64,000 nucleotides of DNA, taken from the IMG/VR virus record IMGVR_UViG_3300017752_000002; one strand, given 5' to 3'. This stretch comes from a virus. Numbering within the stretch: the stretch's first letter is position 1; the number at the start of each line of letters is the position of its first letter. Of the stretch, positions 1 through 64,000 are shown piece after piece. Both the position numbers and the translations under genes were made by a program. The notes beneath the pieces are model-generated. The model searched no databases, was not told where the DNA came from, and saw only the letters and a list, made by a program, of their open reading frames with translations.

Positions 1-3000
1 TTAAAAGCTGGTGCACCTTTACCAACTGGTGCTATAAAAGTCACATACAGACATTTCTCATATTCTGGTTCAGGAAACTTCTTCTCAGTTGATTCTTATT
101 CAGGTATTAACTATGAAGATATTCCTTCATTCGAATATCAAGATGCTACTGGTCAAAAAGTCACAATCGACTTACATGATGTTGTAGATTATAGACCAGT
201 AATTTCAGGTGCTAATACTTTTACACCAGAACTACCGAAGATTGGTACAGACTTAACAACTCCTGTAGCATTTTATGTTGGTAGAAAAGATAAACTATCT
301 ATATCCTCTACAGGAAAAATTCAAATAGTAAGTGGGCAACCATCTGAATATCCGCAAGAGCCAGAAGATCCAAAACAAGGATTGGTGCTTGCTAGTATGG
401 ATATACCACCTTATACTAAAAATGTTTCTGATATAAAAATATTCCAAAGAGATAATAGAAGATATACCATGAGAGATATTGGTAGTCTTGAAAAAAGAAT
501 TAAGAATTTAGAATATTATACTTCTTTATCGCTACTAGAAAAAGACACTAAATCAACAGCAATTAAAGATGCTACTACTGGCTTAGATAGATTTAAAAAT
601 GGTTTTGTAGTTGATGACTTTACAGGTCATGGTGTAGGTAATGTTAAATCGCCTGACTATAATGTTTCTGTTGATGCGAAAAACAGAACACTACGACCAG
701 CACACTTTACAGATGTATTAACAGTTATAGAAAATATTTCAAACACTACTCAAAGAACAACAAGAGGTTATACTAAAACTGGAGATTTAATCACACTACC
801 TTATACTGAGTCAAGTTTAGTTAGCAATCCTAATGCTACTAGATCTCTTGATGTAAACCCTTATAAGATTGGTGCTTATAAAGTAGAAGTACAATTATTC
901 CCAGAGTCAAGTATCTGGAAAGATACAGATAGACGACCAGACTTAACAGTTCAAGATGATAATAACACAGATGCGATTAGATTCTTAGCTGAGCAAACAG
1001 GAGTAGTAGGAACTGAATGGAATGAATGGGCAAACAACTGGACTGGTTCTTCTTCATCTACTACAACATCTTCTAGCAGAATTGGTAATACTATAAGTGT
1101 GTTTCAAAATACTGTCACCACTGAAACAGGAAACAGAACAAGAGGTGGTACAAGAACATCTATAACCACATCAACCAACTCACAAAACTATGGTGATAAA
1201 GTTGTTGATATGACATACATCCCTTACATTAAGGATGAAGTTGTAAATATTGACGCAAGAAATGCTAAACCTAATTCACAATATTTTGTGTTTATTGATG
1301 GTGAGCGAGTTGATACCAGTTATGTAAAACCTGCTGACATATTTAAAGTCACACAAGTTGCTGGTTCAACTACACCTATTTTAGATCCAGGACTTTTAGA
1401 TGCTGGCTTACTAGCTGACGATCCATTTCGTGCTTACAATGGTAAAATTGTAAACGCATTTAACTTCGGTGATGTAATTAAAAATGCTGACCACACTGCT
1501 ACTAGGATTGATACAATAAATCATATTACTTCAGCAGATGGTGCAACAAGTTTCACTATGACAGTTCAAGATGCTACTGGTTTAAATCCAGGACATCATG
1601 TTTTCTTATATAACTTGAACGCAACAAGAGGAACTGACGCAACTAACAACAGAGGTATAGAACAAAATATTACTTCTACTATCCCAACTATTGGTACCAA
1701 TCACTCAAAACAATTAAACAGAAAATATTTTAAGATTACTGCAGTTTCAGGAACTACTATTACTCTATCAGCACTTGATGGTTCTAATATCGCAGCATTC
1801 GATTCTTATGCGAGAGCTTCAGCTTATACTGGAACTGATGGTGGTAAATTACAAAGACTTACTGCTTCAGGAATTATATCTTATGCTGGTGTAAAAGATT
1901 CAGCTACAGTAAGAGATGTTCATATAACAAATATTAAAAATGGTTTTGCTATCGGTGAAAATGTCACTGGTACTGCCGATATTGGATTAGGTGCGAAAAA
2001 TACACTTACTCTAACAGAAATAAATGGTTCTTCAATATCAACTGCTGCTCCAACAATGAAAGCTACAGGAGGAACTATTACTTCTGATAAAGAAGGATCT
2101 TTAAATGCTGTGCTTTATATTCCTGCTGGTAGATATAGAACTGGAGAAAGAAGCATAAAACTTTCTGATAATATTTCTAATACTGATGCTGACTTCGATT
2201 CGTTTGGTTCAGCATTATTTACTGCTAATGGTATGCAGTTAGCAAAAGAAAGAACTGTTGTCTCTTCAAGAAATTTAAGTTTCGTTGAAGATAGATTATT
2301 CCAATCACAACCTATTCGAAGATCTTCTGTTTCTAACAGATTAGTTCAACAATTTAATGTTGGTGGTCACGATCCACTCGCTCAAACTTTCGTTGTTCAA
2401 TCTGATGGTGGTGCATTTGTTACATCTGTTGACTTATACTTTAAGCAAGCAGGTGAAAGACCAGTCTATGTAGAAATTAGAACTACTGATAACGAAGTAC
2501 CTTCTACAAAGATTGTTCCTTTCTCACAAGTTATATTACAACCAGCTGATATTAATACCAGCACTAATGGATCTGTAGCAACAACTTTCACATTCCCATC
2601 ACCAATTTATTTACAAGAGAATGAAACTTATGCTCTAGTTGTAAAAGTTGATGAGCCAGGATGTGAAGCATATATTTCTGAATTAGGTGGAACTGATTTA
2701 CTTACTGAAAATATTGTAGGTATTCAACCACTAACTGGTTCACTATACTTATCGCAAAACTCTAGAGAGTTTGAAATTAATCCACTGTTAGATCTTAAGT
2801 TTGATTTAAAACAAGCATCGTTTACTGAAAACACAAATGGTACAGTACAACTAAAAGCAAACCCTGCTGAAACTGTAAGACTTAACAAAGATCCTTTCCA
2901 GTTTACTACTAATTCTGAATTGGTAAGAGTACATCAAAAAAATCATGGTTTCGCTGCAGGCGATATCGTAATAATTGATGGAGTTGCTGATGGATTATAT

Positions 3001-4764
3001 GGAGCAAACTCTATAACTAATGGTGCAAGTCAAGATTTATTAAATGGTGCTCACACTATACAAACAAATGGACTACAAAAAGATTCTTATGTAATTGACT
3101 TAGAAACAGTTGATGCAAATAATAACGATATATTAGATGGAGCAGTTTCTGACTTTATTACTGGTAGATATGGTGGCTCAATAGTAGATGCTTCAAGGCA
3201 ACTTACTGCTGATGCTTTGTATTTCAAAACTGAAGATTTAGATTTTGATGACACAGAATTATCTTACACTATAAATTCTACAGACACTAGCGGAACTGCT
3301 AGTGGTAATAAAACTATTGTTCCTAATGCTACATATAATTTTGATAGTAGGAAAGTAATTAAGTCTTTTGAAAACCAAACAACTGTTTCAACGACACCAC
3401 TAATTAAAACTCCGACACTAACATTTGATGCTACCATAAGTACAACAAATAAAAATGTTTCACCTGTAATTGATTTACAAAAACTTGGTGGATATGCGAT
3501 TACGAATTTAGTTGACCAGTCATCAACTGCTATAAATGTCCCAGAGATTGACCAGAAAAAATTAATTAATACTGGAGATATTGGTTTAGCATTATCAACT
3601 TCCTCGGGAACTGGTACTGTGAGTACAACTTCTGCTAGTCCTACTGTGACTGGTTCAGGAACTGCCTTTACAACCCAAGTCTCAGTTGGCGACACATTAA
3701 CAACATCTGCTGGTGCATTAGGTAGAGTAAGAACTGTAGGAAGTGACACAAGTATAACACTATGTGATAACACTGCTCAAGTTTCTACTGGGGCAACTTT
3801 CCAAATTACTTCTGACCCAGTAATTACATTTAAACATGGAGCAAAAGCTGTAGAGTCAAATGTAGATGCGATTGATAATCTACTTGATAATGTTACAGCA
3901 GGAAGTCAGTTATACTTAACTAACATACACCCAGAATTAAATGGTGCTATCGATGTAGAGTCTGTTATTGTAAGCTCAAGCACACTACCATTCGGTGGTA
4001 ATCAAGAGCTCGATAAAACTACTATAAATAAAACAGCGAACTTTAGTTTTAATGAAACTAACGATATCAAATTAGATGTCGCTCAAAACTTTACTGAGCA
4101 AAAAGCAGGATTTACTATTACATCACAAACAAGTTCAATTAATGTCACAGCTTCTGGTGCAGTTGATGGTAAATTAATTGCTGGTGATATATTAGTTATC
4201 GAAGATGCTGATGGTGTAGGGTCTCTTTCTACTGTTGGTGGTGTACAAGTATTTAATAAAACTATTCTTGGTACAGTTGCATCAGTAAATGGTACGAACA
4301 TAGCATTGGCTGCAAACGCAACTGCTGCACTTACTGCTAAGAATGTAGTTATAAGAAAAGATATATCAGCTTCTACTTGGAACTTCTCTGCTATGGAAGA
4401 GTTTGTTGCTGATACTGCTCCAGTTGGTGCTACTAATTTAGCAAACTATATAACTAGAACTCTAGAATTAACTAATCCAGCTGACGCATTAAATATTACA
4501 TTCGATGCTAATGTACCGAAGTCAACAAATTTACAAGTTTTCTATAAAGCATTCTCTGGTGATACAAATCCTGATACTTTAAATTGGATAGATTCTGGAT
4601 TTACTGTATCATCTAAAGATGCAGTTGATGTATTTACTGAAAGGAATATAACTGTAAGCGATATCCCTGAATTTACAAAGGTTGTTGTTAAGATTGTTAT
4701 GAAATCTACTGATACAATCTCTGTACCAAAAGTTCAGGCATTCCGATTAATTTGTCATAGCTAG
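1..4764 (+). CDS. Large virion structural protein (VrlC-like/DUF4815-type), 5'-truncated
   Basis: Frame is open from base 1 into the 382..4764 ORF. T/S/G-rich, with the IKRLEYYTSLSLLE and DPLAQTF...VTSVDLYF style motifs typical of this family in marine T4-likes. Confidence 0.75.
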   Translation, partial: LKAGAPLPTGAIKVTYRHFSYSGSGNFFSVDSYSGINYEDIPSFEYQDATGQKVTIDLHDVVDYRPVISGANTFTPELPKIGTDLTTPVAFYVGRKDKLSISSTGKIQIVSGQPSEYPQEPEDPKQGLVLASMDIPPYTKNVSDIKIFQRDNRRYTMRDIGSLEKRIKNLEYYTSLSLLEKDTKSTAIKDATTGLDRFKNGFVVDDFTGHGVGNVKSPDYNVSVDAKNRTLRPAHFTDVLTVIENISNTTQRTTRGYTKTGDLITLPYTESSLVSNPNATRSLDVNPYKIGAYKVEVQLFPESSIWKDTDRRPDLTVQDDNNTDAIRFLAEQTGVVGTEWNEWANNWTGSSSSTTTSSSRIGNTISVFQNTVTTETGNRTRGGTRTSITTSTNSQNYGDKVVDMTYIPYIKDEVVNIDARNAKPNSQYFVFIDGERVDTSYVKPADIFKVTQVAGSTTPILDPGLLDAGLLADDPFRAYNGKIVNAFNFGDVIKNADHTATRIDTINHITSADGATSFTMTVQDATGLNPGHHVFLYNLNATRGTDATNNRGIEQNITSTIPTIGTNHSKQLNRKYFKITAVSGTTITLSALDGSNIAAFDSYARASAYTGTDGGKLQRLTASGIISYAGVKDSATVRDVHITNIKNGFAIGENVTGTADIGLGAKNTLTLTEINGSSISTAAPTMKATGGTITSDKEGSLNAVLYIPAGRYRTGERSIKLSDNISNTDADFDSFGSALFTANGMQLAKERTVVSSRNLSFVEDRLFQSQPIRRSSVSNRLVQQFNVGGHDPLAQTFVVQSDGGAFVTSVDLYFKQAGERPVYVEIRTTDNEVPSTKIVPFSQVILQPADINTSTNGSVATTFTFPSPIYLQENETYALVVKVDEPGCEAYISELGGTDLLTENIVGIQPLTGSLYLSQNSREFEINPLLDLKFDLKQASFTENTNGTVQLKANPAETVRLNKDPFQFTTNSELVRVHQKNHGFAAGDIVIIDGVADGLYGANSITNGASQDLLNGAHTIQTNGLQKDSYVIDLETVDANNNDILDGAVSDFITGRYGGSIVDASRQLTADALYFKTEDLDFDDTELSYTINSTDTSGTASGNKTIVPNATYNFDSRKVIKSFENQTTVSTTPLIKTPTLTFDATISTTNKNVSPVIDLQKLGGYAITNLVDQSSTAINVPEIDQKKLINTGDIGLALSTSSGTGTVSTTSASPTVTGSGTAFTTQVSVGDTLTTSAGALGRVRTVGSDTSITLCDNTAQVSTGATFQITSDPVITFKHGAKAVESNVDAIDNLLDNVTAGSQLYLTNIHPELNGAIDVESVIVSSSTLPFGGNQELDKTTINKTANFSFNETNDIKLDVAQNFTEQKAGFTITSQTSSINVTASGAVDGKLIAGDILVIEDADGVGSLSTVGGVQVFNKTILGTVASVNGTNIALAANATAALTAKNVVIRKDISASTWNFSAMEEFVADTAPVGATNLANYITRTLELTNPADALNITFDANVPKSTNLQVFYKAFSGDTNPDTLNWIDSGFTVSSKDAVDVFTERNITVSDIPEFTKVVVKIVMKSTDTISVPKVQAFRLICHS

Positions 4765-4772
4765 GAGTAATT

Positions 4773-5003
4773 ATGATTTGGGCAGGAACTAAAATTGAAG
4801 GCGAACCAGATTTAAGAAAAGATAACGATAGTAAAGCGATTATCAATACTAATACTGATGCATACAAAAGATATAAACAACATCAATCTGGAAAAATAGC
4901 TGAGTTGGCGGAAAAAGAACGCATGAAAAAAGAAATAAATATACTTAAAGATGATGTTAAAGATATCAAAGATATGTTAATTAAACTCACGGAGAAACTA
5001 TAA
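4773..5003 (+). CDS. Small conserved protein with coiled-coil C-terminus
   Basis: AGGAG RBS; 76 aa ORF directly after the large structural gene. Confidence 0.7.
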   Translation: MIWAGTKIEGEPDLRKDNDSKAIINTNTDAYKRYKQHQSGKIAELAEKERMKKEINILKDDVKDIKDMLIKLTEKL

Positions 5004-5212
5004 TGGCAAAGGAAGCTGCAGTCGCACAAGTAAGTCAGAGTGAAACCTTTGACCAGTGGCGAGTAAAAACGAATTTGAATATTACTAAGGGAAACAACCA
5101 AGAAGATAAACTTGGCGACTTAGCACTATTACAAAATGGAGAAGCTGATTTAACATCAGCTGTTAATAACGCAAGAGATTATTCAATAGCAATTAGTATT
5201 GCACTTGGTTAG
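5003..5212 (+). CDS. Small virion structural protein with C-terminal SIAISIALG tag
   Basis: TFDQWRVKTN fibre N-terminal-type motif; start overlaps the previous stop. Confidence 0.65.
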   Translation: MAKEAAVAQVSQSETFDQWRVKTNLNITKGNNQEDKLGDLALLQNGEADLTSAVNNARDYSIAISIALG

Positions 5213-5234
5213 TCTTTAAGAAAAGGGAAAATAA

Positions 5235-5558
5235 ATGGCAAACGATTTTAAAAATGGATTGGCGAAGGATGTTGGGTCTTCGGCAGTCACACTCTACACA
5301 ACTCCCAGCTTAAAGCAATCCATCATTATCGAATGTGATGTATGCAATACAACTTCTGCTACTATAACCACTGATGTGTTTATAGCTTCTGGCGGACAAG
5401 ACTTCCATATTGTGAAGAACGCACCAGTCCCAACAGGTGGTACTCTTCAAGTGGTTTCTAACCAGAAAATTATATTAGAAAGTGGCGAAGTTTTAAAAGT
5501 AAAAAGTAGTGCAGCATCATCTGCGGATGTTATTGCTTCAATACTTGAAGATGTATAG
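5235..5558 (+). CDS. Small virion structural protein
   Basis: 107 aa beta-rich ORF (MANDFKN...ILESGEVLKV) in the fibre cluster. Confidence 0.65.
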   Translation: MANDFKNGLAKDVGSSAVTLYTTPSLKQSIIIECDVCNTTSATITTDVFIASGGQDFHIVKNAPVPTGGTLQVVSNQKIILESGEVLKVKSSAASSADVIASILEDV

Positions 5559-5568
5559 GAAATAAAAT

Positions 5569-7818
5569 ATGGCATATATTGGTTCACAAACTATTAATGC
5601 GAGTACTACACTCACGCGACCTAGAGACGAGTTCGTATGTGATGGTAATACCAAAGCATTTAAATTAAGTCAAGAAGTTCCTGGAGCATTTGAGTCAAAT
5701 GTTCAGGTTGTACTTGGGAATATTATTCAAGAGCCAGTAAATGCTTACACTATACAGGATGTTTATAGATTAACATACTCAAATTTATCATTAACAATTG
5801 GTGCTAACCAACCAGCTCGTGGCGATTTAATTACGCAAGGTGCAAATACATTCTTAGTCACAGAAGCTACTACAGGAATTTTAGATGTAATGGCTGCAAC
5901 TGCTGGTGGACCAGTACCAACTACTGGGGCAGGTTTAACATTAAATGTACCTAATATAGATTTCGGTGTAGATACGCAAGTTAAACATGATGATAATACA
6001 ATATCATATACTACTGGAACAATTACAGGAGTCAGTATTGTACAAAGTGGTGGCTCAGGATATGCTACTACTGATACAATTTTTATAGGTGCACCAAATA
6101 TTGGTGGTAATGAAACAGCTACTGCTAGTGTATCAATTTCTGCTCAAGGAGCAGTTCAAGAAATTACTGTCACTAAAGCTGGTAAAGGTTATACATCTGC
6201 ACCTGCTGTAAATATTACTTCTACAGGAAGTGGTACTAACGCAACTGCTACTGCTACTCTAGACTCTGATGGTGGTGTTGCTTCTATTGCTGTTGACTCA
6301 GGTGGGTCAGGTTATGACTCAACTACAACTACCATTACAATAGAAGATGCTACTACTGGTGGTGTTCAAGCAAAAGCAAGTATTACAAGTGTAGATGGTA
6401 GTGGTGCGATTACTGGTGTGACAATGACATCAGGTGGTTCTGGTTATACATCTAAACCAACTATATTTGTTTCAACTGGTGGTGCTACTACAACAAGTGG
6501 TACAGGTACTATAAGTGTTGCTGCCAATTCAGCTACTGTGACTGGTGTAGGATCTGCCTTTTCAAGTCAACTAACTGTAGGAAATACATTATTCGTTGGT
6601 CAAAGTGTTGTAGGTGTAATTGATGCTATCGCTAGTGATACTTCATTAACTATTAAAACAGCAATTGGATCGACAGCTGTTAATAGTTCAGCATATAGTT
6701 TCGGTGTAAGAGCTGAATTAGATTTAACATTTACTGGTAATGAAGGAACACTTCAAGTTGATTCTGTAGAAACATTACAAAGAAGAGGTTTATATTTTAA
6801 TGGTGTTCCTAGACCAGAAGAAAATTTATATATTAATCACTTAGGTGGGTCAAGTTTCCAAAATGTTCCTTCTGCTGGATCTGTGACAGAAGATACCTTA
6901 GCAACTAATTTAAAAACATTTACTGTAGATAAATTTACTTCTACAGCTTCACAGTCAGCATTTACTTTATCTAAAACTCCACCAAGTGGTAATTCTATTC
7001 TAGTAATTATTAATGGTTCAGTACAAACTGAAACTACACACTACTCAGTATCTGGTACGACTTTAACATTAGTCACTCCATTATCTGCTGGTGTGACTGT
7101 CACAGTTGTTCATATGGGTTTCAGTACAGTATCTAGAAACGCATTCGTAGATGGTACATTAACATCATCAGCATTTGCTGACTTAACATTAACTGGTAGC
7201 AAGATTGCTCAGAACACAATAGATAATACAAAACTTGCTACAAATACAGTTGTTAATCATTTAGGATATACTCCTGTAGCATCTAATGCAGGTTCAGCTC
7301 AAAGTATTAATGCTCAGTTAGCAATAACTGGCGACTTAGATTTATCTGCTGCTACAGCAGGACAAATTAAATTCCCACCATCACAAAATTCTTCATCTAA
7401 TGGTCAAACTTTAGATGACTACAGAGAAAGTTCATTAGCAACTTCTATGGGATTTGGTGGTGCTCAAGTTGGTTTACAAGCTGGAGCAACAGCTGTAAAT
7501 ACAACATACTTTACTAAAGTTGGGAATATAGTTATGCTGAATATGGAAATGACTATTACTGCTAAAGGATCTTCTACAGGAAATGCAGCAATAGTATTAC
7601 CAATCGTGGCTAATGCAGATGGCGATGCTATCATTCCTATCTGGTTTGAAGGAATGGCTTCTGGCGTGACAAGTATGATAGGTAGAATAGAAGGTGGATC
7701 TCAGTCTTTAAAATTATTTAAAAGAGATACTGATGGTGAATACACTACAGCAACCCATGCTGATTTTACTGATGCTTCACATCTGATTGGTTCAGGTACA
7801 TATAGAAGTGCAACATAA
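5569..7818 (+). CDS. Tail fibre/baseplate-associated protein
   Basis: MAYIG start, DGNTKAFKL motif, repeated GxGY(T/D) modules, Gly/Thr/Ser-rich. Confidence 0.75.
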   Translation: MAYIGSQTINASTTLTRPRDEFVCDGNTKAFKLSQEVPGAFESNVQVVLGNIIQEPVNAYTIQDVYRLTYSNLSLTIGANQPARGDLITQGANTFLVTEATTGILDVMAATAGGPVPTTGAGLTLNVPNIDFGVDTQVKHDDNTISYTTGTITGVSIVQSGGSGYATTDTIFIGAPNIGGNETATASVSISAQGAVQEITVTKAGKGYTSAPAVNITSTGSGTNATATATLDSDGGVASIAVDSGGSGYDSTTTTITIEDATTGGVQAKASITSVDGSGAITGVTMTSGGSGYTSKPTIFVSTGGATTTSGTGTISVAANSATVTGVGSAFSSQLTVGNTLFVGQSVVGVIDAIASDTSLTIKTAIGSTAVNSSAYSFGVRAELDLTFTGNEGTLQVDSVETLQRRGLYFNGVPRPEENLYINHLGGSSFQNVPSAGSVTEDTLATNLKTFTVDKFTSTASQSAFTLSKTPPSGNSILVIINGSVQTETTHYSVSGTTLTLVTPLSAGVTVTVVHMGFSTVSRNAFVDGTLTSSAFADLTLTGSKIAQNTIDNTKLATNTVVNHLGYTPVASNAGSAQSINAQLAITGDLDLSAATAGQIKFPPSQNSSSNGQTLDDYRESSLATSMGFGGAQVGLQAGATAVNTTYFTKVGNIVMLNMEMTITAKGSSTGNAAIVLPIVANADGDAIIPIWFEGMASGVTSMIGRIEGGSQSLKLFKRDTDGEYTTATHADFTDASHLIGSGTYRSAT

Positions 7819-7819
7819 A

Positions 7820-7826
7820 CTAAATA
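7820..7826 (+). promoter_or_regulatory. Late promoter CTAAATA
   Basis: Intergenic; same heptamer recurs upstream of many structural genes. Confidence 0.65.
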
Positions 7827-7845
7827 GGGTATAAGAGGAAATAAA

Positions 7846-8076
7846 ATGCCAATATCAAGAGTAAAATCTAACAGTTTAACTAAGAATATAGAATTACAAG
7901 GAGAATCATTTAGATTCCCCATTGGTACACAGGCAAACCGACCTTCACCTGCTAAGAAGGGAGATCTAAGATATAATTCAGATCTCGATAAAACTGAAAT
8001 TTACGATGGCTCAAAGTGGGATGTATATAATTCGCAGGCAGTATCACTAGCTTTGAGTGTTGCTTTAGGAGGATAA
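7846..8076 (+). CDS. Small fibre-related structural protein with C-terminal LSVALGG tag
   Basis: PIGTQANRPSPAKKGDLRYNSDL fibre-type motif; GAGG RBS. Confidence 0.65.
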   Translation: MPISRVKSNSLTKNIELQGESFRFPIGTQANRPSPAKKGDLRYNSDLDKTEIYDGSKWDVYNSQAVSLALSVALGG

Positions 8077-8079
8077 ATT

Positions 8080-8784
8080 ATGCACATTAATGTGCATGAC
8101 GACGACCAGTGGAACTGGGAAATTATTGCTACTAGAGCAAAACAAAATTTCATGGTGACTAAAGCTACTGGTAGAAAAGGTCAAACTGGTGTCATTGGGA
8201 TACCGAATATTGAAAAGTGTACACTAACTTGCGTACACACTGGATTTATAGAGATACTTGATGAAGAAAAACAAGTATTGGGTACTATGGGTCCAGGAGC
8301 AAAGTTTCATTATGGGATACTTCAACAAGGTATTTCAGCAATGAAGCCAGAGTTGGGGAAAGTCGACTACTTAGGAAAGCCGATTCCCTCAGAAGAAGTT
8401 TGTAAGAGAGTGGCTAGTTATACTCATGTTCTTTTACGAACTGCTAGTGAAGAGAGTATATTTTATTGTTGTTCCGATCCTAAGGATATGTTCATTTGGG
8501 AAGGTGACAATTATGCTTTTGGGAACTTTTCAAGTTTTGATACCGATTGGGATTTAGAACTTGGTTCCGAGTTTGTTGTTGAACCAGAAATGGGTAAATA
8601 CTTTTTTGGTTATTCTGACAATCTTGAAATAAATGGAAAAAAAGTACCTAAATATAACAAGATAAACTCTTATGTATATGATGAACCCATGAGAATAAGA
8701 GGTGGTGAAGGTGATGCCTTCTCAATTTTTACTCAAGAGGGTATGTATAAAGAAACAAGTGGTAATAGAAGATACCAAATTTAA
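8080..8784 (+). CDS. Hypothetical protein, non-fibre composition
   Basis: 234 aa ORF with GGAGG RBS; charged/aromatic/Cys composition unlike neighbours. Confidence 0.7.
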   Translation: MHINVHDDDQWNWEIIATRAKQNFMVTKATGRKGQTGVIGIPNIEKCTLTCVHTGFIEILDEEKQVLGTMGPGAKFHYGILQQGISAMKPELGKVDYLGKPIPSEEVCKRVASYTHVLLRTASEESIFYCCSDPKDMFIWEGDNYAFGNFSSFDTDWDLELGSEFVVEPEMGKYFFGYSDNLEINGKKVPKYNKINSYVYDEPMRIRGGEGDAFSIFTQEGMYKETSGNRRYQI

Positions 8785-8801
8785 TTTTATAGGAAATACT
8801 A

Positions 8802-11800
8802 ATGGCAAAAAAACTCATCGCAACTGGTTATACGATTAATGCAGCACAGAACCAGATTACTGTTCCTGGCATTATTCAACCAGTAAGGTTGCTATTAATA
8901 ACAGATATTAATAACAATACAATTTTATATAACTTCGCAGATCCAGCAACAGGTTTAGCCAATTTTGCTTACAACTATACTGCGGATACCACGACTTTCA
9001 CTACTACACTTGACTTGAGTGCTAATGGTGTCGAAAACTCACACGGATTACAGATATTCTATGAAACAGACTTTTCTAGACAAGGGTTTGAAGAAGCGAT
9101 GCTTGACCCTGTTAATAAGTTGCGTGTTTCAAACCCAGAGAACTTAATTGATACTGACTTTGAGTATGGTCTTCAATCTTCTAAATGGGAAACTCTACAA
9201 ACAGTTTTAAATATTCCTACAATTTATTCACAAGCAGGTGATGTACCTCTTGAGCAATTAAGTTCAATTACAACTACTGCTAACTCTAAGCAAGTTAAAG
9301 TGACCACTACTGCCAACTCTGGTTTATCACTAGGGGATCCAGTTCTAGTACAAGGTACGACACTAAATGCTGCAGATGGTTTCTTCTTAGTGTCTGGTTT
9401 AACTTCACAATTAGAATTCTTTTATGAAATGGATAATGCTGCAGAATCTACTGCAACTATTTCAGGTTCATATACTTCAGTTATCCCTGCTAAATTCTTT
9501 GAGGGATCTAACTTAAATATAGATTTAACAAGTACTGCGATTGAAACTGATGGAGCAAACCCATCTATAATGACAGTGACTACTGCTCAAACTCATGGAC
9601 TTAAAGCTGGTACAAGAGTTTATTTAAGACAAACAGTTGGTCCGAAAAATTTAAGAATCGCTGACCCAACTGCTAATGGTGGAAACGCACCTGATGGCGC
9701 ACCATGGGTTGATACTCGTGCTACAATTACAACAACTACTACTGTAGATGCTACTACTGCTATCGGTGGTGGTGGTGCTCAAGAATTCCCTGTTGTCACT
9801 TGGGACTGGGAAGGTACATATAACTTGTATCTTGCTGCTTCAATGATTAATACAGGGTCAGATAGAATTACATGGACAAACCATGGATTTACTGATAATG
9901 CTTCACTAATATTTCAAACACAAATTAGAGGTCAAACGAATGGTGGTTTAGTAGATGGTACAGTTTACTATGTAAATGTTGTTGACGCAAACACAATCGA
10001 ATTATATTCTGACTATGGTACTCTTGGTTCAAGAATGAATTTAACTTCTTTTGATTTCACTAGAGGTCATCCTAGATTAACACTGGTATATAAAATCGAA
10101 GGAAATAATGGTACGCAAAGATTTACTGCTTTCTATAAAAGAAACCTAGTGACTGGTAGAGCTTTCCAAAACGCACAGGCAACTCAGAATACTACTAATA
10201 CACAATCATTTAACTTTAGTATTACAACTTCAGGTTATACACCTATTAAAGCGACACTTACAAGAATCGCTTATGCTGGAAACTTAAACGATAGTGACGA
10301 AACAGTTGCTGTATCAATACAAGCTAGAAACTATCTAGGACTTGGATCTAATAACTATGGTGTCACTGTTGGTGGTGTTGGTTCTTCAAACGGAAACCTT
10401 TACCCTAACGCAGATGTGACTCGTTGTATTTATCAACAAGGTTCTAACTTCTACTTAACAACTTCATATACTCCAACTTCTTCAGTTATTGAAACTGATA
10501 AAGCTGGTTCTGTGACTACAGATTATCAATTAACTTTTTATGCAACTACTGACGAACTACCAACTTCAATGAATACTGCACACTCTGGTGCTGACTTAGC
10601 ATCTGGTAATAATAACTTCGGTCTTGGTGGTTCACAAGGTTCTAAATTATTTGCCTTTACTGGCAGATCTTCTGGAGGATCTTCAGGTACTTCTGCTGAT
10701 AACTATGCAAATAGTAATGACCCAGCTAGATTCGGTACAGGTATTCTAAGACAAACTGGTGCAGCAACTGCTTCATCAGTATCAGGTATTATTACAGTAA
10801 ACCAATCAGATGCGAATGCTGAAGATTATTCTTCTAATAGTACGCATGTCTATTATGGTTTCGCAAACGAATTAACTTCTTATAGAAATACTATCTATGC
10901 TCAAGCACATAATTTTATTGATGGTAATTCTGCTGTTATTAATGTAAACTCATATTCTACTACTAACAGATTTGAGTTCGTAGATTCTTCAGGAAATAAT
11001 GTTCCTATTGCTCAAGCACAATTTAATGCTACGATTACTGTTATATCAGCTGACTATTTCAGATTACAAATTGCTCAGTCGCCAAATACTGATGATATAT
11101 CGGCATTCCCTGAGTCATTTACAGTTGCTACAGCAACACCGAATACAACTTATAACTCAATTTATATTTCAAACCATAAATTAACAGGTGGTAATTTATC
11201 ATCTTACTCTACTACAGGTACAGTAATTGGTGGTCTAACTGGTGGTGCTAACTACACACTTCAGTACTTGAACGACTCCAGATTGATTATCAAGGATCCT
11301 AATTTATCCTCTGGAAGTGGTTCTGCTACTACAGGTGCATTTGGTAGTACTTCTAACAATGCGTCTCAGTCGTTTACTGTAGATATCCAGACACCTCTTG
11401 GAATAACTCCATCAACTGCTACGATTACTCAAGTACAGTATAGAGGTGACTTTAGAAATACAAACGAATATGTTGATTTAGCATTCTCTGATGGCGATAC
11501 TTATAGGATTGGTTCAGAGGGTGGTCAGGATACTAACCAGTTCTTGATTGACTCAGCTTTCGGTTCTAAAAATATTTCAAACCTATTAACTGGTTCGCCT
11601 AAGTCTATTAATGTGACAGTAAGTCCATCCTCTCAGGTAAACTTCTCTGTACAAGGTATGTCTAACTGGTGGGAAATAAGATTCGCAGTGACTGCTGCAT
11701 CTGGTGATGTTATTCTATCATCTGCTGGTACAGGCGAACAATTATTTGAGTTGGCTGCAAACGAAGGTGCATACGATGGTGTGTATGGTATCGCTTCAGT

Positions 11801-14297
11801 TCCAAGTGCTACGACCTTTACTCTAAGTTCAGAGTTCCAGATTCCTAACAGGTTAATAACATTTGATGGTTCTAGTAAAGTAAACAGTGGTACAGATAAA
11901 ATTACACTAGGAACACAATCACCATTCCTTCCGCATAACTTATATCCTGGAGAGCAGGTCACTTATTCTAATGGTGGTAATACTGATATCGGTGTATTTA
12001 CTGATGTATCTCAACTTTATGTTATAGCAAATAACTCTATTGATATTCAGTTAGCATCTTCTTATGCTTCTGCTATCGCAGGAACTGCTCTTAACTTAAC
12101 AGCAACTTCTGGTACTCATACCCTTACATCTAACTCGCTAGTTAAGATGACAAAAGCTGATGGTAATGTAGATTTCGCTAATGGCGGAAATATGGTCACT
12201 GGTACGACTACTACATTCTTAAAAGATTATAAGAGATTCGATAAGATTTACATTATCGTGAATGACTTAATCAGAGCATTTACTGTTGACGCAGTTATGA
12301 CTGATGAGAAAATGAGAATACAAGAAACATTCCCAGGAGCTGGTACTTCTGTTGAATACTTTAAAATTACTCAGTTATCATTACGACCTGATGGATTCGC
12401 ACTACATAAATCGTTTGATGGTGGTGTAGATATTACTGCGGGAACTTCGCCTAATAGTAAAATTGTTAGACAATCTCGTAAGTACTTTAGATATCAGTCT
12501 GGTAAAGGTATTCAAAACTCATTCGCGATTAACTTCTCGCCAGCAAAAGTTTTATCTTCACTAACTTATGCTTCAAGTGGTAATGTTGTTACAGCAATTA
12601 CTCAGGAGCCACATAACTTAGTGGTCGGAGATAGGATTACTGTTGAAGGTGCAGAAGTGACACTAGGAGAAAACTTATATCTTGGTACATTCCAAGTAGC
12701 AAGTGTTCCTAACGCAACAACTTATACTTATGTTGCTGCTGGTACTATTACTCAAACAAAAGCTGCAGGATTCCCAGAATATTACAGAGAATCTTGGAAC
12801 GACTCGTTCGTAAGAGCTGGTATGTTTGATGACCAGAATGGTTTCTTCTATGAGTACGATGGTCAAAAACTATATTGTGTAAGACGATCTTCTACTCTAC
12901 AGATTTCAGGTAAAGTAAACACTACTGCTAACTCTCAGGTTGTGACAGGTACGACTACTTCGTTCACTACTCAGTTGGCTGCAGGCGACAAGTGTTCAAT
13001 TAGGGGACAATCTTATCAGGTTGTTGCTGTTGACTCTGACCAAAGGATGATTATCCAACCTGCATATAAAGGTATATCTTCTACCAATGTTAAAATTACT
13101 AAAACAGTGGATATTAAAGTAGCACAGGAAAACTGGAATGTTGACCCATGTGATGGATTAGGTGATACAGGATTTAACTTGAATGTACATAAAATTCAAA
13201 TGGGATATGCTGACTATTCTTGGTATGGTGCTGGTAAAATTAGATTTGGTTTCAAAGATAGAAATGGTCATGTTCACTATAACCACGAATTTATTCACAA
13301 TAACAGAATTAACGAATCATACTTCCGTTCAGGAAACTTGCCAGGACGATATGAGATTGAGAATGGAAACGCTCCATCCTCTGCTCCTACCTTGTTCCAC
13401 TTTGGTACATCTATAATTATGGATGGTACTTTCGATGACGATAAGGCATACTTGTTCTCGGCTAATAGTAAACCAATGGTATTTAAAGCAGGTTCTACAA
13501 CAACCTTTACTTCTGATGCAGTATCAACTTTCGATCTAGTGACTCTAGATAATAAGAGGGTGTATGTTTATGCAGTACCTTGTTCAGAGTCTGAAGCACA
13601 AACAGTGACAGTGGGTCAGTTAATTAAAGACGCTGAAGGAAGAATACCTGCTGATGCTCTAGCTTATGTCACTCAGGTGATTGTAGATGGGTCTAACTCA
13701 AAAGTATTTACTTCTTATCCTGCTACTTCTAATGCACCAGAAACTGCTACTTATCCAAACATAACATCTGGTGTCACTATGACAATTGGTGAGAATGCTT
13801 ATGGTGGTGGCTCTGTTGATATGACAAGACCACACCCTCTAATCTCTATTAGATTGGCACCTTCAGTTGACTCAGGTTTAACAGGTGCGATTGGTGAGAA
13901 AGAAGTTATCAACAGAATGATATTGTCACTAAACAACGCAGGTGTGACAACTAACAAAGACTTAACAGCATTCTTTATCTTGAATGGTTTACCATCTAAG
14001 CTAGATTATACTAATGTTCAAAACCCTGCTTTATCGCAACTTATCTCACATGATACAGGTGATATCGTTCAACAAGGTACAGTGGTGTTCTCACAAGCTG
14101 TGTCAACTGGTTCATTGAACATTGACTTGACTGCTTTGATTGATATGGGTAATAGTATATTGGGTGGTGACTCAGTATTCCCAGCTGGTCCAGACTTGAT
14201 GACATTAGCAATACAGGCGAAGGATACTTCGACAATTACTGCTTCGTCACCATTTATCGTATCTGGTAAATTATCATGGAAAGAGTCGCAAACATAA
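8802..14297 (+). CDS. Very large virion structural/fibre protein (1831 aa)
   Basis: KLRVSNPENLIDTDFEYGLQ and VRQSRKYFRYQSGKG motifs of large marine T4-like virion proteins; T/S/G-rich. Confidence 0.75.
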   Translation: MAKKLIATGYTINAAQNQITVPGIIQPVRLLLITDINNNTILYNFADPATGLANFAYNYTADTTTFTTTLDLSANGVENSHGLQIFYETDFSRQGFEEAMLDPVNKLRVSNPENLIDTDFEYGLQSSKWETLQTVLNIPTIYSQAGDVPLEQLSSITTTANSKQVKVTTTANSGLSLGDPVLVQGTTLNAADGFFLVSGLTSQLEFFYEMDNAAESTATISGSYTSVIPAKFFEGSNLNIDLTSTAIETDGANPSIMTVTTAQTHGLKAGTRVYLRQTVGPKNLRIADPTANGGNAPDGAPWVDTRATITTTTTVDATTAIGGGGAQEFPVVTWDWEGTYNLYLAASMINTGSDRITWTNHGFTDNASLIFQTQIRGQTNGGLVDGTVYYVNVVDANTIELYSDYGTLGSRMNLTSFDFTRGHPRLTLVYKIEGNNGTQRFTAFYKRNLVTGRAFQNAQATQNTTNTQSFNFSITTSGYTPIKATLTRIAYAGNLNDSDETVAVSIQARNYLGLGSNNYGVTVGGVGSSNGNLYPNADVTRCIYQQGSNFYLTTSYTPTSSVIETDKAGSVTTDYQLTFYATTDELPTSMNTAHSGADLASGNNNFGLGGSQGSKLFAFTGRSSGGSSGTSADNYANSNDPARFGTGILRQTGAATASSVSGIITVNQSDANAEDYSSNSTHVYYGFANELTSYRNTIYAQAHNFIDGNSAVINVNSYSTTNRFEFVDSSGNNVPIAQAQFNATITVISADYFRLQIAQSPNTDDISAFPESFTVATATPNTTYNSIYISNHKLTGGNLSSYSTTGTVIGGLTGGANYTLQYLNDSRLIIKDPNLSSGSGSATTGAFGSTSNNASQSFTVDIQTPLGITPSTATITQVQYRGDFRNTNEYVDLAFSDGDTYRIGSEGGQDTNQFLIDSAFGSKNISNLLTGSPKSINVTVSPSSQVNFSVQGMSNWWEIRFAVTAASGDVILSSAGTGEQLFELAANEGAYDGVYGIASVPSATTFTLSSEFQIPNRLITFDGSSKVNSGTDKITLGTQSPFLPHNLYPGEQVTYSNGGNTDIGVFTDVSQLYVIANNSIDIQLASSYASAIAGTALNLTATSGTHTLTSNSLVKMTKADGNVDFANGGNMVTGTTTTFLKDYKRFDKIYIIVNDLIRAFTVDAVMTDEKMRIQETFPGAGTSVEYFKITQLSLRPDGFALHKSFDGGVDITAGTSPNSKIVRQSRKYFRYQSGKGIQNSFAINFSPAKVLSSLTYASSGNVVTAITQEPHNLVVGDRITVEGAEVTLGENLYLGTFQVASVPNATTYTYVAAGTITQTKAAGFPEYYRESWNDSFVRAGMFDDQNGFFYEYDGQKLYCVRRSSTLQISGKVNTTANSQVVTGTTTSFTTQLAAGDKCSIRGQSYQVVAVDSDQRMIIQPAYKGISSTNVKITKTVDIKVAQENWNVDPCDGLGDTGFNLNVHKIQMGYADYSWYGAGKIRFGFKDRNGHVHYNHEFIHNNRINESYFRSGNLPGRYEIENGNAPSSAPTLFHFGTSIIMDGTFDDDKAYLFSANSKPMVFKAGSTTTFTSDAVSTFDLVTLDNKRVYVYAVPCSESEAQTVTVGQLIKDAEGRIPADALAYVTQVIVDGSNSKVFTSYPATSNAPETATYPNITSGVTMTIGENAYGGGSVDMTRPHPLISIRLAPSVDSGLTGAIGEKEVINRMILSLNNAGVTTNKDLTAFFILNGLPSKLDYTNVQNPALSQLISHDTGDIVQQGTVVFSQAVSTGSLNIDLTALIDMGNSILGGDSVFPAGPDLMTLAIQAKDTSTITASSPFIVSGKLSWKESQT

Positions 14298-14309
14298 GAG
14301 GACTCTAAT

Positions 14310-14921
14310 ATGGCATATCTCGGCAGAGAAATACAGTTTGGCAGTTATGAGAAGCAAACCTTTGCTACCAATGGGGCAGATACAAGTTTCACATTAAACT
14401 TCCCAGCACCTAGAGAAGAAGCACTTCTAGTAGTAAAAGATGGTGTGGTTCTAAAACCTGGAACTGGATATACTTTATCTAATGGTGGTGTTACAATTAA
14501 TATTACAGGTGGAGCATTAGCATCTTCTGTAGATTTATATTGTGTATTCTTAGGAAAAGAACTTACCATACAAAATGTTGGTGACAATTCAGTCACCCAT
14601 TCTAAACTTACTACACCTATACGACAGTCAGTAAAAACAGATTTTACTGTAATCAATAGTACTCAAACCCTTGTAGCTTCTAGGCATTATTTTGTTGACA
14701 CTACAGCAGGTGTTGTGACTGTCACCTTTCCTGCATCTCCATCTCTTGGAGATACTGTATATGTTTCTGATGCTTATGGGACTTGGGATACAAATAATTG
14801 TACTGTAAATCCTAATAACAATTCTATTAATGGCTCATCAGGAAACGCAACGCTCTCATCAGAGTACGATTCAAAAGAATACATTTTTATTGGCGGAACA
14901 GCTGGTTGGCGAACTGTTTAA
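14310..14921 (+). CDS. Tail fibre/baseplate-associated protein
   Basis: MAYLG start, NGADTSFTL motif, C-terminal YFVDTTAGVVTVTFPASPSLGDTV domain common in phage fibres. Confidence 0.7.
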   Translation: MAYLGREIQFGSYEKQTFATNGADTSFTLNFPAPREEALLVVKDGVVLKPGTGYTLSNGGVTINITGGALASSVDLYCVFLGKELTIQNVGDNSVTHSKLTTPIRQSVKTDFTVINSTQTLVASRHYFVDTTAGVVTVTFPASPSLGDTVYVSDAYGTWDTNNCTVNPNNNSINGSSGNATLSSEYDSKEYIFIGGTAGWRTV

Positions 14922-14925
14922 TTAA

Positions 14926-14932
14926 CTAAATA
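14926..14932 (+). promoter_or_regulatory. Late promoter CTAAATA
   Basis: Intergenic, upstream of RBS of 14951 ORF. Confidence 0.65.
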
Positions 14933-14950
14933 GTCACTAAGGAGAACTTA

Positions 14951-15286
14951 ATGGCTGCAATTACAGATATATTCATTGACCAAGGAACTGACTTTACATT
15001 ACAACTAAGTGTTGTAGATACAGTTGGTACTGCTAAGAATTTAACTGGGGCAACTATTACAGCTCAAGCTAGGAAAGATTTCACTAGTGCAAATCCTACT
15101 GCTACATTTACTACTGCTGTGACTAACGCAATCGGTGGTGTATGTACTATAACTTTGCCAGCTGCAACTACTGCTGGCATAAAAGCAGGAAGATATGTTT
15201 ACGATGTGAATGTATTAGATTCAACTAACACTACAACTAGAGCAGTCGAAGGATTAATGACTGTAAGACCAGAGGTGACAAGATAA
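14951..15286 (+). CDS. Virion structural protein (BppU-like beta domain)
   Basis: IDQGTDF...NLTGATITAQARK...GRYVYDV pattern. Confidence 0.65.
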   Translation: MAAITDIFIDQGTDFTLQLSVVDTVGTAKNLTGATITAQARKDFTSANPTATFTTAVTNAIGGVCTITLPAATTAGIKAGRYVYDVNVLDSTNTTTRAVEGLMTVRPEVTR

Positions 15287-15585
15287 TGCCTGATGTAAAA
15301 AGTACGATAGCAACGCAAGAAGGAACTAATCCTACAGTTCCAAGTACAGGTACACAGACTACAACTACTATTACTACTGGTACAAGTCAATCGGCTACTG
15401 TATCATCTGTAGGTGTTGCTGGAACAAGTGGTACTGCTGTAAATTTAGAGCAGGGTCAAAATGTAGATGCTACAACTGATGGTTTACAAAATGGATCTAT
15501 CTTAGTATATAAAACAGCGACCTCCCAATGGCAGGTCACAAAATTAATGAACGAGGGTCAACAGCTCGATTCAGGAGAATTTTAA
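15286..15585 (+). CDS. Small Thr-rich structural protein
   Basis: 99 aa ORF overlapping previous stop; LQNGSILVYKTATSQW fibre motif. Confidence 0.6.
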   Translation: MPDVKSTIATQEGTNPTVPSTGTQTTTTITTGTSQSATVSSVGVAGTSGTAVNLEQGQNVDATTDGLQNGSILVYKTATSQWQVTKLMNEGQQLDSGEF

Positions 15586-15597
15586 TAGGAGACAAAG

Positions 15598-17433
15598 ATG
15601 GCAGCAATTGTTAGAATAAAAAGATCGGCGACTTCGGGTAATCCCACCACACTTGGTGCAGGAGAACTCGCATATTCAGGTCTTACCGATAATGGATCCA
15701 ATGGTGGTGATAGACTATATGTTGGATTCGGTACAGAAACTGCAGGTAATGCAGCAAACCACTTCGTAATAGGTGGTAAATATTTTACAGATGAAGTAGA
15801 TGCAGCAACGACTGCTAATACAGCAAGTACGATTGTAAAACGAAATGGAAGTGGAAACTTCTCAGCAGGAACTATTACTGCTACACTAAGTGGTAATGCT
15901 ACATCAGCAACTTCTGCTGCAGCTTGGACTACTGGAAGAACTATAACTATCGATGGCGATGTAGATGGTTCTGCTTCAGGTGTTGATGGTTCAGGTGATG
16001 TTACAATTACTACTGCCTTAGATGCTACAGGAGTCTCCGCAGGATCTTATGGTAGTACAACTGCTATCCCAATTATTACTGTTGATGCTAAGGGTCGTAT
16101 TACTGCTGCAAGTACTGGCTCAATATCAACTTCATTTACACTAACTGATGGATCTAATTCAGAAACTATCGCAGGTGGCAACACATTAACTGTCACAGCT
16201 GGTGAAGGTATTGATGCAGTAGTTGGTTCAACTGATACTCTAACTATTTCAGCAGAAGATGCTACCTCTTCTAATAAAGGTATTGCTTCTTTCGGTGGAG
16301 ACTTTAGTGTATCAAGTGGTGCTGTATCACTAGCTAATAACTCAGTCACAATCGGATCTGACGCAGTAGCACTAGGTGGTTCAAGAACAGATATAAATGG
16401 ATTAACAAGTTTAGATGTAGATAATATGACATTAGATGCTAATGCTATTTCTACAACAGATACAAATGGAAATTTAGAACTATCGCCAAATGGTACTGGT
16501 ACTGTTGTTGTTCCAGCTTCATACGAAGCTAGAGCAGGTTTCTCAAGTCAATCGCTAGTAAATAAATCATATGTTGATTCGGTCACTTCAGGTTTATCAG
16601 TTAAGTCGCCTGTTAAAGTGGCTACTACTGGCAACCTTGCTGCAACTTATAATAATGGAGCAGGTACATTAACAGCAAACTCTAACTTCGCATTATCAGT
16701 TGATGGTGTCACAGTTTCAGTAAACGATAGAGTATTAGTTAAAGACCAAAGTACTGCTGCTCAAAATGGTTTTTATAAAGTCACAGCTACTGGTTCAGGA
16801 TCTGCTGCTTTCGTTTTAACCAGAACTCCTGACGCAGATGCTGCTTCAGAATTAGTTGCTGGTGCATTCGCTTTCGTTGAAGAAGGAACTGCTAACGCAG
16901 ATAATGGTTATGTACTATCAACTGATGGAGCTGTCACACTAGGTACGACTGCTATTAACTTTGAGCAGTTTTCAGGTGCTGGGCAAATTAGTGCTGGTGA
17001 TGGTTTAGCAAAAACAGGAAACTCATTATCTTTAAATGTAGATAATAGTTCAATAGAAATAAATGCTGATACTGCTAGAGTGAAAGCATTAGGTGTTACC
17101 AATGCTATGTTAGCAGGAAGTATTACCAATGCAAAATTATCAAACTCAAGTGTCACAATTAATAGTAATTCGCTCGCATTAGGTGCTTCTTTAACACTAG
17201 ATTCAGACGACATAGGCGAAGGATCTACAAACGAATACTTTACTAATACCAGAGCAAGAGGTGCACTAAGTGTGACATCTTCAACTGGTTTAACATATAA
17301 TAATAGTACAGGTGTTCTAGCAGGTCTTGACGCAACAGCATCGGTGAAAGGTATAGCATCTTTCGCTTCAGCAAACTTTACAGTCACAAGTGGAGCAGTA
17401 GCAATAACTGGTGTTGATGGCGGAACATACTAA
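15598..17433 (+). CDS. Tail fibre protein
   Basis: IKRS...GELAY N-terminus; VKVATTGN...DRVLVKDQSTAAQNGFY motif typical of phage fibres. Confidence 0.8.
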   Translation: MAAIVRIKRSATSGNPTTLGAGELAYSGLTDNGSNGGDRLYVGFGTETAGNAANHFVIGGKYFTDEVDAATTANTASTIVKRNGSGNFSAGTITATLSGNATSATSAAAWTTGRTITIDGDVDGSASGVDGSGDVTITTALDATGVSAGSYGSTTAIPIITVDAKGRITAASTGSISTSFTLTDGSNSETIAGGNTLTVTAGEGIDAVVGSTDTLTISAEDATSSNKGIASFGGDFSVSSGAVSLANNSVTIGSDAVALGGSRTDINGLTSLDVDNMTLDANAISTTDTNGNLELSPNGTGTVVVPASYEARAGFSSQSLVNKSYVDSVTSGLSVKSPVKVATTGNLAATYNNGAGTLTANSNFALSVDGVTVSVNDRVLVKDQSTAAQNGFYKVTATGSGSAAFVLTRTPDADAASELVAGAFAFVEEGTANADNGYVLSTDGAVTLGTTAINFEQFSGAGQISAGDGLAKTGNSLSLNVDNSSIEINADTARVKALGVTNAMLAGSITNAKLSNSSVTINSNSLALGASLTLDSDDIGEGSTNEYFTNTRARGALSVTSSTGLTYNNSTGVLAGLDATASVKGIASFASANFTVTSGAVAITGVDGGTY

Positions 17434-17483
17434 AAGTTATAAGAAATAGTTTTTTTATAACTAATTTAATTTAGGAATGGTTT

Positions 17484-19517
17484 ATGTCCACTGTAATAAA
17501 AGTAAAAAGATCTGAAGTCGCATCAAGTGTTCCAAGCACTTCTGATTTAGCTGTCGGCGAAATTGCAGTAAATACCCAAGATAAAAAGATTTATGTTCGT
17601 GCTTCAGGTGGTGTAGTAGAAGTTGCGAATGTTGTAGCAGGTGGTGCTTCAGGAGATATTACCGAAGTTCTTACTGCAACTGGTTCAGGTTTAACAGGTG
17701 GCTCTACTTCTGGTTCAGCAAATCTAGCAATTAATGTAGACGATTCTTCTCTACAAATATCAGGAAATACAGTACAAGTAAAAGCAAGTGGTGTCACGAA
17801 TGCCATGCTTGCTAATTCAGGTGTGACTATAAACTCACAGTCATTATCATTAGGTGGTACACTAACATTAGACTCAGATAATATTGGTGAAGGATCTACT
17901 AATCTTTACTACTCTAATGAACGAGTTGATGATAGAATATCAGCTCTAGTTCAAAATGGTACAGGTCTTTCTTGGACTTACGATGACAACGCAAACTCAT
18001 TTACACCTGCTGTCACACTTTCGCCTTTTGATACTGATAATTTATCAGAAGGATCTACCAACAAATACTTTAGCAATACATTAGCAAATAGTGCAATAGA
18101 TGCACGAGTCACAAAAACTTTTGTTGATAATTTAAATGTAGTTGCTGCAAGTGCTACAGGTAATGCTGCCACTGCTACAGCTTTGGCTAGTGCTCAAAAT
18201 TTTAGTTTGACTGGAGATGTCACTGCTTCAGCAGTTTCATTTGATGGTCAGGGTGCAGTTCAACTTACTACCGATATTGCTGCCAACTCTATTACTCCTA
18301 CTGAATTAAATGTCACAGATGCTGCAGGTGCATTACAATCTGATGGAGCAGGAAACTTATCATTCGCTCCAGCTACTGCATCATTTTCTGCGATAGGAGA
18401 ACATGTATTACCATCAGTTGATGATACTTACGATCTAGGATCCTCTACTAAAAAATGGAGAAACTTATATGTTGGTGGCGATACTATATTCCTAGACGAC
18501 GCTAAAATTATGAAACAGGGTTCATCATTAATGATGAATCCAGGAGTATCTAACTCTATATCGTCAGTCACAGTAAATAACGATGGTGCTGGTTATTTAG
18601 AACAACCAAACTTGTCATTCCCATTACCAAACACTTCAGGTGTAGATGTTGTCACTATGACTAATGCTGGTGGTGGATATACTGGTCCACCAGCAGTCAC
18701 GATAGATGCACCAAGTACGACTCCTGGAGTTCAAGCAACAGGAACAGCTGTAATGGTTGATGATGGCACTGGAAATAATACATTCGCTGTAAGTGGTGTT
18801 ACAATTAATAATGGTGGGTCAGGTTATCCGACTGCACCAAATATCACGATTGCTGCAACACCGAATGCTGGAGGAGGTGCTGTTCAGGCAACTGCTAATA
18901 CTACAGTTTCGCCAGCAACTAATGGTGGAAGTATAGCAGGAGCGTATGCTACTATTGATGTAAATACTGGAAAAGTATTAACTGTGGTAATAACCGATGC
19001 TGGTGGGGGATATACAACTGTTCCTACTATAACTGTAGATAGTCCAAATAAAGATATTACATTTAATACAACTGTATATAATGATTATAGTACAGGAAAT
19101 AATTACTACACATTATCAGGTGGCATAAACCAACAATTGGATATTATACAAGGTCAAACTTATACCTTTGACTTATCATCAGCTACACACTCTGGGCACT
19201 TATTTGCTTTGAGTTCAACTCAAGATGGTATTCATGGTGGTGGTACAAAATTAACATCAGGTGTGACTTATACTGGTACACAAGGCACGACAGGTGCTAA
19301 AATGGTACTGGTGGTAGATGCTAACACACCGACTACACTATACCCTTATTGTGAAACACACTCTGGTATGGGTGGTACAGCATCATTAACAAAGATTTCT
19401 AGTGGTACGACTGCTGTTTTAACTCCTGTTCTAAGTAGTTATAACTCAGCATTAGACAAGAAATTTGCTATGGAACCATTTTCAATAGCAATGTCTATCG
19501 CACTAGGGGGATCATAA
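17484..19517 (+). CDS. Tail fibre protein with C-terminal cupredoxin-like motif and SIALG tag
   Basis: VIKVKRS...GEIAVN N-terminus, GxGY repeats, GQTYTFD...H...YCETHSGM. Confidence 0.75.
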   Translation: MSTVIKVKRSEVASSVPSTSDLAVGEIAVNTQDKKIYVRASGGVVEVANVVAGGASGDITEVLTATGSGLTGGSTSGSANLAINVDDSSLQISGNTVQVKASGVTNAMLANSGVTINSQSLSLGGTLTLDSDNIGEGSTNLYYSNERVDDRISALVQNGTGLSWTYDDNANSFTPAVTLSPFDTDNLSEGSTNKYFSNTLANSAIDARVTKTFVDNLNVVAASATGNAATATALASAQNFSLTGDVTASAVSFDGQGAVQLTTDIAANSITPTELNVTDAAGALQSDGAGNLSFAPATASFSAIGEHVLPSVDDTYDLGSSTKKWRNLYVGGDTIFLDDAKIMKQGSSLMMNPGVSNSISSVTVNNDGAGYLEQPNLSFPLPNTSGVDVVTMTNAGGGYTGPPAVTIDAPSTTPGVQATGTAVMVDDGTGNNTFAVSGVTINNGGSGYPTAPNITIAATPNAGGGAVQATANTTVSPATNGGSIAGAYATIDVNTGKVLTVVITDAGGGYTTVPTITVDSPNKDITFNTTVYNDYSTGNNYYTLSGGINQQLDIIQGQTYTFDLSSATHSGHLFALSSTQDGIHGGGTKLTSGVTYTGTQGTTGAKMVLVVDANTPTTLYPYCETHSGMGGTASLTKISSGTTAVLTPVLSSYNSALDKKFAMEPFSIAMSIALGGS

Positions 19518-19521
19518 GGAA

Positions 19522-19528
19522 CTAAATA
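19522..19528 (+). promoter_or_regulatory. Late promoter CTAAATA (gp13)
   Basis: Intergenic, 5 nt before the gp13 ATG. Confidence 0.65.
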
Positions 19529-19533
19529 GTACT

Positions 19534-20505
19534 ATGGCAAATCCAGCAACAAGAGACCAATTAAAAGATTACGCATTGCGAAGTCTAGGATCGCCAGTGA
19601 TTGAAATAAATGTAGCTGACGAACAGTTAGAAGATCGCTTAGACGAAGCGATAGAATATTTTAATATTAATCATTGGAATGGTACTGAACGAGCATATTT
19701 CCAACATGTAATAGTTGGCACCAAACTAACACTTACTGCTGCTGTCGCAGGAAATTTTACTGGAGGGGAAACTATTACTGGTGGAACCACAGGTGCTAAA
19801 GCAGTTGTACATAAAAGTTCAACTGGTTCTGATATATTCTATCAAGTATTAATTAATCCTGGACCAGACCAAGTAAAATTTCAGGGTGGCGAAACTATTA
19901 CTGGTGACCAATCTGGTGCTACAGCAATTATATCAACTATTACTAGAGGAGACTGCGAAAATGGATTTATTCCAGTCACTGATGAGATATTTGGTGTAAA
20001 TAAAGTTTTTACAGTTTTTTCTAATACTACAGATTCTAGAAATATATTCGACTTACAATATCAATTAAGATTAAATGATTTATACGACTTGACCTCTACA
20101 AGTATTGTTTACTACACTACTGTTATGGGTCATTTAAGTTTACTTGATTTAATGTTAAATGGTAAAACTTTGTATCGTTTTAACAGAATGCAAAATAAAC
20201 TATTTCTAGATGTTGACTTCCGAAGCGATGTAAAAATCGGAGACTCTGTGATGGTCGATGTTTATAAAGCATTAAGTGGTACAGAATATCCAAAAGTATT
20301 TGGCGAACCATGGTTGAAAAAATATACTGCTGCTCTGTTTAAGAAACAGTGGGGACTTAATCTTAAAAAGTTTTCGGGACTAGTTTTACCTGGAGGTGTT
20401 TCAATGGATGGCGATGGTATATATAACGAAGCCATGAACGAACTACAACAACTAGAAGACGAACTCGTAGGAAAAGGTGCACCACTAGAGTTCTTTACAG
20501 GGTAA
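19534..20505 (+). CDS. gp13: Neck protein gp13
   Basis: LKDYALRSLGSPVIEINV and WGLNLKKF...LPGGVSMDG motifs; synteny with gp14/gp15. Confidence 0.92.
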   Translation: MANPATRDQLKDYALRSLGSPVIEINVADEQLEDRLDEAIEYFNINHWNGTERAYFQHVIVGTKLTLTAAVAGNFTGGETITGGTTGAKAVVHKSSTGSDIFYQVLINPGPDQVKFQGGETITGDQSGATAIISTITRGDCENGFIPVTDEIFGVNKVFTVFSNTTDSRNIFDLQYQLRLNDLYDLTSTSIVYYTTVMGHLSLLDLMLNGKTLYRFNRMQNKLFLDVDFRSDVKIGDSVMVDVYKALSGTEYPKVFGEPWLKKYTAALFKKQWGLNLKKFSGLVLPGGVSMDGDGIYNEAMNELQQLEDELVGKGAPLEFFTG

Positions 20506-20508
20506 TAA

Positions 20509-21438
20509 ATGGCTGGAAGAAATACTTACATATCTCAAGGAGTAGCGTCTGAACAGAATTTAATAGAGTCTTTAATTATTGAGTCTTTAAAAATTTATGG
20601 TCAGAATGTTTTCTATATCCCTAGAACTCAAGTAGCTAAAGATGAAATCTTAGGCGAAGATCCATTATCTAAATTTGAGCAAGCATTTCCTATCGAAATG
20701 TATTTCGAGAATGTAGATAACTTAGGTGGGCAAGGTCCATTTATACAAAAGTTTGGATTGTTTAATGAGATGTCTGCTACTCTAGTTGTAGCAAGATCTA
20801 GGTGGCAAGAATTAGTTGGGCAACATGGTAATACCTTTGTGCCTAATAGACCGAACGAAGGAGACTTAATTTATTTTCCATTAACTAAAGGATTATTTGA
20901 AATTAAATTCGTACAACACCAAGACCCTTTTTATCAACTAGGAAAATTATATACATTTAAAATGGAAGTCGAGTTATTTCAATATGCTTCTGAGAAAATT
21001 GATACAGGTATTGCCGATATTGATAAGTTTGAAGAACTTAAAACTTTCTCACAAGATCCTACAAGGTCAGAGAATATGTTTGTTGATACAATAACATTTA
21101 CTAATGTCGGTGCAGGTTATACTACTCCGCCAACTCTAACTTTCTCAGGTGGTACTCCTAGTGTCATTGCTACTGCTACTTGTACTGTTGATGGAACTAC
21201 AGGTAAAGTAAATGGTGTCACTCTTACTAATGTGGGGGATGGTTATAATGCTGTTCCTACAATCGATGTTTCTGCTCCACCAGCAGGTGGTACTCAAGCT
21301 GTCGCAGTTGCTACTATTAAATTAAATGTAGATAAACAAGGTGGCTTCGCTGATAACTTAGAACTAGAAACTGAAAGACAACCTGACACTAACGAAAAAG
21401 TTGCGTGGTCAGAAAATAATCCGTTTGGAGAATTTTAA
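20509..21438 (+). CDS. gp14: Neck protein gp14
   Basis: LIIESLKIYGQNVFYIPR, PNEGDLIYFP, FYQLGK motifs; NPFG C-terminus. Confidence 0.92.
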   Translation: MAGRNTYISQGVASEQNLIESLIIESLKIYGQNVFYIPRTQVAKDEILGEDPLSKFEQAFPIEMYFENVDNLGGQGPFIQKFGLFNEMSATLVVARSRWQELVGQHGNTFVPNRPNEGDLIYFPLTKGLFEIKFVQHQDPFYQLGKLYTFKMEVELFQYASEKIDTGIADIDKFEELKTFSQDPTRSENMFVDTITFTNVGAGYTTPPTLTFSGGTPSVIATATCTVDGTTGKVNGVTLTNVGDGYNAVPTIDVSAPPAGGTQAVAVATIKLNVDKQGGFADNLELETERQPDTNEKVAWSENNPFGEF

Positions 21439-22190
21439 TGCTCGGAAAACCACCATTCTATCATCAAACTGTGAGAAACTGTATCATTGGTTTCGGCAAG
21501 ATGTTTTCAGATGTAGAGTTTGAAAGATTCGATAATGCTGGCACAGCACAACAAAAAATATTAGTACCAATCGCTTATGGTCCAAAAGAAAAATGGGTAC
21601 AAAGATTAGAGCAAGATCCTAGTTTAGAAGAACAAGTATATACTACTCTTCCTCGTATGTCGTTTGAAATGGCTGCAATATCTTATGACCCACTTAGAAA
21701 AACTAATCGTATGGGTACTCTTAAGATAAATAGGACTTCTGCTGCAGGTGGTTCAGGTAAAAGGGAAAAACTATTTGCCCCAGTACCATTTAACTTGGAT
21801 ATGCAATTAAACTGTCTTACAAAGACTACAGAAGATGGATTACAAATAGTTGAGCAAATACTACCATTTTTTACACCTGAATTTACTATGAAAATTAAAA
21901 ATACCGATCCAAAATTAGAAACAGAAACAGATGTCCCAATAATACTAAATAGTACTAGCTTCGTAGATGATTACGATGGAACTTTCGAAATAAGAAGGTT
22001 CGTGACTTGGACATTTAACTTTACTTTAAAAATATTATTATTTGGTGGAGTTGATGACACAGGTAATGTAATTACATCTACATTCGTAGATTTAGGCAAC
22101 CCAGATGAACAACATAAAGCTACTGGCGACCTAAATAATTTACAAGTGACTGACTTGGGTTGGAATGAAACTCAAAAAACAGATTTATAG
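21438..22190 (+). CDS. gp15: Tail sheath stabiliser/terminator gp15
   Basis: VPIAYGPKEK, LPRMSFE, QIVEQILPFFTP motifs. Confidence 0.92.
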   Translation: MLGKPPFYHQTVRNCIIGFGKMFSDVEFERFDNAGTAQQKILVPIAYGPKEKWVQRLEQDPSLEEQVYTTLPRMSFEMAAISYDPLRKTNRMGTLKINRTSAAGGSGKREKLFAPVPFNLDMQLNCLTKTTEDGLQIVEQILPFFTPEFTMKIKNTDPKLETETDVPIILNSTSFVDDYDGTFEIRRFVTWTFNFTLKILLFGGVDDTGNVITSTFVDLGNPDEQHKATGDLNNLQVTDLGWNETQKTDL

Positions 22191-22202
22191 GAGAAATTAT
22201 AA

Positions 22203-23102
22203 ATGGCAAAACAAGATTTAAATATTGGTTCTCTAGCCAATGACGGAACAGGGGATACCCTTAGAGATGGTGGAGATAAAATTAAAGATAACTTTAATGA
22301 GTTATACACAGCTCTTGGTGGAAGCACTGTTCAGATTGCCATTCCAGCATCTGGTATTACTAATGGTCAGGTTCTAAAATACAGCTCAAGCAATTCTGCA
22401 TTTGAGCCTGGAGCCGATACTAATGTAAACACTACTTATAGTGTATCAGCAGAAACTTCTGGTACTGATGCTTCAATTAGATTAACTGGTTCAGACGCAA
22501 GTACTGATAATGTAAATATCGTATCTGGTACTGGTATTAATATTGATAGAACTGATGCCAACAATATTACTGTAAACAATACAGTCACGAATACTACTTA
22601 CGCAACCTCTATAGAATCTGTCACTGCTGGTTCTAAAGAATTAAGACTAGCTGGTTCAAACTCAGTAAATGATGACATTACTATTACTCAAGGAGATGGT
22701 ATTGAGCTAACAAGTTCTTCTACTTCTCAACTAGGTATTAAAGCAGTATCATTACAACAGTTTGACTTTACAGCTGGTGATGGTACTAACTATACAGTAC
22801 AAGGTTCAGGTCTTTTATCTGCTGGCGAAAACGATCCGCAGTTATTTGTATATAGAGGACATACTTATCGTTTCAGACATACGATTGCTGGAAACGCACA
22901 CCCACTTGACATCGTAGAGTTCGGTACATCTACTGCACCTGCTGCTGATTATATCAGCTCAACTAACGCAACTAGAAACCTTGCTACCACTAACGACATT
23001 ATTACATTCACTATCCCAATGAATGCTGCAACAGGAAATACATACCAATATAGATGTACTGCTCACCCAAGCAACATGCTTGGTACTATTACTGTTGTTT
23101 AA
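22203..23102 (+). CDS. Virion structural protein: gp9/gp10-like N-terminus plus cupredoxin-like C-terminus
   Basis: NIGSLANDGTGDTLRDGGDKI motif; C-terminal H...YRCTAHPSNMLGTITV. Confidence 0.7.
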   Translation: MAKQDLNIGSLANDGTGDTLRDGGDKIKDNFNELYTALGGSTVQIAIPASGITNGQVLKYSSSNSAFEPGADTNVNTTYSVSAETSGTDASIRLTGSDASTDNVNIVSGTGINIDRTDANNITVNNTVTNTTYATSIESVTAGSKELRLAGSNSVNDDITITQGDGIELTSSSTSQLGIKAVSLQQFDFTAGDGTNYTVQGSGLLSAGENDPQLFVYRGHTYRFRHTIAGNAHPLDIVEFGTSTAPAADYISSTNATRNLATTNDIITFTIPMNAATGNTYQYRCTAHPSNMLGTITVV

Positions 23103-23123
23103 TAATCTCCGCAAGGAGGACTA

Positions 23124-24713
23124 ATGGCTACAACTTATTATAATGCAAATCAAAATTTAAAAGCTGTAGGAGTTCCTGTAGAATTTACAGAGGAACAGGT
23201 AAAAGAGTACATAAAGTGTAAACGCAACGCAGTGTACTTTATCGAGAACTACTGCAAGATTGTATCTCTAGATGAAGGAGTTGTTGATTTTAAACTATAC
23301 CCTTGCCAAAGAAAAAAAGTAAAACACATTATGAAGAATCGTCAGACGATTCTAATGGAAGGAAGGCAACAAGGTAAAACTGTCACAAGTGCTGCATGTA
23401 TATTACATTTTACATTATTTAATGATAATAAAACTGCTGCCATTATGGCAAACAAAGCTACTGCTGCCAGAGAAGTTTTATCTAGATACCAATTAATGTA
23501 TGAGTATCTACCAAACTGGATGCAACAAGGTGTAGCTGTATGGAACAAAGGGGATATAGAATTAGAAAATGGTTCCAAAATATTTACTGCTGCGACATCT
23601 AGTTCGGCGATTCGTGGTAAATCTGTAAACTGGTTGTATATTGATGAAGCTGCAATTATACCGAACAATGTAGCTGAAGAATTTTTTACTTCTGTATATC
23701 CTACTATTTCAGCTGGTAAAGAAACAAAGGTATTACTTTCCTCTACACCTCTAGGATATAATCATTTTTGGAGATACTGGGAAGCTGCAAAAGAAGGCAG
23801 GAATGATTTTAAACCACTCTTTATACCTTATACTGATATTCCAGGAAGAACAAAAACTTGGGCAGAAAAACAAAGAGCATTACTTGGCGAATTAAAATTT
23901 AATCAAGAAGTATTATGTGAGTTCTTAGGATCTAGTGCTACTCTTATAAGTGCTACTGCTATCGGCGAAATGAAACCAAAACCATTTGTATTACAAAGAG
24001 ATGGTTTAGATATACAAGAAGAGCCGATTCCTGGACATACATATACTTTAATAGCAGATACTGCTAAAGGTGTGGGTGGAGATTATAGTGCTTTCGTGGT
24101 GATAGATACTACCGAAACACCATATAAGGTTGTAGCAAAATATAGGAATAATTCTATTAGTCCTTTACTGTATCCAAATATAATACATAAAGTTGGTACA
24201 GAATATTATAATGCTCAAGTATTAGTAGAAATAAATTCTAGTGAACAAGTACCTTATATATTACACAACGAATTAGAGTACGAGAATATGATTATGGTAT
24301 CTCGTACAAATATGGGTCAAAAAATTACTGGTGGCTTCGGCTCAGGTAAATCACAATATGGTGTACAGACCGATAGAAAAATAAAAAGAATTGGTTGCCA
24401 AAACTTTAAAACATTAATAGAGCAAGGCAAACTTAAATTATGGGATGGTGATATTATTGGCGAAATTAGTACCTTTATAGAAAACAAAGGAACATATGCT
24501 GCCGATGAAGGATACCATGATGACTTGGTTATGTGCCTAGTGTTATTTGGTTGGCTTACCTCTGACCAGTATTTTACTGAATATAATGATGTAAATTTAC
24601 GAGAAGAGATGTATAAAAACCAAATGAAACAGATCGAAGAGGAACTTACACCTTTTGGTTTTATTAATGATGGGCAGAAATATGACGATGATGAAGAACT
24701 TTTAAACTTCTAA
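23124..24713 (+). CDS. gp17: Terminase large subunit gp17
   Basis: GRQQGKT Walker A, YIDEAA Walker B, nuclease DTAKG and HDDLVM. Confidence 0.97.
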   Translation: MATTYYNANQNLKAVGVPVEFTEEQVKEYIKCKRNAVYFIENYCKIVSLDEGVVDFKLYPCQRKKVKHIMKNRQTILMEGRQQGKTVTSAACILHFTLFNDNKTAAIMANKATAAREVLSRYQLMYEYLPNWMQQGVAVWNKGDIELENGSKIFTAATSSSAIRGKSVNWLYIDEAAIIPNNVAEEFFTSVYPTISAGKETKVLLSSTPLGYNHFWRYWEAAKEGRNDFKPLFIPYTDIPGRTKTWAEKQRALLGELKFNQEVLCEFLGSSATLISATAIGEMKPKPFVLQRDGLDIQEEPIPGHTYTLIADTAKGVGGDYSAFVVIDTTETPYKVVAKYRNNSISPLLYPNIIHKVGTEYYNAQVLVEINSSEQVPYILHNELEYENMIMVSRTNMGQKITGGFGSGKSQYGVQTDRKIKRIGCQNFKTLIEQGKLKLWDGDIIGEISTFIENKGTYAADEGYHDDLVMCLVLFGWLTSDQYFTEYNDVNLREEMYKNQMKQIEEELTPFGFINDGQKYDDDEELLNF

Positions 24714-24726
24714 ATATCGTAAAAAA

Positions 24727-24733
24727 CTAAATA
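24727..24733 (+). promoter_or_regulatory. Late promoter CTAAATA (gp18)
   Basis: Intergenic upstream of gp18. Confidence 0.65.
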
Positions 24734-24795
24734 AAAGCATGAGAGTTAAATAAGCTCTCACTGAATTTAATAATTCATTTAATAAGGAGAAACAA

Positions 24796-26472
24796 ATGGC
24801 TTTTCAACTCAGTCCTGGAGTAGTTGTCAAAGAACAAGATTTCACTTCAATTGTACCTAATGTGGCGACATCGTCTGGTGCTTTTGCTGGGAATTTTCAA
24901 TGGGGTCCAATCGAAGACCCTGTTCAAATTGTTTCGGAAAATAACTTAGTAGAGAGATTCGGTCCACCGACTGACGCAACATTTACCAGTTTTTTCACGG
25001 CAGCAAACTTCCTATCATATTCAAATAATCTTTTAACAGTACGAGCTGACACAACTGCTGCAAGAAACGCAGTCGCAACTGGTACTGCTGTAAAGATTAA
25101 AAACTTAAATGACTACACTTCTAACAATGTTGGTGGGTCAAATAATGTCGGTACTGTTGCTGCTAAGTGGGCAGGTACTAGAGGAAACTCACTCAAAGTA
25201 GAAATTGCTGACTCAGCAACTTTTGCTGCTTGGGGTAACAAAGGAAATTTCGACAGAATCCCTGGAACTTCAGCATCTGTTGCCACTGCTGGTGGTTCTG
25301 ATGACGAACTTCATGTATTAGTAATTGACGAAGATGGTTTATTTACTGGTACAGCTGGAGCAATTTTAGAAACATTTGCTCATGTATCTGCTGCAAGCGA
25401 TGCTAAAAAGTTTGACGGATCTAATAATTTTTATAAAGATGTAATTAACTCACAGTCAAGATTTATCTGGTGGATGGATCATCCAACTGTCACAGGTACT
25501 GCATGGGGTGCTGCTTCAAGTGGTACTACTTTTGGTGACCTTGGTGCAGTTTACTCAGTAAGTCTAACTGGTGGTATAGATACTGCCCCAACTGCTGGTA
25601 ACATTCAAACTGGTCTAGCAATATTTGCTAATGACGAGTTGTATGACATTTCATTAGTTATGGTTGGTAAAGCAGATGCTGCTACATCAACTTTCGCAAT
25701 TAATAATATTGCTGAAGTAAGAAAAGACTGTATGGTATTCTGTTCTGCTGAAGATGCTTCAGGGAACACTATCCTAGCAACTGATGCTGACCCAGTGGGC
25801 GACATTACTACTTACAGAAACTCATTACCAAGTTCATCTTATGGTGTACTTGATACTGGTTCTAAATACCAGTATGACAGATATAATGATAAATACAGAT
25901 ATGTACCACTAAATGGTGACATAGCAGGTCTCGCTGCCAGAACTGACTATGACCAAGACGCATGGTTCTCACCTGCTGGTGCTACTAGAGGTCAAGTTAA
26001 GAATGTTGTTAAACTAGCATTCTCACCAAACAAAACTCAAAGGGATACTTTATATCAAAGTAATGTAAACCCTGTTGTGACATTCCCAGGAAATGGTACA
26101 CAACTATTTGGTGACAAAACTTTACTAGGATCTGAATCTGCGTTCAACAGAATAAATGTTCGTAGATTGTTTATCGTATTAGAAAAAGCGATTGCGATTG
26201 CTGCTAAAGCACAACTATTTGAATTCAACGATGAGTTCACTAGAAATGACTTTAAAAATGCAGTTAATCCTTTCCTAAGAGATGTACAAGGAAGACGAGG
26301 AATTACTGACTTTACAGTAGTCTGTGACGGAACTAATAACACAGGCGATGTAATAGATAGAAATGAATTCCGTGCAGATATCTTCATTAAACCAAACAGA
26401 GCAATTAATTTCATTACTCTTACATTTGTAGCAAGTAAATCAAGTGTAGACTTTAGTGAAATTGGTGGCTAA
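24796..26472 (+). CDS. gp18: Tail sheath protein gp18
   Basis: MAFQLSPGVVVKEQD start; WFSPAG and RINVRRLF motifs. Confidence 0.97.
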   Translation: MAFQLSPGVVVKEQDFTSIVPNVATSSGAFAGNFQWGPIEDPVQIVSENNLVERFGPPTDATFTSFFTAANFLSYSNNLLTVRADTTAARNAVATGTAVKIKNLNDYTSNNVGGSNNVGTVAAKWAGTRGNSLKVEIADSATFAAWGNKGNFDRIPGTSASVATAGGSDDELHVLVIDEDGLFTGTAGAILETFAHVSAASDAKKFDGSNNFYKDVINSQSRFIWWMDHPTVTGTAWGAASSGTTFGDLGAVYSVSLTGGIDTAPTAGNIQTGLAIFANDELYDISLVMVGKADAATSTFAINNIAEVRKDCMVFCSAEDASGNTILATDADPVGDITTYRNSLPSSSYGVLDTGSKYQYDRYNDKYRYVPLNGDIAGLAARTDYDQDAWFSPAGATRGQVKNVVKLAFSPNKTQRDTLYQSNVNPVVTFPGNGTQLFGDKTLLGSESAFNRINVRRLFIVLEKAIAIAAKAQLFEFNDEFTRNDFKNAVNPFLRDVQGRRGITDFTVVCDGTNNTGDVIDRNEFRADIFIKPNRAINFITLTFVASKSSVDFSEIGG

Positions 26473-26475
26473 ATA
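26469..26475 (+). promoter_or_regulatory. Late promoter CTAAATA (gp19)
   Basis: Overlaps gp18 stop, upstream of gp19 RBS. Confidence 0.6.
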
Positions 26476-26496
26476 GAATAAAAGGAGAAAAAACAA

Positions 26497-27090
26497 ATGG
26501 CTAATATTGCTGATTTTAAAGCTAACATGACTGGTGGCGGAGCTCGTCCTAATCAGTTTCGTGTAGATTTGGCTTTCCCTTCTTATGTCACTGGTGGAAG
26601 AGTTGCTGCTGTACAAGGACAGTTTCTTTGCAAAGCTGCACAATTACCAGCTAGTACATTAGAAAACTTGCCAATCCAATATAGAGGTCGTGCTGTAAAC
26701 TTTGCTGCTGAGCGTACTTTCGCTCCTTGGACAGTCACAGTTTATAACGACACTGACTTCGGTATTAGAAACGCAATCGAAAGATGGCAAAATGGTATTC
26801 AGGAATATGCGACTACAGAAGGTCGTACTAATCCGAATGATTACCAAGCTGACTTACTTGTAACACAACTAGATAGAAATGGTGCTGGAGTAAAACAATA
26901 TAAATTTGTTGATGCTTACCCACTGTCTATCGGTATTGTTCAGTTGGATTATGACACTACAAATGCTATTGAAACATTTGATGTTGAATTCCAATACAAC
27001 TTCTTTACAAGTAATACAAGCGAAAGTGGTGGATTAGGAGTTAATATATCAATCGATACTCCGATTGGTTCATTCCCAATCAACATTTAA
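26497..27090 (+). CDS. gp19: Tail tube protein gp19
   Basis: GGARPNQF, FLCKAAQLPAS, RTFAPWTVTVYND motifs. Confidence 0.95.
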   Translation: MANIADFKANMTGGGARPNQFRVDLAFPSYVTGGRVAAVQGQFLCKAAQLPASTLENLPIQYRGRAVNFAAERTFAPWTVTVYNDTDFGIRNAIERWQNGIQEYATTEGRTNPNDYQADLLVTQLDRNGAGVKQYKFVDAYPLSIGIVQLDYDTTNAIETFDVEFQYNFFTSNTSESGGLGVNISIDTPIGSFPINI

Positions 27091-27113
27091 TTATTAATAA
27101 AGGTGAATAAATT

Positions 27114-28661
27114 ATGGCTGAATTTTTCGGTTTCGAGATTACACGAAAGAGGAATAGAGAACCACTAAGTCCTGTCGCTCCATCAAAAGATGATGGCTCG
27201 ACAGTCCTTACAGATGTAAGTGCTTACTATGGGGTCACCCTCGATTTAGATAACTCGATAAAAAGTGAAAACGCTTTAATCAAAAGATATCGTGAAGTTG
27301 CTCAATATCCAGATTGTGATGGTGCGATAGAAGATATAACTAATGAAGCAATCACAATTGAGACTGACGCACCCAGTGTCAGTTTAAGTCTTGACGACTT
27401 ACCTGTATCCGATAATATTAAAGATAAAATGCATGAGGAGTTCGAGGAGATCTACGATCTGCTTCAGTTCGACCATAAAGGGCATGATATTTTTAAGACT
27501 TGGTATGTAGATGGAAGATTATACTACCATTTAATTGTAGATCCTAAAAATCCAAAGTTGGGTATTCAGGAACTAAGGTATGTAGATCCACAAAAGATTC
27601 GTAAGATTAAAAATATTAAGAAAAAGAAGAATCAACAAGGGATCGAGGTAGTAGAAAGTCAAGAAGAATACTTTATATACAACGATAAAGGTATTACTGA
27701 CTCAAATACTAAAGGAATTAAACTGAGTAAAGACTCAGTTGTATTTTGTCCATCTGGTAATGTTGACCAAAATACTGGCATAGTATTGGGTCATTTACAA
27801 AAAGCTGTTAAACCAGTAAACCAGTTGAAGATGATTGAGGACGCTGTAGTCATTTATAGACTAAGTCGTGCTCCTGAAAGAAGAATATTTTATGTTGATG
27901 TAGGAAACCTGCCTAAGATAAAAGCAGAACAATATGTCAACGATATCATGAATAAGTATCGAAACAAAGTAGTTTACGATGCGAATACAGGTGAAGTAAG
28001 AGACGATAGAAAACACCTAAGCATGATGGAAGATTTTTGGATGCCTAGAAGAGAGGGTGGTCGTGGTACAGAAATTACTACACTTCCTGGAGGGCAAAAC
28101 CTTGGAGATATAGCAGACATACAATATTTCCAAAGGAAACTTTACCAGTCACTTAATGTGCCTATGTCAAGATTACAAGGTGAGACTGGATTTACTTTAG
28201 GTCGTGCTTCTGAAATTACTAGAGACGAATTAAAGTTTAACAAATTTGTTCAGAGAGTTCAAAGAAAATTTAGTCAGGTACTGATTGATATTCTTAGAGT
28301 TCAGTTAATTGCTAAGGGAGTAATGACTGAAGAAGATTTTGAAGAAAGCAGACATCATATAAGAATCGATTTTCTACAAGATAATCACTTTACTGAATTA
28401 AAGAATAACGAGTTGCTACAACAACGAGTTGGTATGCTAGGGCAGATTGAACCATACCTTGGCAAGTTCTACTCATTAGAGTGGGCAAGAAGAAATATTT
28501 TAATGCAATCTGAAGAAGAGATGAAAGATATCGACGACCAGATTGAAGCAGAAAAAGCTGAACAGGAACAGGATACTGACCAAGGTGGGGAAGTCCCTGA
28601 TATGGATAGTATGCAGTCTGAACCAGCTGATGATAATGAAGGAGAAGAAGATGGGAACTAA
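27114..28661 (+). CDS. gp20: Portal protein gp20
   Basis: IYRLSRAPERRIFYVDVGNLPK and EDFWMPRREGGRGTEITTLPGGQNLG motifs. Confidence 0.97.
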   Translation: MAEFFGFEITRKRNREPLSPVAPSKDDGSTVLTDVSAYYGVTLDLDNSIKSENALIKRYREVAQYPDCDGAIEDITNEAITIETDAPSVSLSLDDLPVSDNIKDKMHEEFEEIYDLLQFDHKGHDIFKTWYVDGRLYYHLIVDPKNPKLGIQELRYVDPQKIRKIKNIKKKKNQQGIEVVESQEEYFIYNDKGITDSNTKGIKLSKDSVVFCPSGNVDQNTGIVLGHLQKAVKPVNQLKMIEDAVVIYRLSRAPERRIFYVDVGNLPKIKAEQYVNDIMNKYRNKVVYDANTGEVRDDRKHLSMMEDFWMPRREGGRGTEITTLPGGQNLGDIADIQYFQRKLYQSLNVPMSRLQGETGFTLGRASEITRDELKFNKFVQRVQRKFSQVLIDILRVQLIAKGVMTEEDFEESRHHIRIDFLQDNHFTELKNNELLQQRVGMLGQIEPYLGKFYSLEWARRNILMQSEEEMKDIDDQIEAEKAEQEQDTDQGGEVPDMDSMQSEPADDNEGEEDGN

Positions 28662-28890
28662 AGAATTAATAGATGCTATTCAGTCAGGTGATGCTGAAGG
28701 AATAGAAAGTACTTTCCAAGGTGTAATGTCTGCGAAAGTTGGAGATAAATTAGACACGATGAAGAAAGAAATGGCTTCAACTATGTTTAAAACTCCAGAA
28801 GAACAGGATGAGATTGCTGGTGAACCAGAACAACCTGAAGTACCAGCTGAACCAGTAGAGGAACCAGCTGAGAATGTCGAAGAAGTTTAA
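28651..28890 (+). CDS. gp67: Prohead core protein (gp67-like)
   Basis: Acidic small ORF after portal; ATG at 28651 with GGAG RBS. Confidence 0.6.
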   Translation: MGTKELIDAIQSGDAEGIESTFQGVMSAKVGDKLDTMKKEMASTMFKTPEEQDEIAGEPEQPEVPAEPVEEPAENVEEV

Positions 28891-29281
28891 AGATATCTAT
28901 ACTCATACGATTACTTCGACTGAGGAGCGAGAACAACAGCTAGTAGATAGTATTGATGTTCTTCTACCTGAAGAAAGAGTTGCTGAATATATAGCGAAAC
29001 ACTCAGATGATATTATTACTGATGAGTTGGTTGAGTCATATATTCAAAAAGCATCGTCAACTGACTTTAATGTTGACCCAATCATAACTGAGATTAAGGT
29101 TGGACAAGCAAAAGAATTAAGAAATAAACTAGATTATGTATTAAAAGATGGTACGAAGATCGCAATTAGCGAGGAAAACCAAATTTTACTAAATAGTTTA
29201 CTGAAAGACAAGGATGAGATTGTTTCTCATATGTCGGAGAATAAAAACAACTTTATCGAAGTTTTAAAAGGAGTGTACTAA
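28874..29281 (+). CDS. gp68: Prohead core protein (gp68-like)
   Basis: Position between gp67 and gp21; weak sequence support. Confidence 0.5.
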   Translation: MSKKFKDIYTHTITSTEEREQQLVDSIDVLLPEERVAEYIAKHSDDIITDELVESYIQKASSTDFNVDPIITEIKVGQAKELRNKLDYVLKDGTKIAISEENQILLNSLLKDKDEIVSHMSENKNNFIEVLKGVY

Positions 29282-29692
29282 ATGGCAATAACGAAAACAG
29301 TTCTGGCAAAAGATAATCGTAAAGCTATCGTCAGAGTCACTGCGACTGGTACTAATGAGAATGTCACTATTGATATCGACGCAGACTTAAAATTAACAAA
29401 CGAAACGATTACTACTTCTGCTCTTAAAGTTGCCATACAGAAAATCGAGTACAGCTGTGAAGCTGCAAAAGATATTACTGTTGTAAGAAACTCTGTCCTC
29501 GTGGCTACTGTTCATCCAGGAGCACCGAAAATTGAAACATCGATACAGGATGAAGGCAACCAAGATATTGTTGTCACATTTGGTGGCAAAGGTATGATAC
29601 TTCTTCATCTTTCTAAAATGGGTGGATTTAATGACCCAGTAGAAACTCCTGAGTTTGGAGCTTACGATGACCAAGATGCGGTAGGAAGCTAA
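29282..29692 (+). CDS. Hypothetical head-module protein
   Basis: 136 aa ORF with GGAG RBS; a CTAAATA lies upstream at 29189. Confidence 0.65.
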   Translation: MAITKTVLAKDNRKAIVRVTATGTNENVTIDIDADLKLTNETITTSALKVAIQKIEYSCEAAKDITVVRNSVLVATVHPGAPKIETSIQDEGNQDIVVTFGGKGMILLHLSKMGGFNDPVETPEFGAYDDQDAVGS

Positions 29693-29693
29693 T

Positions 29694-30350
29694 ATGAAAT
29701 TAATTAAAGAACATACAGAAGTTGTAAACTACCTTATCGAAGAAGATAAAGAAACTGGTAAGAAGAATTACAACATTGAGGGAGTATTCCTCCAAGCTGA
29801 TATTAAAAACAGGAATGGAAGATTATACCCTACAGAGATTCTTGACAAAGAAGTTAAAAGATATGTTAAAGAAAATGTCAAGAAAAATCGTGCGTATGGT
29901 GAGTTAGGACACCCTGATTCTCCAACTATCAATTTAGATAGAGTATCGCACATGATTAAGGATTTGAAGCTAGAAGATAAAAACTTTATCGGAAAAGCTA
30001 AGATAATGGATACACCTTATGGTAAGATTGTTAAATCGTTGATTGACGAAGGAGCAAGTCTAGGTGTATCTTCTAGAGGGATGGGTTCATTGAAAACTAC
30101 CAAAGACGGAACTTCAGAAGTCCAAAAGGATTTTATGCTTGCCACTGCTGCTGATATAGTTGCAGATCCGTCGGCACCAGATGCATTTGTACGAGGTGTT
30201 ATGGAGGGCAAGGAATGGATGTTCGTTGATGGGAAGTTTGTCGAGCAAGATATTGATGCTATAAAGAGTTCAATAACTAAGGCAACAAGATCTCAACTCG
30301 AAGAAGCAAAACTTTTCGCATTTGCGAAGTTTTTAAAGAAAATACAATAA
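29694..30350 (+). CDS. gp21: Prohead protease gp21
   Basis: IEGVFLQA..KNRNGRLYP, GELGHP, LGVSSRGMGS, DIVADPSAPDAFV. Confidence 0.97.
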   Translation: MKLIKEHTEVVNYLIEEDKETGKKNYNIEGVFLQADIKNRNGRLYPTEILDKEVKRYVKENVKKNRAYGELGHPDSPTINLDRVSHMIKDLKLEDKNFIGKAKIMDTPYGKIVKSLIDEGASLGVSSRGMGSLKTTKDGTSEVQKDFMLATAADIVADPSAPDAFVRGVMEGKEWMFVDGKFVEQDIDAIKSSITKATRSQLEEAKLFAFAKFLKKIQ

Positions 30351-30372
30351 CCCATACTTTAAGGAGACAAAC

Positions 30373-31542
30373 ATGTCAAGTATAGAACAAAAAATCGCAG
30401 AACTCCTTGGTGAGAGTAAGAAAGCTGAAGAGCAAATCGATACTCTTGAGGAGTCTGAAGGCTGGAAAAAATCTAGCGATGAAGCTGAAGCTGAAGCACC
30501 TGCTGAAGAAGTAGTGGCTGAAGAAGAAGCACCAGCTGAGGAAGAGGTAGAAGAAATCGAAGAGGGTGAATTACCACCTGCTTTGAAGAAAGCTATCGAA
30601 AAGAAAAAGAAAAAAGATGGCGACGACGATGACGACGACGACGACGATGATGACGATGATGAAAAGTCTAAAGATAAAGAAAAAGACGAATCATATATGA
30701 CATCTTCTAAAAAGAAAGAGAAGATGAAAGATATGAAAAAAGAAGAATCTGAGTCTGACGAAGAAGTTGTAGCAGAAGAAGCTGAAGAAGATGAAATCGC
30801 AGTAGATGTTTCAGAAGATGTTGAAGCATTATTAAATGGCGAAGAACTTTCTGAAGAGTTCAAAGAAAAAGCTACTACTATATTCGAAACTGTAGTTGTA
30901 TCTCGTGTTAAAAGCGAAGTCGCTAAGTTTAAAAAAGAATTATCTGAGTCTAATGCTGTTGCAATAGACGAAGCTAAAGAGAGTCTAGTTGAAAAAGTTG
31001 ATGGATATCTCAGCTATGTAGTTGAGCAGTGGATAAGTGAAAATGAAATCGCTCTCGAATCTGGTATGAAGTCGGAGATTTTAGATGGCTTCATTAATGG
31101 TATGAAAAATCTGTTCGCTGAACATTATGTTGATGTTCCTGAAGACAGATTTGACTTACTTGGAGACGCTCAAGAAAAGGTCGAAGAATTAGAGAAGAAG
31201 CTCAATGAGCAACTTGAAGCTAATGTCGAACTTAACAAGAGTGTAAAAGCTATGGAGAAGGACGAAGTCCTTTCTAAAGCATCCGATGGTATGGCTGAAA
31301 CTGATAAAGAAAAATTTGCTGGATTAACTGAGGATCTCAGTTTTGAAGACAAAGAATCTTTTGAGAAAAAAGTCAGCACTATCAGAGAATCTTACTTTGC
31401 TTCTAAACCAAGCAAAACAAATGTAGAAACTGTTGTTACTGATGAGCCAGTACAGTTAGAAGAAGAAACTAAGAAGTCTATTTCAGACCCTAAAATTTCT
31501 GCTTATGCTGACATGCTTGACAGAAGCAACAAAAATAATTAA
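30373..31542 (+). CDS. gp22: Prohead scaffold protein gp22
   Basis: Acidic; ELSEEFKEKATTIFE and YLSYVVEQW motifs; between gp21 and gp23. Confidence 0.92.
   Translation: MSSIEQKIAELLGESKKAEEQIDTLEESEGWKKSSDEAEAEAPAEEVVAEEEAPAEEEVEEIEEGELPPALKKAIEKKKKKDGDDDDDDDDDDDDDEKSKDKEKDESYMTSSKKKEKMKDMKKEESESDEEVVAEEAEEDEIAVDVSEDVEALLNGEELSEEFKEKATTIFETVVVSRVKSEVAKFKKELSESNAVAIDEAKESLVEKVDGYLSYVVEQWISENEIALESGMKSEILDGFINGMKNLFAEHYVDVPEDRFDLLGDAQEKVEELEKKLNEQLEANVELNKSVKAMEKDEVLSKASDGMAETDKEKFAGLTEDLSFEDKESFEKKVSTIRESYFASKPSKTNVETVVTDEPVQLEEETKKSISDPKISAYADMLDRSNKNN
30620..30663 (+). repeat. GAY trinucleotide run encoding poly-Asp in gp22
   Basis: gacgacgatgac... run after a poly-Lys stretch. Confidence 0.8.
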
Positions 31543-31568
31543 TCTATCAACTTTAAGGAGATATAAAA

Positions 31569-32834
31569 ATGGATAGAAAATCATTAATGGAAAAATGGTC
31601 ACCTATTCTGGAACACGAAGGTGTTGCTCCCATCAAAGAGAATTACAGAAAAGAAGTCACTGCTGTCCTTCTAGAGAACCAAGAAAAGGCGATCAAAGAA
31701 GAAAAGCAAGCGATGTTCGAAGCTGTTCATGTCAATGATGCTGCAGCTCTTCCTGACACAGGTGGTGTGGCTAAATTTGATCCAGTACTAATTTCTTTAG
31801 TACGAAGATCTGCTCCGCAAATGATCGCTTACGATATTTGTGGTGTACAACCTATGACTCAGCCTACTGGTCTTATCTTTGCTATGAAAGCAAGATACAG
31901 CACTCAAGGTGGTACTGAGGCATTATTTAACGAAGCTGACTCAGACTTTTCTGGTGCAGGTACTCACGCAGGATCTAATCCTGTTGATGGCACTTACACT
32001 ACTGGTACTGGTATGACTACTGGTGCTGCTGAGGTACTTGGTGACGGAAGCACATTCCAAGAAATGGCTTTCTCAATCGAGAAAACTTCAGTGACTGCTA
32101 AGTCTAGAGCACTGAAAGCTGAGTACACTATCGAACTAGCACAAGACTTGAAATCAGTTCATGGTCTTGACGCTGAGGGCGAACTTTCTAATATCCTCTC
32201 TACTGAAATTCTTTCAGAAATTAACAGAGAAGTTATCAGAACTGTGTACAAAACTGCTAAGCCAGGAGCTCAAACTGGAACAGCTACTGCGGGAACTTTC
32301 GACCTAGATGTTGATGCATCTGGTAGATGGTCTGTTGAAAAATTCAAAGGTTTACTCTTCCAAATCGAAAGAGAAGCTAATGCGGTTGCTCAGCAAACTC
32401 GTAGAGGTAAAGCTAACTTCATCATCTGTTCTTCAGATGTTGCTAGTGCTTTAGCAATGGCTGGTGTATTAGATTACGCTCCAGCTCTATCAACTAACCT
32501 AAATGTAGATGAAGCTTCTACAACTTTTGCTGGTGTTCTTAATGGACGCTACAAAGTGTATGTAGATCCTTATTCAGCAAATGGTGCTGCTAGTCAGTAC
32601 TTTGTAGTTGGATATAAAGGTACAAGTGCATTTGACGCAGGATTATTTTACTGCCCATATGTACCTCTACAATTAGTTAGAGCAGTAGATCCTTCAACTT
32701 TCCAACCAAAAATTGGTTTCAAAACAAGATATGGCTTCACAGCTAATCCGTTTATCCAATTGGATGGTTCTGGCGATCTAGTAGCTGACGAAAACTACTA
32801 CTACAGAAGAGTTAAAGTTACAAACCTAATGTAA
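31569..32834 (+). CDS. gp23: Major capsid protein gp23
   Basis: LLENQE, GVQPMTQPTGLIFAM, SRALKAEYTIELAQDLK, FQPKIGFKTRYG. Confidence 0.98.
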   Translation: MDRKSLMEKWSPILEHEGVAPIKENYRKEVTAVLLENQEKAIKEEKQAMFEAVHVNDAAALPDTGGVAKFDPVLISLVRRSAPQMIAYDICGVQPMTQPTGLIFAMKARYSTQGGTEALFNEADSDFSGAGTHAGSNPVDGTYTTGTGMTTGAAEVLGDGSTFQEMAFSIEKTSVTAKSRALKAEYTIELAQDLKSVHGLDAEGELSNILSTEILSEINREVIRTVYKTAKPGAQTGTATAGTFDLDVDASGRWSVEKFKGLLFQIEREANAVAQQTRRGKANFIICSSDVASALAMAGVLDYAPALSTNLNVDEASTTFAGVLNGRYKVYVDPYSANGAASQYFVVGYKGTSAFDAGLFYCPYVPLQLVRAVDPSTFQPKIGFKTRYGFTANPFIQLDGSGDLVADENYYYRRVKVTNLM

Positions 32835-32864
32835 TCTTAACCTTTTAAGGTACAATCCTGAAAA

Positions 32865-32891
32865 GGGGAGCTTCGGCTCCCCTTTTTTTTT
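32865..32891 (+). terminator. Rho-independent terminator after gp23
   Basis: GGGGAGC-TTCG-GCTCCCC followed by T9. Confidence 0.95.
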
Positions 32892-32893
32892 GA

Positions 32894-32900
32894 CTAAATA
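32894..32900 (+). promoter_or_regulatory. Late promoter CTAAATA driving the riboswitch unit
   Basis: Just after the gp23 terminator, 5 nt before the aptamer. Confidence 0.65.
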
Positions 32901-32905
32901 ATTAT

Positions 32906-33026
32906 ATCGTTCATTCACTCTAAATGTAGCAGTGGACGGAAGTAAGTAGAATAGGAAAACCTCTCACGCAAGTGAGGTAAGCTAGTACCGAAAGGGAACG
33001 AGACCGACAATCTACCGAAGGAACGC
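32906..33026 (+). ncRNA. Glutamine riboswitch (glnA-motif class) with extended P3
   Basis: ATCGTTCA ... GACGGAAGTA ... CGAAGGAACGC core; P1 CGTTC/GAACG, P2 CAC/GTG, P3 GTAGA/TCTAC; upstream of a YRG peptide. Confidence 0.85.
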
Positions 33027-33089
33027 AATAGGTGAATAGAATTGCGCAGTTTTATTCAAAGATCAACCTATTACAATCTGGAGGAAACG

Positions 33090-33254
33090 ATGACTACTTT
33101 CTACAGAGGTATCAAAGTCACTGATGAAAATGTCGCCAAGGATAATAAATTGTCCAAAAAAGGTGGTATTTACAGAGGGATTAAACATGGTGCCATATCT
33201 AAAGAGAGTGTAAAAGTCGCTACTGGTTTACAGTATCGTGGCATAGCACACTAA
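33090..33254 (+). CDS. YRG-repeat peptide (DUF4278-like), 54 aa
   Basis: GGAGG RBS; FYRGIK, IYRGIKH, QYRGIAH. Confidence 0.85.
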   Translation: MTTFYRGIKVTDENVAKDNKLSKKGGIYRGIKHGAISKESVKVATGLQYRGIAH

Positions 33255-33262
33255 CTTTAATT

Positions 33263-33309
33263 GGAGGGCAAGTATTATATTCTTATAACCAACTTGCCCT
33301 TCTTTTTTT
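33263..33309 (+). terminator. Terminator after the YRG peptide gene
   Basis: GGAGGGCAAGT / ACTTGCCCTTC stem followed by T7. Confidence 0.75.
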
Positions 33310-33310
33310 A

Positions 33311-33317
33311 CTAAATA
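33311..33317 (+). promoter_or_regulatory. Late promoter CTAAATA
   Basis: Directly after the terminator T-run. Confidence 0.6.
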
Positions 33318-33380
33318 ATTTCGGTGGTTATAAAAATTTATTTTTTTATAACTAAATGTAAACACTTAATAGGAAAAACC

Positions 33381-33521
33381 ATGTCCACAGTTATTAAATT
33401 AACGAAGAGCATGGTGCGAAAAACCAAAGCATTTGCCGAATTTCTAGCATACATTGCTCTTCCTTTAGGATTCCCAGTTGCCACATTCGTGACGATGCGA
33501 ATGAGTTATTTTGGATACTAA
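33381..33521 (+). CDS. Small membrane protein (46 aa)
   Basis: AGGA RBS; hydrophobic FLAYIALPLGFPVATFV segment. Confidence 0.55.
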   Translation: MSTVIKLTKSMVRKTKAFAEFLAYIALPLGFPVATFVTMRMSYFGY

Positions 33522-33675
33522 AGAAAAACCTACAAAAACTCACGAGGACGATGTCGACTTTATGGTCGAGAACCCCATGCTATATATGGTATTATTACCA
33601 TCCCTAGTCGCCATCGTTCCTCCTACTCTCGCAGTCGCAGCCATCTGGTTCCACCAATATTATATCGGTATATAG
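33511..33675 (+). CDS. Small membrane protein (TTG start, 54 aa)
   Basis: Own translation: LDTKEKPTKTHEDDVDFMVENPMLYMVLLPSLVAIVPPTLAVAAIWFHQYYIGI; overlaps previous stop. Confidence 0.5.
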   Translation: MDTKEKPTKTHEDDVDFMVENPMLYMVLLPSLVAIVPPTLAVAAIWFHQYYIGI

Positions 33676-33687
33676 ATTTCAAAAGAC

Positions 33688-33694
33688 CTAAATA
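33688..33694 (+). promoter_or_regulatory. Late promoter CTAAATA
   Basis: Intergenic, upstream of GAGG RBS of 33712 ORF. Confidence 0.6.
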
Positions 33695-33711
33695 GTAATA
33701 TCGAGGATATT

Positions 33712-33852
33712 ATGTCTAAGTTGATTGAAATATACGAACAAGCGATTGACTGGTTTCAAGTCAAGTTCGAGATAGATTATTACCAACTCATTTTCATGGC
33801 ATTTTTGCTAGGACTTGCTGTTGGTTTACTTGCTCTCGGGATACTGTTATGA
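33712..33852 (+). CDS. Small membrane protein (46 aa)
   Basis: GAGG RBS; MSKLIEIYEQAIDWFQVKFEIDYYQLIFMAFLLGLAVGLLALGILL. Confidence 0.6.
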   Translation: MSKLIEIYEQAIDWFQVKFEIDYYQLIFMAFLLGLAVGLLALGILL

Positions 33853-34001
33853 ATAAAAGTTTATTAAACGATATAGAAAATCTTGATAAGATTATAGATA
33901 AAACATCTGACCCACGATTGAAGCAAATGTGGAAAGATAAAAAGGATCTTAAAAAGAAAATCGAACAAAGAGAAAATGGCACCAGAAGAACTACTAGCTA
34001 A
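33849..34001 (+). CDS. Small basic helical protein (50 aa)
   Basis: ATGA overlap; MNKSLLNDIENLDKIIDKTSDPRLKQMWKDKK... Confidence 0.5.
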   Translation: MNKSLLNDIENLDKIIDKTSDPRLKQMWKDKKDLKKKIEQRENGTRRTTS

Positions 34002-34116
34002 AAGAATTGCTAAACTACAAAGAGTTCTAGATCGGGCACAGAATAAACAATTTAAAAATATGTGGGCATCTCATTTGGCTCACCTAAAATTACTACAAAA
34101 GAGGAAAGTTAATTGA
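33976..34116 (+). CDS. Small basic helical protein (46 aa)
   Basis: MAPEELLAKRIAKLQRVLDRAQNKQFKNMWASHLAHLKLLQKRKVN; overlaps gp3 start. Confidence 0.55.
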   Translation: MAPEELLAKRIAKLQRVLDRAQNKQFKNMWASHLAHLKLLQKRKVN

Positions 34117-34643
34117 CTGCATATTCTAATAAATTCCCTACCGATATATCCCCATTAAATCCTAATGGCTTTACTTTTGATGTAGCCAGATTACCAGATA
34201 CTACATTCTTTGTACAATCAGTTGGATTGCCAGGACTTACTTTGGGCGAGTTTATGCAACAAACACCTTTAGTGGCTAACCCTATTCCTGGAGAAATACT
34301 CACATACCAAGAACTTGTAGTCGAGTTTCAAGTAGATGCTAACATGACAAACTGGAAAGCAATACATGACTGGATGATTGGACTTGGGTTCCCAATAAAT
34401 CATGAGCAATATTTGTCATACCTTACCTCTGAGGAAAGAGCGAAGATTTCCGAAATATCACAAAACTTCTCAGATGCTACACTTCAGGTATTATCTGGAC
34501 AAAACCAACCTGTAAAAACATTCACATTTGTTGATTGTTTTCCTACAGCACTAGAGCCGATTCAGTTTGAAGCTAAGATGCAAGATGTTATGATGGTTTC
34601 TACTCGTGCAACCTTTAAATATACCTATTACTACTGCCAATAG
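34113..34643 (+). CDS. gp3: Tail tube terminator/completion protein gp3-like
   Basis: FFVQSVGLPGLTLG, VDANMTNWKAIHDWMIGLG, FVDCFPT motifs; position before uvsY. Confidence 0.8.
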   Translation: MTAYSNKFPTDISPLNPNGFTFDVARLPDTTFFVQSVGLPGLTLGEFMQQTPLVANPIPGEILTYQELVVEFQVDANMTNWKAIHDWMIGLGFPINHEQYLSYLTSEERAKISEISQNFSDATLQVLSGQNQPVKTFTFVDCFPTALEPIQFEAKMQDVMMVSTRATFKYTYYYCQ

Positions 34644-34646
34644 ACC

Positions 34647-34675
34647 TTTACTTTTAAGAATAAATCAACTAAGAT
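34647..34675 (+). promoter_or_regulatory. Sigma70-type promoter (uvsY)
   Basis: TTTACT-17-TAAGAT. Confidence 0.65.
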
Positions 34676-34699
34676 TAAGTTGTTAGGAGTATAATTTAT

Positions 34700-35137
34700 A
34701 TGAATTTACAACAATTACAAGACGAATGGTCAAAGGACTCGATAGTCGATGACGACCACTTAGATAAAGAAGCAGTACGCATCCCAAACCTACACCAAAA
34801 GTATTTAAAGTTCCTGATGGAGTTTAAAATGAAACTTACTAAACAAAGAGCAGAGTTTCATGCACTTCGCAGATTAAAAATACGATATTATAATGGTGAG
34901 TTGGGTCGAGACGAGTTAGTAGAACTGGGTTGGGAGCAATATCAAGGCATAAAACCTATAAAATCAGCTCAAGACGACCTATTACATGGCGATAAAGAGC
35001 TGATAGACCAAACTGTACGCATATCTTATCTTGAAGATATGGTATATGCTACCGAAAGTATCATGAAATCAATCTCAAGTAGAGGTTGGGACATTAAAAA
35101 CTCAATAGAGTGGAAAAAATTTATATCTGGTGCCTAA
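34700..35137 (+). CDS. uvsY: Recombination mediator UvsY
   Basis: LQDEWSKDSIVD...IPNLHQKY...YYNG; IKNSIEWKKF C-terminus. Confidence 0.9.
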   Translation: MNLQQLQDEWSKDSIVDDDHLDKEAVRIPNLHQKYLKFLMEFKMKLTKQRAEFHALRRLKIRYYNGELGRDELVELGWEQYQGIKPIKSAQDDLLHGDKELIDQTVRISYLEDMVYATESIMKSISSRGWDIKNSIEWKKFISGA

Positions 35138-36617
35138 AATAACGATAGAGAAAGCGAGTAATATACATATTCGCTGTTTTTCAGAGCCTGCAGTTGAACA
35201 GGAGCTCTGCGATTATTTTACCTATTCAGTTCCAGGTGCTCAGTTCACTCCACAGTACCGAAGTCGTATGTGGGATGGTAAAATCCGCCAATATGATAGA
35301 ATACGACATACATTATATCTTGGATTATACCGATATGTAGAAAGATTCGCTGTTGAGCGAGGTTATGAGATAGAATGTAAGGATTTAGTAGTAATAGACC
35401 GAAAAATACCCTTTGAAGAGGTCGAAAACTGGGTAAATTCCTTAAAATTAGCATCCAAGGGGCAAAAATTGAGCTCCAGAGAATATCAAGTTGAAGCTAT
35501 ACATAAAGCCATTAATGATGAAAGAACGCTCTTGGTGAGTCCTACAGCGTCTGGAAAAAGTCTAATTATATATTCTACACTTAGATATCTATTAAATCAA
35601 GGCAAAAAAGCTATTATCATAGTACCAACAACATCCTTAGTTGAACAGTTATATAAAGACTTTGAAGATTATTCCACTATAAATGGATGGAATGTAGAGG
35701 ATAGTGTACAAAAATTATACTCAGGATTTACTAAAGATATATCTAAGCAAGTATTAATTACCACTTGGCAGTCAGTATATAAACAACCCAAAGCATGGTT
35801 CGCTCAGTTTGATGTATGTTTTGGTGACGAAGCACATCAGTTTAAAGCTAGATCTTTGACGACTTGTATGGATAAATTAATTAATTGTAATTACAGGATA
35901 GGCACGACTGGTACGATTGATGGAAAGAAAGTTCATAAGCTAGTACTAGAGGGTGTGTTTGGACCAGTCTTTGCTGTCACTACAACTAAAAAATTAATGG
36001 AAGAGAAAAAGGTTGCCGATTTAGATATTACTTGCTTACTATTAAAATATGATGACTTAGATAGACAAGGTAGAAAAAATAATAAGTATGCCGACGAGAT
36101 GGACTTCTTAGTGACTAATGATTATAGAAATAAATTTATAGTAAACTTGGCTGCAGATTTAAAAGGAAACACCTTAGTCTTATATCAGTTCGTTCAAAAG
36201 CATGGGATTCCTTTATATGAAAACCTAAATAAAAAGGTAGATGGTTCAAAGGACATCTGGTTTGTGTCAGGGGACACAGTCGTAAAGGATAGGGAAAAGG
36301 TCAGAGAAATAGCAGGTGATACAAACAACAATATCATAGTTGCTTCTTTTGGTACATTCTCGACTGGCATTAATATACCATCTATCGAAAATATTATTTT
36401 CGCATCGCCAAGTAAAAGTAAGATAAGAAACTTACAATCTATTGGGCGAGGACTTAGACTAAAAGAGGGTAAAGAAACTTGTAATTTGTATGATATAGCT
36501 GATGACCTTTCTTGGAAATCTTGGAAAAATCATACTTTAAAACATTTCAGTGAAAGACTCTCTATATACAGTGAAGAAAAATTTAACTACAAAATAGTAG
36601 AGGTAAATGTTGGATAA
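35130..36617 (+). CDS. uvsW: DNA helicase UvsW
   Basis: SPTASGKS, GDEAH, TTGT, LQSIGRGLR SF2 motifs. Confidence 0.95.
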   Translation: MPKITIEKASNIHIRCFSEPAVEQELCDYFTYSVPGAQFTPQYRSRMWDGKIRQYDRIRHTLYLGLYRYVERFAVERGYEIECKDLVVIDRKIPFEEVENWVNSLKLASKGQKLSSREYQVEAIHKAINDERTLLVSPTASGKSLIIYSTLRYLLNQGKKAIIIVPTTSLVEQLYKDFEDYSTINGWNVEDSVQKLYSGFTKDISKQVLITTWQSVYKQPKAWFAQFDVCFGDEAHQFKARSLTTCMDKLINCNYRIGTTGTIDGKKVHKLVLEGVFGPVFAVTTTKKLMEEKKVADLDITCLLLKYDDLDRQGRKNNKYADEMDFLVTNDYRNKFIVNLAADLKGNTLVLYQFVQKHGIPLYENLNKKVDGSKDIWFVSGDTVVKDREKVREIAGDTNNNIIVASFGTFSTGINIPSIENIIFASPSKSKIRNLQSIGRGLRLKEGKETCNLYDIADDLSWKSWKNHTLKHFSERLSIYSEEKFNYKIVEVNVG

Positions 36618-37101
36618 TCAAAAATTAATTAGGGAAGATGACGAGTTCATTATTCTTAAGCTAACCACAGGGGAAACTCTAGTGGCTACTATCAGAGCAG
36701 ACGCACCTGAAACTATATCTGTACAATATCCCTTTGAATTAAAAACTATTCATGAAAGAAGGCAAGATATGGTAGTAGATGTCACTGCTGCTGCACCATT
36801 CTGTGGTTTCGCAGAAGATAGGAACTTCACATTTAAAAAAGAAGATATTATGTTTACTAAAGTCCTTCATAATTTTTCAGTTCCATTTTATATAGAATTA
36901 GTCGAAGAGTATGAAAAACTCATCGATGTACCAGTACCAAAGAAAAGATTATCTGAAACTCAAGATGTATTACGCAAAACTGCCGAAACTATGAGACAAC
37001 GCAGTGAAGAGATCTTGGGCGAAGACAGACTAGAGGATACAGCAGAAGTGCTTGATTATCTTCTAGGCAACATCGGCAAATCAAAGAAAACAATCCATTG
37101 A
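36607..37101 (+). CDS. Hypothetical protein (Sm-like N-terminus)
   Basis: IILKLTTGETLVA pattern; overlaps uvsW end. Confidence 0.6.
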   Translation: MLDNQKLIREDDEFIILKLTTGETLVATIRADAPETISVQYPFELKTIHERRQDMVVDVTAAAPFCGFAEDRNFTFKKEDIMFTKVLHNFSVPFYIELVEEYEKLIDVPVPKKRLSETQDVLRKTAETMRQRSEEILGEDRLEDTAEVLDYLLGNIGKSKKTIH

Positions 37102-37403
37102 TAAGCATAACTCCAAAAGCTAAACAATACATACAAATCAAACTCAAAGCGAGTGGGAATAAGTACGCACGACTTGCCCTCGATGGTGGAGGTTGTGCTG
37201 GGTTTACTTATAAGTGGGAAGAAACAAACGAAGTCGCCGATGGCACCCTTATTGAAGATACGATTATAGTGGATAAATTAGCAGAGTTATATGTTATGGG
37301 ATCTGAGATTGATTATAAAGAAGATTTCGCAGGATCGCATATCGAGATTATAAATCCGAATGCTACTGGAAGTTGTGGATGTGGAGAATCAGTTGGATTC
37401 TAA
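37098..37403 (+). CDS. iscA: IscA/HesB-family A-type Fe-S carrier protein
   Basis: GGGCAGFTY, GSEIDY, NPNATGSCGCGES signature with three Cys. Confidence 0.92.
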   Translation: MISITPKAKQYIQIKLKASGNKYARLALDGGGCAGFTYKWEETNEVADGTLIEDTIIVDKLAELYVMGSEIDYKEDFAGSHIEIINPNATGSCGCGESVGF

Positions 37404-37434
37404 CAGTCTCGTTATCATCCCTGGAACACCCTGT

Positions 37435-37463
37435 AATCTACTCTTCAGTTTCTTAAAAAGCAA
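37435..37463 (-). promoter_or_regulatory. Minus-strand sigma70-type promoter (antisense to iscA)
   Basis: Reverse complement reads TTGCTT-17-TAGATT with the same TTTAAGAA after -35 as the forward promoters. Confidence 0.5.
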
Positions 37464-37487
37464 GCATTAAATGAAAAAAAATAATAG

Positions 37488-37516
37488 TTGCCTTTTAAGA
37501 ATGTTTTATATAGAAT
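37488..37516 (+). promoter_or_regulatory. Sigma70-type promoter (gp55)
   Basis: TTGCCT-17-TAGAAT. Confidence 0.7.
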
Positions 37517-37538
37517 TATGTTTTGATAGGAGGACTAC

Positions 37539-38090
37539 ATGGCAGTCTCAAAAAAGAAGCCCCAACATTATGTTGATAATAAACAGTTTCTACAAGCACT
37601 AAAAGATTATAAAGATGCTTGTGCTAAGGCGAGCAAAAAGAAACAAGATAAACCTAGAATCCCAGAGTATATTGGTGAATGCTTATTGAAGATTGGTACA
37701 CACCTTTCTTACAAACCTAACTTCATCAACTATACCTATCGGGATGATATGATACTGGATGGTGTTGAAAACTGTATTCAATACATACATAACTTCGACC
37801 CTGATAAATCTGGTAATCCATTTTCATACTTTACGCAAATTATTTTCTATGCTTTTTTACGAAGAATTAAAAAAGAAAAGAAACAAACTTATGTGAAGCA
37901 GAAACTAATTGCTGAGATGGATGTTGATGCGTTCATGGAAGCAGGTGAAGATAGCGAAGGTACTAACCAATATATTGAGTATATGAAAAAGAACCAAGTC
38001 CTTGACCCTTACTTTGAAGCCAAAGAGAAAAAGAAGAAAGAAAAAAAGTCCACACCCATCTCTGATGCGTTGGACGATGTAAATGAGTAA
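37539..38090 (+). CDS. gp55: Late-transcription sigma factor gp55
   Basis: HYVDNKQF, YIGECLLKI, NFINYTYRDDMI, NPFSYFTQIIFYAFLRRI. Confidence 0.96.
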   Translation: MAVSKKKPQHYVDNKQFLQALKDYKDACAKASKKKQDKPRIPEYIGECLLKIGTHLSYKPNFINYTYRDDMILDGVENCIQYIHNFDPDKSGNPFSYFTQIIFYAFLRRIKKEKKQTYVKQKLIAEMDVDAFMEAGEDSEGTNQYIEYMKKNQVLDPYFEAKEKKKKEKKSTPISDALDDVNE

Positions 38091-39150
38091 AGTTGCTATT
38101 ATAACCGATCTACATTTCGGTGCTAGAGGAGATGCTATCACTTTTGTAGATTATATGGATAAATTCTATACAAATACTTTTTTCCCTGCTTTGAAGGAAA
38201 GAGGTATCAAAAATATATTAAATCTTGGTGATACATTCGATCGCCGAAAATACATCAATTACCATTCATTAAAAAGATCTAGGCAGTTCTTCTTTGACCC
38301 TATTAAAGATGCTGGTATGCACATGTGGATGTTGGCTGGTAATCACGATACTTATTATAAGAACACCAACGATACTAATTCTATCGACTTACTATTAAAT
38401 GATTATAAAAATATTACTACTATACCTGAAGCGATGGATATAACAGTTGATGGTCGTGATATTTTTATGCTACCATGGATCTGTACTGACAATTATCAAT
38501 CAAGTATGGAAGCATTAGAGGATAGTAAAGCAGAAATATGTATGGGTCATTTAGAGATAGCTGGTTTTGTAATGCATCGTGGGGTTAAATCTCATGGTGG
38601 TTTAAACGCAGAAAGGTTTAGAAAATTTGGTTTGGTTTATTCGGGTCATTACCATCATAGGAACAACGATGGGCATATATATTATCTTGGGAATCCTTAT
38701 GAATTAACTTGGTCTGATTATAAAGACCCAAGAGGATTTCATATCTGGGATACTGAAACTATGGAACTTGAGTTTATTGAGAATCCATATACTATGTTTG
38801 AAAGAGTAGAGTACGATGATGTGACCAATAATTATGATGACTTTGATGCTAGTATTATGGCTGATAAGTATGTCAAAGTGATTGTAGCTAACAAGTCAGA
38901 CTTTAATAAGTTTGATACATTTATGAAAGGGATTTATAAAGCTGGTCCACACGATGTTAAAATTATCGAGGACTTCGCTGAGTTTAAAGATGGCGAGATT
39001 GATGAAGAGATAAACTTAGAAGATACCATGAATATATTGAATAGTTATGTTGATAGTGTAGAAACAAATTTAGATAAGGAAAAAGTAAAAGGATTCCTTA
39101 AAGGATTATATGCTGAAGCACAACAAACTGAAAGTGAAACTGCTGAATGA
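38083..39150 (+). CDS. gp47: Recombination nuclease gp47 (Mre11/SbcD-like)
   Basis: TDLHFG, LGDTFD, GNHD, SGHYH metallophosphoesterase motifs. Confidence 0.95.
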   Translation: MSKVAIITDLHFGARGDAITFVDYMDKFYTNTFFPALKERGIKNILNLGDTFDRRKYINYHSLKRSRQFFFDPIKDAGMHMWMLAGNHDTYYKNTNDTNSIDLLLNDYKNITTIPEAMDITVDGRDIFMLPWICTDNYQSSMEALEDSKAEICMGHLEIAGFVMHRGVKSHGGLNAERFRKFGLVYSGHYHHRNNDGHIYYLGNPYELTWSDYKDPRGFHIWDTETMELEFIENPYTMFERVEYDDVTNNYDDFDASIMADKYVKVIVANKSDFNKFDTFMKGIYKAGPHDVKIIEDFAEFKDGEIDEEINLEDTMNILNSYVDSVETNLDKEKVKGFLKGLYAEAQQTESETAE

Positions 39151-40868
39151 TTACTTTTGAAAAACTTAAATGGCGAAACCTATTAAGCACAGGAAACGCA
39201 TGGACTGAAGTAGATCTTAATCGTTCTACTACTACATTAATTGTAGGTAAAAATGGTGAGGGTAAATCTACTATCCTTGACGCACTCATGTTCTCTCTGT
39301 TCGGGAGACCTTTTCGTAAAGTAAAAAAAGACCAACTCGTAAATAGTATTAATGGTAAGAATCTCGAAGTAGAGATTGAGTTTATGATTCGTAATAAACA
39401 TTATAAGATATTACGAGGTGCTAAACCGAACAAAGTAGAATTATATGTAGATGGTTTAAAACTAGATTCCTTCGCCAGCAATGCTGATACGCAGACTTAT
39501 ATACAAACTCAAATAATAGGTTTTGATTGGCGAACTTTTAATAAGCTGGTCATTCTAGGATCTGCTAGTTATGCACCATTTATGCAGTTAAACTTATGGC
39601 ACAGGCGACAAGTTATTGAGGACATCTTAGATATCGGTATATTTAGAACTATGAATGAGTTGCTTACTGATAGAGCAAAACTTACTAAAGAACAACTCAT
39701 GAAAGTTGATAATGATATTACTGTCGCTAAACAACAAGTAGATTCTCAGAAAGAATTACTCGAACAATTAAGCAGTGTAAAAGAAGAAGCTGTAGAAAAG
39801 ATAAATGAAAAGATTCGTAATAATGAAGAGTCTATAACCAATATTACTAATTCTATCGAACAACTAATGAAAGATGTTGATTACTTAAATACTCAGATAT
39901 CTGATGGCGACCAAGTTAATAAAGATCTAGAAGAAGCTAAGAAACTATTGGCTGGTTATGATAATAAGAAGTCAGGCATTACTAATGATATTGCTTTCTT
40001 TGAAGATAATGAAGTATGCCCACAATGTGAGCAAGGTATAGAACACGACCATAAGAATAACATCTTAACTAAATTAAACGACAAGCTGGGCAAAGCAAGT
40101 AATCATTTATCTTCCCTAAGTCAAGCACTTGAAAAGCTAAATAAAAGATATGAGGAGATTGCTACTATAAACCAGACCATAATGAGCAAGAACTCAGAGG
40201 TATCTGCTCTCAATCAATCACTCAGTTTGTTGGGTAAAACAAACAAGGATTTAGTAGAAGAACAATCGACTTTAAATATTGATGATGAAAATGTGTTAAC
40301 ACAGAAAGCGAAACTTAAAGAACTAGCACAATCTGCTGTAAAAGCAGTCGAGGAAAAAACGCAAGTTGAAGAACAAAAACAAATTGAAGATGTATCTAAA
40401 ACACTTCTCGCTGAGTCTGGCATTAAAACTGAGATTATTCGCCAGTATCTTCCTATCATTAACAAACTTATCAACAAATATCTACAAGCAATGGACTTCT
40501 TCGTTCACTTTGAACTGGATGAAACATTCAATGAAACTATTCGCTCAAGATATAGGGACGAGTTTACATATGATAGTTTTTCTGAGGGCGAAAAGTTGAG
40601 GATAGATCTAGCAATATTATTTACTTGGAGACAAATAGCCAAGATGAAGAATTCAGTAAATACAAATCTATTACTACTAGATGAAATTTTTGATAGTAGT
40701 ATGGATGCGAGTGGTACTGACTTGTTCCTACAAGTACTAAATGAAATCGGCGAGGGAACAAATGTTTTCGTTATATCTCATAAAGGGGATCAACTTTTTG
40801 ACAAGTTTAGAAGTGTAATTAAATTTGTTAAGAAGAATGATTTTTCATCAATCGAACAAGGAGTATAA
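39147..40868 (+). CDS. gp46: Recombination ATPase gp46 (Rad50/SbcC-like)
   Basis: GKNGEGKS, CPQC zinc hook, FSEGEK signature, LLDEIFD. Confidence 0.96.
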   Translation: MITFEKLKWRNLLSTGNAWTEVDLNRSTTTLIVGKNGEGKSTILDALMFSLFGRPFRKVKKDQLVNSINGKNLEVEIEFMIRNKHYKILRGAKPNKVELYVDGLKLDSFASNADTQTYIQTQIIGFDWRTFNKLVILGSASYAPFMQLNLWHRRQVIEDILDIGIFRTMNELLTDRAKLTKEQLMKVDNDITVAKQQVDSQKELLEQLSSVKEEAVEKINEKIRNNEESITNITNSIEQLMKDVDYLNTQISDGDQVNKDLEEAKKLLAGYDNKKSGITNDIAFFEDNEVCPQCEQGIEHDHKNNILTKLNDKLGKASNHLSSLSQALEKLNKRYEEIATINQTIMSKNSEVSALNQSLSLLGKTNKDLVEEQSTLNIDDENVLTQKAKLKELAQSAVKAVEEKTQVEEQKQIEDVSKTLLAESGIKTEIIRQYLPIINKLINKYLQAMDFFVHFELDETFNETIRSRYRDEFTYDSFSEGEKLRIDLAILFTWRQIAKMKNSVNTNLLLLDEIFDSSMDASGTDLFLQVLNEIGEGTNVFVISHKGDQLFDKFRSVIKFVKKNDFSSIEQGV

Positions 40869-40871
40869 TAC

Positions 40872-41051
40872 ATGAACGCACAAGCACATCTAATGGAACA
40901 ATATAATAGAGTTAATTACGAACATAATGAAATACATGAAGAAGTTGAAAAGCATCGATTTGACTCTGAAAAACTCAAACAACTAAAACTTACCAAACTA
41001 AAACTAAAAGATAAACTTACTAATCTGGAGAAAAAACTAGGAATCTCATAA
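40872..41051 (+). CDS. Small coiled-coil protein (DUF465/YdcH-like, 59 aa)
   Basis: Own translation MNAQAHLMEQYNRVNYEHNEIHEEVEK...LKQLKLTKLKLKDKL; GGAG RBS. Confidence 0.65.
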   Translation: MNAQAHLMEQYNRVNYEHNEIHEEVEKHRFDSEKLKQLKLTKLKLKDKLTNLEKKLGIS

Positions 41052-41617
41052 TGAATGTACTTGATGATGCAAAAGGTGAATTAATACCATACAACGATCC
41101 ATTACTAACTTCCCCACAAGACGAGTGGAACTTTGATGAAAATCCACAAGAGGAAGCAGCAAAACTTGGATTGTTATTAATTGAGACTTCTAGAAAATTA
41201 CAGGGTGCAGGATTATCAGCCAATCAAATAGGATTACCATATAAAGTATTCGCATTGACTGCTGAGGAACAAATGGACTTACCAGCTATGGCTATATTCA
41301 ACCCTGAGATATTAGAATCTTCAGAAGAAGTTAGTATAATGACTGAGGGATGTTTATCTAGACCCAACCTTTGGCTCATGGTTTCTCGACCTAGACTTAT
41401 CAAAGTGAAATACCAAACATTTAAAGGCGAAGAAATCAGGACTACATTATCTGGTTATGTCTCTCGTGTGTTCCAACATGAGTATGACCATATGCTAGGA
41501 ATAGATTTCACGCAAAGAGTATCTAAGATGAAACTCGATAGAGCCATTAAAAAGATGAAAAAAGACGCAAAAAGTGGTCGTACAACCCAAGTAATTAGAG
41601 GTAATTTCAACCAATAG
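41051..41617 (+). CDS. def: Peptide deformylase
   Basis: GAGLSANQIG, EGCLS, QHEYDH motifs. Confidence 0.95.
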   Translation: MNVLDDAKGELIPYNDPLLTSPQDEWNFDENPQEEAAKLGLLLIETSRKLQGAGLSANQIGLPYKVFALTAEEQMDLPAMAIFNPEILESSEEVSIMTEGCLSRPNLWLMVSRPRLIKVKYQTFKGEEIRTTLSGYVSRVFQHEYDHMLGIDFTQRVSKMKLDRAIKKMKKDAKSGRTTQVIRGNFNQ

Positions 41618-41711
41618 TTATAAGTACTTGATTTTATATAATAAAATAATCTAAAAAAAGAGACGATTTTACTTTACTTTTGGGTCAAACGAGAGTAGAA
41701 TGACTGTATAA
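41617..41711 (+). repeat. ~95 bp promoter block, copy 1 (TTTACT-17-TAGAAT at 41673..41701)
   Basis: Aligns closely with 46462..46557. Confidence 0.9.
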
Positions 41712-41733
41712 ATTAAATTATTTGAGAGGTAAA

Positions 41734-44106
41734 ATGAATAATTCTAAAGATATACTTGCTAAATTACTCAGTACTGAAGATGTACAAGTAGTTCGTGCTT
41801 CAGTTCCTACTGCATCGTTCGATGTAAAAAATCGTGTTCTTACACTTCCAACTTTCGTAAATCTTGAAGAGACTGTTGAAAACTTGATGATTGGTCATGA
41901 AGTTGGTCATGCTTTATGGACTGACCCCAATTATGCTACTGAAGAAGTCATGAAGGATAAACTTACTAAAAACTATGCGAATGTTATTGAAGATGTTCGT
42001 ATTGAAAAGCTAATTCAAGCTGAGTATCCTGGACTTCGTACTGACTTTTTACAAGGTTATAAAAAACTTGCTGATGATGACTTCTTTCAAATTAAAGGTA
42101 AAGATGTAAACTCTCTACACCTAATTGATAAAATTAACCTGTATTTTAAAATTGGTCTTAAGTCTGGTATCAAATTTTCTGATGAAGAATTCAAAATAGT
42201 TTCTAGAGTTGATAGCTGTAAAACTTTCCCGCAGGTTATTGAACTTGCTAAAGAGTTGGCTGAGTATGCTCGTAAAAAGAAAAAAGAAGAAGAAGAAGCA
42301 CTTCAGGAACAAATGGCTCAAGCAGGTGACCTGAATGATGCTGACCTCGACGAAGAATATGAAACTAAAGAAAGCGATGACGATACTGAATACGATGAAA
42401 GCGATTCAGAATCTAATAGTGAAGAGGTTGAAACTGAAGAAGGCGATGACGATAATGGTGATAGTTTCTCATCTGGTCTTGAAGGTGGTTCGGGTCAAGC
42501 TGACCAAACTCCTGAATATTCTGATACTTCTTTAGAATCTCAAACTCAAGCATCGCTTGATACTAAGATGACTGAACATGCTAAGTATGATGGTAAGATA
42601 TTTAGAAATGTTCAAATGGAAGAATATCCTATGGGTGTAGATCCTAAAATTTCTTACAAAAAAATTCTTAAGCAGATTAAAACTCCAGGAGCTGATGGTT
42701 ATAAAAGCGATAACGAATCTGTTCATAGTGAAATTATGAATGATAGTAAAGTTATTAAAGATAATGGTTCGTCTGTATATTTGGATAGTGGTTGGCATGC
42801 TGGTGATACAGAAACATTTAAAGACTACTATGGTAGAGAATATCTTGGCGATAAGTCTGGTGCATACTATAAAGAAGACTATGATAATTTTATGAACAAT
42901 ATTAAGTCTGATATTGATTATATGGTAAAAGAGTTTGAGATGAAAAAATCTGCTCAAAGGTATGCTCGTACTGAAACTGCTAAGACTGGTCAGTTAGATG
43001 TAAAAAAACTTTACAACTACAAACTGTCTGAAGATTTATTCAAAAGAATTAATGTTGTTTCTGATGATAAAAATCATGGATTCGTTATGTTAGTTGACTG
43101 GTCTGGTTCTATGCAAAATATTATGCGTGATACTATGAGACAAGTAATTATTCTTTCAACTTTCTGTCGTAAAGTGAATATTCCTTTCGAAGTATTGGCA
43201 TTTTCTAATCATGATAATGTACATAACAGATATTCTAATGATAATGAAAATTCTGTAGAGTTAGTATCCCAGGAAGATTACGAAAAAGTGGTTGCTGCAA
43301 AATCTGCTAATAATGAAAAACTACATCATATTAGAAGAGAAAATATGTGGTTGTACCAACTACTTACTAATGAGATGAATAATAAAGAGTTTGATGAAAT
43401 GTGTTTTTACTTACACTCTTTCTTATGGTACTACTCATACAACCTTTCACTTTCAGGTACTCCTTTGACTGAAGCACTTGAAATTATGGTTGGTTATACT
43501 TCTAGATTTCAAAAGCAACATAATCTTGATAAATTAAACTTTATCACTTTGACTGATGGTGCTGGATATAGTAGAGGTATTCAATCTAATTACCAACTTG
43601 AAAGGGAACTGTATCCTGATATCAATGGTCGTCCTTTGAGAGGTTCTTATGTTGATACTCTTATAGATCCTGTGACTAAAAAGAAATATGTTGTTTCAGG
43701 TTCTAGAAATAATTTTGATTTTGCTTTCCTCGATGCTATCAAGTCTAGAGGTTGTACTACTATCGGATATTTCCTAGGAAGAAATTCTTTTAGAGGTATG
43801 CAACAGTTCTATCACTACAACCATCCTTCTTACGATGGGAATGGTGAATATCCTATGTTTGGGTTTGATAAAGCTAGATTAGAGATTCGTAAGAATGGTG
43901 GTTGGGGATCTTTCTCTGACTTCGGTCGCGATGAAATGTTTTTCTTAGATACAGCTAAATTAAATCCTGCTAGTGTAGATGCTACTGATATTGATAACAT
44001 CGAGAAAAAAACTGCTAGTCAAATCGCTAGGCAATTCACTAAAGGTTTGAAAACTAACAGGCAATCTAAAGTTCTTATGAATACTTTCGTAGATAGGGTA
44101 GCATGA
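41734..44106 (+). CDS. HExxH-domain + vWA (CobT-like) protein
   Basis: GHEVGHALWT, acidic linker, MIDAS LVDWSGSM and LTDG; ATG at 41734 after GAGG. Confidence 0.85.
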   Translation: MNNSKDILAKLLSTEDVQVVRASVPTASFDVKNRVLTLPTFVNLEETVENLMIGHEVGHALWTDPNYATEEVMKDKLTKNYANVIEDVRIEKLIQAEYPGLRTDFLQGYKKLADDDFFQIKGKDVNSLHLIDKINLYFKIGLKSGIKFSDEEFKIVSRVDSCKTFPQVIELAKELAEYARKKKKEEEEALQEQMAQAGDLNDADLDEEYETKESDDDTEYDESDSESNSEEVETEEGDDDNGDSFSSGLEGGSGQADQTPEYSDTSLESQTQASLDTKMTEHAKYDGKIFRNVQMEEYPMGVDPKISYKKILKQIKTPGADGYKSDNESVHSEIMNDSKVIKDNGSSVYLDSGWHAGDTETFKDYYGREYLGDKSGAYYKEDYDNFMNNIKSDIDYMVKEFEMKKSAQRYARTETAKTGQLDVKKLYNYKLSEDLFKRINVVSDDKNHGFVMLVDWSGSMQNIMRDTMRQVIILSTFCRKVNIPFEVLAFSNHDNVHNRYSNDNENSVELVSQEDYEKVVAAKSANNEKLHHIRRENMWLYQLLTNEMNNKEFDEMCFYLHSFLWYYSYNLSLSGTPLTEALEIMVGYTSRFQKQHNLDKLNFITLTDGAGYSRGIQSNYQLERELYPDINGRPLRGSYVDTLIDPVTKKKYVVSGSRNNFDFAFLDAIKSRGCTTIGYFLGRNSFRGMQQFYHYNHPSYDGNGEYPMFGFDKARLEIRKNGGWGSFSDFGRDEMFFLDTAKLNPASVDATDIDNIEKKTASQIARQFTKGLKTNRQSKVLMNTFVDRVA

Positions 44107-44408
44107 CACAAGAAGAAATAAAACAAAAGATTAAGCAAAGGCGAACACAAATGTTAGTCCACTCCTGCATTTATTATGAAATGAATGACAACATTGTCGA
44201 TGATGCGACATGGCAGAAGTGGGCTGACGAACTTCGTGATTTGCAAAACGAACATCCATTACTTTGTCAAATAGAATTTTTTGATGAAGTATTTGCTCGG
44301 TGGGATGGATCCACTGGTCATCATTTACCTCTCAGAGATCCGTGGGTTTTTGACCGAGCAACCCTTTTAATAAATGCTAAAGAGAAAGGATATGGTACTT
44401 CTTTATGA
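44103..44408 (+). CDS. Stand-alone NAD-ligase domain Ia-like protein
   Basis: H..IYY...D.IVDD..W...A.EL..LQ.EHP pattern. Confidence 0.6.
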   Translation: MTQEEIKQKIKQRRTQMLVHSCIYYEMNDNIVDDATWQKWADELRDLQNEHPLLCQIEFFDEVFARWDGSTGHHLPLRDPWVFDRATLLINAKEKGYGTSL

Positions 44409-44644
44409 GAAAAGAGAAAACACCCCCACCCAATTCAAAACTAAGATATCATGTAAAGCGAAAAGGTAAATCTTTTCATGTGATAGAAAATGGTGGCGAT
44501 TATCAAAACAAAGTTATCCATGAAACTTCTGATAAAAAAGAAGCATATCGGATATCTAAAATACAAAGTAAAACTCAACAGTGGGCACCGAATGCTGGTG
44601 TACCTTTATATCTATGTCCTACTCAGGTTATACAGCAGTCATAG
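44405..44644 (+). CDS. Hypothetical protein
   Basis: 79 aa ORF with ATGA overlap. Confidence 0.55.
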   Translation: MRKEKTPPPNSKLRYHVKRKGKSFHVIENGGDYQNKVIHETSDKKEAYRISKIQSKTQQWAPNAGVPLYLCPTQVIQQS

Positions 44645-45465
44645 GAATTTTAATCAGTGACAACCACAGTAAAGAAGATATTCTTAACTGTATGAAAAGT
44701 TGTCAAGGATATCCTATATGGGTACACGCGAACACCAATGATACTAATTGGGCAGATAGGATGAAGATTGCTTGTGAAGAAACAGGTTGTCATTATTTTT
44801 CTAGCACTAGAAGTAATGGTAATCCAGGATTTGGTAAAAACTTGATGATGAGAAACTTTGGTATGGATACTAATTTAAGATTCTTTAGTTATTGCTTTCT
44901 AATAGATGGCGATGACGCATGGGGATCTACACTGCCTGAGTTATTCAAAAGGAAGTACGATGGCGACTTCTTATTCTCATCAGGTGGCAAGTATAAGTGG
45001 AAAGATGAGATATATGAAAAGGTTGAACTGGCTCAGCTGAGCGAACAAATAAGAAAGGATATGGGGGATAAGTACGATAAGCCAACATCCTATATATCTG
45101 AGTGGTTGGATTTAAGAGAGTTATTACAGAAATTTTATCAGCATCCTAATAATGAGCATGGCACATTAAATAGATTGATAGGATTTCATAAGGGTTCAAT
45201 CTATAAATTACAGTTTAAAGAAGATATTAAAATAGCTGAAGACCTAATTTTTCATATTGAAGCATTGATGGCTGACAAAAGAAAAGAGTTTAAGATACAA
45301 TATTTACATGATGATGACTTATACTTATATCAACCAAATGAAAGAGGAATACATTATTACTCTTTTTCTAGACCAAAAGAAAACTGGTTAGCGAGAGTAA
45401 GAGCATATCTACCAAAGGCATATCCTAAAAGTTTGAAAAAATATAAAGTGGACTGGATAAAATGA
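44614..45465 (+). CDS. GT-A-like glycosyltransferase
   Basis: SNGNPGFGKN, FLIDGDD (DxD), IAEDLIF; start likely the ATG at 44614. Confidence 0.6.
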   Translation: MSYSGYTAVIGILISDNHSKEDILNCMKSCQGYPIWVHANTNDTNWADRMKIACEETGCHYFSSTRSNGNPGFGKNLMMRNFGMDTNLRFFSYCFLIDGDDAWGSTLPELFKRKYDGDFLFSSGGKYKWKDEIYEKVELAQLSEQIRKDMGDKYDKPTSYISEWLDLRELLQKFYQHPNNEHGTLNRLIGFHKGSIYKLQFKEDIKIAEDLIFHIEALMADKRKEFKIQYLHDDDLYLYQPNERGIHYYSFSRPKENWLARVRAYLPKAYPKSLKKYKVDWIK

Positions 45466-46115
45466 CATATATCGTTCCTAAAAAAGTTTATTACATACAT
45501 ATCCCCAAAGCTGGTGGTACGACTGAGAAGTACAAACTGAAGGAACTATATGGTAATGATATGAAAGAAGTGACCACAGGAAAGCATAGTCCTTATGATA
45601 AACAGTATGCTGATTATGATTGTATATATACACATGTAAGGAATCCGCATGATAGATTATTGTCAATTTATTTGTTTTGGTTTGAACTTAAATTTATGCC
45701 ACAAAAACATATTACTGATAAAAGAATAGACTTTATGCAATATGAACACAAACAAAGAATATCGCAAAATTTTGGACATTATATGGGTGGGATGTCAAAG
45801 TTTGATACTATGCTTTACAATAAGATAACTCCACTTATTCAAGATAATAATCCTGAAAATTATTACAAGTGGTTAGATACTGTAGGAAAAGCAAATGATG
45901 AAATGGATTGTTTCTTTGAATATCGACCATGGCTTCAACAACATTTATGGTTGGCTGATAATGTATTCGTAAAGAAGATTGAAGATGAAGGTGGCGAAAA
46001 ATTAAATATTACCAGCAGAATGCCAGAACATGATGATAATGATTACTTACAAATAGGCAAACCACTAATAGAAAAATATTACAAAGAAGACTTAGAAAGG
46101 TTCGGATATGAATAG
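45462..46115 (+). CDS. Sulfotransferase family protein
   Basis: YIHIPKAGGTT (5'-PSB) and VRNPHDRLLSIY (3'-PB). Confidence 0.85.
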   Translation: MTYIVPKKVYYIHIPKAGGTTEKYKLKELYGNDMKEVTTGKHSPYDKQYADYDCIYTHVRNPHDRLLSIYLFWFELKFMPQKHITDKRIDFMQYEHKQRISQNFGHYMGGMSKFDTMLYNKITPLIQDNNPENYYKWLDTVGKANDEMDCFFEYRPWLQQHLWLADNVFVKKIEDEGGEKLNITSRMPEHDDNDYLQIGKPLIEKYYKEDLERFGYE

Positions 46116-46198
46116 GTTTAAATTTTATCTAGAAATAATTACCTGCTTTTTTATTATCGCAGGGATAATACGACATTATTAACAAGGAGAACTATAAC

Positions 46199-46456
46199 AT
46201 GGGAAAACATATAAAAACATCAATGGACGAAAAGGTAGTGGATTATCTTGCTATTGAATTATGGCGAAAAGATCCAAACAATAAAGTCCTCCATCAGTTG
46301 ATGGGTATGCAGAATGAGGAAGGAAACCATATTCGTAAGACTATCGATGCTTATGATAAAACAGGTGAGTTTCCAACCCACTATAATACCGATGGAACAT
46401 GGAAATATTCGTCTGGACAGATAAGTTTTGACGCATTTTTATCACAAGGAAAGTAA
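46199..46456 (+). CDS. Hypothetical protein
   Basis: AAGGAG RBS, 85 aa. Confidence 0.65.
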   Translation: MGKHIKTSMDEKVVDYLAIELWRKDPNNKVLHQLMGMQNEEGNHIRKTIDAYDKTGEFPTHYNTDGTWKYSSGQISFDAFLSQGK

Positions 46457-46461
46457 AAAAG

Positions 46462-46557
46462 GTTATAAGTAGTTGTTTTTTAATAATAAAAAAATCTTAA
46501 AAAATGGACGATTTTACTTTACTTTTGGGTCAAATGAGAGTAGAATCATCTGTATAA
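46462..46557 (+). repeat. ~95 bp promoter block, copy 2 (TTTACT-17-TAGAAT at 46518..46546)
   Basis: Aligns closely with 41617..41711. Confidence 0.9.
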
Positions 46558-46585
46558 GTTAATAAATTAAAGCGAGGTATATATT

Positions 46586-47791
46586 ATGACAAACTTATCT
46601 AAAGAAACTGCTTTCCTAGAAAGAGCATTTGAGCTTTTTCCTGAAGCAAGTGACAGTCGTGAAATGACTGCCAAACAAATACTAGAAGTCAGATCTTCTG
46701 GTATTTCTGTACCAGGATCTATCTGGGAAAATAAAGTTGCTAACAGCAAACCAGCACTTTATGTAATTCCAGGTGGTTCTGTTTCTAAACCAGTTGCTGA
46801 CCCAGTTGCTGTTGATACTGTATCAACACCATCTACTAAGTCTTCAGCTGTTTCAACAACTGTTGATAAAAATAGTTTGGTTCCATGTGTGGATCCTAAC
46901 TATGTTCCTTTCGGAAACTATCGTGACTTACAAATTATTGTGAAGTCTGGTATGTTTTATCCTTCTTACATAGCAGGTCCGACTGGTAATGGTAAATCTA
47001 CTAGCATTGAGCAAATCTGTGCTAAGCAGAAAAAACCTTTAATTCGTGTCAACTTAAATACTATGACTGATGAAGACCAGTTGATTGGTTCTAAAACTTT
47101 GGTCGATGGTAATGTTGAAATCGTAGAAGGTCCAATTGTAATCGCTATGAGATTTGGTATCCCTCTTCTTCTTGATGAGATTGATGCTGGTGGTGCGAAT
47201 ACACTTCTTTGTTTACAACCTATCCTTGAAGGAAAACCATTTTATTTCAAATTAAAAAATGAAATGATTACTCCTGCTCCAGGATTTAATATCTTCGCAA
47301 CTGCGAACACTAAAGGTAAAGGATCTGACGATGGTAGATACATCGGTACGAATGTCCTTAACGAAGCATTCCTAGAAAGGTTTGCTGTGACTTTTAACCA
47401 ACCTTACCCAACTGAAAAAGTTGAGTTAGAGATTGTTAAAAATCTGTTCGTTCACTTTGGTCTAGCTGACCAGAAGAAAACTATCAACCAATCTAAAAGT
47501 CTTGACGACTTTGCTTCTAACTTAGTTAAGTGGGCAGCAGTTGTTCGTAAGACTTTTGATGATGGTGGTTGTGACGAGAATATCACTACTCGTAGGTTGA
47601 CTCACATTGTTCGTGCTTTTTCTATCTTCAAAAATGAGAAGAAAGCAATTGAACTTTGCTTGAATAGGTTTGATGATGTCACTAAAATGGCATTCCTTGA
47701 CCTTTACACTAAAATCTCTGCTGGGGAAATGGATTCTCCAGCTGAGGAAGATAGTGATAGAAACCCATTTACTGAAGAGGTATCTGAATAA
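46586..47791 (+). CDS. cobS: CobS-like/MoxR AAA+ ATPase
   Basis: GPTGNGKS, LLLDEID, NEAFLERF; typical of marine T4-likes. Confidence 0.9.
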   Translation: MTNLSKETAFLERAFELFPEASDSREMTAKQILEVRSSGISVPGSIWENKVANSKPALYVIPGGSVSKPVADPVAVDTVSTPSTKSSAVSTTVDKNSLVPCVDPNYVPFGNYRDLQIIVKSGMFYPSYIAGPTGNGKSTSIEQICAKQKKPLIRVNLNTMTDEDQLIGSKTLVDGNVEIVEGPIVIAMRFGIPLLLDEIDAGGANTLLCLQPILEGKPFYFKLKNEMITPAPGFNIFATANTKGKGSDDGRYIGTNVLNEAFLERFAVTFNQPYPTEKVELEIVKNLFVHFGLADQKKTINQSKSLDDFASNLVKWAAVVRKTFDDGGCDENITTRRLTHIVRAFSIFKNEKKAIELCLNRFDDVTKMAFLDLYTKISAGEMDSPAEEDSDRNPFTEEVSE

Positions 47792-48231
47792 TGGAACTTA
47801 CACCATACGAACTTCTTACTAAGTTTCAAAAGCGATGGGTAGATAACATGATTGTTGTCTATCCTGAACTTGAGACTGGTGGTGCTATTACTTTGGAAAA
47901 ATGTACTGAAGGGATTGTTAAGCTGAAAGAAAAACATGCTGAAGATCCTAGTTTTCCTAAGATCGGTACACCTAATTGGAATTATAAGATTAACAAGATC
48001 GACAAAGGCATCTATTTCTTTCCTGCTCCAGGAGCAGACTCAGAGATGGCGATTCGTGAAGCTGAGGATATAAAGATATCTCGTTTACCGAAACCAAAGT
48101 TTGTCATAAAAGACGAGGAAGATGCCGACTTCGTTCAGGAACTGAAAGACTTCGGTATTGATATAGATGTCGCCGATGAAGATAATGGTGTTTCAGTTCC
48201 TGATTTAAGGGATTCATCTGTTATTGACTGA
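47791..48231 (+). CDS. Hypothetical protein
   Basis: 146 aa ORF overlapping the cobS stop. Confidence 0.65.
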   Translation: MELTPYELLTKFQKRWVDNMIVVYPELETGGAITLEKCTEGIVKLKEKHAEDPSFPKIGTPNWNYKINKIDKGIYFFPAPGADSEMAIREAEDIKISRLPKPKFVIKDEEDADFVQELKDFGIDIDVADEDNGVSVPDLRDSSVID

Positions 48232-48247
48232 CGATAGCTGATGATAG

Positions 48248-48278
48248 AAAGGGAAGGACTGCCATCTCCTTCCCTTTT
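48248..48278 (+). terminator. Hairpin/terminator before the tRNA
   Basis: AAAGGGAAGGA / TCCTTCCCTTTT stem. Confidence 0.6.
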
Positions 48279-48297
48279 GCATTTATTTACAGTGGAT

Positions 48298-48373
48298 GGA
48301 CTCGTGGTGAAACTGGATATCACACTAGTCTTCTAAACTTGTATTACAGGTTCGAGTCCTGTCGAGTCCACCA
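48298..48373 (+). tRNA. trnR: tRNA-Arg(UCU)
   Basis: Acceptor GGACTCG/CGAGTCC + ACCA, D arm GTGA/TCAC, anticodon loop CT-TCT-AA, T arm ACAGG-TTCGAGT-CCTGT; 76 nt. Confidence 0.93.
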
Positions 48374-48374
48374 C

Positions 48375-48403
48375 TTTACTTTTAAGTTTTTTTAATATAG
48401 AGT
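48375..48403 (+). promoter_or_regulatory. Sigma70-type promoter
   Basis: TTTACT-17-TAGAGT. Confidence 0.65.
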
Positions 48404-48410
48404 ATTGAAT

Positions 48411-48704
48411 ATGAAAAATAAAAATCCTAATATTGATTATAAATTTGATGAAGATAAACTTATTGAAGACTTCAAAGAATATATTGATAAAACTTACATG
48501 GGGCACTACAGTAAAAACTCATTTCAAGCAAGTGAATTTATTATTGATTGTGGTCATGGTATGGGATTTTTTATGGGTAATGTATTGAAGTATGCCCAAA
48601 GGTATGGCAAGAAAGATGGTTATAATCGTGCCGATATTTTAAAAATACTTCACTATGCATTGATGGCTTTACATCAACATGATAAAATTAACAAGGAGAA
48701 ATAA
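48411..48704 (+). CDS. Conserved T4-like hypothetical protein (DUF3310-like)
   Basis: YIDKTYMGHYS, GFFMGNVLKYAQRYGKKDG, DILKILHYA motifs. Confidence 0.75.
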   Translation: MKNKNPNIDYKFDEDKLIEDFKEYIDKTYMGHYSKNSFQASEFIIDCGHGMGFFMGNVLKYAQRYGKKDGYNRADILKILHYALMALHQHDKINKEK

Positions 48705-48708
48705 TATT

Positions 48709-49374
48709 ATGAAAATTTCGAAAGAAACTTTGAGTGTCCTTAAGAACTTTGCCACTATTAATGGCAATATTCTTATTAAAGCTGGTAATCGTTTATCGAC
48801 TATATCAGCACAAAAAAATGTTATGGCTAGTACTACTGTCCAAGAAAACTTTGATGGTGAGTTTGGTATCTATGACTTAAATGAGTTTTTGGGTGTGTAT
48901 TCTTTATTTGATGCAGATCCTGAACTTGCCTTTGATGAAAAGTTTGTCACTGTAGCAAATGGTAAATCTAAAGTAAAATATTTTGCTGCCGATCCATCAG
49001 TTCTAGCATCGCCAACTAAAGATGCTCTTCCTGTTGATGCAGATATTGAATTCGACTTATCAAAAACTATGTATGATATGATTATGAAAACATCTTCAGT
49101 ATTGAGATCTGGTGATGTATCATTCATTGGTGATGGTTCGAATGTTAGTGTAGTTGTAGCTGATAAAAAGAATGCTACTTCTAACTCTTGGGATGCTACT
49201 TTGGGCACAACTGATAAAGTGTTTAAAGTAAATTTCAGGATTGATAATTTCAAAATGCTAGATGGGGATTATGTAGTTTCTATTTCTAAGAAAAGAATCT
49301 CTAAGTTTGCTTCTAAGATGAATGACTTGACTTACTTCATCGCAGTTGAAGCTGACTCTACTTTTGACTTTTAA
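48709..49374 (+). CDS. gp45: Sliding clamp gp45
   Basis: MKISKETLSVLKNFATIN, FGIYDLNEFL, YFIAVE. Confidence 0.95.
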   Translation: MKISKETLSVLKNFATINGNILIKAGNRLSTISAQKNVMASTTVQENFDGEFGIYDLNEFLGVYSLFDADPELAFDEKFVTVANGKSKVKYFAADPSVLASPTKDALPVDADIEFDLSKTMYDMIMKTSSVLRSGDVSFIGDGSNVSVVVADKKNATSNSWDATLGTTDKVFKVNFRIDNFKMLDGDYVVSISKKRISKFASKMNDLTYFIAVEADSTFDF

Positions 49375-49395
49375 TTTTACTGAGAGATTTATATT

Positions 49396-50334
49396 ATGGA
49401 TGACCAATTTATTTGGGTCGAGAAATACAGACCTAAGACTATTGAGGAGTGTGTCCTTCCTGACAGTTTAAGGGATACATTCAAAGAGTTTGTTGCTAGT
49501 GGGCAACTGCCGAACTTCCTGTTCTGTGGTACTGCTGGTGTCGGTAAAACTACTGTCGCCAAAGCACTATGCAACGAAGTCGGTGCTGAGTATCTGTTCA
49601 TTAATGGTTCCGAAGAATCTGGCATTGATGTGATACGAACAAAAATCAAAAACTTTGCTTCGTCGGTTTCCCTGACTGACTCAAAGAAAATCGTTATTCT
49701 TGATGAAGCTGATTATTTGAATCCGAACAGTACTCAGCCAGCACTGAGAGCATTTATCGAAGAGTTCTCTGGGAACTGCCGATTTATATTTACCTGTAAT
49801 TTTAAGAATAGGATTATTGAGCCACTTCACTCTAGATGTGCTGTGGTTGAGTTTAGGACTGATGCTAAGGATAAACCAGCAGTTGCTACAGCTTTCTATA
49901 AAAGAGTGGAGCATATTCTTAATACTGAGGGTGTGGACTTTGAGCAAAAAGCAGTTGTAGAAATTATACAAAAACATTATCCTGACTTCCGAAGGGTGCT
50001 GAACGAACTTCAAAGATATTCAGTATCTGGTAAGATAGATAGTGGCATTATGATTAATGTCAGTGAAGAGTCCTGGAATAATCTCTTTACACTTCTAAAG
50101 GATAAGAACTTCAAAGAGGTTCGTAAATGGGTCACTAAAAATAGTGATATTGAAACAACCCAATTATTTTCTGATATATTTAATAATGCTAATAACAAAC
50201 TAGAATCTGCTTCAGTTCCACAAATGGTTCTGATTCTCGCAGATTATCAGTATAAAGCAGCATTTGTCGCTGACCATGAACTTAATAAAATGGCAGCACT
50301 TACAGAGATAATGGCTTCCTGTAAGTTTAAATAA
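49396..50334 (+). CDS. gp44: Clamp loader large subunit gp44
   Basis: WVEKYRP, GTAGVGKTT, ILDEAD, PLHSRC. Confidence 0.96.
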   Translation: MDDQFIWVEKYRPKTIEECVLPDSLRDTFKEFVASGQLPNFLFCGTAGVGKTTVAKALCNEVGAEYLFINGSEESGIDVIRTKIKNFASSVSLTDSKKIVILDEADYLNPNSTQPALRAFIEEFSGNCRFIFTCNFKNRIIEPLHSRCAVVEFRTDAKDKPAVATAFYKRVEHILNTEGVDFEQKAVVEIIQKHYPDFRRVLNELQRYSVSGKIDSGIMINVSEESWNNLFTLLKDKNFKEVRKWVTKNSDIETTQLFSDIFNNANNKLESASVPQMVLILADYQYKAAFVADHELNKMAALTEIMASCKFK

Positions 50335-50717
50335 TGGCAAACCCTTTCCTTTATATTAACAACATAACTAACGACAAGAAGGATCTATTCCAGGATAATC
50401 CTCTTGCCGATAAGGATTATGTACCCTTTATTATTAATAGAGGTTTGAGTTATTTCCCTGACACAATAATGCAGTCCAACATGATGAACCAATATCATGA
50501 TATCCCGAAGTCTTGGCAATACTATTTTTTACTAAATACTATTACAAAAGGCAAAAGGTTCTCGAAGTGGCATAAAAATGAGAAGCAAACCGAGTCTTTG
50601 AAACTGGTTATGGAATATTATGGATATTCTCCAGAAAAGGCTCGTCAGGTGATGGATATATTAACAACTGACCAGATGAGCATTATTGAACAAAAACTAA
50701 ATAAAGGTGGTAAATAG
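50334..50717 (+). CDS. gp62: Clamp loader small subunit gp62
   Basis: YVPFIINRGLSYF, KGKRFSKW, VMEYYGYS. Confidence 0.92.
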   Translation: MANPFLYINNITNDKKDLFQDNPLADKDYVPFIINRGLSYFPDTIMQSNMMNQYHDIPKSWQYYFLLNTITKGKRFSKWHKNEKQTESLKLVMEYYGYSPEKARQVMDILTTDQMSIIEQKLNKGGK

Positions 50718-50719
50718 AC

Positions 50720-51136
50720 ATGTCAGTTGAAATGATACATTACGATTGGACTGCGGAGAAGATGCTTGAAGTCACACTCCCAGAGCCAGATAACTTTCTA
50801 AAAGTTAGAGAAACCCTAACTCGAATAGGAATATCTTCTCGCACAGAAAACAAACTATTTCAGTCTTGCCATATTTTACATAAACAAGGCAAGTATTTCA
50901 TAGTACATTTTAAAGAACTTTTCGCATTAGATGGTAAAGAATCTAATATAGCTAATAACGATATTGAGCGAAGGAATACTATTGCTGTTCTGCTACAAGA
51001 TTGGGAACTATTAAATATTGTAGATTCTAGTCAAGCTGAGCCAAAAGCATCCCTCTCTCAGATTAAGGTTTTATCCCATAAAGATAAATCTTCTTGGGAA
51101 TTAGTACCTAAATATAATATTGGGAAAAAGAAATAA
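50720..51136 (+). CDS. regA: Translational repressor RegA
   Basis: DNFLKVRETLTRIG, LFQSCHILHKQGKYFIVHFKELFALDG. Confidence 0.97.
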   Translation: MSVEMIHYDWTAEKMLEVTLPEPDNFLKVRETLTRIGISSRTENKLFQSCHILHKQGKYFIVHFKELFALDGKESNIANNDIERRNTIAVLLQDWELLNIVDSSQAEPKASLSQIKVLSHKDKSSWELVPKYNIGKKK

Positions 51137-51145
51137 GGAGAGTAA

Positions 51146-52399
51146 ATGGCTGACGCAAAGATTAGTGAACTTCCAGTATTAGCGACCCCAGAGTCCATTG
51201 ATAAATTACTGATTGTTGACACTTCCGAATCTACTACAAAACATATTACATATGGAAATCTAGTATCTGCATTACAGGGTGCGAATGTGACATTGGCATC
51301 ACTAGGAGATGTAAATACTACTGGACTTTCTAATGGTCAGGTTTTAAAATACAACGCATCTGCTGGGGAATGGCAACCTGGATCCGATACAGCTGGTATC
51401 TTATATACAGATTTATCAGCCATCAATGCTTCAGCATCTGGTACTGGATCTTTGGCATTTAATAATGTCACAGGTGTATTTACTAATACTCCACCTGACT
51501 TAACAGGATTTATTACAGCGTCTTCTACAGACACACTTACTAATAAGTCTGGAAATATTTCTATGTTCACTAATAATAGTGGATATATCACAGCATCTTC
51601 ATCTGATACTCTTACTAATAAAGCTGGTAATGTTGATATGTTTACCAATAATGCTGGCTACCTAACTGGAACATCTACTGATACTTTAACAAATAAAACT
51701 ATTGATGCTGATGGTACTGGCAACTCTATTTCAAATATTGAAGATGCTAATATAAAAGCATCTGCTGCGATTGACGCAACTAAGATTGCTGATGGAACTG
51801 TGACTAACACAGAGTTTCAACATATTAATAGTGTGACTGGAAATGTACAAACACAGATAAATGCGAAAGCAGATACTTCTTCGCTGGCAGCATCGGCAAC
51901 TACTGATACAACTAATGCTACTAATATAGCAAGTGGTACTTTAAACAAAGCTAGATTGCCTTCATCTATTGATGCAGATACTACTGGGAATGCTCTAACA
52001 GCAACCACTGCTACAACTGCTACTAACTCAACAAATTTACCATCTACAGCTTTAGGAGATAATCAGTCTTATGCTTTCCTATACTATTTCAATGATTTAG
52101 CTGGTACAACTCCAGACTTTATTAATGTTGGAAATACTGTATCTGGTGACAAACTTTGGTATCATACTGGAACTATAAGCACAAGTGACTTGGGTCCAGG
52201 ATATACAAGCAATTATTCGCCACCCAATACTGCTTCAGGTTTAAACCCTGGAGACGCAGGTGGTTTGAACAGCTGGGCACAAATAGATTCTACAGGTAAT
52301 AGCACTTGGAGAAATATGGGTCCACAGCAAGCAACATCGTACGATCCTGCAGGAGCTGACTGGTACAAAGTGCCAGCATTATTCGTGAGGGTCTCGTAA
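51146..52399 (+). CDS. Tail-fibre-like virion protein inside the replication module
   Basis: MADAKISELP start, LGDV...GQVLKYN...W motif, TLTNKT repeats. Confidence 0.75.
   Translation: MADAKISELPVLATPESIDKLLIVDTSESTTKHITYGNLVSALQGANVTLASLGDVNTTGLSNGQVLKYNASAGEWQPGSDTAGILYTDLSAINASASGTGSLAFNNVTGVFTNTPPDLTGFITASSTDTLTNKSGNISMFTNNSGYITASSSDTLTNKAGNVDMFTNNAGYLTGTSTDTLTNKTIDADGTGNSISNIEDANIKASAAIDATKIADGTVTNTEFQHINSVTGNVQTQINAKADTSSLAASATTDTTNATNIASGTLNKARLPSSIDADTTGNALTATTATTATNSTNLPSTALGDNQSYAFLYYFNDLAGTTPDFINVGNTVSGDKLWYHTGTISTSDLGPGYTSNYSPPNTASGLNPGDAGGLNSWAQIDSTGNSTWRNMGPQQATSYDPAGADWYKVPALFVRVS
51512..51700 (+). repeat. In-frame 75 nt (25 aa) tandem repeat, ~2.5 copies
   Basis: ITASSTDTLTNKSGNISMFTNNSGY / ITASSSDTLTNKAGNVDMFTNNAGY / LTGTSTDTLTNKT. 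Confidence 0.85.
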
Positions 52400-52509
52400 A
52401 ATAATTTATATAAAGGACTTGAAATTTTTGTAATGATACCTATATATAATGTAGAGAGAATGCCATAATGGGTTCTCGTAAATTAAACTCGCTTCATAAG
52501 GAGGAAAAT

Positions 52510-52935
52510 ATGACGCATTATAATCTATGGAGGGACAGCAGACTTGCTCCCTTTTCAATCGGCTTCGACAATTTATTCGATACATTCGATAGAGTCGGAG
52601 AAATCCACAAACAAGAAACTTATCCACCATACAATATCAAAAGACTCAGCGATGAGAAGTTTGCTATTGAAATGGCTGTGGCTGGGTTTTCTAAAAAAGA
52701 TATTACAGTTGAACATCAGGAGAACACTTTGACTATTAAGTCGGTGCCTTCTGAAGAAACAACTGAAGAAGAATATGTACATAGAGGTATCTCTAAGAGA
52801 AACTTTGCTCGTACATTTACAGTTGCTGATGATGTTATAGTCAAAGGTGGCACTCTAAAAGATGGAATGCTTTCCGTCGAACTCGAAAGGATTATTCCTG
52901 AAGAGAAGAAACTTAAAGTCATCGACATTAAGTAA
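52510..52935 (+). CDS. hsp20: Small heat-shock protein Hsp20
   Basis: YPPYNI, IEMAVAGF, YVHRGISKRNF, LKDGML; GGAGG RBS before ATG 52510. Confidence 0.95.
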   Translation: MTHYNLWRDSRLAPFSIGFDNLFDTFDRVGEIHKQETYPPYNIKRLSDEKFAIEMAVAGFSKKDITVEHQENTLTIKSVPSEETTEEEYVHRGISKRNFARTFTVADDVIVKGGTLKDGMLSVELERIIPEEKKLKVIDIK

Positions 52936-52945
52936 TTAACCAAGA

Positions 52946-52967
52946 CTCCCCAGCCGATGCTGGGGAG
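52946..52967 (+). other. Strong GC hairpin after hsp20 (no U tract)
   Basis: CTCCCCAGC-CGAT-GCTGGGGAG. Confidence 0.7.
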
Positions 52968-52992
52968 CACCACTTTAATATGGAGATATATT

Positions 52993-53307
52993 ATGAAAGA
53001 TGAAAATATCAAATTGTTTATGATGAACTCAGGTGAGATTATCGTAGCAGAAATAGTCGACTTCGGTGTTGAGCAATATGAATGTAAAGTTCCAAGTATG
53101 CTAGTCACCGATAACCCTAATGACCAAGGAAAATCACAAGTAGGATTAGCACCTTATTGCCCATATGGCGATCCAGCTAATTCTATCATATTTTACAAAA
53201 CAGCTATACAGTCTGTTGTAATTCCAACCCAACAATTAAAAGACGAATATAAGAGAATATGGGGAAGTCCTAGTATTATGACTCCCGAAAAAAAATTAAT
53301 TGTATAA
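52993..53307 (+). CDS. Conserved hypothetical protein (Sm-like) before gp43
   Basis: GGAG RBS; KLFMMNSGEIIVAE pattern. Confidence 0.7.
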   Translation: MKDENIKLFMMNSGEIIVAEIVDFGVEQYECKVPSMLVTDNPNDQGKSQVGLAPYCPYGDPANSIIFYKTAIQSVVIPTQQLKDEYKRIWGSPSIMTPEKKLIV

Positions 53308-53308
53308 C

Positions 53309-53337
53309 TTTACTTTTAAACAAATCTAGAGTAGAGT
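53309..53337 (+). promoter_or_regulatory. Sigma70-type promoter (gp43)
   Basis: TTTACT-17-TAGAGT, 7 nt before ATG. Confidence 0.7.
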
Positions 53338-53344
53338 TGTATTA

Positions 53345-55828
53345 ATGAAGTTTTATACAAATGTTCATCCCCATGGTAATCAGCTTCTAGTCAGATATAT
53401 TTCTGGCACGAAGCGAAAAGCCGAGAAGATACCTTTCAAACCCAGTGTATGGGTCACAAAAGGTAAAGGCGAAACACCATACAAAACTCTTAAAGGGCAT
53501 CCTGCTTATAAAATCCAACAAGGATCTATAAAGGATGCTAAAGACTTTGTACACCGATACAATGATGTTATGGAAGTACATGGTCAAACTCAGTGGCATT
53601 ACCAATATATGCATGATGAGTTTAAGGATGATATTGAATGGGATAAAGAACTTATTAAGATTTGGTCAATAGATATTGAGACTGAAACTGAAGAAGGATT
53701 CCCTAATATTGAACGAGCCAACGAGAAACTTCTACTAATTACTTTACAAGATAATCATTCAAAAGAGATTATTACTTTCGGCACTAAAGAATATACAGGT
53801 GACGAAAAGCAACATAATAACTGGCGATATGTATATTGTCGTGATGAAAAGATTTTATTTCACAAGTTCCTAGATTACTGGATTGAAAATTATCCTGATG
53901 TAATTACAGGTTGGAACTCTCAGTTTTTTGACCTCGCATATTTATGGCGAAGAATGTGTCATGTAATTGGCGAAGACCATGCTCGTAGATTGTCTCCTTG
54001 GAAAATTGTACATGAACGAGAGATATTCGTAAAAGGTAATAAAGAGTTCGCCATAGCAATCGCAGGTATTGCTCAACTTGATTATCTTGACCTCTATAAA
54101 AAATATACTTACACAGCACAAGAATCTTATCGTCTAGATAATATTGCCTTCGTTGAACTTGGTCAAAAGAAACTTGACCATAGTGAGTACGCAACATTCT
54201 CAGAGTTCTATAGAAATGATTGGAATAAATTTGTTGATTATAATGTTATTGATACAGTATTAGTTGACAGGCTAGAAGATAAAATGAAGCTGATTGAACT
54301 TCAGCTTACTATGGCATATAATGCTAAGATTAATTATGATGATGTATTTTCTCAGGTTCGTATGTGGGATATGATTGTTCACAATTATCTGATGAAAGTA
54401 AATGTGGTAATACCACCGAAATCTAATGAAGATAAAAAGACTAAGTTTGAAGGAGCATTCGTAAAAGAGCCATTGATTGGTTTACATAAATGGGTTGCTT
54501 CATTTGACTTGAACTCGCTGTATCCCCATTTAATTATGCAATATAATATATCTCCCGAAACTCTACAACCTGAGTCTGTAGAAAAAGGAGTTGAGCATTA
54601 TCTTAAAAACCCTGCCATAGATTCGGAGTTTGCTGTTGCTGCCAATGGCTCTCAATATAGAAAAGATTTCAGAGGTGTATTCCCTAGTATTATGGAAGAC
54701 TTCTATAATCAAAGGAAGATCGCTAAGAAAGAGATGCTTCAAGCACAGCAATTATATGAGGATGAGAAAGATACTCGTCAGCTAAAAGTTATATCAAGTA
54801 AGAATAATTATCAGATGGGTTTGAAGATTGCTCTTAACTCAGCTTATGGTGCACTTGGTAATCAATACTTCAGATACTTTAATTTAAAAATGGCTGAAGC
54901 TATTACTACTTCTGGTCAATTATCTATTCGTTGGATACACGATAGAATGAATGAATATCTCAACAAGATAATCGGTACAGAAAACGAAGATTATATTATC
55001 GCTGTTGATACAGATTCTATATATGTGACATTCGAAAAACTTGTAGATAAAGTTATGGGAGATAAACAATCTGACATAAATAAAACCATCAAGTTCCTAG
55101 ACACTATATGTAATGATAAATTTATGCCATATATAAATGAACAATATTCTGAACTGGCTAATAGGCAAAATGCCTTTGCTAACAAGATGGTTATGGAAAG
55201 AGAAGTTCTAGCTGATAAAGGTTTATGGACTGCGAAAAAAAGGTATGTTCTTTCAGTGTATAATTCTGAAGGTGTGTCCTATAAAAAACCTAAGATGAAA
55301 ATTATGGGACTAGAGATGATTAAATCTTCTACTCCCTATGCTGTTCGTGAACTTCTAAAGGGTGTGATACCAGTTATCCTACATGGTGATAATAATGAAC
55401 TCTTCAAATATATTGAAGAGACTAGAAACTATTTCAACTCTTTACCTATTGAAGAGATTTCCTTCCCTAGATCTGTAAATGGTCTCAGCAACTATAAAGA
55501 TTCTATGAGCATATATAGGAAAGCAACTCCTATTCATGTCAGAGGTGCTTTACTTTATAATCATTATTTGAAAGAAAAGAACATAGACCTAAGATACAAT
55601 GATATTAAAGAGGGTGAGAAAATTAAATTCGTTTACTTGAAAAAACCTAATGTCATCAGGGAGAATGTTATATCCTTCCTAGATGTTGTTCCTAAAGAGT
55701 TCGGCATACATGATTATGCTGATTATGACTTGATGTTTGAAAAGGTATTCTTAGATCCAGTCGATATCATGATACAATCACTTGGATGGAAAGTAAAGCA
55801 AACAGCCAGTCTTGAGGATTTCTTTTAA
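53345..55828 (+). CDS. gp43: Family B DNA polymerase gp43
   Basis: DIET exonuclease, FDLNSLYP, KIALNSAYG, DTDS; C-terminal SLEDFF. Confidence 0.98.
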   Translation: MKFYTNVHPHGNQLLVRYISGTKRKAEKIPFKPSVWVTKGKGETPYKTLKGHPAYKIQQGSIKDAKDFVHRYNDVMEVHGQTQWHYQYMHDEFKDDIEWDKELIKIWSIDIETETEEGFPNIERANEKLLLITLQDNHSKEIITFGTKEYTGDEKQHNNWRYVYCRDEKILFHKFLDYWIENYPDVITGWNSQFFDLAYLWRRMCHVIGEDHARRLSPWKIVHEREIFVKGNKEFAIAIAGIAQLDYLDLYKKYTYTAQESYRLDNIAFVELGQKKLDHSEYATFSEFYRNDWNKFVDYNVIDTVLVDRLEDKMKLIELQLTMAYNAKINYDDVFSQVRMWDMIVHNYLMKVNVVIPPKSNEDKKTKFEGAFVKEPLIGLHKWVASFDLNSLYPHLIMQYNISPETLQPESVEKGVEHYLKNPAIDSEFAVAANGSQYRKDFRGVFPSIMEDFYNQRKIAKKEMLQAQQLYEDEKDTRQLKVISSKNNYQMGLKIALNSAYGALGNQYFRYFNLKMAEAITTSGQLSIRWIHDRMNEYLNKIIGTENEDYIIAVDTDSIYVTFEKLVDKVMGDKQSDINKTIKFLDTICNDKFMPYINEQYSELANRQNAFANKMVMEREVLADKGLWTAKKRYVLSVYNSEGVSYKKPKMKIMGLEMIKSSTPYAVRELLKGVIPVILHGDNNELFKYIEETRNYFNSLPIEEISFPRSVNGLSNYKDSMSIYRKATPIHVRGALLYNHYLKEKNIDLRYNDIKEGEKIKFVYLKKPNVIRENVISFLDVVPKEFGIHDYADYDLMFEKVFLDPVDIMIQSLGWKVKQTASLEDFF

Positions 55829-55848
55829 ATTCAAAGACTTAGCAGAGG

Positions 55849-55877
55849 TTTACTTTTAAGTTTTTTAAGAGTAGAAT
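55849..55877 (+). promoter_or_regulatory. Sigma70-type promoter
   Basis: TTTACT-17-TAGAAT. Confidence 0.7.
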
Positions 55878-55884
55878 GATGATA

Positions 55885-56184
55885 ATGAATAAAGTAATAG
55901 CTATATTGATGATGCTTGGAGTCACTATGTGTTCTCCTCCAGCCTATACTGCACCTTTGACTAAGGTTGTAGCATATGGTCCAAACTGTACTACAGAGAC
56001 GACTCAGGTTGTCCAAAATGGTATTATAGTTAAGGAGATAACTACTAGAACATGTAAGGAAGAAACTAAGCAGGGAAAACAAAAGTTTGACCCAGATGCT
56101 AACGCAACTGATGCCCTATTATATGAGGGTGCTCAGTTATTAATGTATTCTGTATTCGTGAAGCTAATTACGGAAATGAACTAG
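55885..56184 (+). CDS. Hypothetical exported protein
   Basis: Signal-peptide-like MNKVIAILMMLGVTMC; ATG 55885 fits the promoter. Confidence 0.6.
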   Translation: MNKVIAILMMLGVTMCSPPAYTAPLTKVVAYGPNCTTETTQVVQNGIIVKEITTRTCKEETKQGKQKFDPDANATDALLYEGAQLLMYSVFVKLITEMN

Positions 56185-56198
56185 GAGATAACTATATT

Positions 56199-56318
56199 AT
56201 GAAATATATTATTGGAGTTGCTATCGGGATTGGGATTACTTACTTCTATCCTGAAATGGCAAATAACATAATTGAAATCGTGAAGGAGGTTTATAATGTC
56301 ATCATTTCAAAATTTTAA
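56199..56318 (+). CDS. Small membrane protein (39 aa)
   Basis: AGGAG RBS; MKYIIGVAIGIGITYFYPEMANNIIEIVKEVYNVIISKF. Confidence 0.55.
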   Translation: MKYIIGVAIGIGITYFYPEMANNIIEIVKEVYNVIISKF

Positions 56319-56859
56319 AATCTTACTAATCTCAGGTATGCTGGTATTTTTGGCAGCATGTTCTACTACTAAGATTGCCACTGAAGCAAATCGTGATGGT
56401 GTTCTTAATAAAGTGCCGACTTGGTACTTAGACGCAGAAGTAGAAAAAGGATTAATTAGAAACAGGGATGCCGAAGAATTTATTTATGGTGTCGGCTCTT
56501 CAGTTTCTTACGATCTTCAGTTTGCTCTTGATAAAGCTACTACTATCGCAAAGTCGGATTTAGCTGACCAAGTGAATGGCAGGATTACTCAAAATGAGAG
56601 TATATATAAAGAAGAAGGATCTGGTGAAGGTGAAGACTTAATGGTTGAAAGATCTACAAGTCAAACTAACAACATAATCACTCCTACTTCTCTTCCTGGA
56701 TATGAAGAGTGGAACAAAGATGTATTCATTACAGCTGATGGGTTGTATCGAGTATATGTCGGATTGAAATGGTCTGAAACAAATAATAGGTTGGCACCTA
56801 ACATTAAGATGCAAAAGTTAGAGCCAGTAGAATCTAAACCTATTGACGCATCTATTTAA
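56296..56859 (+). CDS. Lipoprotein (LPP20-like)
   Basis: Lipobox LAAC; VPTWY...YGVGSS...ALDKA..AK..LA pattern. Confidence 0.75.
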   Translation: MSSFQNFKILLISGMLVFLAACSTTKIATEANRDGVLNKVPTWYLDAEVEKGLIRNRDAEEFIYGVGSSVSYDLQFALDKATTIAKSDLADQVNGRITQNESIYKEEGSGEGEDLMVERSTSQTNNIITPTSLPGYEEWNKDVFITADGLYRVYVGLKWSETNNRLAPNIKMQKLEPVESKPIDASI

Positions 56860-56876
56860 CTAAAGGAGAAAATTAT

Positions 56877-57920
56877 ATGGTTGGGTATTTAAACGACCTT
56901 ATAGATAATCTCGATAACGAGTACGCAGGACTTGCGGAAAATGCTCTAGACTCTGATGTCGGTTTTGTTGACACAGGGTCTTACGCATTTAATGCTTTAT
57001 TGAGTGGTTCTATTTATGGTGGACTTCCAGGAAACAAGGTGACTGCCCTTGCTGGTGAGAGTTCTACAGGTAAAACTTTTTTCGCTCTAGGAGTTGCTAA
57101 AAACTTCCTAGACATGGATAAAGAAGCAGGTGTTATATATTTTGAAACAGAGGGTGCACTTACTAAGCAAATCCTTGAAGATAGAGATATTGACACAAAC
57201 AGATTTGTTATTGTACCAGTGACAACTATTCAAGAGTTTCGTACTCAAGCTGTGCGTATTCTTGAAAATCATAAAACTGTACCTGAACAGGCAAGGAAAC
57301 CTATCCTATTTTGTTTAGACTCTTTGGGTATGCTCTCTACAAATAAAGAAGTAGCAGATGTAGCAGAGGGTAAGGATACTCGTGATATGACGAGAGCACA
57401 ATTAGTTAGAGGTGCTTTCAGAGTATTGAGTCTAAAACTCGCACAGCTTGATGTACCAATGATTGTGACCAATCATACTTTCGATGTTATAGGATCTTAT
57501 GTACCTATGAAAGACATGGGTGGTGGAGGTGGCTTAAAATATGCTGCATCTACAATCGTGTTCTTGGGTAAAAGTAAAGATCGTGATGGTACAGAAATCG
57601 TGGGCAATATTATTAAAGCAACTACTCAGAAGTCTAGATTTACTAAGGAGCAAATGAAAGTTGAATGTAAACTTAATTTTGAAACAGGTTTATCTAGATA
57701 TCATGGACTTACCGACCTTGCTGTTGAAGCAGGTATCTGGGAAAGTGCTGGTGGTCGTATTACTGTAGATGGTAAAAAAGTATTTGGTAAAGTTATTATG
57801 AAAGAGCCAGAAAAGTTTTTTACTGAAGAAGTATTAAAACAGATTGACGAACACTGTAAATCTAAATTTATGTATGGGACTGAAAGTGAGCAAGAAACCG
57901 AAGATAATACAGGGGAATAA
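56877..57920 (+). CDS. uvsX: RecA-like recombinase UvsX
   Basis: GESSTGKT, LDSLGML, MGGGGGLKYAAS. Confidence 0.96.
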   Translation: MVGYLNDLIDNLDNEYAGLAENALDSDVGFVDTGSYAFNALLSGSIYGGLPGNKVTALAGESSTGKTFFALGVAKNFLDMDKEAGVIYFETEGALTKQILEDRDIDTNRFVIVPVTTIQEFRTQAVRILENHKTVPEQARKPILFCLDSLGMLSTNKEVADVAEGKDTRDMTRAQLVRGAFRVLSLKLAQLDVPMIVTNHTFDVIGSYVPMKDMGGGGGLKYAASTIVFLGKSKDRDGTEIVGNIIKATTQKSRFTKEQMKVECKLNFETGLSRYHGLTDLAVEAGIWESAGGRITVDGKKVFGKVIMKEPEKFFTEEVLKQIDEHCKSKFMYGTESEQETEDNTGE

Positions 57921-58365
57921 TCCTAAAGAGTACCAACCAATCCACTCTGCTAATGATTATGTATCTGAAGAAGATTACTTAAAAGCAAAAGAGGAATGGG
58001 AAAAGGAAAACTATCATACTGACAAGTTGAGAGATACAGGTCAGCAACAACTTCCACATACAGTATTAGAAGAAACCAACGAACAAGGTTTCATGAAACT
58101 TAAAGTCAATCAAGGCATCCTAGAAGATAAAATAGTTTCCTTTGGTAAAGTTTCTTTTCAACCCACTGAAGATGGTACTATTAAACTTGACTATAATTAT
58201 GAGATAGATGGTCCAGATAAATATAGACCAGTACCAAAGGTTGAAGTTGAGAAAATACTTGGCGACTTCCTAATGGCTATGATAAAAGAACAAATGGCTG
58301 AAAAAGCAGTTCTTTTTAGAGGTGGCGAGGATGAAATGAAGGAAGCATTAGGAGAAGATGCCTAG
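57886..58365 (+). CDS. Hypothetical protein, possibly gp40-like
   Basis: Position between uvsX and gp41; start uncertain (GTG 57886). Confidence 0.5.
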   Translation: MSKKPKIIQGNNPKEYQPIHSANDYVSEEDYLKAKEEWEKENYHTDKLRDTGQQQLPHTVLEETNEQGFMKLKVNQGILEDKIVSFGKVSFQPTEDGTIKLDYNYEIDGPDKYRPVPKVEVEKILGDFLMAMIKEQMAEKAVLFRGGEDEMKEALGEDA

Positions 58366-58366
58366 T

Positions 58367-58395
58367 TTGACATTTAACTTTTTTACAGGTAGAAT
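58367..58395 (+). promoter_or_regulatory. Sigma70-type promoter (gp41)
   Basis: TTGACA-17-TAGAAT, 6 nt before ATG. Confidence 0.8.
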
Positions 58396-58401
58396 CTAAC
58401 T

Positions 58402-59793
58402 ATGCGTATTGAAGACACTATATTAAATAATCTTATTCATAATGATGAGTACTGCCGAAAAGTAGTACCATTTATTAAAGCTGAATATTTCCAAGATAGA
58501 ACTGAAAAGATAATATTTGAAGAGTTTGATAAACTGTTCTTACAGTACAACAACATTCCTAATCCTGATATGATTGCTTCTGAAGTTTTTGAACGAAAAG
58601 ATTTATTTGAAAACGAGCATGCTCTTATTCAGGAAAAAATACAGCAGATGTCTGAGCCAAAATCTATTAATGATAATTGGCTATATGATAAAACTGAGGA
58701 ATGGTGTAAAGAACGAGCAGTACATAATACTATTATGGACTCTATCAAAATTATCGATGGTCGTGATAAAGTACATACCAAAGATGCGATTCCTAAAATG
58801 ATGCAGGATGCTTTGGGTGTTTGCTTTGATGACTCTGTCGGTCATGATTATCTTGAAGATGCTGATGATAGATTTCAATTTTATCATAAGATTGAAGAAA
58901 AAATTAAATTTGATATTGATTTATTGAATACTATTACTCGTGGTGGTTTGAGTAAAAAAACTCTTAACATCGCCATGGCTGGTACTGGTGTTGGTAAATC
59001 TTTGTTTATGTGTCATCATGCATCTAGTGTATTGAACGAGGGTATGAATGTTCTTTATGTCACTATGGAGATGGCTGAAGAAAAGATATCTGAAAGGATT
59101 GACGCAAACTTATTGAACTTGGGTATGGATGAAATTAAAGTTGTTGACCATGATATATTCAGTAAGAGAATTAATAAAGTAAAAGAAAACAGTAAAGGTA
59201 AACTGATTGTAAAAGAATATCCTACAGGTGCTGCTCATGCAGGTCACTTCAGAGCATTACTTGAAGAACTTAAAATGAAAAAAGGTTTCAAAGCAGATAT
59301 TATATTTATCGATTATCTAAATATCTGTGCTTCGCAAAGACTAAGGATGGGTGCCAATGTAAATACTTATTCTTATATCAAATCTATTGCTGAAGAACTA
59401 AGAGGTCTGGCAGTTGAATATAACTGTCCTATCGTATCAGCTACTCAAACTACAAGAGGTGGATATAATAATACTGATGTTGGTCTTGAAGATACTTCGG
59501 AGTCTTTCGGTTTACCAGCTACTGCCGATCTAATGTTTGCGATTATTGCTAGTGAAGAACTGGATAATATGGGACAATGGATGATTAAACAACTTAAAAA
59601 CAGATATTCAGATCCTAACTATTATAAGAGATTTGTAGTTGGGGTTGATAAAAACAAGATGAGATTGTACAATGTTGAAGAATCTGCCCAAAGTAATATA
59701 ATGGATAGTGGGCAGGAAGAAAAAGATATCGGAGCAGTATTTGATAAAACCGATGCAGGTGAACGATTAAGTATGGAAGGATTTAAGGTATGA
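58402..59793 (+). CDS. gp41: Replicative helicase gp41
   Basis: AGTGVGKS, IDYLNI, SATQTTR, SESFGLPATAD, KQLKNRY. Confidence 0.97.
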   Translation: MRIEDTILNNLIHNDEYCRKVVPFIKAEYFQDRTEKIIFEEFDKLFLQYNNIPNPDMIASEVFERKDLFENEHALIQEKIQQMSEPKSINDNWLYDKTEEWCKERAVHNTIMDSIKIIDGRDKVHTKDAIPKMMQDALGVCFDDSVGHDYLEDADDRFQFYHKIEEKIKFDIDLLNTITRGGLSKKTLNIAMAGTGVGKSLFMCHHASSVLNEGMNVLYVTMEMAEEKISERIDANLLNLGMDEIKVVDHDIFSKRINKVKENSKGKLIVKEYPTGAAHAGHFRALLEELKMKKGFKADIIFIDYLNICASQRLRMGANVNTYSYIKSIAEELRGLAVEYNCPIVSATQTTRGGYNNTDVGLEDTSESFGLPATADLMFAIIASEELDNMGQWMIKQLKNRYSDPNYYKRFVVGVDKNKMRLYNVEESAQSNIMDSGQEEKDIGAVFDKTDAGERLSMEGFKV

Positions 59794-61091
59794 CAAAAAC
59801 AATAACAGCACCTAAGAAATTTGACTGTGAAAATATATTGGGTAGATTTGGTGACGAAAGTCATTATGAGTTGTTAGTTGATTATGATTGTGATTTTTAT
59901 GCTCCTACACCTATGGGTGAGGAAAACTCTGAAGAAAATATTATATTCAAGTTTAGAAAGAACTTCTTTTCTCAAGAACAACAAGACGAAGCATATAAAG
60001 GACTTCGTGAAGCAGCAGGTGCCACTGAAAATCGTGGACTCGCAGCAGGTATAGAAAAAACCAAATCGCTTGGCTCTAGAGATTGGGTCACTAATTACCA
60101 TGAAGAATTATTGGCATATTTTCAAAACCCATCTACAACACTAGATGGTTCTGACCCAGTAGAAAATATTAAAGCTAAGTGGAAAGGTAGAGAGAATATT
60201 GCTGATGACAGTAGAGGTAATGTATGGTTGGCTCTTAAAGTTGCTGAGGAAGCATTTGAGTTTGAAGCATGGGTTGAAGAGATAAGGTTATTACCCAAAG
60301 ATGAAATGGTAGCTGAAGCGAATAGAGTTAGAGATAAACTTACATCTACAACTTCTTATGCTAATCAGGTTTTCTCAGGTATCGCAGGTTATTTTGACAG
60401 ATATCCTCGTATTCCTTTTGGTCGTCCTACAACTTACACTCGTGATAATTATGATAAGTTTGAGATGGCACTTCCTTTCTTACAACAACTTAGTAAAGGA
60501 TTTGAAGATCTATTACCTGTCAGATATGGTAAGCAGAATGAAGCATGTGGTAAATTAGATTCTAAGTTTATTATTCCAGGAACTGTATTTACTACTGCTA
60601 CTGTAAACAAAACTTTTAGAACAGCTTACCATAGAGATGCTGGTGATTTGAATGAAGGTTTTTCTAATCTTACTGTTGTATCTAATAATGGTAAATACTC
60701 AGGTGGTCATTTAATACTTCCTGAATATAAGGTTGCTGTAAACATTCGTCCTGGAGATTTATTACTAATTAATAATCATGACGGAATACATGGTAATACA
60801 CCTATGGTTATGGAATCTGATGATGCTGAAAGAATATCATTCGTGTGTTATTTTAGGGAAAAAATGTTAGAACTTGGATCTTGGGATTATGAAAGGGCAA
60901 GGGAAGATTATGTCACTGCTCGTAGAACTAATAAAGAACACCCTTTACAAAGAAAATTATGGAATGGTATCAGTCCTGGAATGTGGGATGAAAGTGAGTG
61001 GTACGATTTCTTAGAAAATAAATTAGGTATAGATGTATTGACTAAGTATCATCCCGACAGTCAGTCATCAAGTTTGGAGGAATTTTTCTAA
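59790..61091 (+). CDS. TET/JBP-family Fe(II)/2-oxoglutarate dioxygenase
   Basis: FTTATVNKTFRTAYHRDAGDL (HxD), GGHLILPEY, GDLLL..H..IHGNT (distal H), ERISFVCYFRE (2OG Arg). Confidence 0.88.
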   Translation: MTKTITAPKKFDCENILGRFGDESHYELLVDYDCDFYAPTPMGEENSEENIIFKFRKNFFSQEQQDEAYKGLREAAGATENRGLAAGIEKTKSLGSRDWVTNYHEELLAYFQNPSTTLDGSDPVENIKAKWKGRENIADDSRGNVWLALKVAEEAFEFEAWVEEIRLLPKDEMVAEANRVRDKLTSTTSYANQVFSGIAGYFDRYPRIPFGRPTTYTRDNYDKFEMALPFLQQLSKGFEDLLPVRYGKQNEACGKLDSKFIIPGTVFTTATVNKTFRTAYHRDAGDLNEGFSNLTVVSNNGKYSGGHLILPEYKVAVNIRPGDLLLINNHDGIHGNTPMVMESDDAERISFVCYFREKMLELGSWDYERAREDYVTARRTNKEHPLQRKLWNGISPGMWDESEWYDFLENKLGIDVLTKYHPDSQSSSLEEFF

Positions 61092-61915
61092 TGGACATTT
61101 TAAAAGATTATCAAATCTGTATCCCATCATATAAGCGACACGAAACTGTGATGAATAAAACCATCGAGGTATTAAAGTCATATAATATTGACCCAGCTAG
61201 GATTAAAGTATTCGTGAATGATGAGGAGCCAGGAGAGTATGACAATTATGTAGATACTTTATCTAAAACTGAATACACAAAAAATATTGAAGTCGTAAAA
61301 GGTGTACCAACTATTGGTAAGCAAAGAAACTTCATAGAGAAGTATTATCCTGAAGGAACTTATGTCATGTCTTTTGATGATGATATTGAAGAAGTACAAG
61401 TTAAGGATGGCGAGCAAAACTTACTGCGTGTTGAAGACTTTGAAAAAGAAGTTATACTTAGAGGTTTCCAAGCATGTGAAGATAACGATGCTAAGACTTT
61501 CGGTATATATGCAGCATCAAATGCGTACTTTATGAAGCATCGTACATATACGAAACTTTGTTATATTATCGCTAGTATGTATGGATTTATAGCTGACCAC
61601 GATCCTGAATTAGATCGTCATACTAATCATGGTGAAGATTATGAGTATAGTATGCGTCAATATAGAAAACATGGTGTTGTCGTAAGACTTGATGATATTA
61701 CTGTAAAATCTAATTACTATAAAGAGGTTGGTGGCTTACAAACATTTAGAACTGCTGAAAATATTAAGTCAAGTATTGAGTGGATTGCTGAGAACTTTGA
61801 CGATTTATGTACGATGTATATTCGTAAGACTACTGGGCATGCTGAATTAAAATTGCGTGATACATCTGGTGGTAAATATGATAAAAATTTAAGCACATTA
61901 GAAGGTTTCTTTTGA
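61091..61915 (+). CDS. TET-associated GT-A glycosyltransferase (TAGT/GREB1-like)
   Basis: ICIPSYKR, KQRNFI, MSFDDDI, GEDYE, GGLQ motifs; start overlaps the TET stop. Confidence 0.82.
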   Translation: MDILKDYQICIPSYKRHETVMNKTIEVLKSYNIDPARIKVFVNDEEPGEYDNYVDTLSKTEYTKNIEVVKGVPTIGKQRNFIEKYYPEGTYVMSFDDDIEEVQVKDGEQNLLRVEDFEKEVILRGFQACEDNDAKTFGIYAASNAYFMKHRTYTKLCYIIASMYGFIADHDPELDRHTNHGEDYEYSMRQYRKHGVVVRLDDITVKSNYYKEVGGLQTFRTAENIKSSIEWIAENFDDLCTMYIRKTTGHAELKLRDTSGGKYDKNLSTLEGFF

Positions 61916-62043
61916 ACGAATTAAAACCATTTATCTTAGGTATAGCAATAGCAATGTTATTTGTTGGTCTTATAATATGGATAAGTCCATATGGTGGTCA
62001 GCATGAGCCATTAGATATATTAATTAGAATCTATCAACAATGA
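61912..62043 (+). CDS. Small membrane protein (TTG start, 43 aa)
   Basis: LNELKPFILGIAIAMLFVGLIIWISPYGGQHEPLDILIRIYQQ; overlaps both neighbours by 4 nt. Confidence 0.5.
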   Translation: MNELKPFILGIAIAMLFVGLIIWISPYGGQHEPLDILIRIYQQ

Positions 62044-62459
62044 GAACTGGTATAACTGCTTCAACTTTCGACCTGCTTCATGCTGGTCATGTACAAATGT
62101 TAAGGGATGCCAAATCTCAATGCGATTATTTAATAGCATGTTTACAGATAGATCCTAGTATAGATAGAAAAGATAAAAATGCTCCAATACAAACTGTCGT
62201 TGAAAGATACACACAATTAAAAGCAGTAAAATATGTTGATGAGATTATACCATATTCAAGCGAAAAAGATTTAGAAGATATCTTAGAATTATATGAGATT
62301 GATGTTAGAATACTAGGCGAGGAATATAGAGAAAAAGATTTTACTGGTAAGGATATATGTAAGAGAAGAGATATAGAATTATATTTTAATAAGAGGGAAC
62401 ATAGGTTTTCCTCCACAGATTTGAGAGAAAGGGTGAGTGAGCAATGGTCTGGAAAGTAG
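62040..62459 (+). CDS. Cytidylyltransferase (TagD/glycerol-3-phosphate CT-like)
   Basis: STFDLLHAGH (HxGH), ER...LKAVKYVDEI, FSSTDLR. Confidence 0.9.
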   Translation: MRTGITASTFDLLHAGHVQMLRDAKSQCDYLIACLQIDPSIDRKDKNAPIQTVVERYTQLKAVKYVDEIIPYSSEKDLEDILELYEIDVRILGEEYREKDFTGKDICKRRDIELYFNKREHRFSSTDLRERVSEQWSGK

Positions 62460-62758
62460 CAAAGAAAGACGAAAGATATACTGTATTAGATTATGAAGGA
62501 TTGAATGTTCTCGTACCTTCTCTCACAATTTTACAACCTGGATGTGAAACTAATGGTCATGTACACAGTGACCCACAACAGGAAGAAGTTTATGTATTTA
62601 CAACTGGCACTGGACTCATGGAAGTTGAAGATGAAACGATCTCTGTAAAAGCTGGAGACATCATCCCAGTGCCAGCCAATAAATTTCATAAAGTCTATAA
62701 TAATGATGTAGTGCCATTACACTTTGCTGCTGTATTCAATGGTGCTAGATATGAGTAA
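62444..62758 (+). CDS. Cupin-domain protein
   Basis: HVH....EEVY..TGTG...V..E...VKAGDII.VP...FH motif. Confidence 0.88.
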   Translation: MVWKVAKKDERYTVLDYEGLNVLVPSLTILQPGCETNGHVHSDPQQEEVYVFTTGTGLMEVEDETISVKAGDIIPVPANKFHKVYNNDVVPLHFAAVFNGARYE

Positions 62759-62780
62759 ACCCAACCTTTTCCCAATATCA

Positions 62781-62787
62781 CTAAATA
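62781..62787 (+). promoter_or_regulatory. Late promoter CTAAATA
   Basis: Intergenic, 6 nt before ATG 62794. Confidence 0.6.
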
Positions 62788-62793
62788 GTTGAT

Positions 62794-63342
62794 ATGGCAA
62801 AGTGGTATAGAGATAAAGCAATAATCAATGTCAGAGGTGGAGATGCCGAGACTAGAAAACTTGTTCGCTCTATCGCCCACTGGGTTTCTCGAAAAACTAT
62901 GGATGTTCGACTCCGAACATCTGTCACTGTAAATATCGTAATACAAAAAAACTTATATCTTAAGGAAAAAGTCCAAGGATTATCTTGGATTGACGATGAA
63001 GCATATCGTCCTAAGAAATTTAAGATACAGGTTGAAAAGGAATCTAGACTAAGACCTTTGCTAGAAACTATTGCCCATGAAATGATACATGTTAAGCAAT
63101 GGGCATCTGGTGAAATGTATGAATATTCTGATGGCTTTAGGACTCGTTATAGAAAGCAAGGGTTTAACACTAAAAAGTTAGATTATTGGGATGCTCCTTG
63201 GGAAGTAGAAGCACATGGTAAAGAGGTTGGTCTATTCGTAAGATGGGCAGAAGAAGAAGGATATAACAAACTTCCTTGGGCACAAATTGACTTCCTAAAA
63301 CCTGAGTATGCTAAGAAAATAAAAAAACAATTAAAATCGTAA
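62794..63342 (+). CDS. HExxH zinc metallopeptidase-like protein
   Basis: TIAHEMIHVKQW and YWDAPWEVEA motifs. Confidence 0.8.
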   Translation: MAKWYRDKAIINVRGGDAETRKLVRSIAHWVSRKTMDVRLRTSVTVNIVIQKNLYLKEKVQGLSWIDDEAYRPKKFKIQVEKESRLRPLLETIAHEMIHVKQWASGEMYEYSDGFRTRYRKQGFNTKKLDYWDAPWEVEAHGKEVGLFVRWAEEEGYNKLPWAQIDFLKPEYAKKIKKQLKS

Positions 63343-63349
63343 AAAGTCC

Positions 63350-63382
63350 TTTACTTTTGTTCAAATTTAAGTAGAATAAATA
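63350..63382 (+). promoter_or_regulatory. Overlapping sigma70-type (TTTACT-16-TAGAAT) and late-type (ATAAATA) promoter
   Basis: Intergenic before ATG 63388. Confidence 0.55.
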
Positions 63383-63387
63383 GTGTT

Positions 63388-64000
63388 ATGTCTAAATTTG
63401 AAAACGACCTAGATCTTGTAAAAGCCAAACAGAATGCAGTGAGAGCAAAAGCTACACTGGAAAAACGATTTGCTTCAGATCCTAAAATACAACAAATACT
63501 TGATAAAATAACACCCAATAAACAAGTTATGTGTTATATCTTTTCTAAGAGTATAGCATTTCGTATGGGTCGTGGTAGTATAAAATCTATCGCAGGATTT
63601 CCTGCTGGACTTAAAAATAGTTTTACAGGTATTAATACTGCCAAATCAACTTTCAATCCTTTAAAGATACCAGCAGAAACTAAAAGCTATTCTAAATCAG
63701 ATACTGTTTTATTACTTGCTTTACATTATTTAATTAATTTTTCTGATAGAGTAAAAAGCGAAACTGATAAAACCGAAGCAGTTGAAAGTGAGCAAGTTAT
63801 GACAGTACAAGCTGACTTAAAAAAATTAATTAGAGAATATGGTATAGTGAGATTACAAGTAGGAAAAGAAACTTTTGATGTAGATAATTTTAAACAAGTT
63901 CCTGGAAGACCGAAAGCAGATATGGTGTTCGAATATAAAGGCAGACCAAATATTTTTGTATCACATAAAAAAGGAACTAAACCTGCTGCCTTCCAACAGT
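63388..64000 (+). CDS. 3'-truncated ORF with PD-(D/E)xK-like nuclease motif
   Basis: Open to window end; PGRPKADMVF....IFVSHKKG....FQQ. Confidence 0.6.
   Translation, partial: MSKFENDLDLVKAKQNAVRAKATLEKRFASDPKIQQILDKITPNKQVMCYIFSKSIAFRMGRGSIKSIAGFPAGLKNSFTGINTAKSTFNPLKIPAETKSYSKSDTVLLLALHYLINFSDRVKSETDKTEAVESEQVMTVQADLKKLIREYGIVRLQVGKETFDVDNFKQVPGRPKADMVFEYKGRPNIFVSHKKGTKPAAFQQ

Follow-up and report, generated by a model that had tools for sequence, protein, structure and literature searches.

Here, we show that the pentanucleotide GTWAC (GTTAC or GTAAC) has been nearly eliminated from the genome of an uncultured marine T4-like myovirus, that selection still keeps it out, and that the copies which remain are tolerated only where, on at least one strand, the base directly 5′ of the site is T. 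The analysis covers a 64,000-nt stretch of the genome (the window), in which at least 15 short words are purged, and several of these obey the same flank rule. The window also encodes a candidate thymine-modifying enzyme of the TET/JBP family. We consider it reasonably probable that two processes together account for these observations, namely a partial hypermodification of T before G or C, and the purging of nuclease sites that such a modification would leave uncovered.

GTWAC is depleted in all reading frames and on both strands

The window contains exactly 12 copies of GTWAC, 9 GTTAC and 3 GTAAC, all of them intragenic (Table 1). Base composition predicts 133 copies, and a third-order Markov model 91. 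When synonymous codons were shuffled within each of 66 genes of the window (300 shuffles), 134.7 ± 7.4 copies were expected (z = −16.5, observed/expected [O/E] 0.09), and the lowest of the 300 shuffles had 112. An earlier note on this DNA, made by eye, had described strong synonymous avoidance of GTWAC, with about a dozen sites against a rough expectation of 130. The exact counts bear this out, and the four positions named there are all among the 12. GTSAC, by comparison, occurs 136 times versus 64 expected, and GTNAC as a whole 148 times versus 198.

The effect is evident at Val-Thr pairs, where GTW codons are used in 10 of 116 cases versus 76% for Val overall. Hand counts of GTC or GTG at such pairs were correct for two segments (9/9 and 18/19), while a third, given as 7/8, should read 7/9. 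The loss extends to the other two frames, with 0/34 for xGT|TAC and 2/55 for xGT|AAC (27–35% elsewhere), and 0/14 for G|TTA|C (52% elsewhere). The earlier note had held that an O/E near 1 after codon shuffling, or GTSAC enrichment with no GTWAC loss in other frames, would speak against its claim; O/E lies far below 1, and GTWAC is lost in all three frames and on both strands.

All genes in the window lie on one strand, an arrangement that could let codon-pair effects mimic word avoidance, and CpG falls a little short of expectation overall (O/E 0.88), as might be the case if the depletion simply followed from biased mutation or from translational codon-pair preference. We find such an origin scarcely credible. 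A word and its reverse complement are depleted equally (GTTAC 9 and GTAAC 3; ACGG 12 and CCGT 7), all three frames are affected, dinucleotides are otherwise at expectation, and outgroups of similar codon usage lack the depletion. Moreover, certain words of the window and its relatives are absent where 113–226 copies are expected, which exceeds known effects of mutation or translation. Decay of a methylated site by C-to-T change was also considered and rejected, as it cannot yield W-to-S recoding or an excess of GTSAC.

Table 1. The 12 remaining GTWAC sites and the candidate modification genes of the window
Feature	Position	Strand	Context or family match	State in relatives, frame or possible role
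GTTAC	2419..2423		TGTTACA, T directly 5′ on both strands	kept in G2, unaligned in G1
GTTAC	3892..3896		TGTTACA	non-site in G1 and G2
GTTAC	12588..12592		TGTTACA	GTGAC in G1, GTCAC in G2
GTTAC	14490..14494		TGTTACA	non-site in relatives
GTTAC	16000..16004		TGTTACA	GTCAC in G1 and G2
GTTAC	17095..17099		TGTTACC, one T flank	conserved in all three genomes
GTTAC	18798..18802		TGTTACA	non-site in relatives
GTAAC	25235..25239		GGTAACA, one T flank	frame 1
GTAAC	25598..25602		GGTAACA, one T flank	frame 1
GTAAC	26860..26864		TGTAACA	conserved in all three genomes
GTTAC	31435..31439		TGTTACT, one T flank	GTGAC in relatives
GTTAC	32817..32821		AGTTACA, one T flank	GTCAC in relatives
TET/JBP-family 2OG-Fe(II) dioxygenase	59790..61091	+	Pfam PF12851, 73.1 bits vs cut-off 34.9	candidate 5-hydroxymethyl-uracil maker on DNA
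TET-associated glycosyltransferase (TAGT)	61091..61915	+	Pfam PF20691, 45.6 bits vs cut-off 27.5	
Cytidylyltransferase-like protein	62040..62459	+	Pfam PF01467, 56.8 bits	possible supplier of an activated donor for the glycosyltransferase
Small cupin	62444..62758	+	Pfam PF07883, 41.9 bits	putative role in the same gene string

Depletion is maintained among diverged relatives

Two relatives, G1 and G2, share about 83% DNA identity with the window (about 17% divergence) and, together with G3, are further members of its clade; a megablast search with 5.8 kb against GenBank phages returned no DNA relatives among cultured phages, and an exact 40-mer had no match in IMG/VR. The earlier note had suggested examining relatives for the same depletion, and it is there, with 10/210 and 8/218 sites (observed/expected) in the two genomes. 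Only 2–3 of the window's 12 sites are common to them. Because the leftover sites lie mostly at different positions in the relatives, selection must still be acting. The codon changes point the same way. At Val positions (GTN) followed by ACN, swaps between C and G (15–17) outnumber changes from S to W (3–5), whereas at Val codons elsewhere S-to-W changes number 81–93 versus 7–8 for S-to-S changes. Given the strand symmetry, the involvement of all frames and the upkeep across diverged relatives, the depletion of GTWAC reflects selection on the DNA word itself. To that extent, the selection originally proposed is upheld.

GTWAC is one of many purged words

GTWAC does not stand alone as a signature; the purged words number at least 15. 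Also purged in the window are ACGT (0/113), ACSGT, CCGG, GGCC, GCGC, CGCG, TGATC (7/113 together with GATCA), AAGCTT, GTATAC and GTTAAC. Further purged words are the palindromes TGATCA, GCTAGC and GGTACC, and the non-palindromic, G/C-rich ACGCC, ACGGC, GAGGC and AGCCC. Close relatives differ slightly in their purged words, namely in ACTAGT, TAGCTA and TGATC. Several words had been said to occur freely. This holds for GTAC (O/E 1.06), GANTC (0.95) and GTWWAC overall (0.91), but not for GATC (0.67), nor for GTTAAC and GTATAC, the palindromic members of GTWWAC, which are eliminated. Words that differ only in the center letter fare differently: the genome has lost GTWAC, ACSGT and AGSCT but not their counterparts GTSAC, ACWGT and AGWCT. 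In each pair, the purged member is the one that lacks an inner T-before-S step.

In principle, a DNA-binding protein of the host or the phage, perhaps a regulator or a nucleoid protein, could have GTWAC at the center of its binding site, and spurious binding could be harmful; the earlier note had allowed for a DNA-binding system. Dimeric DNA binders typically recognize palindromes. Five base pairs are, however, too few to specify a regulator's site, more than 15 other restriction-like palindromes are purged alongside GTWAC, and no positively selected GTWAC sites are seen, the 12 leftovers being intragenic and mostly different in relatives. We regard this explanation as very improbable.

A T directly 5′ of the site relieves the depletion

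Over the three genomes, GTWAC sites with no 5′ T on either strand number 0/253 (observed/expected), those with one 7/253, and TGTWACA sites 23/61. The rescue is due to T alone; flanking A, C or G gives none. Comparable series are obtained for GCWGC (O/E 0.09, 1.29 and 2.03 with 0, 1 and 2 T flanks), CCWGG (0.12, 1.02 and 2.45), GGWCC (0.29, 0.93 and 1.68) and CTATAG (0/37, 5/42 and 13/12), and runs of four G/C number 0/54 when flanked as A..T versus 157/80 when flanked as T..A. In all, this statistical footprint of T-specific rescue is found in at least six unrelated words, and it recurs in further loci of the clade. Other marine T4-like loci outside the clade lack it, their profiles being flat over 285–672 kb. 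The same rule is seen in Salmonella phage ViI, where CCGG with 0, 1 and 2 flanking T is present at 1/51, 57/49 and 16/11. In ViI, hypermodification has been reported at TG and TC (PMC6449724).

Some words depart from the rule. ACGT, CCGG, GGCC, GTATAC and GTTAAC have zero counts in the clade under every flank, which implies that any shield must fail for the enzymes concerned. TGATC, TGATCA and TGAWTCA are purged despite many T-before-S steps, the opposite of what the rule predicts. Two alternative rules were tried and ruled out: one requiring GT on both strands, since GTAC and GTSAC are not purged, and one requiring a modified T on each strand, since either flank rescues GCTGC and CCTGG.

These counts bear on whether restriction-site avoidance could act here without any modification, the T flanks reflecting flank preferences of the enzymes or longer true recognition sequences. 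Avoidance of this kind is common in lytic phages (PMC6286503), GTWAC is known as a methylated motif in marine microbes (PMC8919816), and several words are purged whatever the flank. Against this, rescue by T in at least six unrelated words would need every enzyme to be averse to a 5′ T, the flank rule recurs in ViI with its known TG/TC modification and is missing from relatives outside the clade, and the clade carries a TET/JBP gene and, in the four contigs searched, no methyltransferase that we could find. Avoidance unaided by modification therefore strikes us as quite unlikely.

Candidate modification genes

Four genes in a string are of interest in this regard (Table 1). Orthologues of the TET/JBP gene, 84–85% identical, are found in every longer contig of the clade, including G1–G3. 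G1 and G2 have, in place of the TAGT gene, another cassette that contains a P-loop nucleotide kinase (in G1, P-loop nucleotide kinase3, PF18751). The TET protein alone as query gave no matches among other phages; a search with a three-sequence TET alignment returned the same clade and two short contigs at 39% identity, and a PDB sequence search only spurious weak matches. No ParB-type activator was seen near the TET/JBP gene.

No C5, N6/N4 or D12 DNA methyltransferases were detected in four clade contigs (including relatives of 117–131 kb; the longest are estimated to be 65% and 73% complete). This absence, in relatives that are 65–73% complete, suggests that the TET substrate may be T rather than 5mC. 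G1 encodes ThyX; together with the TET/JBP dioxygenase, this implies that the hydroxymethyl group would be made on DNA. The preferred contexts of phage T-dioxygenases are NTC and NTG, and for most of these enzymes there is no C5 methyltransferase gene close by (PMC13229309). After treatment with 5hmdU kinase, DNA withstands restriction enzymes only at sites containing TG or TC (PMC7653180). T before G or C makes up 38.7% of the window's T, close to the modified share of T in ViI and phiW-14, reported as 43–48% (PMC6449724). The earlier note had supposed that the phage's own modification does not shield GTWAC. The presence of the dioxygenase and TAGT genes and the flank rule fit this idea, and the chemistry is one that we infer.

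A proposed combined role for modification and avoidance

How might modification and depletion be connected? In the mechanism that we propose, the TET/JBP dioxygenase would make 5-hydroxymethyl-uracil on DNA, only at T directly before G or C, and the glycosyltransferase of the window, or the kinase-based cassette of its relatives, would then decorate it. The bulky T would block a sequence-specific endonuclease only when it lies inside the recognition site or directly 5′ of it. Words unable to contain a T-before-G/C step would be purged, and tolerated copies of vulnerable words would be placed directly behind T on one or both strands. GTWAC holds only T-before-A/T steps and so would be coverable only as TGTWACA; its other contexts would have been eliminated, mainly by recoding of Val-Thr from GTW-ACN to GTS-ACN. 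On balance, we lean slightly toward a history in which the genome co-evolved with a context-limited thymine hypermodification, restriction-type words that could not be covered being purged, GTWAC foremost, and tolerated copies being kept behind T.

Nucleases and hosts

The selecting agents would be nucleases, presumably belonging to the host population. MaeIII recognizes GTNAC and Tsp45I recognizes GTSAC. The nuclease responsible for the loss of GTWAC may be specific for GTWAC or, like MaeIII, for GTNAC. GTSAC would bear a protected T on both strands, so GTNAC is as possible as GTWAC; because GTSAC is neutral where synonyms exist, and because its flanks favor A as well as T rather than T alone, the two specificities fit the data alike. 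GTWAC and GTNAC were reported as methylated motifs in genomes from marine metagenomes, at that time with no match to a REBASE methyltransferase motif (Hiraoka et al. 2022, PMC8919816). The text of that study names no organism as carrier of the GTWAC motif.

Picocyanobacteria carry 0–1 restriction systems per genome (PMC8262939). A scan of a genome collection with PTOX matched a single gammaproteobacterial MAG. In the lineage concerned (31 genomes), which has the closest PTOX, the gene is present at 57–70% identity in 14, one genome (G005) has two glutamine riboswitches, and five have an N6/N4 methyltransferase. We did not accept this lineage as the host: it shows no loss of GTWAC or any other purged word, methyltransferases are few, and no DUF4278, psbA or CsgG match was found in it. 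Likewise, psbA was not found in the four clade contigs. The idea that the depletion is a host fingerprint finds no support in this candidate lineage. Trichodesmium, raised for its GC content, was dropped, as one genome has 2 R-M systems (PMC8262939) and there is no phage link.

At least 15 purged words are many for restriction-poor candidate hosts, which counts against the reading that we prefer. It may be, instead, that the nucleases are the phage's own or those of competing phages, and that cutters of unmodified DNA force the purging of sites that a T-before-G/C modification misses. Modified cytosine spares the DNA of T4 from its own nucleases, which degrade host DNA. Such an origin would suit hosts that are restriction-poor and whose DNA is undepleted in the purged words; since many of these words are non-palindromic and G/C-rich, a nuclease of low specificity would account for them better than many Type II systems. 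G1 encodes a DenA/SegE-type GIY-YIG nuclease adjoining nrdB, and many ORFs of the window and G1 lack a family match. However, neither the window, whose unannotated ORFs were scanned with PHROGs and Pfam, nor a set of 54 ORFs of G1 yielded a match to a nuclease family of restriction type, the purged palindromes resemble a classical Type II collection and would require many separate phage enzymes, and the differences in ACTAGT, TAGCTA and TGATC fit changing host repertoires at least equally well. We judge phage nucleases to be an unlikely source of the selection, though one to be taken seriously.

Significance and comparison with known systems

Depletion that vanishes when T lies directly 5′ of the site is a countable footprint. 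With it, one could search metagenomic phages for thymine hypermodification and deduce the context rule without chemistry, and the same flank test already picks out ViI. If our reading is true, sequence alone reveals both the modification rule and the nuclease specificities to which a phage is exposed, even for uncultured phages, and these would include specificities with no known enzyme (GTWAC, possibly ACSGT). It would predict that uncultured marine microbes have nucleases specific for GTWAC or GTNAC, and perhaps others for ACSGT and AGSCT; an enzyme may in fact recognize more sequences than the purged word that betrays it.

Of the specificities known, those of MaeIII and Tsp45I and the marine GTWAC and GTNAC motifs (PMC8919816) come closest to the purged word. 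Among DNA-modifying enzymes, the T-dioxygenases of the TET/JBP (5mYOX) family (O'Toole et al. 2026, PMC13229309; Burke et al. 2021, PMC8256090) resemble the gene of the window in that a glycosyltransferase follows and no C5 methyltransferase is adjacent. The characterized members work on DNA that has already been replicated, with a preference for NTC or NTG (PMC13229309). The window's TET protein, a putative member of the T-oxidizing clades, differs in that its predicted specificity covers both TG and TC and in that no ParB-type activator was seen nearby.

In phages ViI, M6 and phiW-14, about 40–50% of T is modified, and resistance to restriction is tied to a TG or TC that lies within the site or borders on it (Flodman et al. 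2019, PMC6449724; Lee et al. 2018, PMC5889632); the ViI counts show flank-dependent depletion like that of our clade. These phages differ in that 5hmdU takes the place of T ahead of replication and the context is determined by a DNA kinase, whereas the clade of the window has TET/JBP instead. As far as we could find, neither of these two papers describes a footprint across the genome.

Finally, site avoidance in lytic phages (Rusinov et al. 2018, PMC6286503) resembles that of our clade in several respects: the words are short, Type II-like and for the most part palindromic, and their loss is complete or almost so, symmetrical on both strands and mainly through synonymous changes. Modification and avoidance are usually regarded as alternative ways of countering restriction, and that survey, too, treats them as alternatives: coliphages with the hydroxymethylase avoid 2.4% of host sites, versus 55.8% in relatives without it. 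In the clade described here, by contrast, avoidance depends on whether the base directly 5′ of the site is T, and both strategies seem to operate in a complementary manner. Avoidance and modification thus appear to share the work in one genome.

Results

All long ORFs of the window lie on the + strand. They encode the T4-type large terminase, tail sheath, portal, gp46/gp47, DNA polymerase and gp41 helicase, as well as UvsX, UvsY, UvsW, clamp, clamp loader and RegA. Its closest cultured counterparts named here, the polymerases of Synechococcus T4-like cyanophages, share about 52% identity with the window's polymerase, and no cultured phage gave a DNA-level match. IMG/VR yields a tight ocean-metagenome clade (polymerase identity 87–99%; next closest ≤57%), whose long contigs G1 (116,941 bp) and G2 (131,091 bp) each show about 83% DNA identity when aligned with the window. 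The window has a single tRNA gene, tRNA-Arg (anticodon TCT).

Table. Coordinates of features in the window and its relatives
Feature	Contig	Position	Strand
GTWAC survivors (all 12)	window	1-32817	
Replication half	window	32818-64000	
Glutamine riboswitch	window	32906-33029	
70-aa ORF	window	33042-33254	
tRNA-Arg	window	48298-48373	
TET	window	59790-61091	+
TAGT	window	61091-61915	+
Variable string behind TET	window	61091-62758	
Variable string behind TET	G1 (L088/L089)	59327-63527	
GIY-YIG nuclease	G1 (L090:9361-9780)	89361-89780	
Auxiliary gene set	G1 (L090-L091)	92-113 kb	
Structural-module stretch with 8 GTWAC	G2	91749-116185	

GTWAC (W = A or T) is strongly avoided: the window holds 9 GTTAC and 3 GTAAC, against 71 GTCAC and 65 GTGAC. 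Base composition predicts 133 GTWAC, a third-order Markov model 91, and 300 shuffles preserving all proteins and per-gene codon usage 134.7 ± 7.4 (z = −16.5). Every reading frame is depleted; GTW occurs in 10 of 116 Val-Thr pairs, and uses out of all cases (with hyphens at codon boundaries) are 0/34 for xGT-TAC, 2/55 for xGT-AAC and 0/14 for G-TTA-C. GTSAC (S = G or C) is twofold up (136 vs 64 expected) only because Val-Thr is forced into GTS-ACN, and is neutral at synonym-permitting positions (xGT-GAC, xGT-CAC, G-TCA-C). An earlier note had claimed this avoidance from hand counts of Val-Thr codons, which prove correct to within one. Since the depletion persists under the shuffle and in all frames, it reflects neither codon usage nor GTSAC enrichment alone.

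All clade loci are depleted in GTWAC (10/210 in G1, 8/218 in G2), and relatives with polymerase identity ≤50% show no depletion. Only 2–3 of the window's 12 sites are also sites in G1 or G2; at the remaining positions those genomes have GTSAC or another sequence. Aligned Val codons that precede AC show 15–17 C↔G swaps vs 3–5 S→W changes, and all other Val codons show 81–93 S→W changes and 7–8 S↔S swaps. Sites therefore emerge and are then removed, and selection against GTWAC is still acting. In the window and G2, survivors are confined to the structural-gene module (12/12 in the window, with 70% expected there; 8/8 in G2); in the window's replication half, 0 sites stand against about 40 expected.

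GTWAC is one among many purged words. Non-palindromic G/C-rich words (ACGCC, ACGGC, GAGGC, AGCCC) are purged as well, and dinucleotide counts equal expectation. At 83% DNA identity, the purged sets of the genomes vary a little: loss of ACTAGT is confined to the window (3/20 vs 24/36 and 34/39 in relatives) and loss of TAGCTA to G2 (0/50), and TGATC avoidance is relaxed in G2 (42/229). AGSCT is rarer than AGWCT in many outgroup loci (L018, L027, L028, L055-L073; e.g. 2/43, 4/61, 5/62), and several outgroup marine T4-like loci lack any CCGG or GCGC, so some purged words are common well beyond the clade.

Table. Purged words, observed/expected under the codon-shuffle null used for GTWAC
Word	Window	G1	G2
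ACGT	0/113	0/226	0/219
ACSGT	0/64		
CCGG	0/33		
GGCC	0/26		
GCGC	2/24		
CGCG		0/32	0/27
TGATC/GATCA	7/113		
TGATCA	0/16		
AAGCTT	1/21		
GTATAC	0/11		
GTTAAC	1/12.5		
AGSCT	7/54		

Pooling the window, G1 and G2, we classed GTWAC by the number of strands with T directly 5′. Sites number 0 vs 253 expected with no such T, 7 vs 253 with one, and 23 vs 61 (0.38) as TGTWACA. T is the sole rescuing neighbour; every A/C/G pair gives zero. At 0/1/2 flanking T, O/E is 0.09/1.29/2.03 for GCWGC, 0.12/1.02/2.45 for CCWGG and 0.29/0.93/1.68 for GGWCC, and CTATAG counts are 0/37, 5/42 and 13/12. G/C runs of four stand at 0/54 with A..T flanks, O/E 0.5–0.7 with one T-type flank and 157/80 with T..A flanks; runs of five persist almost exclusively as T..A, and there are nearly none of six or more. 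Among pentamers, GTWAC, ACSGT and AGSCT are purged whereas GTSAC, ACWGT and AGWCT are not, the purged member of each pair having no inner T before G/C. The flank rule is also present in additional clade loci and absent from other marine T4-like phages (672 kb by raw fractions, 285 kb with shuffle control).

The window encodes a TET/JBP-family 2OG-Fe(II) dioxygenase (TET; PF12851, 73 bits), followed directly by a TET-associated glycosyltransferase (TAGT), a cytidylyltransferase and a cupin. TET occurs in all long clade contigs (84–85% identity). In G1 and G2 the TAGT string is swapped for another cassette (two unknown ORFs, an inositol-1-phosphate-synthase-like protein and a P-loop nucleotide kinase), so the decoration on the base may differ under an unchanged genome grammar. 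No C5, N6/N4 or D12 DNA methyltransferases were found in clade contigs G1–G4.

Discussion

Phage TET/JBP enzymes that have no C5 methyltransferase encoded nearby act post-replication, oxidising T in the DNA with a preference for NTC/NTG (PMC13229309), and SP8 DNA treated with 5hmdU kinase acquires resistance only at TG/TC-containing sites (PMC7653180). In this clade T before G/C is probably modified, and nucleases would drive the purging of words beyond the cover of that modification. Each vulnerable word that modified T leaves uncovered would be selected against. GTWAC, whose internal T steps are solely T-before-A/T, would survive only as TGTWACA, and even then incompletely.

Several observations do not fit this modification reading. 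ACGT, CCGG, GGCC, GTATAC and GTTAAC are missing under any flank. TGATC, TGATCA and TGAWTCA are purged despite many T-before-G/C steps (TGATTCA 4/59; GATC without those flanks enriched, O/E 1.36), the opposite of T-flank rescue in other words. The clustering of surviving GTWAC in structural genes also counts as a misfit. As to the nuclease target, the data fit GTWAC and GTNAC alike, because each strand of GTSAC would carry a protected T, and the word is neutral where free and shows a flank preference not specific to T. Both GTWAC and GTNAC are methylated motifs in marine metagenome genomes, with no REBASE match (PMC8919816).

Whose nucleases are these? In the window, a riboswitch of the glutamine family (RF01739; 40.8 bits against a gathering score of 35) lies upstream of a 70-aa ORF whose DUF4278 match (25.2 bits) falls just under the Pfam cut-off of 25.3; the window also encodes Hsp20, peptide deformylase and CobS. 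G1 encodes PTOX, a fatty-acid desaturase and cytochrome c, in an unusual auxiliary set that also holds curli CsgG and CsgF, a FecR-like protein, a CHASE2 adenylate cyclase, FabF, FabG, an ACP-like protein, NifU, ThyX and MazG. The riboswitch, DUF4278, Hsp20, peptide deformylase, CobS, PTOX, desaturase and cytochrome c point to a cyanophage-like lifestyle, although psbA was not found in the four clade contigs. The sole cellular PTOX relatives reached (57–70% identity to phage PTOX, L092/L093) belong to marine gammaproteobacterial genomes of 0.6–1.8 Mb and 30–36% GC (G005-G035), a possible non-cyanobacterial host lineage. One of these genomes lacks any photosystem reaction-centre gene and gives two strong matches to the glutamine riboswitch, at 69 and 64 bits.

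No purged word is depleted in these gammaproteobacteria, which encode few methyltransferases, and picocyanobacteria have 0–1 restriction systems (PMC8262939). The depletion claimed in the earlier note is thus real and its interpretation partly supported. The host fingerprint proposed there is unconfirmed, and nucleases encoded by the phage itself are a live alternative. G1 encodes a SegE/DenA-type GIY-YIG nuclease of 139 aa (PF19835, 133 bits), a candidate for host-DNA degradation; its gene follows that for the small subunit of ribonucleotide reductase closely, two short ORFs further downstream; against a phage source, no restriction-type nuclease family was found in the window ORFs or the G1 ORFs scanned. 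We read the whole as restriction-site avoidance joined to a putative context-limited hypermodification of thymine.

Surveys set modified and unmodified phages apart as alternatives (PMC6286503), and we found no description, in the literature examined, of avoidance and modification split inside one genome as a flank grammar. For ViI, M6 and phiW-14, both the hypermodification of T and the resistance to restriction are linked to TG/TC, and T just outside G/C-only sites counts too (PMC6449724); the papers examined make no mention of a genome footprint. As a positive control, the same flank test on Salmonella phage ViI (NC_015296 1-50000; 50 kb) gave 1/51, 57/49 and 16/11 for CCGG at 0, 1 and 2 directly 5′ T, with GGCC and GGWCC in the same direction. 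This CCGG pattern is a genome footprint of ViI's known TG/TC thymidine hypermodification. T before G or C makes up 38.7% of T in the window, near the 43–48% modified T of ViI and phiW-14.

Follow-up and report, generated by a model that had tools for sequence, protein, structure and literature searches.

Next to the major capsid gene of a marine T4-like phage lies a short regulatory unit, composed of a type-1 glutamine riboswitch and a single gene for a protein of 54 residues, which is probably a host-type nitrogen-status cassette put under phage late control and most likely acquired from a SAR86-like host. The window, meaning the whole stretch of 64,000 nucleotides analysed here (IMG/VR record IMGVR_UViG_3300017752_000002), has a GC content of about 35% and encodes the portal, the prohead protease, the scaffold, gp23, UvsY, UvsW and gp55. 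The gp23 gene (31569-32834; Pfam PF07068 (Gp23), 477 bits) is the upstream neighbour of the cassette and, like all cassette elements, lies on the plus strand. Its product finds its best tblastn match in the OM43 phage Melnitz, with 66% identity, and shares 62-64% with pelagimyophages and many cyanomyophages. DNA and protein searches of 50,697 phage records returned no relative of the cassette, and the relatives used below came from IMG/VR.

The cassette is a discrete unit bounded by two strong terminators. The upstream intrinsic terminator (32860-32892), which closes the gp23 transcript, has a 12-bp stem at 32860-32887 with a UUCG loop, followed by a U run, and folds at -20.2 kcal/mol (z -3.7). 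The intrinsic terminator closing the cassette (33263-33309) has its stem at 33263-33302 and a U run to 33309; its fold of -19.9 kcal/mol (z -5.8) was equalled by none of 200 shuffled sequences, and in relatives the letters of the stem differ with the pairing preserved. The predicted RNA of about 400 nt ends at this terminator and carries the 54-residue ORF as its only gene. The preliminary description of this DNA had placed the gp23 terminator, the CTAAATA element, the aptamer, a hairpin at 33027-33072, a GGAGG motif and the downstream terminator along this segment, and each was recovered in its place. The ORF of 54 aa with three YRG motifs described there was recovered as well, with the correction that its ATG is at position 33090, not 33091.

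A putative T4-type late promoter core, CTAAATA, is found at 32894-32900 and matches 7 of the 8 positions of a TATAAATA-like motif. From the geometry of T4 promoters, the predicted transcript start lies about 6 nt past this core, at 32906, the first base of the aptamer. The overall tally of the heptamer is at chance level (24 copies observed against 22.5 expected); 21 of the 24 copies are on the coding strand, at least seven sit 6-38 nt ahead of an ORF start, and the copy at the cassette locus is invariant across 11 diverged relatives. The late sigma factor gp55 is encoded at 37539-38090 (phrog_234, 216 bits). The late transcription unit proposed earlier is supported to this extent, with a putative T4-type late promoter and terminators framing the cassette in a phage that encodes gp55. 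Other viral versions have TATAAATA in place of CTAAATA and the SAR86 copies have sigma-70-like boxes; among the matches listed, 14 of 17 distinct viral loci of the window's type carry TATAAATA or CTAAATA upstream. Judging by these upstream sequences, most viral versions appear to have exchanged the sigma-70 promoter of the host for a late promoter of the T4 type.

Contigs assembled from RNA libraries, which by their nature cannot prove the start, the end or even the transcription of an RNA, have spans that fit a discrete RNA ending at the downstream terminator. Exact matches extend over 32937-33269 and 32932-33226, and further contigs over the cassette cover 32866-33258 and 32997-33257. Metatranscriptome contigs covering just the cassette come from three studies and end at 33257-33269. 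The gp23 contigs from RNA libraries are separate from those of the cassette and stop at 32801 in two runs, and nothing beyond 33287 was found in three RNA-library runs.

The aptamer (32906-33029) matches the type-1 glutamine riboswitch model (glnA RNA, Rfam RF01739) over its full length, model positions 1-53 of 53, with 40.8 bits against a gathering score of 35 (E 2e-5 over the whole window and 1.3e-7 in the local scan). The search with the Rfam glnA covariance model, suggested earlier as a check, thus gave a score above the gathering score for a glnA-class aptamer ahead of a DUF4278/YRG mini-protein. P1 is formed by 32908-32912 with 33021-33025 and the first hairpin by 32914-32918 with 32932-32936, and every core consensus letter is present in the core strands 32936-32944 and 33016-33020. 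The conserved strands CGUUCA, ACGGAAGUA and GAAGGAACGC occur letter for letter at 32908-32913, 32936-32944 and 33017-33026, and the core strands joining the three helices do not vary among 16 aligned relatives. The peptide is encoded, at 69-100% identity, on fourteen IMG/VR contigs; 13 of them have upstream DNA, and all 13 carry the aptamer, with 40-45 bits and inserts of 65-83 nt. RF01739 is above the curated cut-off in the window and in 19 related viral loci; relatives with the window's architecture reach 40-55 bits, and some of them carry an extra small 5′ hairpin between promoter and aptamer. The match is far beyond chance, and by its sequence the aptamer is a genuine member of the glutamine riboswitch family. 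As the core is intact, glutamine sensing is the default expectation.

The gene that follows this leader (33090-33254; 54 codons to 33251, stop codon at 33252-33254) encodes a basic protein with three YRG motifs. It passes the cut-off of PF14105 (DUF4278) marginally, with 26.3 bits against 25.3 over residues 1-53, a SAR86 homologue stays under it with 23.0 bits, and the match of the mini-protein to phrog_5049 has 23 bits. Because DUF4278 covers the 54 aa end to end, there is no further domain. Across 56 distinct homologues of 52-55 aa the YRG triplets are the only invariant columns and gaps come in whole codons; the three motifs are invariant in 41 sequences. An AlphaFold2 model (pLDDT 69, pTM 0.24) would place every YRG at the turn of a tiny beta-hairpin. 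DUF4278 is common to the mini-protein and to IF17. The IF7-like C-terminal region, which binds glutamine synthetase, is absent from the mini-protein, and a role as glutamine synthetase inactivating factor is therefore unsupported by homology.

In regard to the mechanism, gp55-dependent late transcription would start about 6 nt past CTAAATA, with the first base of the type-1 glutamine aptamer as the first base of the RNA. Glutamine binding would then most likely turn translation of the mini-protein ON, as in the cyanobacterial gifB leader, and the protein would be made late in infection only when the cellular glutamine pool is high. It would act like the host copy, as an effector of ammonium assimilation or uptake through glutamine synthetase, Amt or PII/GlnK. 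The conserved hairpin between the aptamer and the ribosome site (33027-33072, AATAGGT...ACCTATT; -11.4 kcal/mol, z -2.7) has an outer stem that reads AAUAGG/CCUAUU, AUUAGG/CCUAAU or CAUUGG/CCAAUG in relatives, and its inner stems are replaced wholesale among them with pairing still kept. Since no U run stands behind it, this hairpin is not a terminator, and we regard it as the putative expression platform of the window's phage lineage. The Shine-Dalgarno sequence GGAGG (33080-33084) lies 5 nt ahead of the ATG, and almost every version, viral or SAR86, keeps the motif CUGGAGG. Two unrelated platform types stand behind the same aptamer.

Minimum-energy folding of the whole leader does not recover the aptamer and is no better than that of shuffled sequences (z -0.25), and P1 never forms in such folds. 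For this analysis 55 leaders were folded with and without enforced P1, and the openness of the ribosome site and the start codon was predicted. With P1 enforced, the start codon becomes more open, in line with the ON logic (mean 0.49 to 0.72 for the 55 leaders, 0.73 to 0.96 in the window). The ribosome site does not: its mean openness is unchanged (0.49 vs 0.51), and in the window it falls from 0.52 to 0.35. In the window's lineage, leader folding and comparison of pairings gave no convincing pairing that hides the ribosome site and no conserved anti-Shine-Dalgarno. The coupling was not found in this analysis, and we infer a translational ON switch as the somewhat likelier logic. Both leaders of DUF4278 genes for which reporter data exist, those of gifB and of a Prochlorococcus gene, are glutamine-ON (PMC6212724).

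Several candidate pairings were tried and rejected. A decoy P1, in which GAACGA in the junction strand J3 (described below) competes for the 5′ strand of P1, is weakened by relatives that have GAAAGAG (L085) or GAACAGAG (L052) instead. Pairing of GGAGG with CCUC at the start of inner hairpin a is trivial complementarity; the local hairpin of 6-7 bp should win, and modelling left the openness of the ribosome site unchanged. The transcript 5′ end AUCGUU could pair with AACGAU directly before and into the AUG in the window, where this pairing is hardly populated in the ensemble, and it is lost in the relatives L009 and L011 (AAAGAU), L112, L115, L085 and L088. Finally, pairing of GAUAU in the start region with AUAUC in the 3′ strand of the last stem is possible in the SAR86 types and absent from the window's lineage.

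It is less likely, though worth serious consideration, that the same parts follow another logic, with glutamine repressing the ORF or altering the lifetime of the RNA rather than ribosome access. For example, a locked 5′-terminal P1 helix could protect the RNA from 5′-end-dependent decay: with the predicted transcript start on the first P1 base, formation of P1 would bury the 5′ end. The lack of a conserved anti-Shine-Dalgarno pairing in the window's lineage and the occurrence of two unrelated platforms behind one aptamer also speak for such a logic. However, the glutamine-ON behaviour of both tested DUF4278 leaders speaks against it, as does the extra 5′ hairpin of some relatives, with which the 5′ end is already structured.

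Beyond the logic of the switch, the aptamer itself differs from the usual form. The short hairpin expected as the third helix of RF01739 aptamers is absent, and the last stem has a 65-nt insertion instead. As the last helix GUAGA/UCUAC is kept but expanded to a conserved three-way junction, we filed the aptamer as a variant. The expanded stem (32946-33015, with 32946-32950 pairing with 33011-33015) encloses the strand J1 (32951-32961), which contains GAAAACC, inner hairpin a (32962-32977) with a GCAA loop, J2 (32978-32987) of the form ..AGCNAGUA, inner hairpin b (32988-32995) with a GAAA loop, and J3 (32996-33010), which contains GAGACCGA. Covariation was examined in 57 distinct aptamers of the expanded-stem type, parsed at invariant anchors. 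Hairpin a is canonical at six successive positions (40/40 distinct sequences at five of them and 36/36 at the sixth), with two to three pair types at four positions, and a control register slid by one base left only 6-31 of about 40 sequences canonical. In hairpin b, 28/29 and 29/29 sequences have canonical first and second pairs, drawn from CG, GC, AU and UA, and the position of the enclosing stem GUAGA/UCUAC shows 18 distinct combinations among relatives. The helices covary around the junction strands GAAAACC, AGCNAGUA and GAGACCGA, which change little or not at all among SAR86 and phages. On this comparative evidence the three-way-junction domain of about 60 nt is a real conserved structure, and appears as the hallmark of an aptamer variant common to SAR86 and a set of uncultured marine phages.

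Such a domain could provide tertiary bracing of a swinging stem, a second ligand site or a protein site; the last stem swings on glutamine binding according to Ren et al., as cited in PMC6212724. We consider it doubtful that the inserted domain makes the RNA a two-input device by acting as a second sensor or a protein-binding site. Near-invariant junction strands amid covarying helices are typical of a functional pocket or a tertiary module, yet tertiary packing that guides the last stem could explain the invariance equally well, there is no known candidate ligand, and a permissive Rfam scan of insert and platform gave no second family.

The distribution of the domain among viruses was followed by pattern scans of IMG/VR for both core strands at short or long spacing, which returned at least 120 and at least 117 stretches. 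Among the matches listed, three architectures were present. In the first, a short last stem precedes many unrelated families of micro-ORFs as well as YRG proteins. The second has a 48-62-nt insert of a different kind, mostly before proteins with two YRG motifs, and the third, the window's type, has 62-90 nt with invariant GAAAACCUC, AGCNAGUA and GAGACCGA. An automatic caller finds an ORF with three YRG motifs at 12 of the 17 distinct loci of the window's type among the matches listed; of the other five, three are ORF-caller misses or contig truncations and two have too little downstream DNA.

Outside viruses, a scan of 185,579 species, one genome each, for a domain-specific DNA pattern gave hits in 48 species genomes, 44 of them labelled SAR86, three Gammaproteobacteria MAGs and one ‘Flavobacteriales MAG’. 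The carrier contigs of SAR86 reach 797 kb and one Gammaproteobacteria MAG contig has 1.14 Mb, while the contig of the ‘Flavobacteriales MAG’ has both a terminator and CTAAATA and is apparently that of a mis-binned phage. In SAR86 the parts are ordered as sigma-70-like boxes, aptamer, conserved platform, CUGGAGG and a gene of 52-55 aa with three YRG motifs, and the neighbours are housekeeping genes (TonB receptor, glnK-amt, SpoU, SecDF). Amt lies inside the 8-kb locus at 27 of the 48. Three arrangements were seen, with amt immediately upstream in the same orientation, in convergent orientation, or at a distance of about 2.3 kb. RF01739 was present in 81 of 151 sampled genomes of the SAR86 order, often in tandem; its occurrence in SAR86 was mentioned in passing in a 2025 paper (PMC12379486). 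On this sequence evidence SAR86 chromosomes are the native place of the aptamer variant and of the protein with three YRG motifs, and the cyanobacterial frame in which the cassette had been described earlier gives way to a SAR86 one.

When positions 24000-40000 of the window were compared by BLAST with 266 genomes of the SAR86 order, the segment 32880-33220 was the only one to resemble SAR86 chromosomes, aside from a low-complexity acidic repeat of 60 nt within the scaffold gene; identity was 70-72% across 270-310 nt and reached 81% in the aptamer. The mini-protein of the window has 54% identity to the nearest SAR86 lineage, and viral YRG proteins have 44-84% identity to different SAR86 lineages. 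Two other viral versions, at 65% and 84%, are closer to SAR86 lineages than to any other viral lineage, and for five of eight distinct viral lineages no other viral lineage is closer than the nearest SAR86 lineage. That the viral proteins are nearest to differing SAR86 lineages argues for repeated exchange.

Since the cassette is probably a SAR86-type module placed under a phage late promoter, SAR86 is the best guess for the host, suggested indirectly by one transferred cassette. T4-like gp23 occurs in four of the 266 SAR86-order assemblies and is 69-71% identical to that of the window; the four contigs have no cassette beside gp23, and no near-identical phage DNA was found in the 266 assemblies. 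A Prochlorococcus or Synechococcus host, with the peptide as an IF17-like inactivating factor of host glutamine synthetase, is improbable. Cyanobacteria are the best-known carriers of DUF4278 and glutamine riboswitches (PMC6212724), such riboswitches have been reported in T4-like cyanophages (PMC9964418), and the gp23 identity to many cyanomyophages (62-64%) would fit. However, none of the 48 species genomes with the aptamer variant is cyanobacterial, and gp23 is slightly closer to Melnitz and to the contigs in SAR86 assemblies. [quoted passage not shown]

Glutamine riboswitches have been published for T4-like cyanophages (PMC9964418) and for phages of the Melnitz and Mosig types (PMC9004378), in agreement with the earlier statement that this class occurs in some marine T4-like phages, and the link between DUF4278 and glutamine riboswitches has been published for cyanobacteria (PMC6212724). 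The closest characterized counterpart is the gifB (IF17) leader of Synechocystis sp. PCC 6803 (Klaehn et al. 2018, PMC6212724; RF01739), which has the same core strands and three-helix layout, likewise precedes a small protein bearing DUF4278, and was shown experimentally to be ON with rising glutamine. Unlike it, the window has a 60-nt three-way junction in the last stem, a product of DUF4278 only without the IF7-like C-terminal part, and a T4 late promoter where gifB is NtcA-controlled; its carriers are phage and SAR86, not cyanobacteria. The OM43 phage Melnitz and the SAR11 phage Mosig (Buchholz et al. 2022, PMC9004378), marine T4-like (Kyanoviridae) phages of heterotrophs, have RF01739 at 52.8 and 50 bits, and in Mosig the spacing from the late promoter (ATAAATA) to the aptamer is the same as in the window. 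The last stem of their aptamers is short; the aptamers occupy other places in the genome, before unrelated ORFs of 32 and 51 aa without YRG, and were assigned to tmRNA control (PMC9004378). That OM43 and SAR11 phages carry glutamine riboswitches too counts against inferring a SAR86 host. Compared with short-stem phage aptamers such as that of Melnitz, the 65-nt insert lowers the Rfam score by about 10 bits. A decayed relic, with sensing disabled by the large insert and the leader merely a structured 5′ UTR, is very improbable: the score is just 5.8 bits over the cut-off, but all core consensus nucleotides are intact, the architecture is kept with compensatory changes in 57 distinct bacterial and phage sequences, and relatives of the same type reach 55 bits.

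The SAR86 chromosomal cassette has identical junction strands, the same family of 52-55-aa proteins and the same CUGGAGG as the window, and differs in its sigma-70-like promoters, a long first hairpin and its location near glnK-amt. Its platform consists of GAGAAGGGU, a hairpin and then GUACGAAAUC, whereas the window's lineage has the late promoter and its own platform hairpin. The glutamine-II riboswitch (Downstream-peptide motif, RF01704; PMC2864571, PMC6698751) is likewise a glutamine sensor before a short YRG protein in a streamlined marine organism. It precedes DUF4278 ORFs of the Yfr6 type in Prochlorococcus and Synechococcus, and its pseudoknotted two-stem aptamer has a fold unlike that of the window, where the Rfam scan gave no RF01704 match at the cassette. 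In the searchable literature we found no description of the expanded-stem variant, of its SAR86 home adjoining glnK-amt or of the phage promoter swap. The cassette is ordinary in kind, and its variant and host context appear to be new.

As to the target of the protein, SAR86 encodes PII/GlnK and a short glutamine synthetase of 327 aa adjoining an NtrB-like kinase, and no GlnE was found in SAR86. The tip of the T-loop of SAR86 GlnK reads ..TYRGTEY.. or ..SYRGSEY.., and an arginine of the PII/GlnK T-loop plugs the ammonium channel. The triple-YRG protein may, as a tentative and rather unlikely idea drawn from these motifs, mimic this T-loop. The resemblance amounts to three residues; a profile comparison aligns YRG to the T-loop with 1.6% probability, a profile search of PDB sequences found nothing, and complex prediction for two copies of SAR86 Amt with its own YRG protein gave a score of 0.08 (mark 0.32), which speaks neither for the idea nor against it. 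The linkage of the cassette to glnK-amt in three gene arrangements fits T-loop mimicry. If the idea were true, each pore of the Amt trimer could be blocked by one of the three YRG beta-turns, or the turns could compete at PII receptors. The cassette would in that case work like the GlnK-AmtB shut-off, gated by a riboswitch and with a protein-free sensor, and the phage would stop ammonium uptake or assimilation once glutamine is plentiful.

To our knowledge, SAR86 has no cultured representatives. A regulatory module thought to be cyanobacterial is now placed in this very abundant uncultured ocean heterotroph and in its likely phages, and the expanded-stem aptamer together with the gene for three YRG motifs offers a sequence marker linking uncultured T4-like phage contigs to SAR86. 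In such phages a metabolite sensor of the host appears to be re-wired to the phage's own late promoter, and would read nitrogen status during virion assembly.

According to the report on the T4-like phages Melnitz, which infects OM43, and Mosig, which infects SAR11, tmRNA is the proposed target of their glutamine riboswitches (PMC9004378). Past both published elements (Melnitz, L017, MZ577097.1 46398-46446; Mosig, L018, MT647606.1 92197-92250), a good ribosome site and a small ORF follow at a distance of about 25 nt. The Melnitz ORF encodes 32 aa and starts with MTLYQQWCY, while that of Mosig encodes 51 aa and ends in DDPRMQGI. Since ribosome site and ORF adjoin the aptamer, and ORFs of these types are found again after short-stem aptamers in many viral contigs, these micro-proteins are more likely to be the controlled products than tmRNA. 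A permuted alpha-type tmRNA (112 bits) was also found in viral contig IMGVR_UViG_3300020403_002028 (L088, 1848-2164), a feature in common with Melnitz, and this contig additionally bears the expanded aptamer and a YRG gene.

Among the matches listed for IMG/VR loci L138-L246, all on viral contigs, short-stem glutamine aptamers are followed by micro-ORFs (26-78 aa) that belong to five or more unrelated families, with tandem aptamers in front of some. Example motifs include WCY/F.K, NP(F/W)YP, INGGGTSGY and RPR..KN..DPRLQ.I. Such ORFs would represent a large and so far undescribed set of phage micro-proteins, predicted to be glutamine-gated. Another expanded architecture, with 48-62 nt within the last stem, was present among the matches listed for IMG/VR loci L021-L137, mostly 5' of 45-aa proteins with two YRG motifs. 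Its insert holds two hairpins: one is GAACG-GAU-CGUUC, and the other resembles an incomplete copy of the aptamer nested within it.

In the window, a second CTAAATA at 33311 heads a run of five tiny ORFs (33311-34116; 46-54 aa each, several hydrophobic), after which a tail-tube-like gene begins at 34113. In Melnitz and Mosig, by contrast, gp23 is directly followed by the tail-tube-like gene, and this difference in gene order points to the stretch 3' of gp23 as a probable insertion hot spot. Over the whole window, CTAAATA shows a strand bias of 21:3 in favour of the coding strand. For the canonical T4 late box TATAAATA, about 9 copies would be expected and a single one is present. CTAAATA seems to be the late box of this phage. 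A terminator, GTCTAAATA, the expanded aptamer and an ORF with three YRG motifs are also found in NZWA01000048.1 (L290, 24.9 kb), labelled as a Flavobacteriales MAG, which looks like a T4-like phage contig mis-placed into a bacterial MAG by binning.

In regard to SAR86, the best host guess, 81 of the 151 SAR86-order genomes (sampled from G006-G271) hold at least one RF01739 aptamer, with up to 6 copies per genome and many arranged as tandem pairs (55-71 bits). It is therefore out of date to describe this class as restricted to cyanobacteria and to marine sequences without assignment. SAR86 glutamine synthetase is short (327 aa) and adjoined by an NtrB-like kinase gene (L306, SAR86 G006:C2, and others), one or two PII genes are present per genome, and GlnE was absent from all five SAR86 genomes examined. 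Judging from gene content, SAR86 nitrogen control probably operates without adenylylation, and a small inhibitory protein would fit well into such a setting.

What the first reader, a model, noticed from the sequence alone, without database searches (positions are those of the whole stretch)
55802..61915. Polymerase, TET and glycosyltransferase share a C-terminal (S/T)LExFF clamp-binding-type tail
Seen: gp43 ends TASLEDFF (55802-55828), the TET ends SSSLEEFF (61065-61091), the glycosyltransferase ends LSTLEGFF (61889-61915); I saw no other protein in the window ending this way. Established: T4/RB69 gp43 docks on the gp45 clamp through a C-terminal S-L-acidic-hydrophobic peptide. Inference: both modification enzymes ride the sliding clamp, making modification processive and replication-coupled. 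This is independent evidence that their substrate is DNA rather than host surface glycan.
Basis: partly seen in the sequence, partly recalled or inferred. Interest (0 to 1): 0.8.

Follow-up and report, generated by a model that had tools for sequence, protein, structure and literature searches.

The report
Clamp-binding tails on phage DNA-modifying enzymes
In this marine T4-like phage, a TET-type DNA dioxygenase and its partner DNA glycosyltransferase end in the same short peptide the phage's DNA polymerase most likely uses to hold its sliding clamp, so base modification is probably tethered to newly copied DNA.

Summary
gp43 ends TASLEDFF, the Tet_JBP dioxygenase SSSLEEFF and the TAGT glycosyltransferase LSTLEGFF. 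The motif [ST]L[DE]xFF occurs three times in the window's proteome, always at a C-terminus (0.06 expected).

- **Conservation:** 117-120 of 120 TET homologues and about 110 of 120 TAGT homologues keep the tail after a variable linker, with synonymous codon changes.
- **Co-variation:** The tail matches each phage's own polymerase tail (C48C1, DLP_6, Cr30, Melnitz, two metagenomic contigs).
- **Controls:** It is missing from TET/TAGT of seven phages and contigs that are not T4-like; the five complete genomes among them have no gp45. This includes TAGTs 63-66% identical to this one.
- **Other families:** A Dam methyltransferase family and a GNAT-like enzyme in T4-like phages carry it too.
- **Complex prediction:** gp45 trimer plus the TET tail gave weak support (0.56; best control 0.01), with the tail placed at the interdomain loop and C-terminal strand of gp45.

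Best explanation (about 0.8): a portable gp45-binding peptide tethers DNA-modification enzymes to the clamp. Binding itself is untested. T4 α-GT is already known to bind gp45, so this is a new variant of a known principle. The scan noted the same phenomenon on other DNA (e1-5324504, e1-5366788).

The parts
48709..49374 (+). gp45 sliding clamp (221 aa), the proposed docking partner. The true start is the ATG at 48709, not 48679.
   Evidence: phrog_223 at 5e-71 plus Pfam gp45-slide_C and DNA_PPF. Homologues align from residue 11 of the longer ORF, and AAGGAG lies 10 nt upstream of 48709. Full-length match to the T4 and RB69 gp45 structures 1CZD, 1B77 and 1B8H.
49396..50717 (+). gp44 (49396-50334) and gp62 (50334-50717), the clamp-loader subunits.
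   Evidence: phrog_168 at 1e-121 with Gp44_lid; phrog_225 at 8e-42 with Phage_clamp_A.
53345..55828 (+). gp43 family-B DNA polymerase. Its C-terminal peptide TASLEDFF is encoded at 55802-55825, with the stop at 55826-55828.
   Evidence: T4 gp43 read from its own record ends ...KASLDFLFG. That C-terminus is the established gp45 ligand (PMC2988020).
58402..59793 (+). gp41 replicative helicase. Its stop overlaps the TET start by 4 nt, so the modification genes are coupled to replisome genes.
   Evidence: DnaB_C and phrog_19 at 1e-125; coordinates.
59790..61091 (+). Long-form TET/JBP (5mYOX) dioxygenase, 433 aa. An unassigned N-terminal domain covers about residues 1-210 and the catalytic core about 212-422. 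A variable linker (423-427) leads to the tail SSSLEEFF, encoded at 61065-61088.
   Evidence: PF12851. H281-x-D283, distal His 330/334 and R348 are invariant in 60 homologues, as are L429, F432 and F433. AF2 model pLDDT 82.7 with the tail below 50. Foldseek matches CcTet, TET2 and NgTET1 DNA complexes at E about 1e-9. Tail conservation.
61091..61915 (+). TET-associated glycosyltransferase (TAGT), 274 aa. The fold ends at invariant D257. A variable linker with indels (258-268) leads to the tail LSTLEGFF, encoded at 61889-61912. Its start overlaps the TET stop by 1 nt.
   Evidence: PF20691; tail conservation and linker variability. It is 66% identical to the tail-less P0154 up to residue 257.
62040..62758 (+). 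Cytidylyltransferase-like gene (62040-62459) and small cupin (62444-62758) directly downstream. They may supply an activated donor for the TAGT. Neither has a tail.
   Evidence: PF01467 at 3.5e-15; PF07883 at 8e-11 with a weak mannose-6-P isomerase match; tails listed.
37539..38090 (+). gp55 late sigma factor, a known class of gp45 client. It ends ...TPISDALDDVNE, which aligns position for position with T4 gp55 ...SPSLDFLYEAND but is a weaker form of the epitope.
   Evidence: phrog_234 at 9e-64; tails; epitope definition from PMC2988020.

Best explanation
The C-terminal peptide [S/T]-L-[D/E]-x-F-F (plus at most one more residue) is this phage lineage's version of the gp45 sliding-clamp-binding epitope, which in T4 is ...SLDFLFG on gp43. 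It works as a portable module. A few flexible residues and the peptide are appended to the end of the folded enzyme. The peptide docks into the hydrophobic pocket on the C-face of a gp45 subunit, under the interdomain connecting loop. Clamps are loaded at primer termini by gp44/62 and remain on freshly replicated duplex. The dioxygenase and the glycosyltransferase are therefore concentrated on, and slide along, new phage DNA. There the TET hydroxylates the 5-methyl group of a pyrimidine (T or 5mC) and the TAGT glycosylates the product. A trimeric clamp could in principle carry polymerase, TET and TAGT together. Shown here: the shared motif, its conservation, its co-variation with the polymerase tail, its absence from phages that are not T4-like (the five complete genomes tested have no gp45-type clamp), its separate presence on unrelated enzyme families, and co-transcription with replisome genes. 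Inferred: physical binding, the pocket used, simultaneous occupancy, and any gain in speed, completeness or processivity.
For: (1) Three identical-type tails in the window, far beyond chance. [quoted passage not shown] They are freely interchangeable and follow a divergent linker of variable length (PMC2988020). T4 gp43 and gp55 read from sequence end SLDFLFG and SLDFLYEAND. (3) Same anatomy here: near-invariant L and FF after high-entropy linkers, with indels in the TAGT, and the tail is low-confidence in the AF2 model. (4) Conservation: 117/120 TET homologues by a strict pattern (the other three end ALD[EQ]FFG) and 109/120 TAGT. (5) Co-variation with each phage's own polymerase tail: C48C1 TLEDFFG / SLEEFFV; DLP_6 TLDSFFA / TLGDFFV / DLSSFFN; Cr30 DLSSLFD / DLSKLF; L016 SLEDFFG / SLDEFFA; L017 SLEEFFG matching its polymerase. 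(6) Controls: TET/TAGT of HTVC112P, P12024L, S-CBWM1, Rich, Altadena, L045 and L046 lack the tail. A gp45 profile finds 0 of 5 clamps in the five complete control genomes and 4 of 4 in the T4-like phages. (7) The tail follows replisome type, not enzyme phylogeny. The window's TAGT is 66% identical to tail-less P0154 from a ParB-type phage, but has no BLASTP similarity to the tailed DLP_6 TAGT. (8) Unrelated DNA enzymes also carry it: the C48C1 Dam methyltransferase, with 59/120 homologues tailed (288-305 aa) while tail-less ones stop at ...TNY (276-281 aa), and a GNAT-like protein in L017. (9) In a strict census of 2,625 six-frame ORFs in four genomes, every hit is a polymerase, TET, TAGT or Dam. 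(10) All tail codons vary synonymously and downstream contexts differ, so selection is on the peptide. (11) Complex prediction, gp45 trimer plus TET 392-433: score 0.56 against a best control of 0.01. The mark was reached by 58 of 80 solved complexes and 2 of 110 mismatched pairs, but at 0.60 or under by only 7 of those 80 and by both mismatches that passed, so the verdict is 'weak support'. Confident contacts are TET 425-430 and 432-433 with gp45 32, 35-39, 103-108, 177, 195-197 and 210-215. (12) Precedent: T4 alpha-GT co-purifies with gp45 (Sommer 2004, cited in and confirmed by PMC13216743).
Against: There is no binding measurement. The complex prediction is only 'weak support' and may reflect memory of the solved RB69 clamp-peptide complex 1B8H. 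Even the polymerase tail's role in this phage is inferred from T4 and RB69. In T4, alpha-GT, beta-GT and Dam have no such C-terminal peptide, and alpha-GT binding to gp45 was not the main determinant of glucosylation level (PMC13216743), so tethering may matter little for function. The Cr30 TET (…GATLF) and Melnitz TET (…NLNDFLGE) carry only degenerate versions. The S-CBWM1 TAGT ends …ELEDLLP although no gp45-type clamp was found. The TET comparison of T4-like against other phages is not phylogenetically independent, because the long-form TETs form one clade.
Confidence: 0.8

Rival explanations
1. The tails bind the host's beta sliding clamp (DnaN) and not the phage gp45, recruiting the enzymes and perhaps the polymerase to host clamps.
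For: The tails resemble the bacterial beta-clamp motif QL[S/D]LF (from general knowledge). The resemblance is closest in Cr30: polymerase ADLSSLFD and TAGT SDLSKLF.
Against: Each phage with the tail encodes its own gp45 and clamp loader. The tail matches the phage polymerase, whose partner in T4 and RB69 is gp45 (PMC2988020). Hosts range from marine bacteria to Stenotrophomonas and Caulobacter, yet the tail follows the phage's polymerase. Phages without gp45, which would profit most from a host clamp, lack the tail.
Confidence: 0.06
2. The shared peptide binds a different common replisome partner, such as the gp32 single-strand-binding protein, the gp41 helicase or the clamp loader, or it mediates enzyme-to-polymerase contact.
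For: The comparative data show only a shared partner that co-occurs with the T4-type replisome. They do not say which protein it is. In T4 solution studies the gp43 tail also uses a second site at the open gp45 subunit interface (PMC2988020).
Against: The only established ligand for this class of C-terminal peptide is gp45. The prediction places the tail in the canonical clamp pocket, with controls at 0.01.
Confidence: 0.08
3. The tail has no docking role. It could be a degradation or stability tag, a folding element, or a DNA-level constraint from downstream translation signals.
For: The TET stop overlaps the TAGT start, and the gp41 stop overlaps the TET start, so some local nucleotide constraint exists.
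Against: Every tail codon changes synonymously, and downstream contexts range from overlapping genes to intergenic DNA. The same peptide sits on four unrelated folds and on the polymerase. It follows a variable linker and is low-confidence in the model, so it is not part of the fold. A degron shared only by DNA enzymes, and only where a gp45 replisome is present, would be an odd coincidence.
Confidence: 0.04

Closest known systems
C-terminal gp45-binding epitope of T4/RB69 gp43, gp55 and gp33 (RB69 clamp-peptide structure 1B8H; review PMC2988020)
   Same: A short hydrophobic and acidic peptide at the extreme C-terminus, preceded by a divergent flexible linker. It is shared between the polymerase and other clamp clients in a phage that encodes gp45 and gp44/62. 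The predicted contact site is the clamp's C-face pocket.
   Different: The sequence is [ST]L[DE]xFF and not SLDFL[FY]. The clients are DNA base-modification enzymes (TET/5mYOX, TAGT, Dam, GNAT-like), not transcription factors. Binding is not demonstrated here.
T4 alpha-glucosyltransferase binding to gp45 (Sommer et al. 2004 BBRC; pull-down confirmed in PMC13216743)
   Same: A phage DNA glycosyltransferase that acts after replication and physically associates with the sliding clamp.
   Different: T4 alpha-GT is a different family (PF11440) and has no polymerase-like C-terminal peptide; it ends ...FKEQFDIITK, so its binding determinant is something else. T4 beta-GT does not bind. In T4 the hydroxymethyl group is made before replication at the nucleotide level, whereas here a DNA dioxygenase also carries the tail.
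DNMT1-PCNA (PIP-box) coupling of maintenance methylation to replication in eukaryotes (PMC9690074)
   Same: A DNA-modifying enzyme is recruited to newly replicated DNA by a short clamp-binding motif.
   Different: A different clamp, a different motif (an internal PIP box) and a different enzyme. It is analogous, not homologous.
ParB-dependent and ParB-independent phage thymine dioxygenases (5mYOX; PMC13229309)
   Same: The same enzyme superfamily in phages, often paired with glycosyltransferases. The short TETs in the control phages HTVC112P, Altadena, L045 and L046 sit next to ParB genes.
   Different: The window's enzyme is a long form (433 aa) with an extra N-terminal domain and a clamp-type tail. 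No ParB was found among the ORFs scanned between 34 and 64 kb. The paper does not mention clamp tails.

Membership tests
gp45-binding C-terminal epitope (T4 gp43/gp55/gp33 class) | Short hydrophobic plus acidic peptide at the extreme C-terminus | tested here: met
   SLEDFF, SLEEFF and TLEGFF at the exact C-termini. T4 gp43 ends SLDFLFG and gp55 SLDFLYEAND. Definition from PMC2988020.
gp45-binding C-terminal epitope (T4 gp43/gp55/gp33 class) | Epitope joined to the folded protein by a divergent linker of variable length | tested here: met
   TET residues 423-427 have entropy 1.0-2.8 bits, against 0-0.12 for L429, F432 and F433. TAGT residues 258-268 are variable with 40% gaps. The tail has pLDDT below 50.
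gp45-binding C-terminal epitope (T4 gp43/gp55/gp33 class) | The same genome encodes gp45 and its loader, and the client tails resemble the genome's own polymerase tail | tested here: met
   gp45, gp44 and gp62 are in the window. The tail matches the polymerase tail in the window, C48C1, DLP_6, Cr30, L016 and L017. gp45 is present in 4 of 4 T4-like phages and 0 of 5 controls.
gp45-binding C-terminal epitope (T4 gp43/gp55/gp33 class) | Physical binding to gp45 | tested here: inconclusive
   Prediction only: score 0.56 against a best control of 0.01. The mark was reached by 58 of 80 solved complexes and 2 of 110 mismatched pairs, but at 0.60 or under by only 7 of those 80 and by both mismatches that passed, so the verdict is 'weak support'. 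A similar complex is solved (1B8H), so the pass may come from memory.
TET/JBP 5-methylpyrimidine dioxygenase (PF12851) | Pfam score above the gathering cut-off, an intact Fe(II)/2OG motif and a TET fold | tested here: met
   73.1 bits against 34.9. H281-x-D283, His 330/334 and R348 are invariant. Foldseek matches CcTet, TET2 and NgTET1 DNA complexes at E about 1e-9.
TET/JBP 5-methylpyrimidine dioxygenase (PF12851) | Substrate base (5mC or T) | not testable with these tools
   No DNA methyltransferase was found among the window ORFs scanned. The relative L017 couples the same TET to GATase, ADDT and a P-loop kinase, a thymidine hypermodification set (PMC13229309). This points to T, but it is an inference.
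TET-associated glycosyltransferase (PF20691) | Pfam score above the gathering cut-off and adjacency to a TET/JBP gene | tested here: met
   45.6 bits against 27.5. The start codon overlaps the TET stop.
ParB-dependent 5mYOX subclass | A ParB-like activator gene next to the dioxygenase | tested here: not met
   No ParB_N was found among the ORFs scanned between 34 and 64 kb. The TET N-terminal domain has no Pfam match even at E up to 10 and no fold match. ParB is adjacent in HTVC112P, Altadena, L045 and L046.
Bacterial beta-clamp-binding motif (QL[S/D]LF) | Match to the consensus and use of the host DnaN | not tested
   The resemblance is partial only: no Q, and FF in place of LF. The consensus is recalled from general knowledge.

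The most novel reading that the evidence does not exclude
T4-like phages use a portable 'replisome address tag'. Any DNA-modifying enzyme they acquire (TET/5mYOX, TAGT, Dam, GNAT-like, and by earlier scan notes DpdA and GT-B enzymes) gains the polymerase's clamp-binding peptide. In these phages the replisome clamp gp45 takes over the DNA-tethering or activating role that a ParB-type partner plays for the short TET and TAGT enzymes of small phages. The tail would then be a sequence-only predictor of 'acts on replicating DNA' for unknown phage proteins, and clamp tethering would explain how post-replicative hypermodification keeps pace with a fast replisome.
Probability: 0.4. Interest if true: 0.8.

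Novelty: new variant of a known kind. Interest (0 to 1): 0.68.

Why it matters
Post-replicative DNA hypermodification has to finish before host nucleases find unmodified phage DNA, and how the enzymes keep up with replication is largely unknown. A clamp-docking tail offers a simple mechanism that can be tested with peptides, recombinant gp45 and cultivable relatives (DLP_6, Cr30).

It would be a prokaryotic-virus counterpart of DNMT1-PCNA coupling. None of the papers found by three full-text searches reports a sliding-clamp-binding tail on a TET-family dioxygenase.

It suggests that ParB partners in small phages and gp45 tails in T4-like phages are alternative ways of holding these enzymes on DNA.

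In practice, the tail is a cheap annotation rule for telling DNA-acting glycosyltransferases, methyltransferases and acyltransferases apart from surface-glycan or metabolic enzymes in T4-like genomes. It also warns that C-terminal tags on these enzymes may remove a functional element.

Tried and rejected
- **Whole genome:** None is held for this window, so a genome-wide tail census and a search for a C5-methyltransferase were limited to the 64 kb plus 7 kb of downstream flank from L013.
- **The search for related loci:** A scan of viral contigs with the single TET protein found nothing. I used the search for homologous proteins and the look-up of encoding contigs instead.
- **Looser tail pattern:** It also picked a roughly 233-aa protein in C48C1, DLP_6 and Cr30 ending ...DDFF...ENFFV and ...KDFFL. 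This is a T4 baseplate protein (PF12322) whose fold runs to the C-terminus and which lacks the [ST]L[DE] core, so I rejected it as a clamp client.
- **Fused ParB hypothesis:** I tested whether the TET's extra N-terminal domain is a fused ParB. There was no Pfam hit at E up to 10. The isolated-domain AF2 model is only pLDDT 69.9 and Foldseek against the PDB found nothing at E up to 0.001. The idea is unsupported, but the test is weak.
- **DNA-level constraint:** Rejected on synonymous codon variation and differing downstream contexts.
- **Literature:** Three full-text searches and targeted reading of the 5mYOX, GT and T4 papers found no mention of clamp tails on TET or TAGT. The library lacks most subscription journals, so this is not proof of absence.
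- **Not tried:** Complex predictions for the TAGT tail, the Dam tail, or the host beta clamp as a specificity control (only one job was allowed).

Full report
**Observation.** The DNA polymerase (53345-55828) ends TASLEDFF, the dioxygenase (59790-61091) ends SSSLEEFF, and the glycosyltransferase (61091-61915) ends LSTLEGFF. Pfam and PHROGs confirm the gene calls:
- family-B polymerase (phrog_262, 1033 bits);
- Tet_JBP (73.1 bits against a cut-off of 34.9);
- TAGT (45.6 bits against 27.5).

The same searches show a T4-type replication module: gp45 clamp, gp44/gp62 loader, RegA, UvsX and gp41. The gp45 gene really starts at 48709. Homologues align from residue 11 of the longer ORF, and a Shine-Dalgarno sequence precedes that ATG.

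The window is an uncultivated marine T4-like phage. It has no near-identical record in the phage collection, but identical TET genes lie on TARA and JGI marine contigs.

**Chance.** In a 68-gene set of about 19,900 residues, [ST]L[DE]xFF occurs three times, each time at the extreme C-terminus, with 0.06 expected anywhere. Only these three of 179 six-frame ORFs end in FF. The compositional probability that two further proteins share the polymerase's ending is about 5e-9.

**Conservation.** Of the 120 best TET homologues (56-100% identity), 117 fit a strict tail pattern and the other three end ALD[EQ]FFG. Of 120 TAGT homologues, 109 fit and several more are near-variants.

Column entropies show the profile of a short linear motif:
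- The TET fold ends at invariant H421-P422. Residues 423-427 are variable, and then L429, F432 and F433 are invariant.
- The TAGT fold ends at invariant D257. Residues 258-268 are variable with indels, and then come L and FF.

The AF2 model of the TET (pLDDT 82.7) has the last residues below 50. All tail codons vary synonymously and the downstream contexts differ, so selection acts on the peptide and not on the DNA.

[quoted passage not shown] They are interchangeable and follow a divergent linker of variable length (PMC2988020). T4's own sequence gives gp43 ...KASLDFLFG and gp55 ...SPSLDFLYEAND.

In every T4-like phage examined, the modification enzymes' tails match that phage's own polymerase tail:

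| Phage or contig | Polymerase | TET | Other enzyme |
|---|---|---|---|
| C48C1 | TLEDFFG | SLEEFFV | Dam methylase TLDAFFG |
| DLP_6 | TLDSFFA | TLGDFFV | TAGT DLSSFFN |
| Cr30 | DLSSLFD | GATLF (degenerate) | TAGT DLSKLF |
| Melnitz | TLEDFFG | NLNDFLGE | none found |
| L016 | SLEDFFG | SLDEFFA | none found |
| L017 | SLEDFFG | SLEEFFG | GNAT-like SLEEFLK |

**Negative controls.** The TET and TAGT of HTVC112P, P12024L, S-CBWM1, mycobacteriophage Rich and Arthrobacter phage Altadena have no such tail. A gp45 profile finds no clamp in those five genomes but finds one in all four T4-like genomes.

By the strict motif, 5 of 7 TETs in T4-type contexts carry the tail, against 0 of 7 elsewhere. That gives a one-sided Fisher p of about 0.01 by my own arithmetic, and the samples are not phylogenetically independent.

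**Tail follows replisome, not enzyme phylogeny.** The rare tail-less members among close TAGT homologues (P0154 and P0164, 63-66% identical) lie in contigs that are not T4-like. Those contigs have a primase-helicase, a GpA- or Terminase_6-type terminase, a short 266-267-aa TET and an adjacent ParB_N gene. The window's TAGT aligns with P0154 at 66% identity up to D257 and diverges only in the tail. It has no detectable BLASTP similarity to the tailed TAGT of DLP_6.

The Dam family shows the same modularity. 59 of 120 homologues have the strict tail and are 288-305 aa long, while the tail-less ones stop at ...LLxTNY and are 276-281 aa long. In a strict census over 2,625 six-frame ORFs in the window, C48C1, DLP_6 and Cr30, every hit is a polymerase, TET, TAGT or Dam.

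**Structure prediction.** A gp45 trimer (147-row alignment) with TET residues 392-433 scored 0.56, 0.52 and 0.57, against a best control of 0.01. The mark was reached by 58 of 80 solved complexes and 2 of 110 mismatched pairs, but at 0.60 or under by only 7 of those 80 and by both mismatches that passed. The verdict is therefore 'weak support', and the solved RB69 complex 1B8H could make this a memory effect.

The confident contacts are TET 425-430 and 432-433, which is the tail itself. On gp45 they are residues 32, 35-39, 103-108, 177, 195-197 and 210-215, which include the interdomain connector and the C-terminal strand. This is consistent with the C-face hydrophobic patch described for clamp ligands.

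**Mechanism.** The most likely reading (about 0.8) is that the tail docks the TET and the TAGT on gp45. This concentrates them on freshly replicated DNA and lets them scan it in one dimension. The genes are translationally coupled to gp41: there is a 4-nt overlap between gp41 and the TET, and a 1-nt overlap between the TET and the TAGT. The enzymes are therefore made together with the replisome.

Binding, simultaneous occupancy of the trimer and any kinetic benefit are inferences. The T4 precedent cuts both ways. Alpha-GT does bind gp45 (Sommer 2004, confirmed in PMC13216743), but that binding was not the main determinant of glucosylation level. T4 alpha-GT, beta-GT and Dam also lack a polymerase-like tail.

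**Substrate.** The TET model matches DNA-bound TET structures at E about 1e-9, which supports DNA as the substrate. No DNA methyltransferase was found among the window ORFs scanned. The relative L017 couples an orthologous TET to a GATase, an amino-acid:DNA transferase and a P-loop kinase, which form a thymidine hypermodification set. Published work finds that most phage 5mYOXs lack a C5-methyltransferase and oxidise T (PMC13229309). The enzyme may therefore make 5-hydroxymethyluracil, which the TAGT then glycosylates. A cytidylyltransferase and a cupin downstream may supply the donor. This part is inference.

**Novelty.** Clamp 'toolbelt' clients with C-terminal peptides are known, and so is a clamp-binding phage glucosyltransferase. 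New here:
- the polymerase-type tail on TET/5mYOX, TAGT, Dam and GNAT-like enzymes;
- its modular gain and loss according to replisome type;
- its apparent mutual exclusivity with ParB partners.

I found no paper describing this. The scan itself has noted the same phenomenon on other DNA (e1-5324504, e1-5366788, and e1-5358533, which is the same sequence under another record), and it has noted ParB-TAGT pairs in small phages (e1-308209, e1-4420243, e1-095587).

Noticed in passing
window 59790-60420 (TET residues 1-210): The long-form TET has a conserved N-terminal domain of about 210 aa with many invariant residues (for example G71-L-R-E-A-A76, N81-R-G83, R97, W99). The short ParB-associated TETs of small phages lack it. 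It has no Pfam match and no PDB fold match. It is more confidently modelled in the full-length protein than alone, so it probably packs on the catalytic core.
   Followed up: partly
window 59770-59793; L016 8594-9991; L017 8599-9990: The gp41 helicase has its own conserved C-terminal ending (…SMEGFKV, …FSGFKF, …SFEGFKF), distinct from the clamp tail. It may be a docking peptide for another replisome partner such as the primase or helicase loader.
   Followed up: no
L004 3995-4879 (phage C48C1, directly after gp43): A Dam-type N6-adenine DNA methyltransferase ends STLDAFFG. 59 of its 120 closest homologues carry the tail on a C-terminal extension of 12-20 residues, while the tail-less ones stop at …LLxTNY.
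   Followed up: partly
L017 11347-14703 (metagenomic relative): Behind an orthologous tailed TET, the cassette is a GATase, a GNAT-like protein ending SLEEFLK, an amino-acid:DNA transferase and a P-loop kinase, where the window has a TAGT. This is a thymidine-hypermodification set, and it suggests that this TET clade oxidises T. The cassette after the TET varies between relatives (L016 differs again).
   Followed up: partly
window 62040-62758: A cytidylyltransferase-like gene and a small cupin (with a weak mannose-6-P isomerase match) follow the TAGT. They may supply an unusual activated donor. Neither has a tail.
   Followed up: partly
window 46199-46456: An 85-aa ORF with no family match ends …GQISFDAFLSQGK. 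This hydrophobic and acidic near-terminal segment could be a gp33-like clamp-binding co-activator or a DsbA-like protein.
   Followed up: no
L009 4819-5673 (Synechococcus phage S-CBWM1 gp9): This TAGT ends …HELEDLLP, which resembles the tail, although no gp45-type clamp or T4-type polymerase was detected in the genome. This is unexplained.
   Followed up: partly
window 48679-48708: The longest ORF for gp45 starts 30 nt too early. The real start is the ATG at 48709, behind AAGGAG.
   Followed up: yes
L017 7015-7266: A thioredoxin between gp43 and UvsX ends …EEQLLDFLKG, which resembles the T4-type LDFL motif. This may be chance.
   Followed up: no
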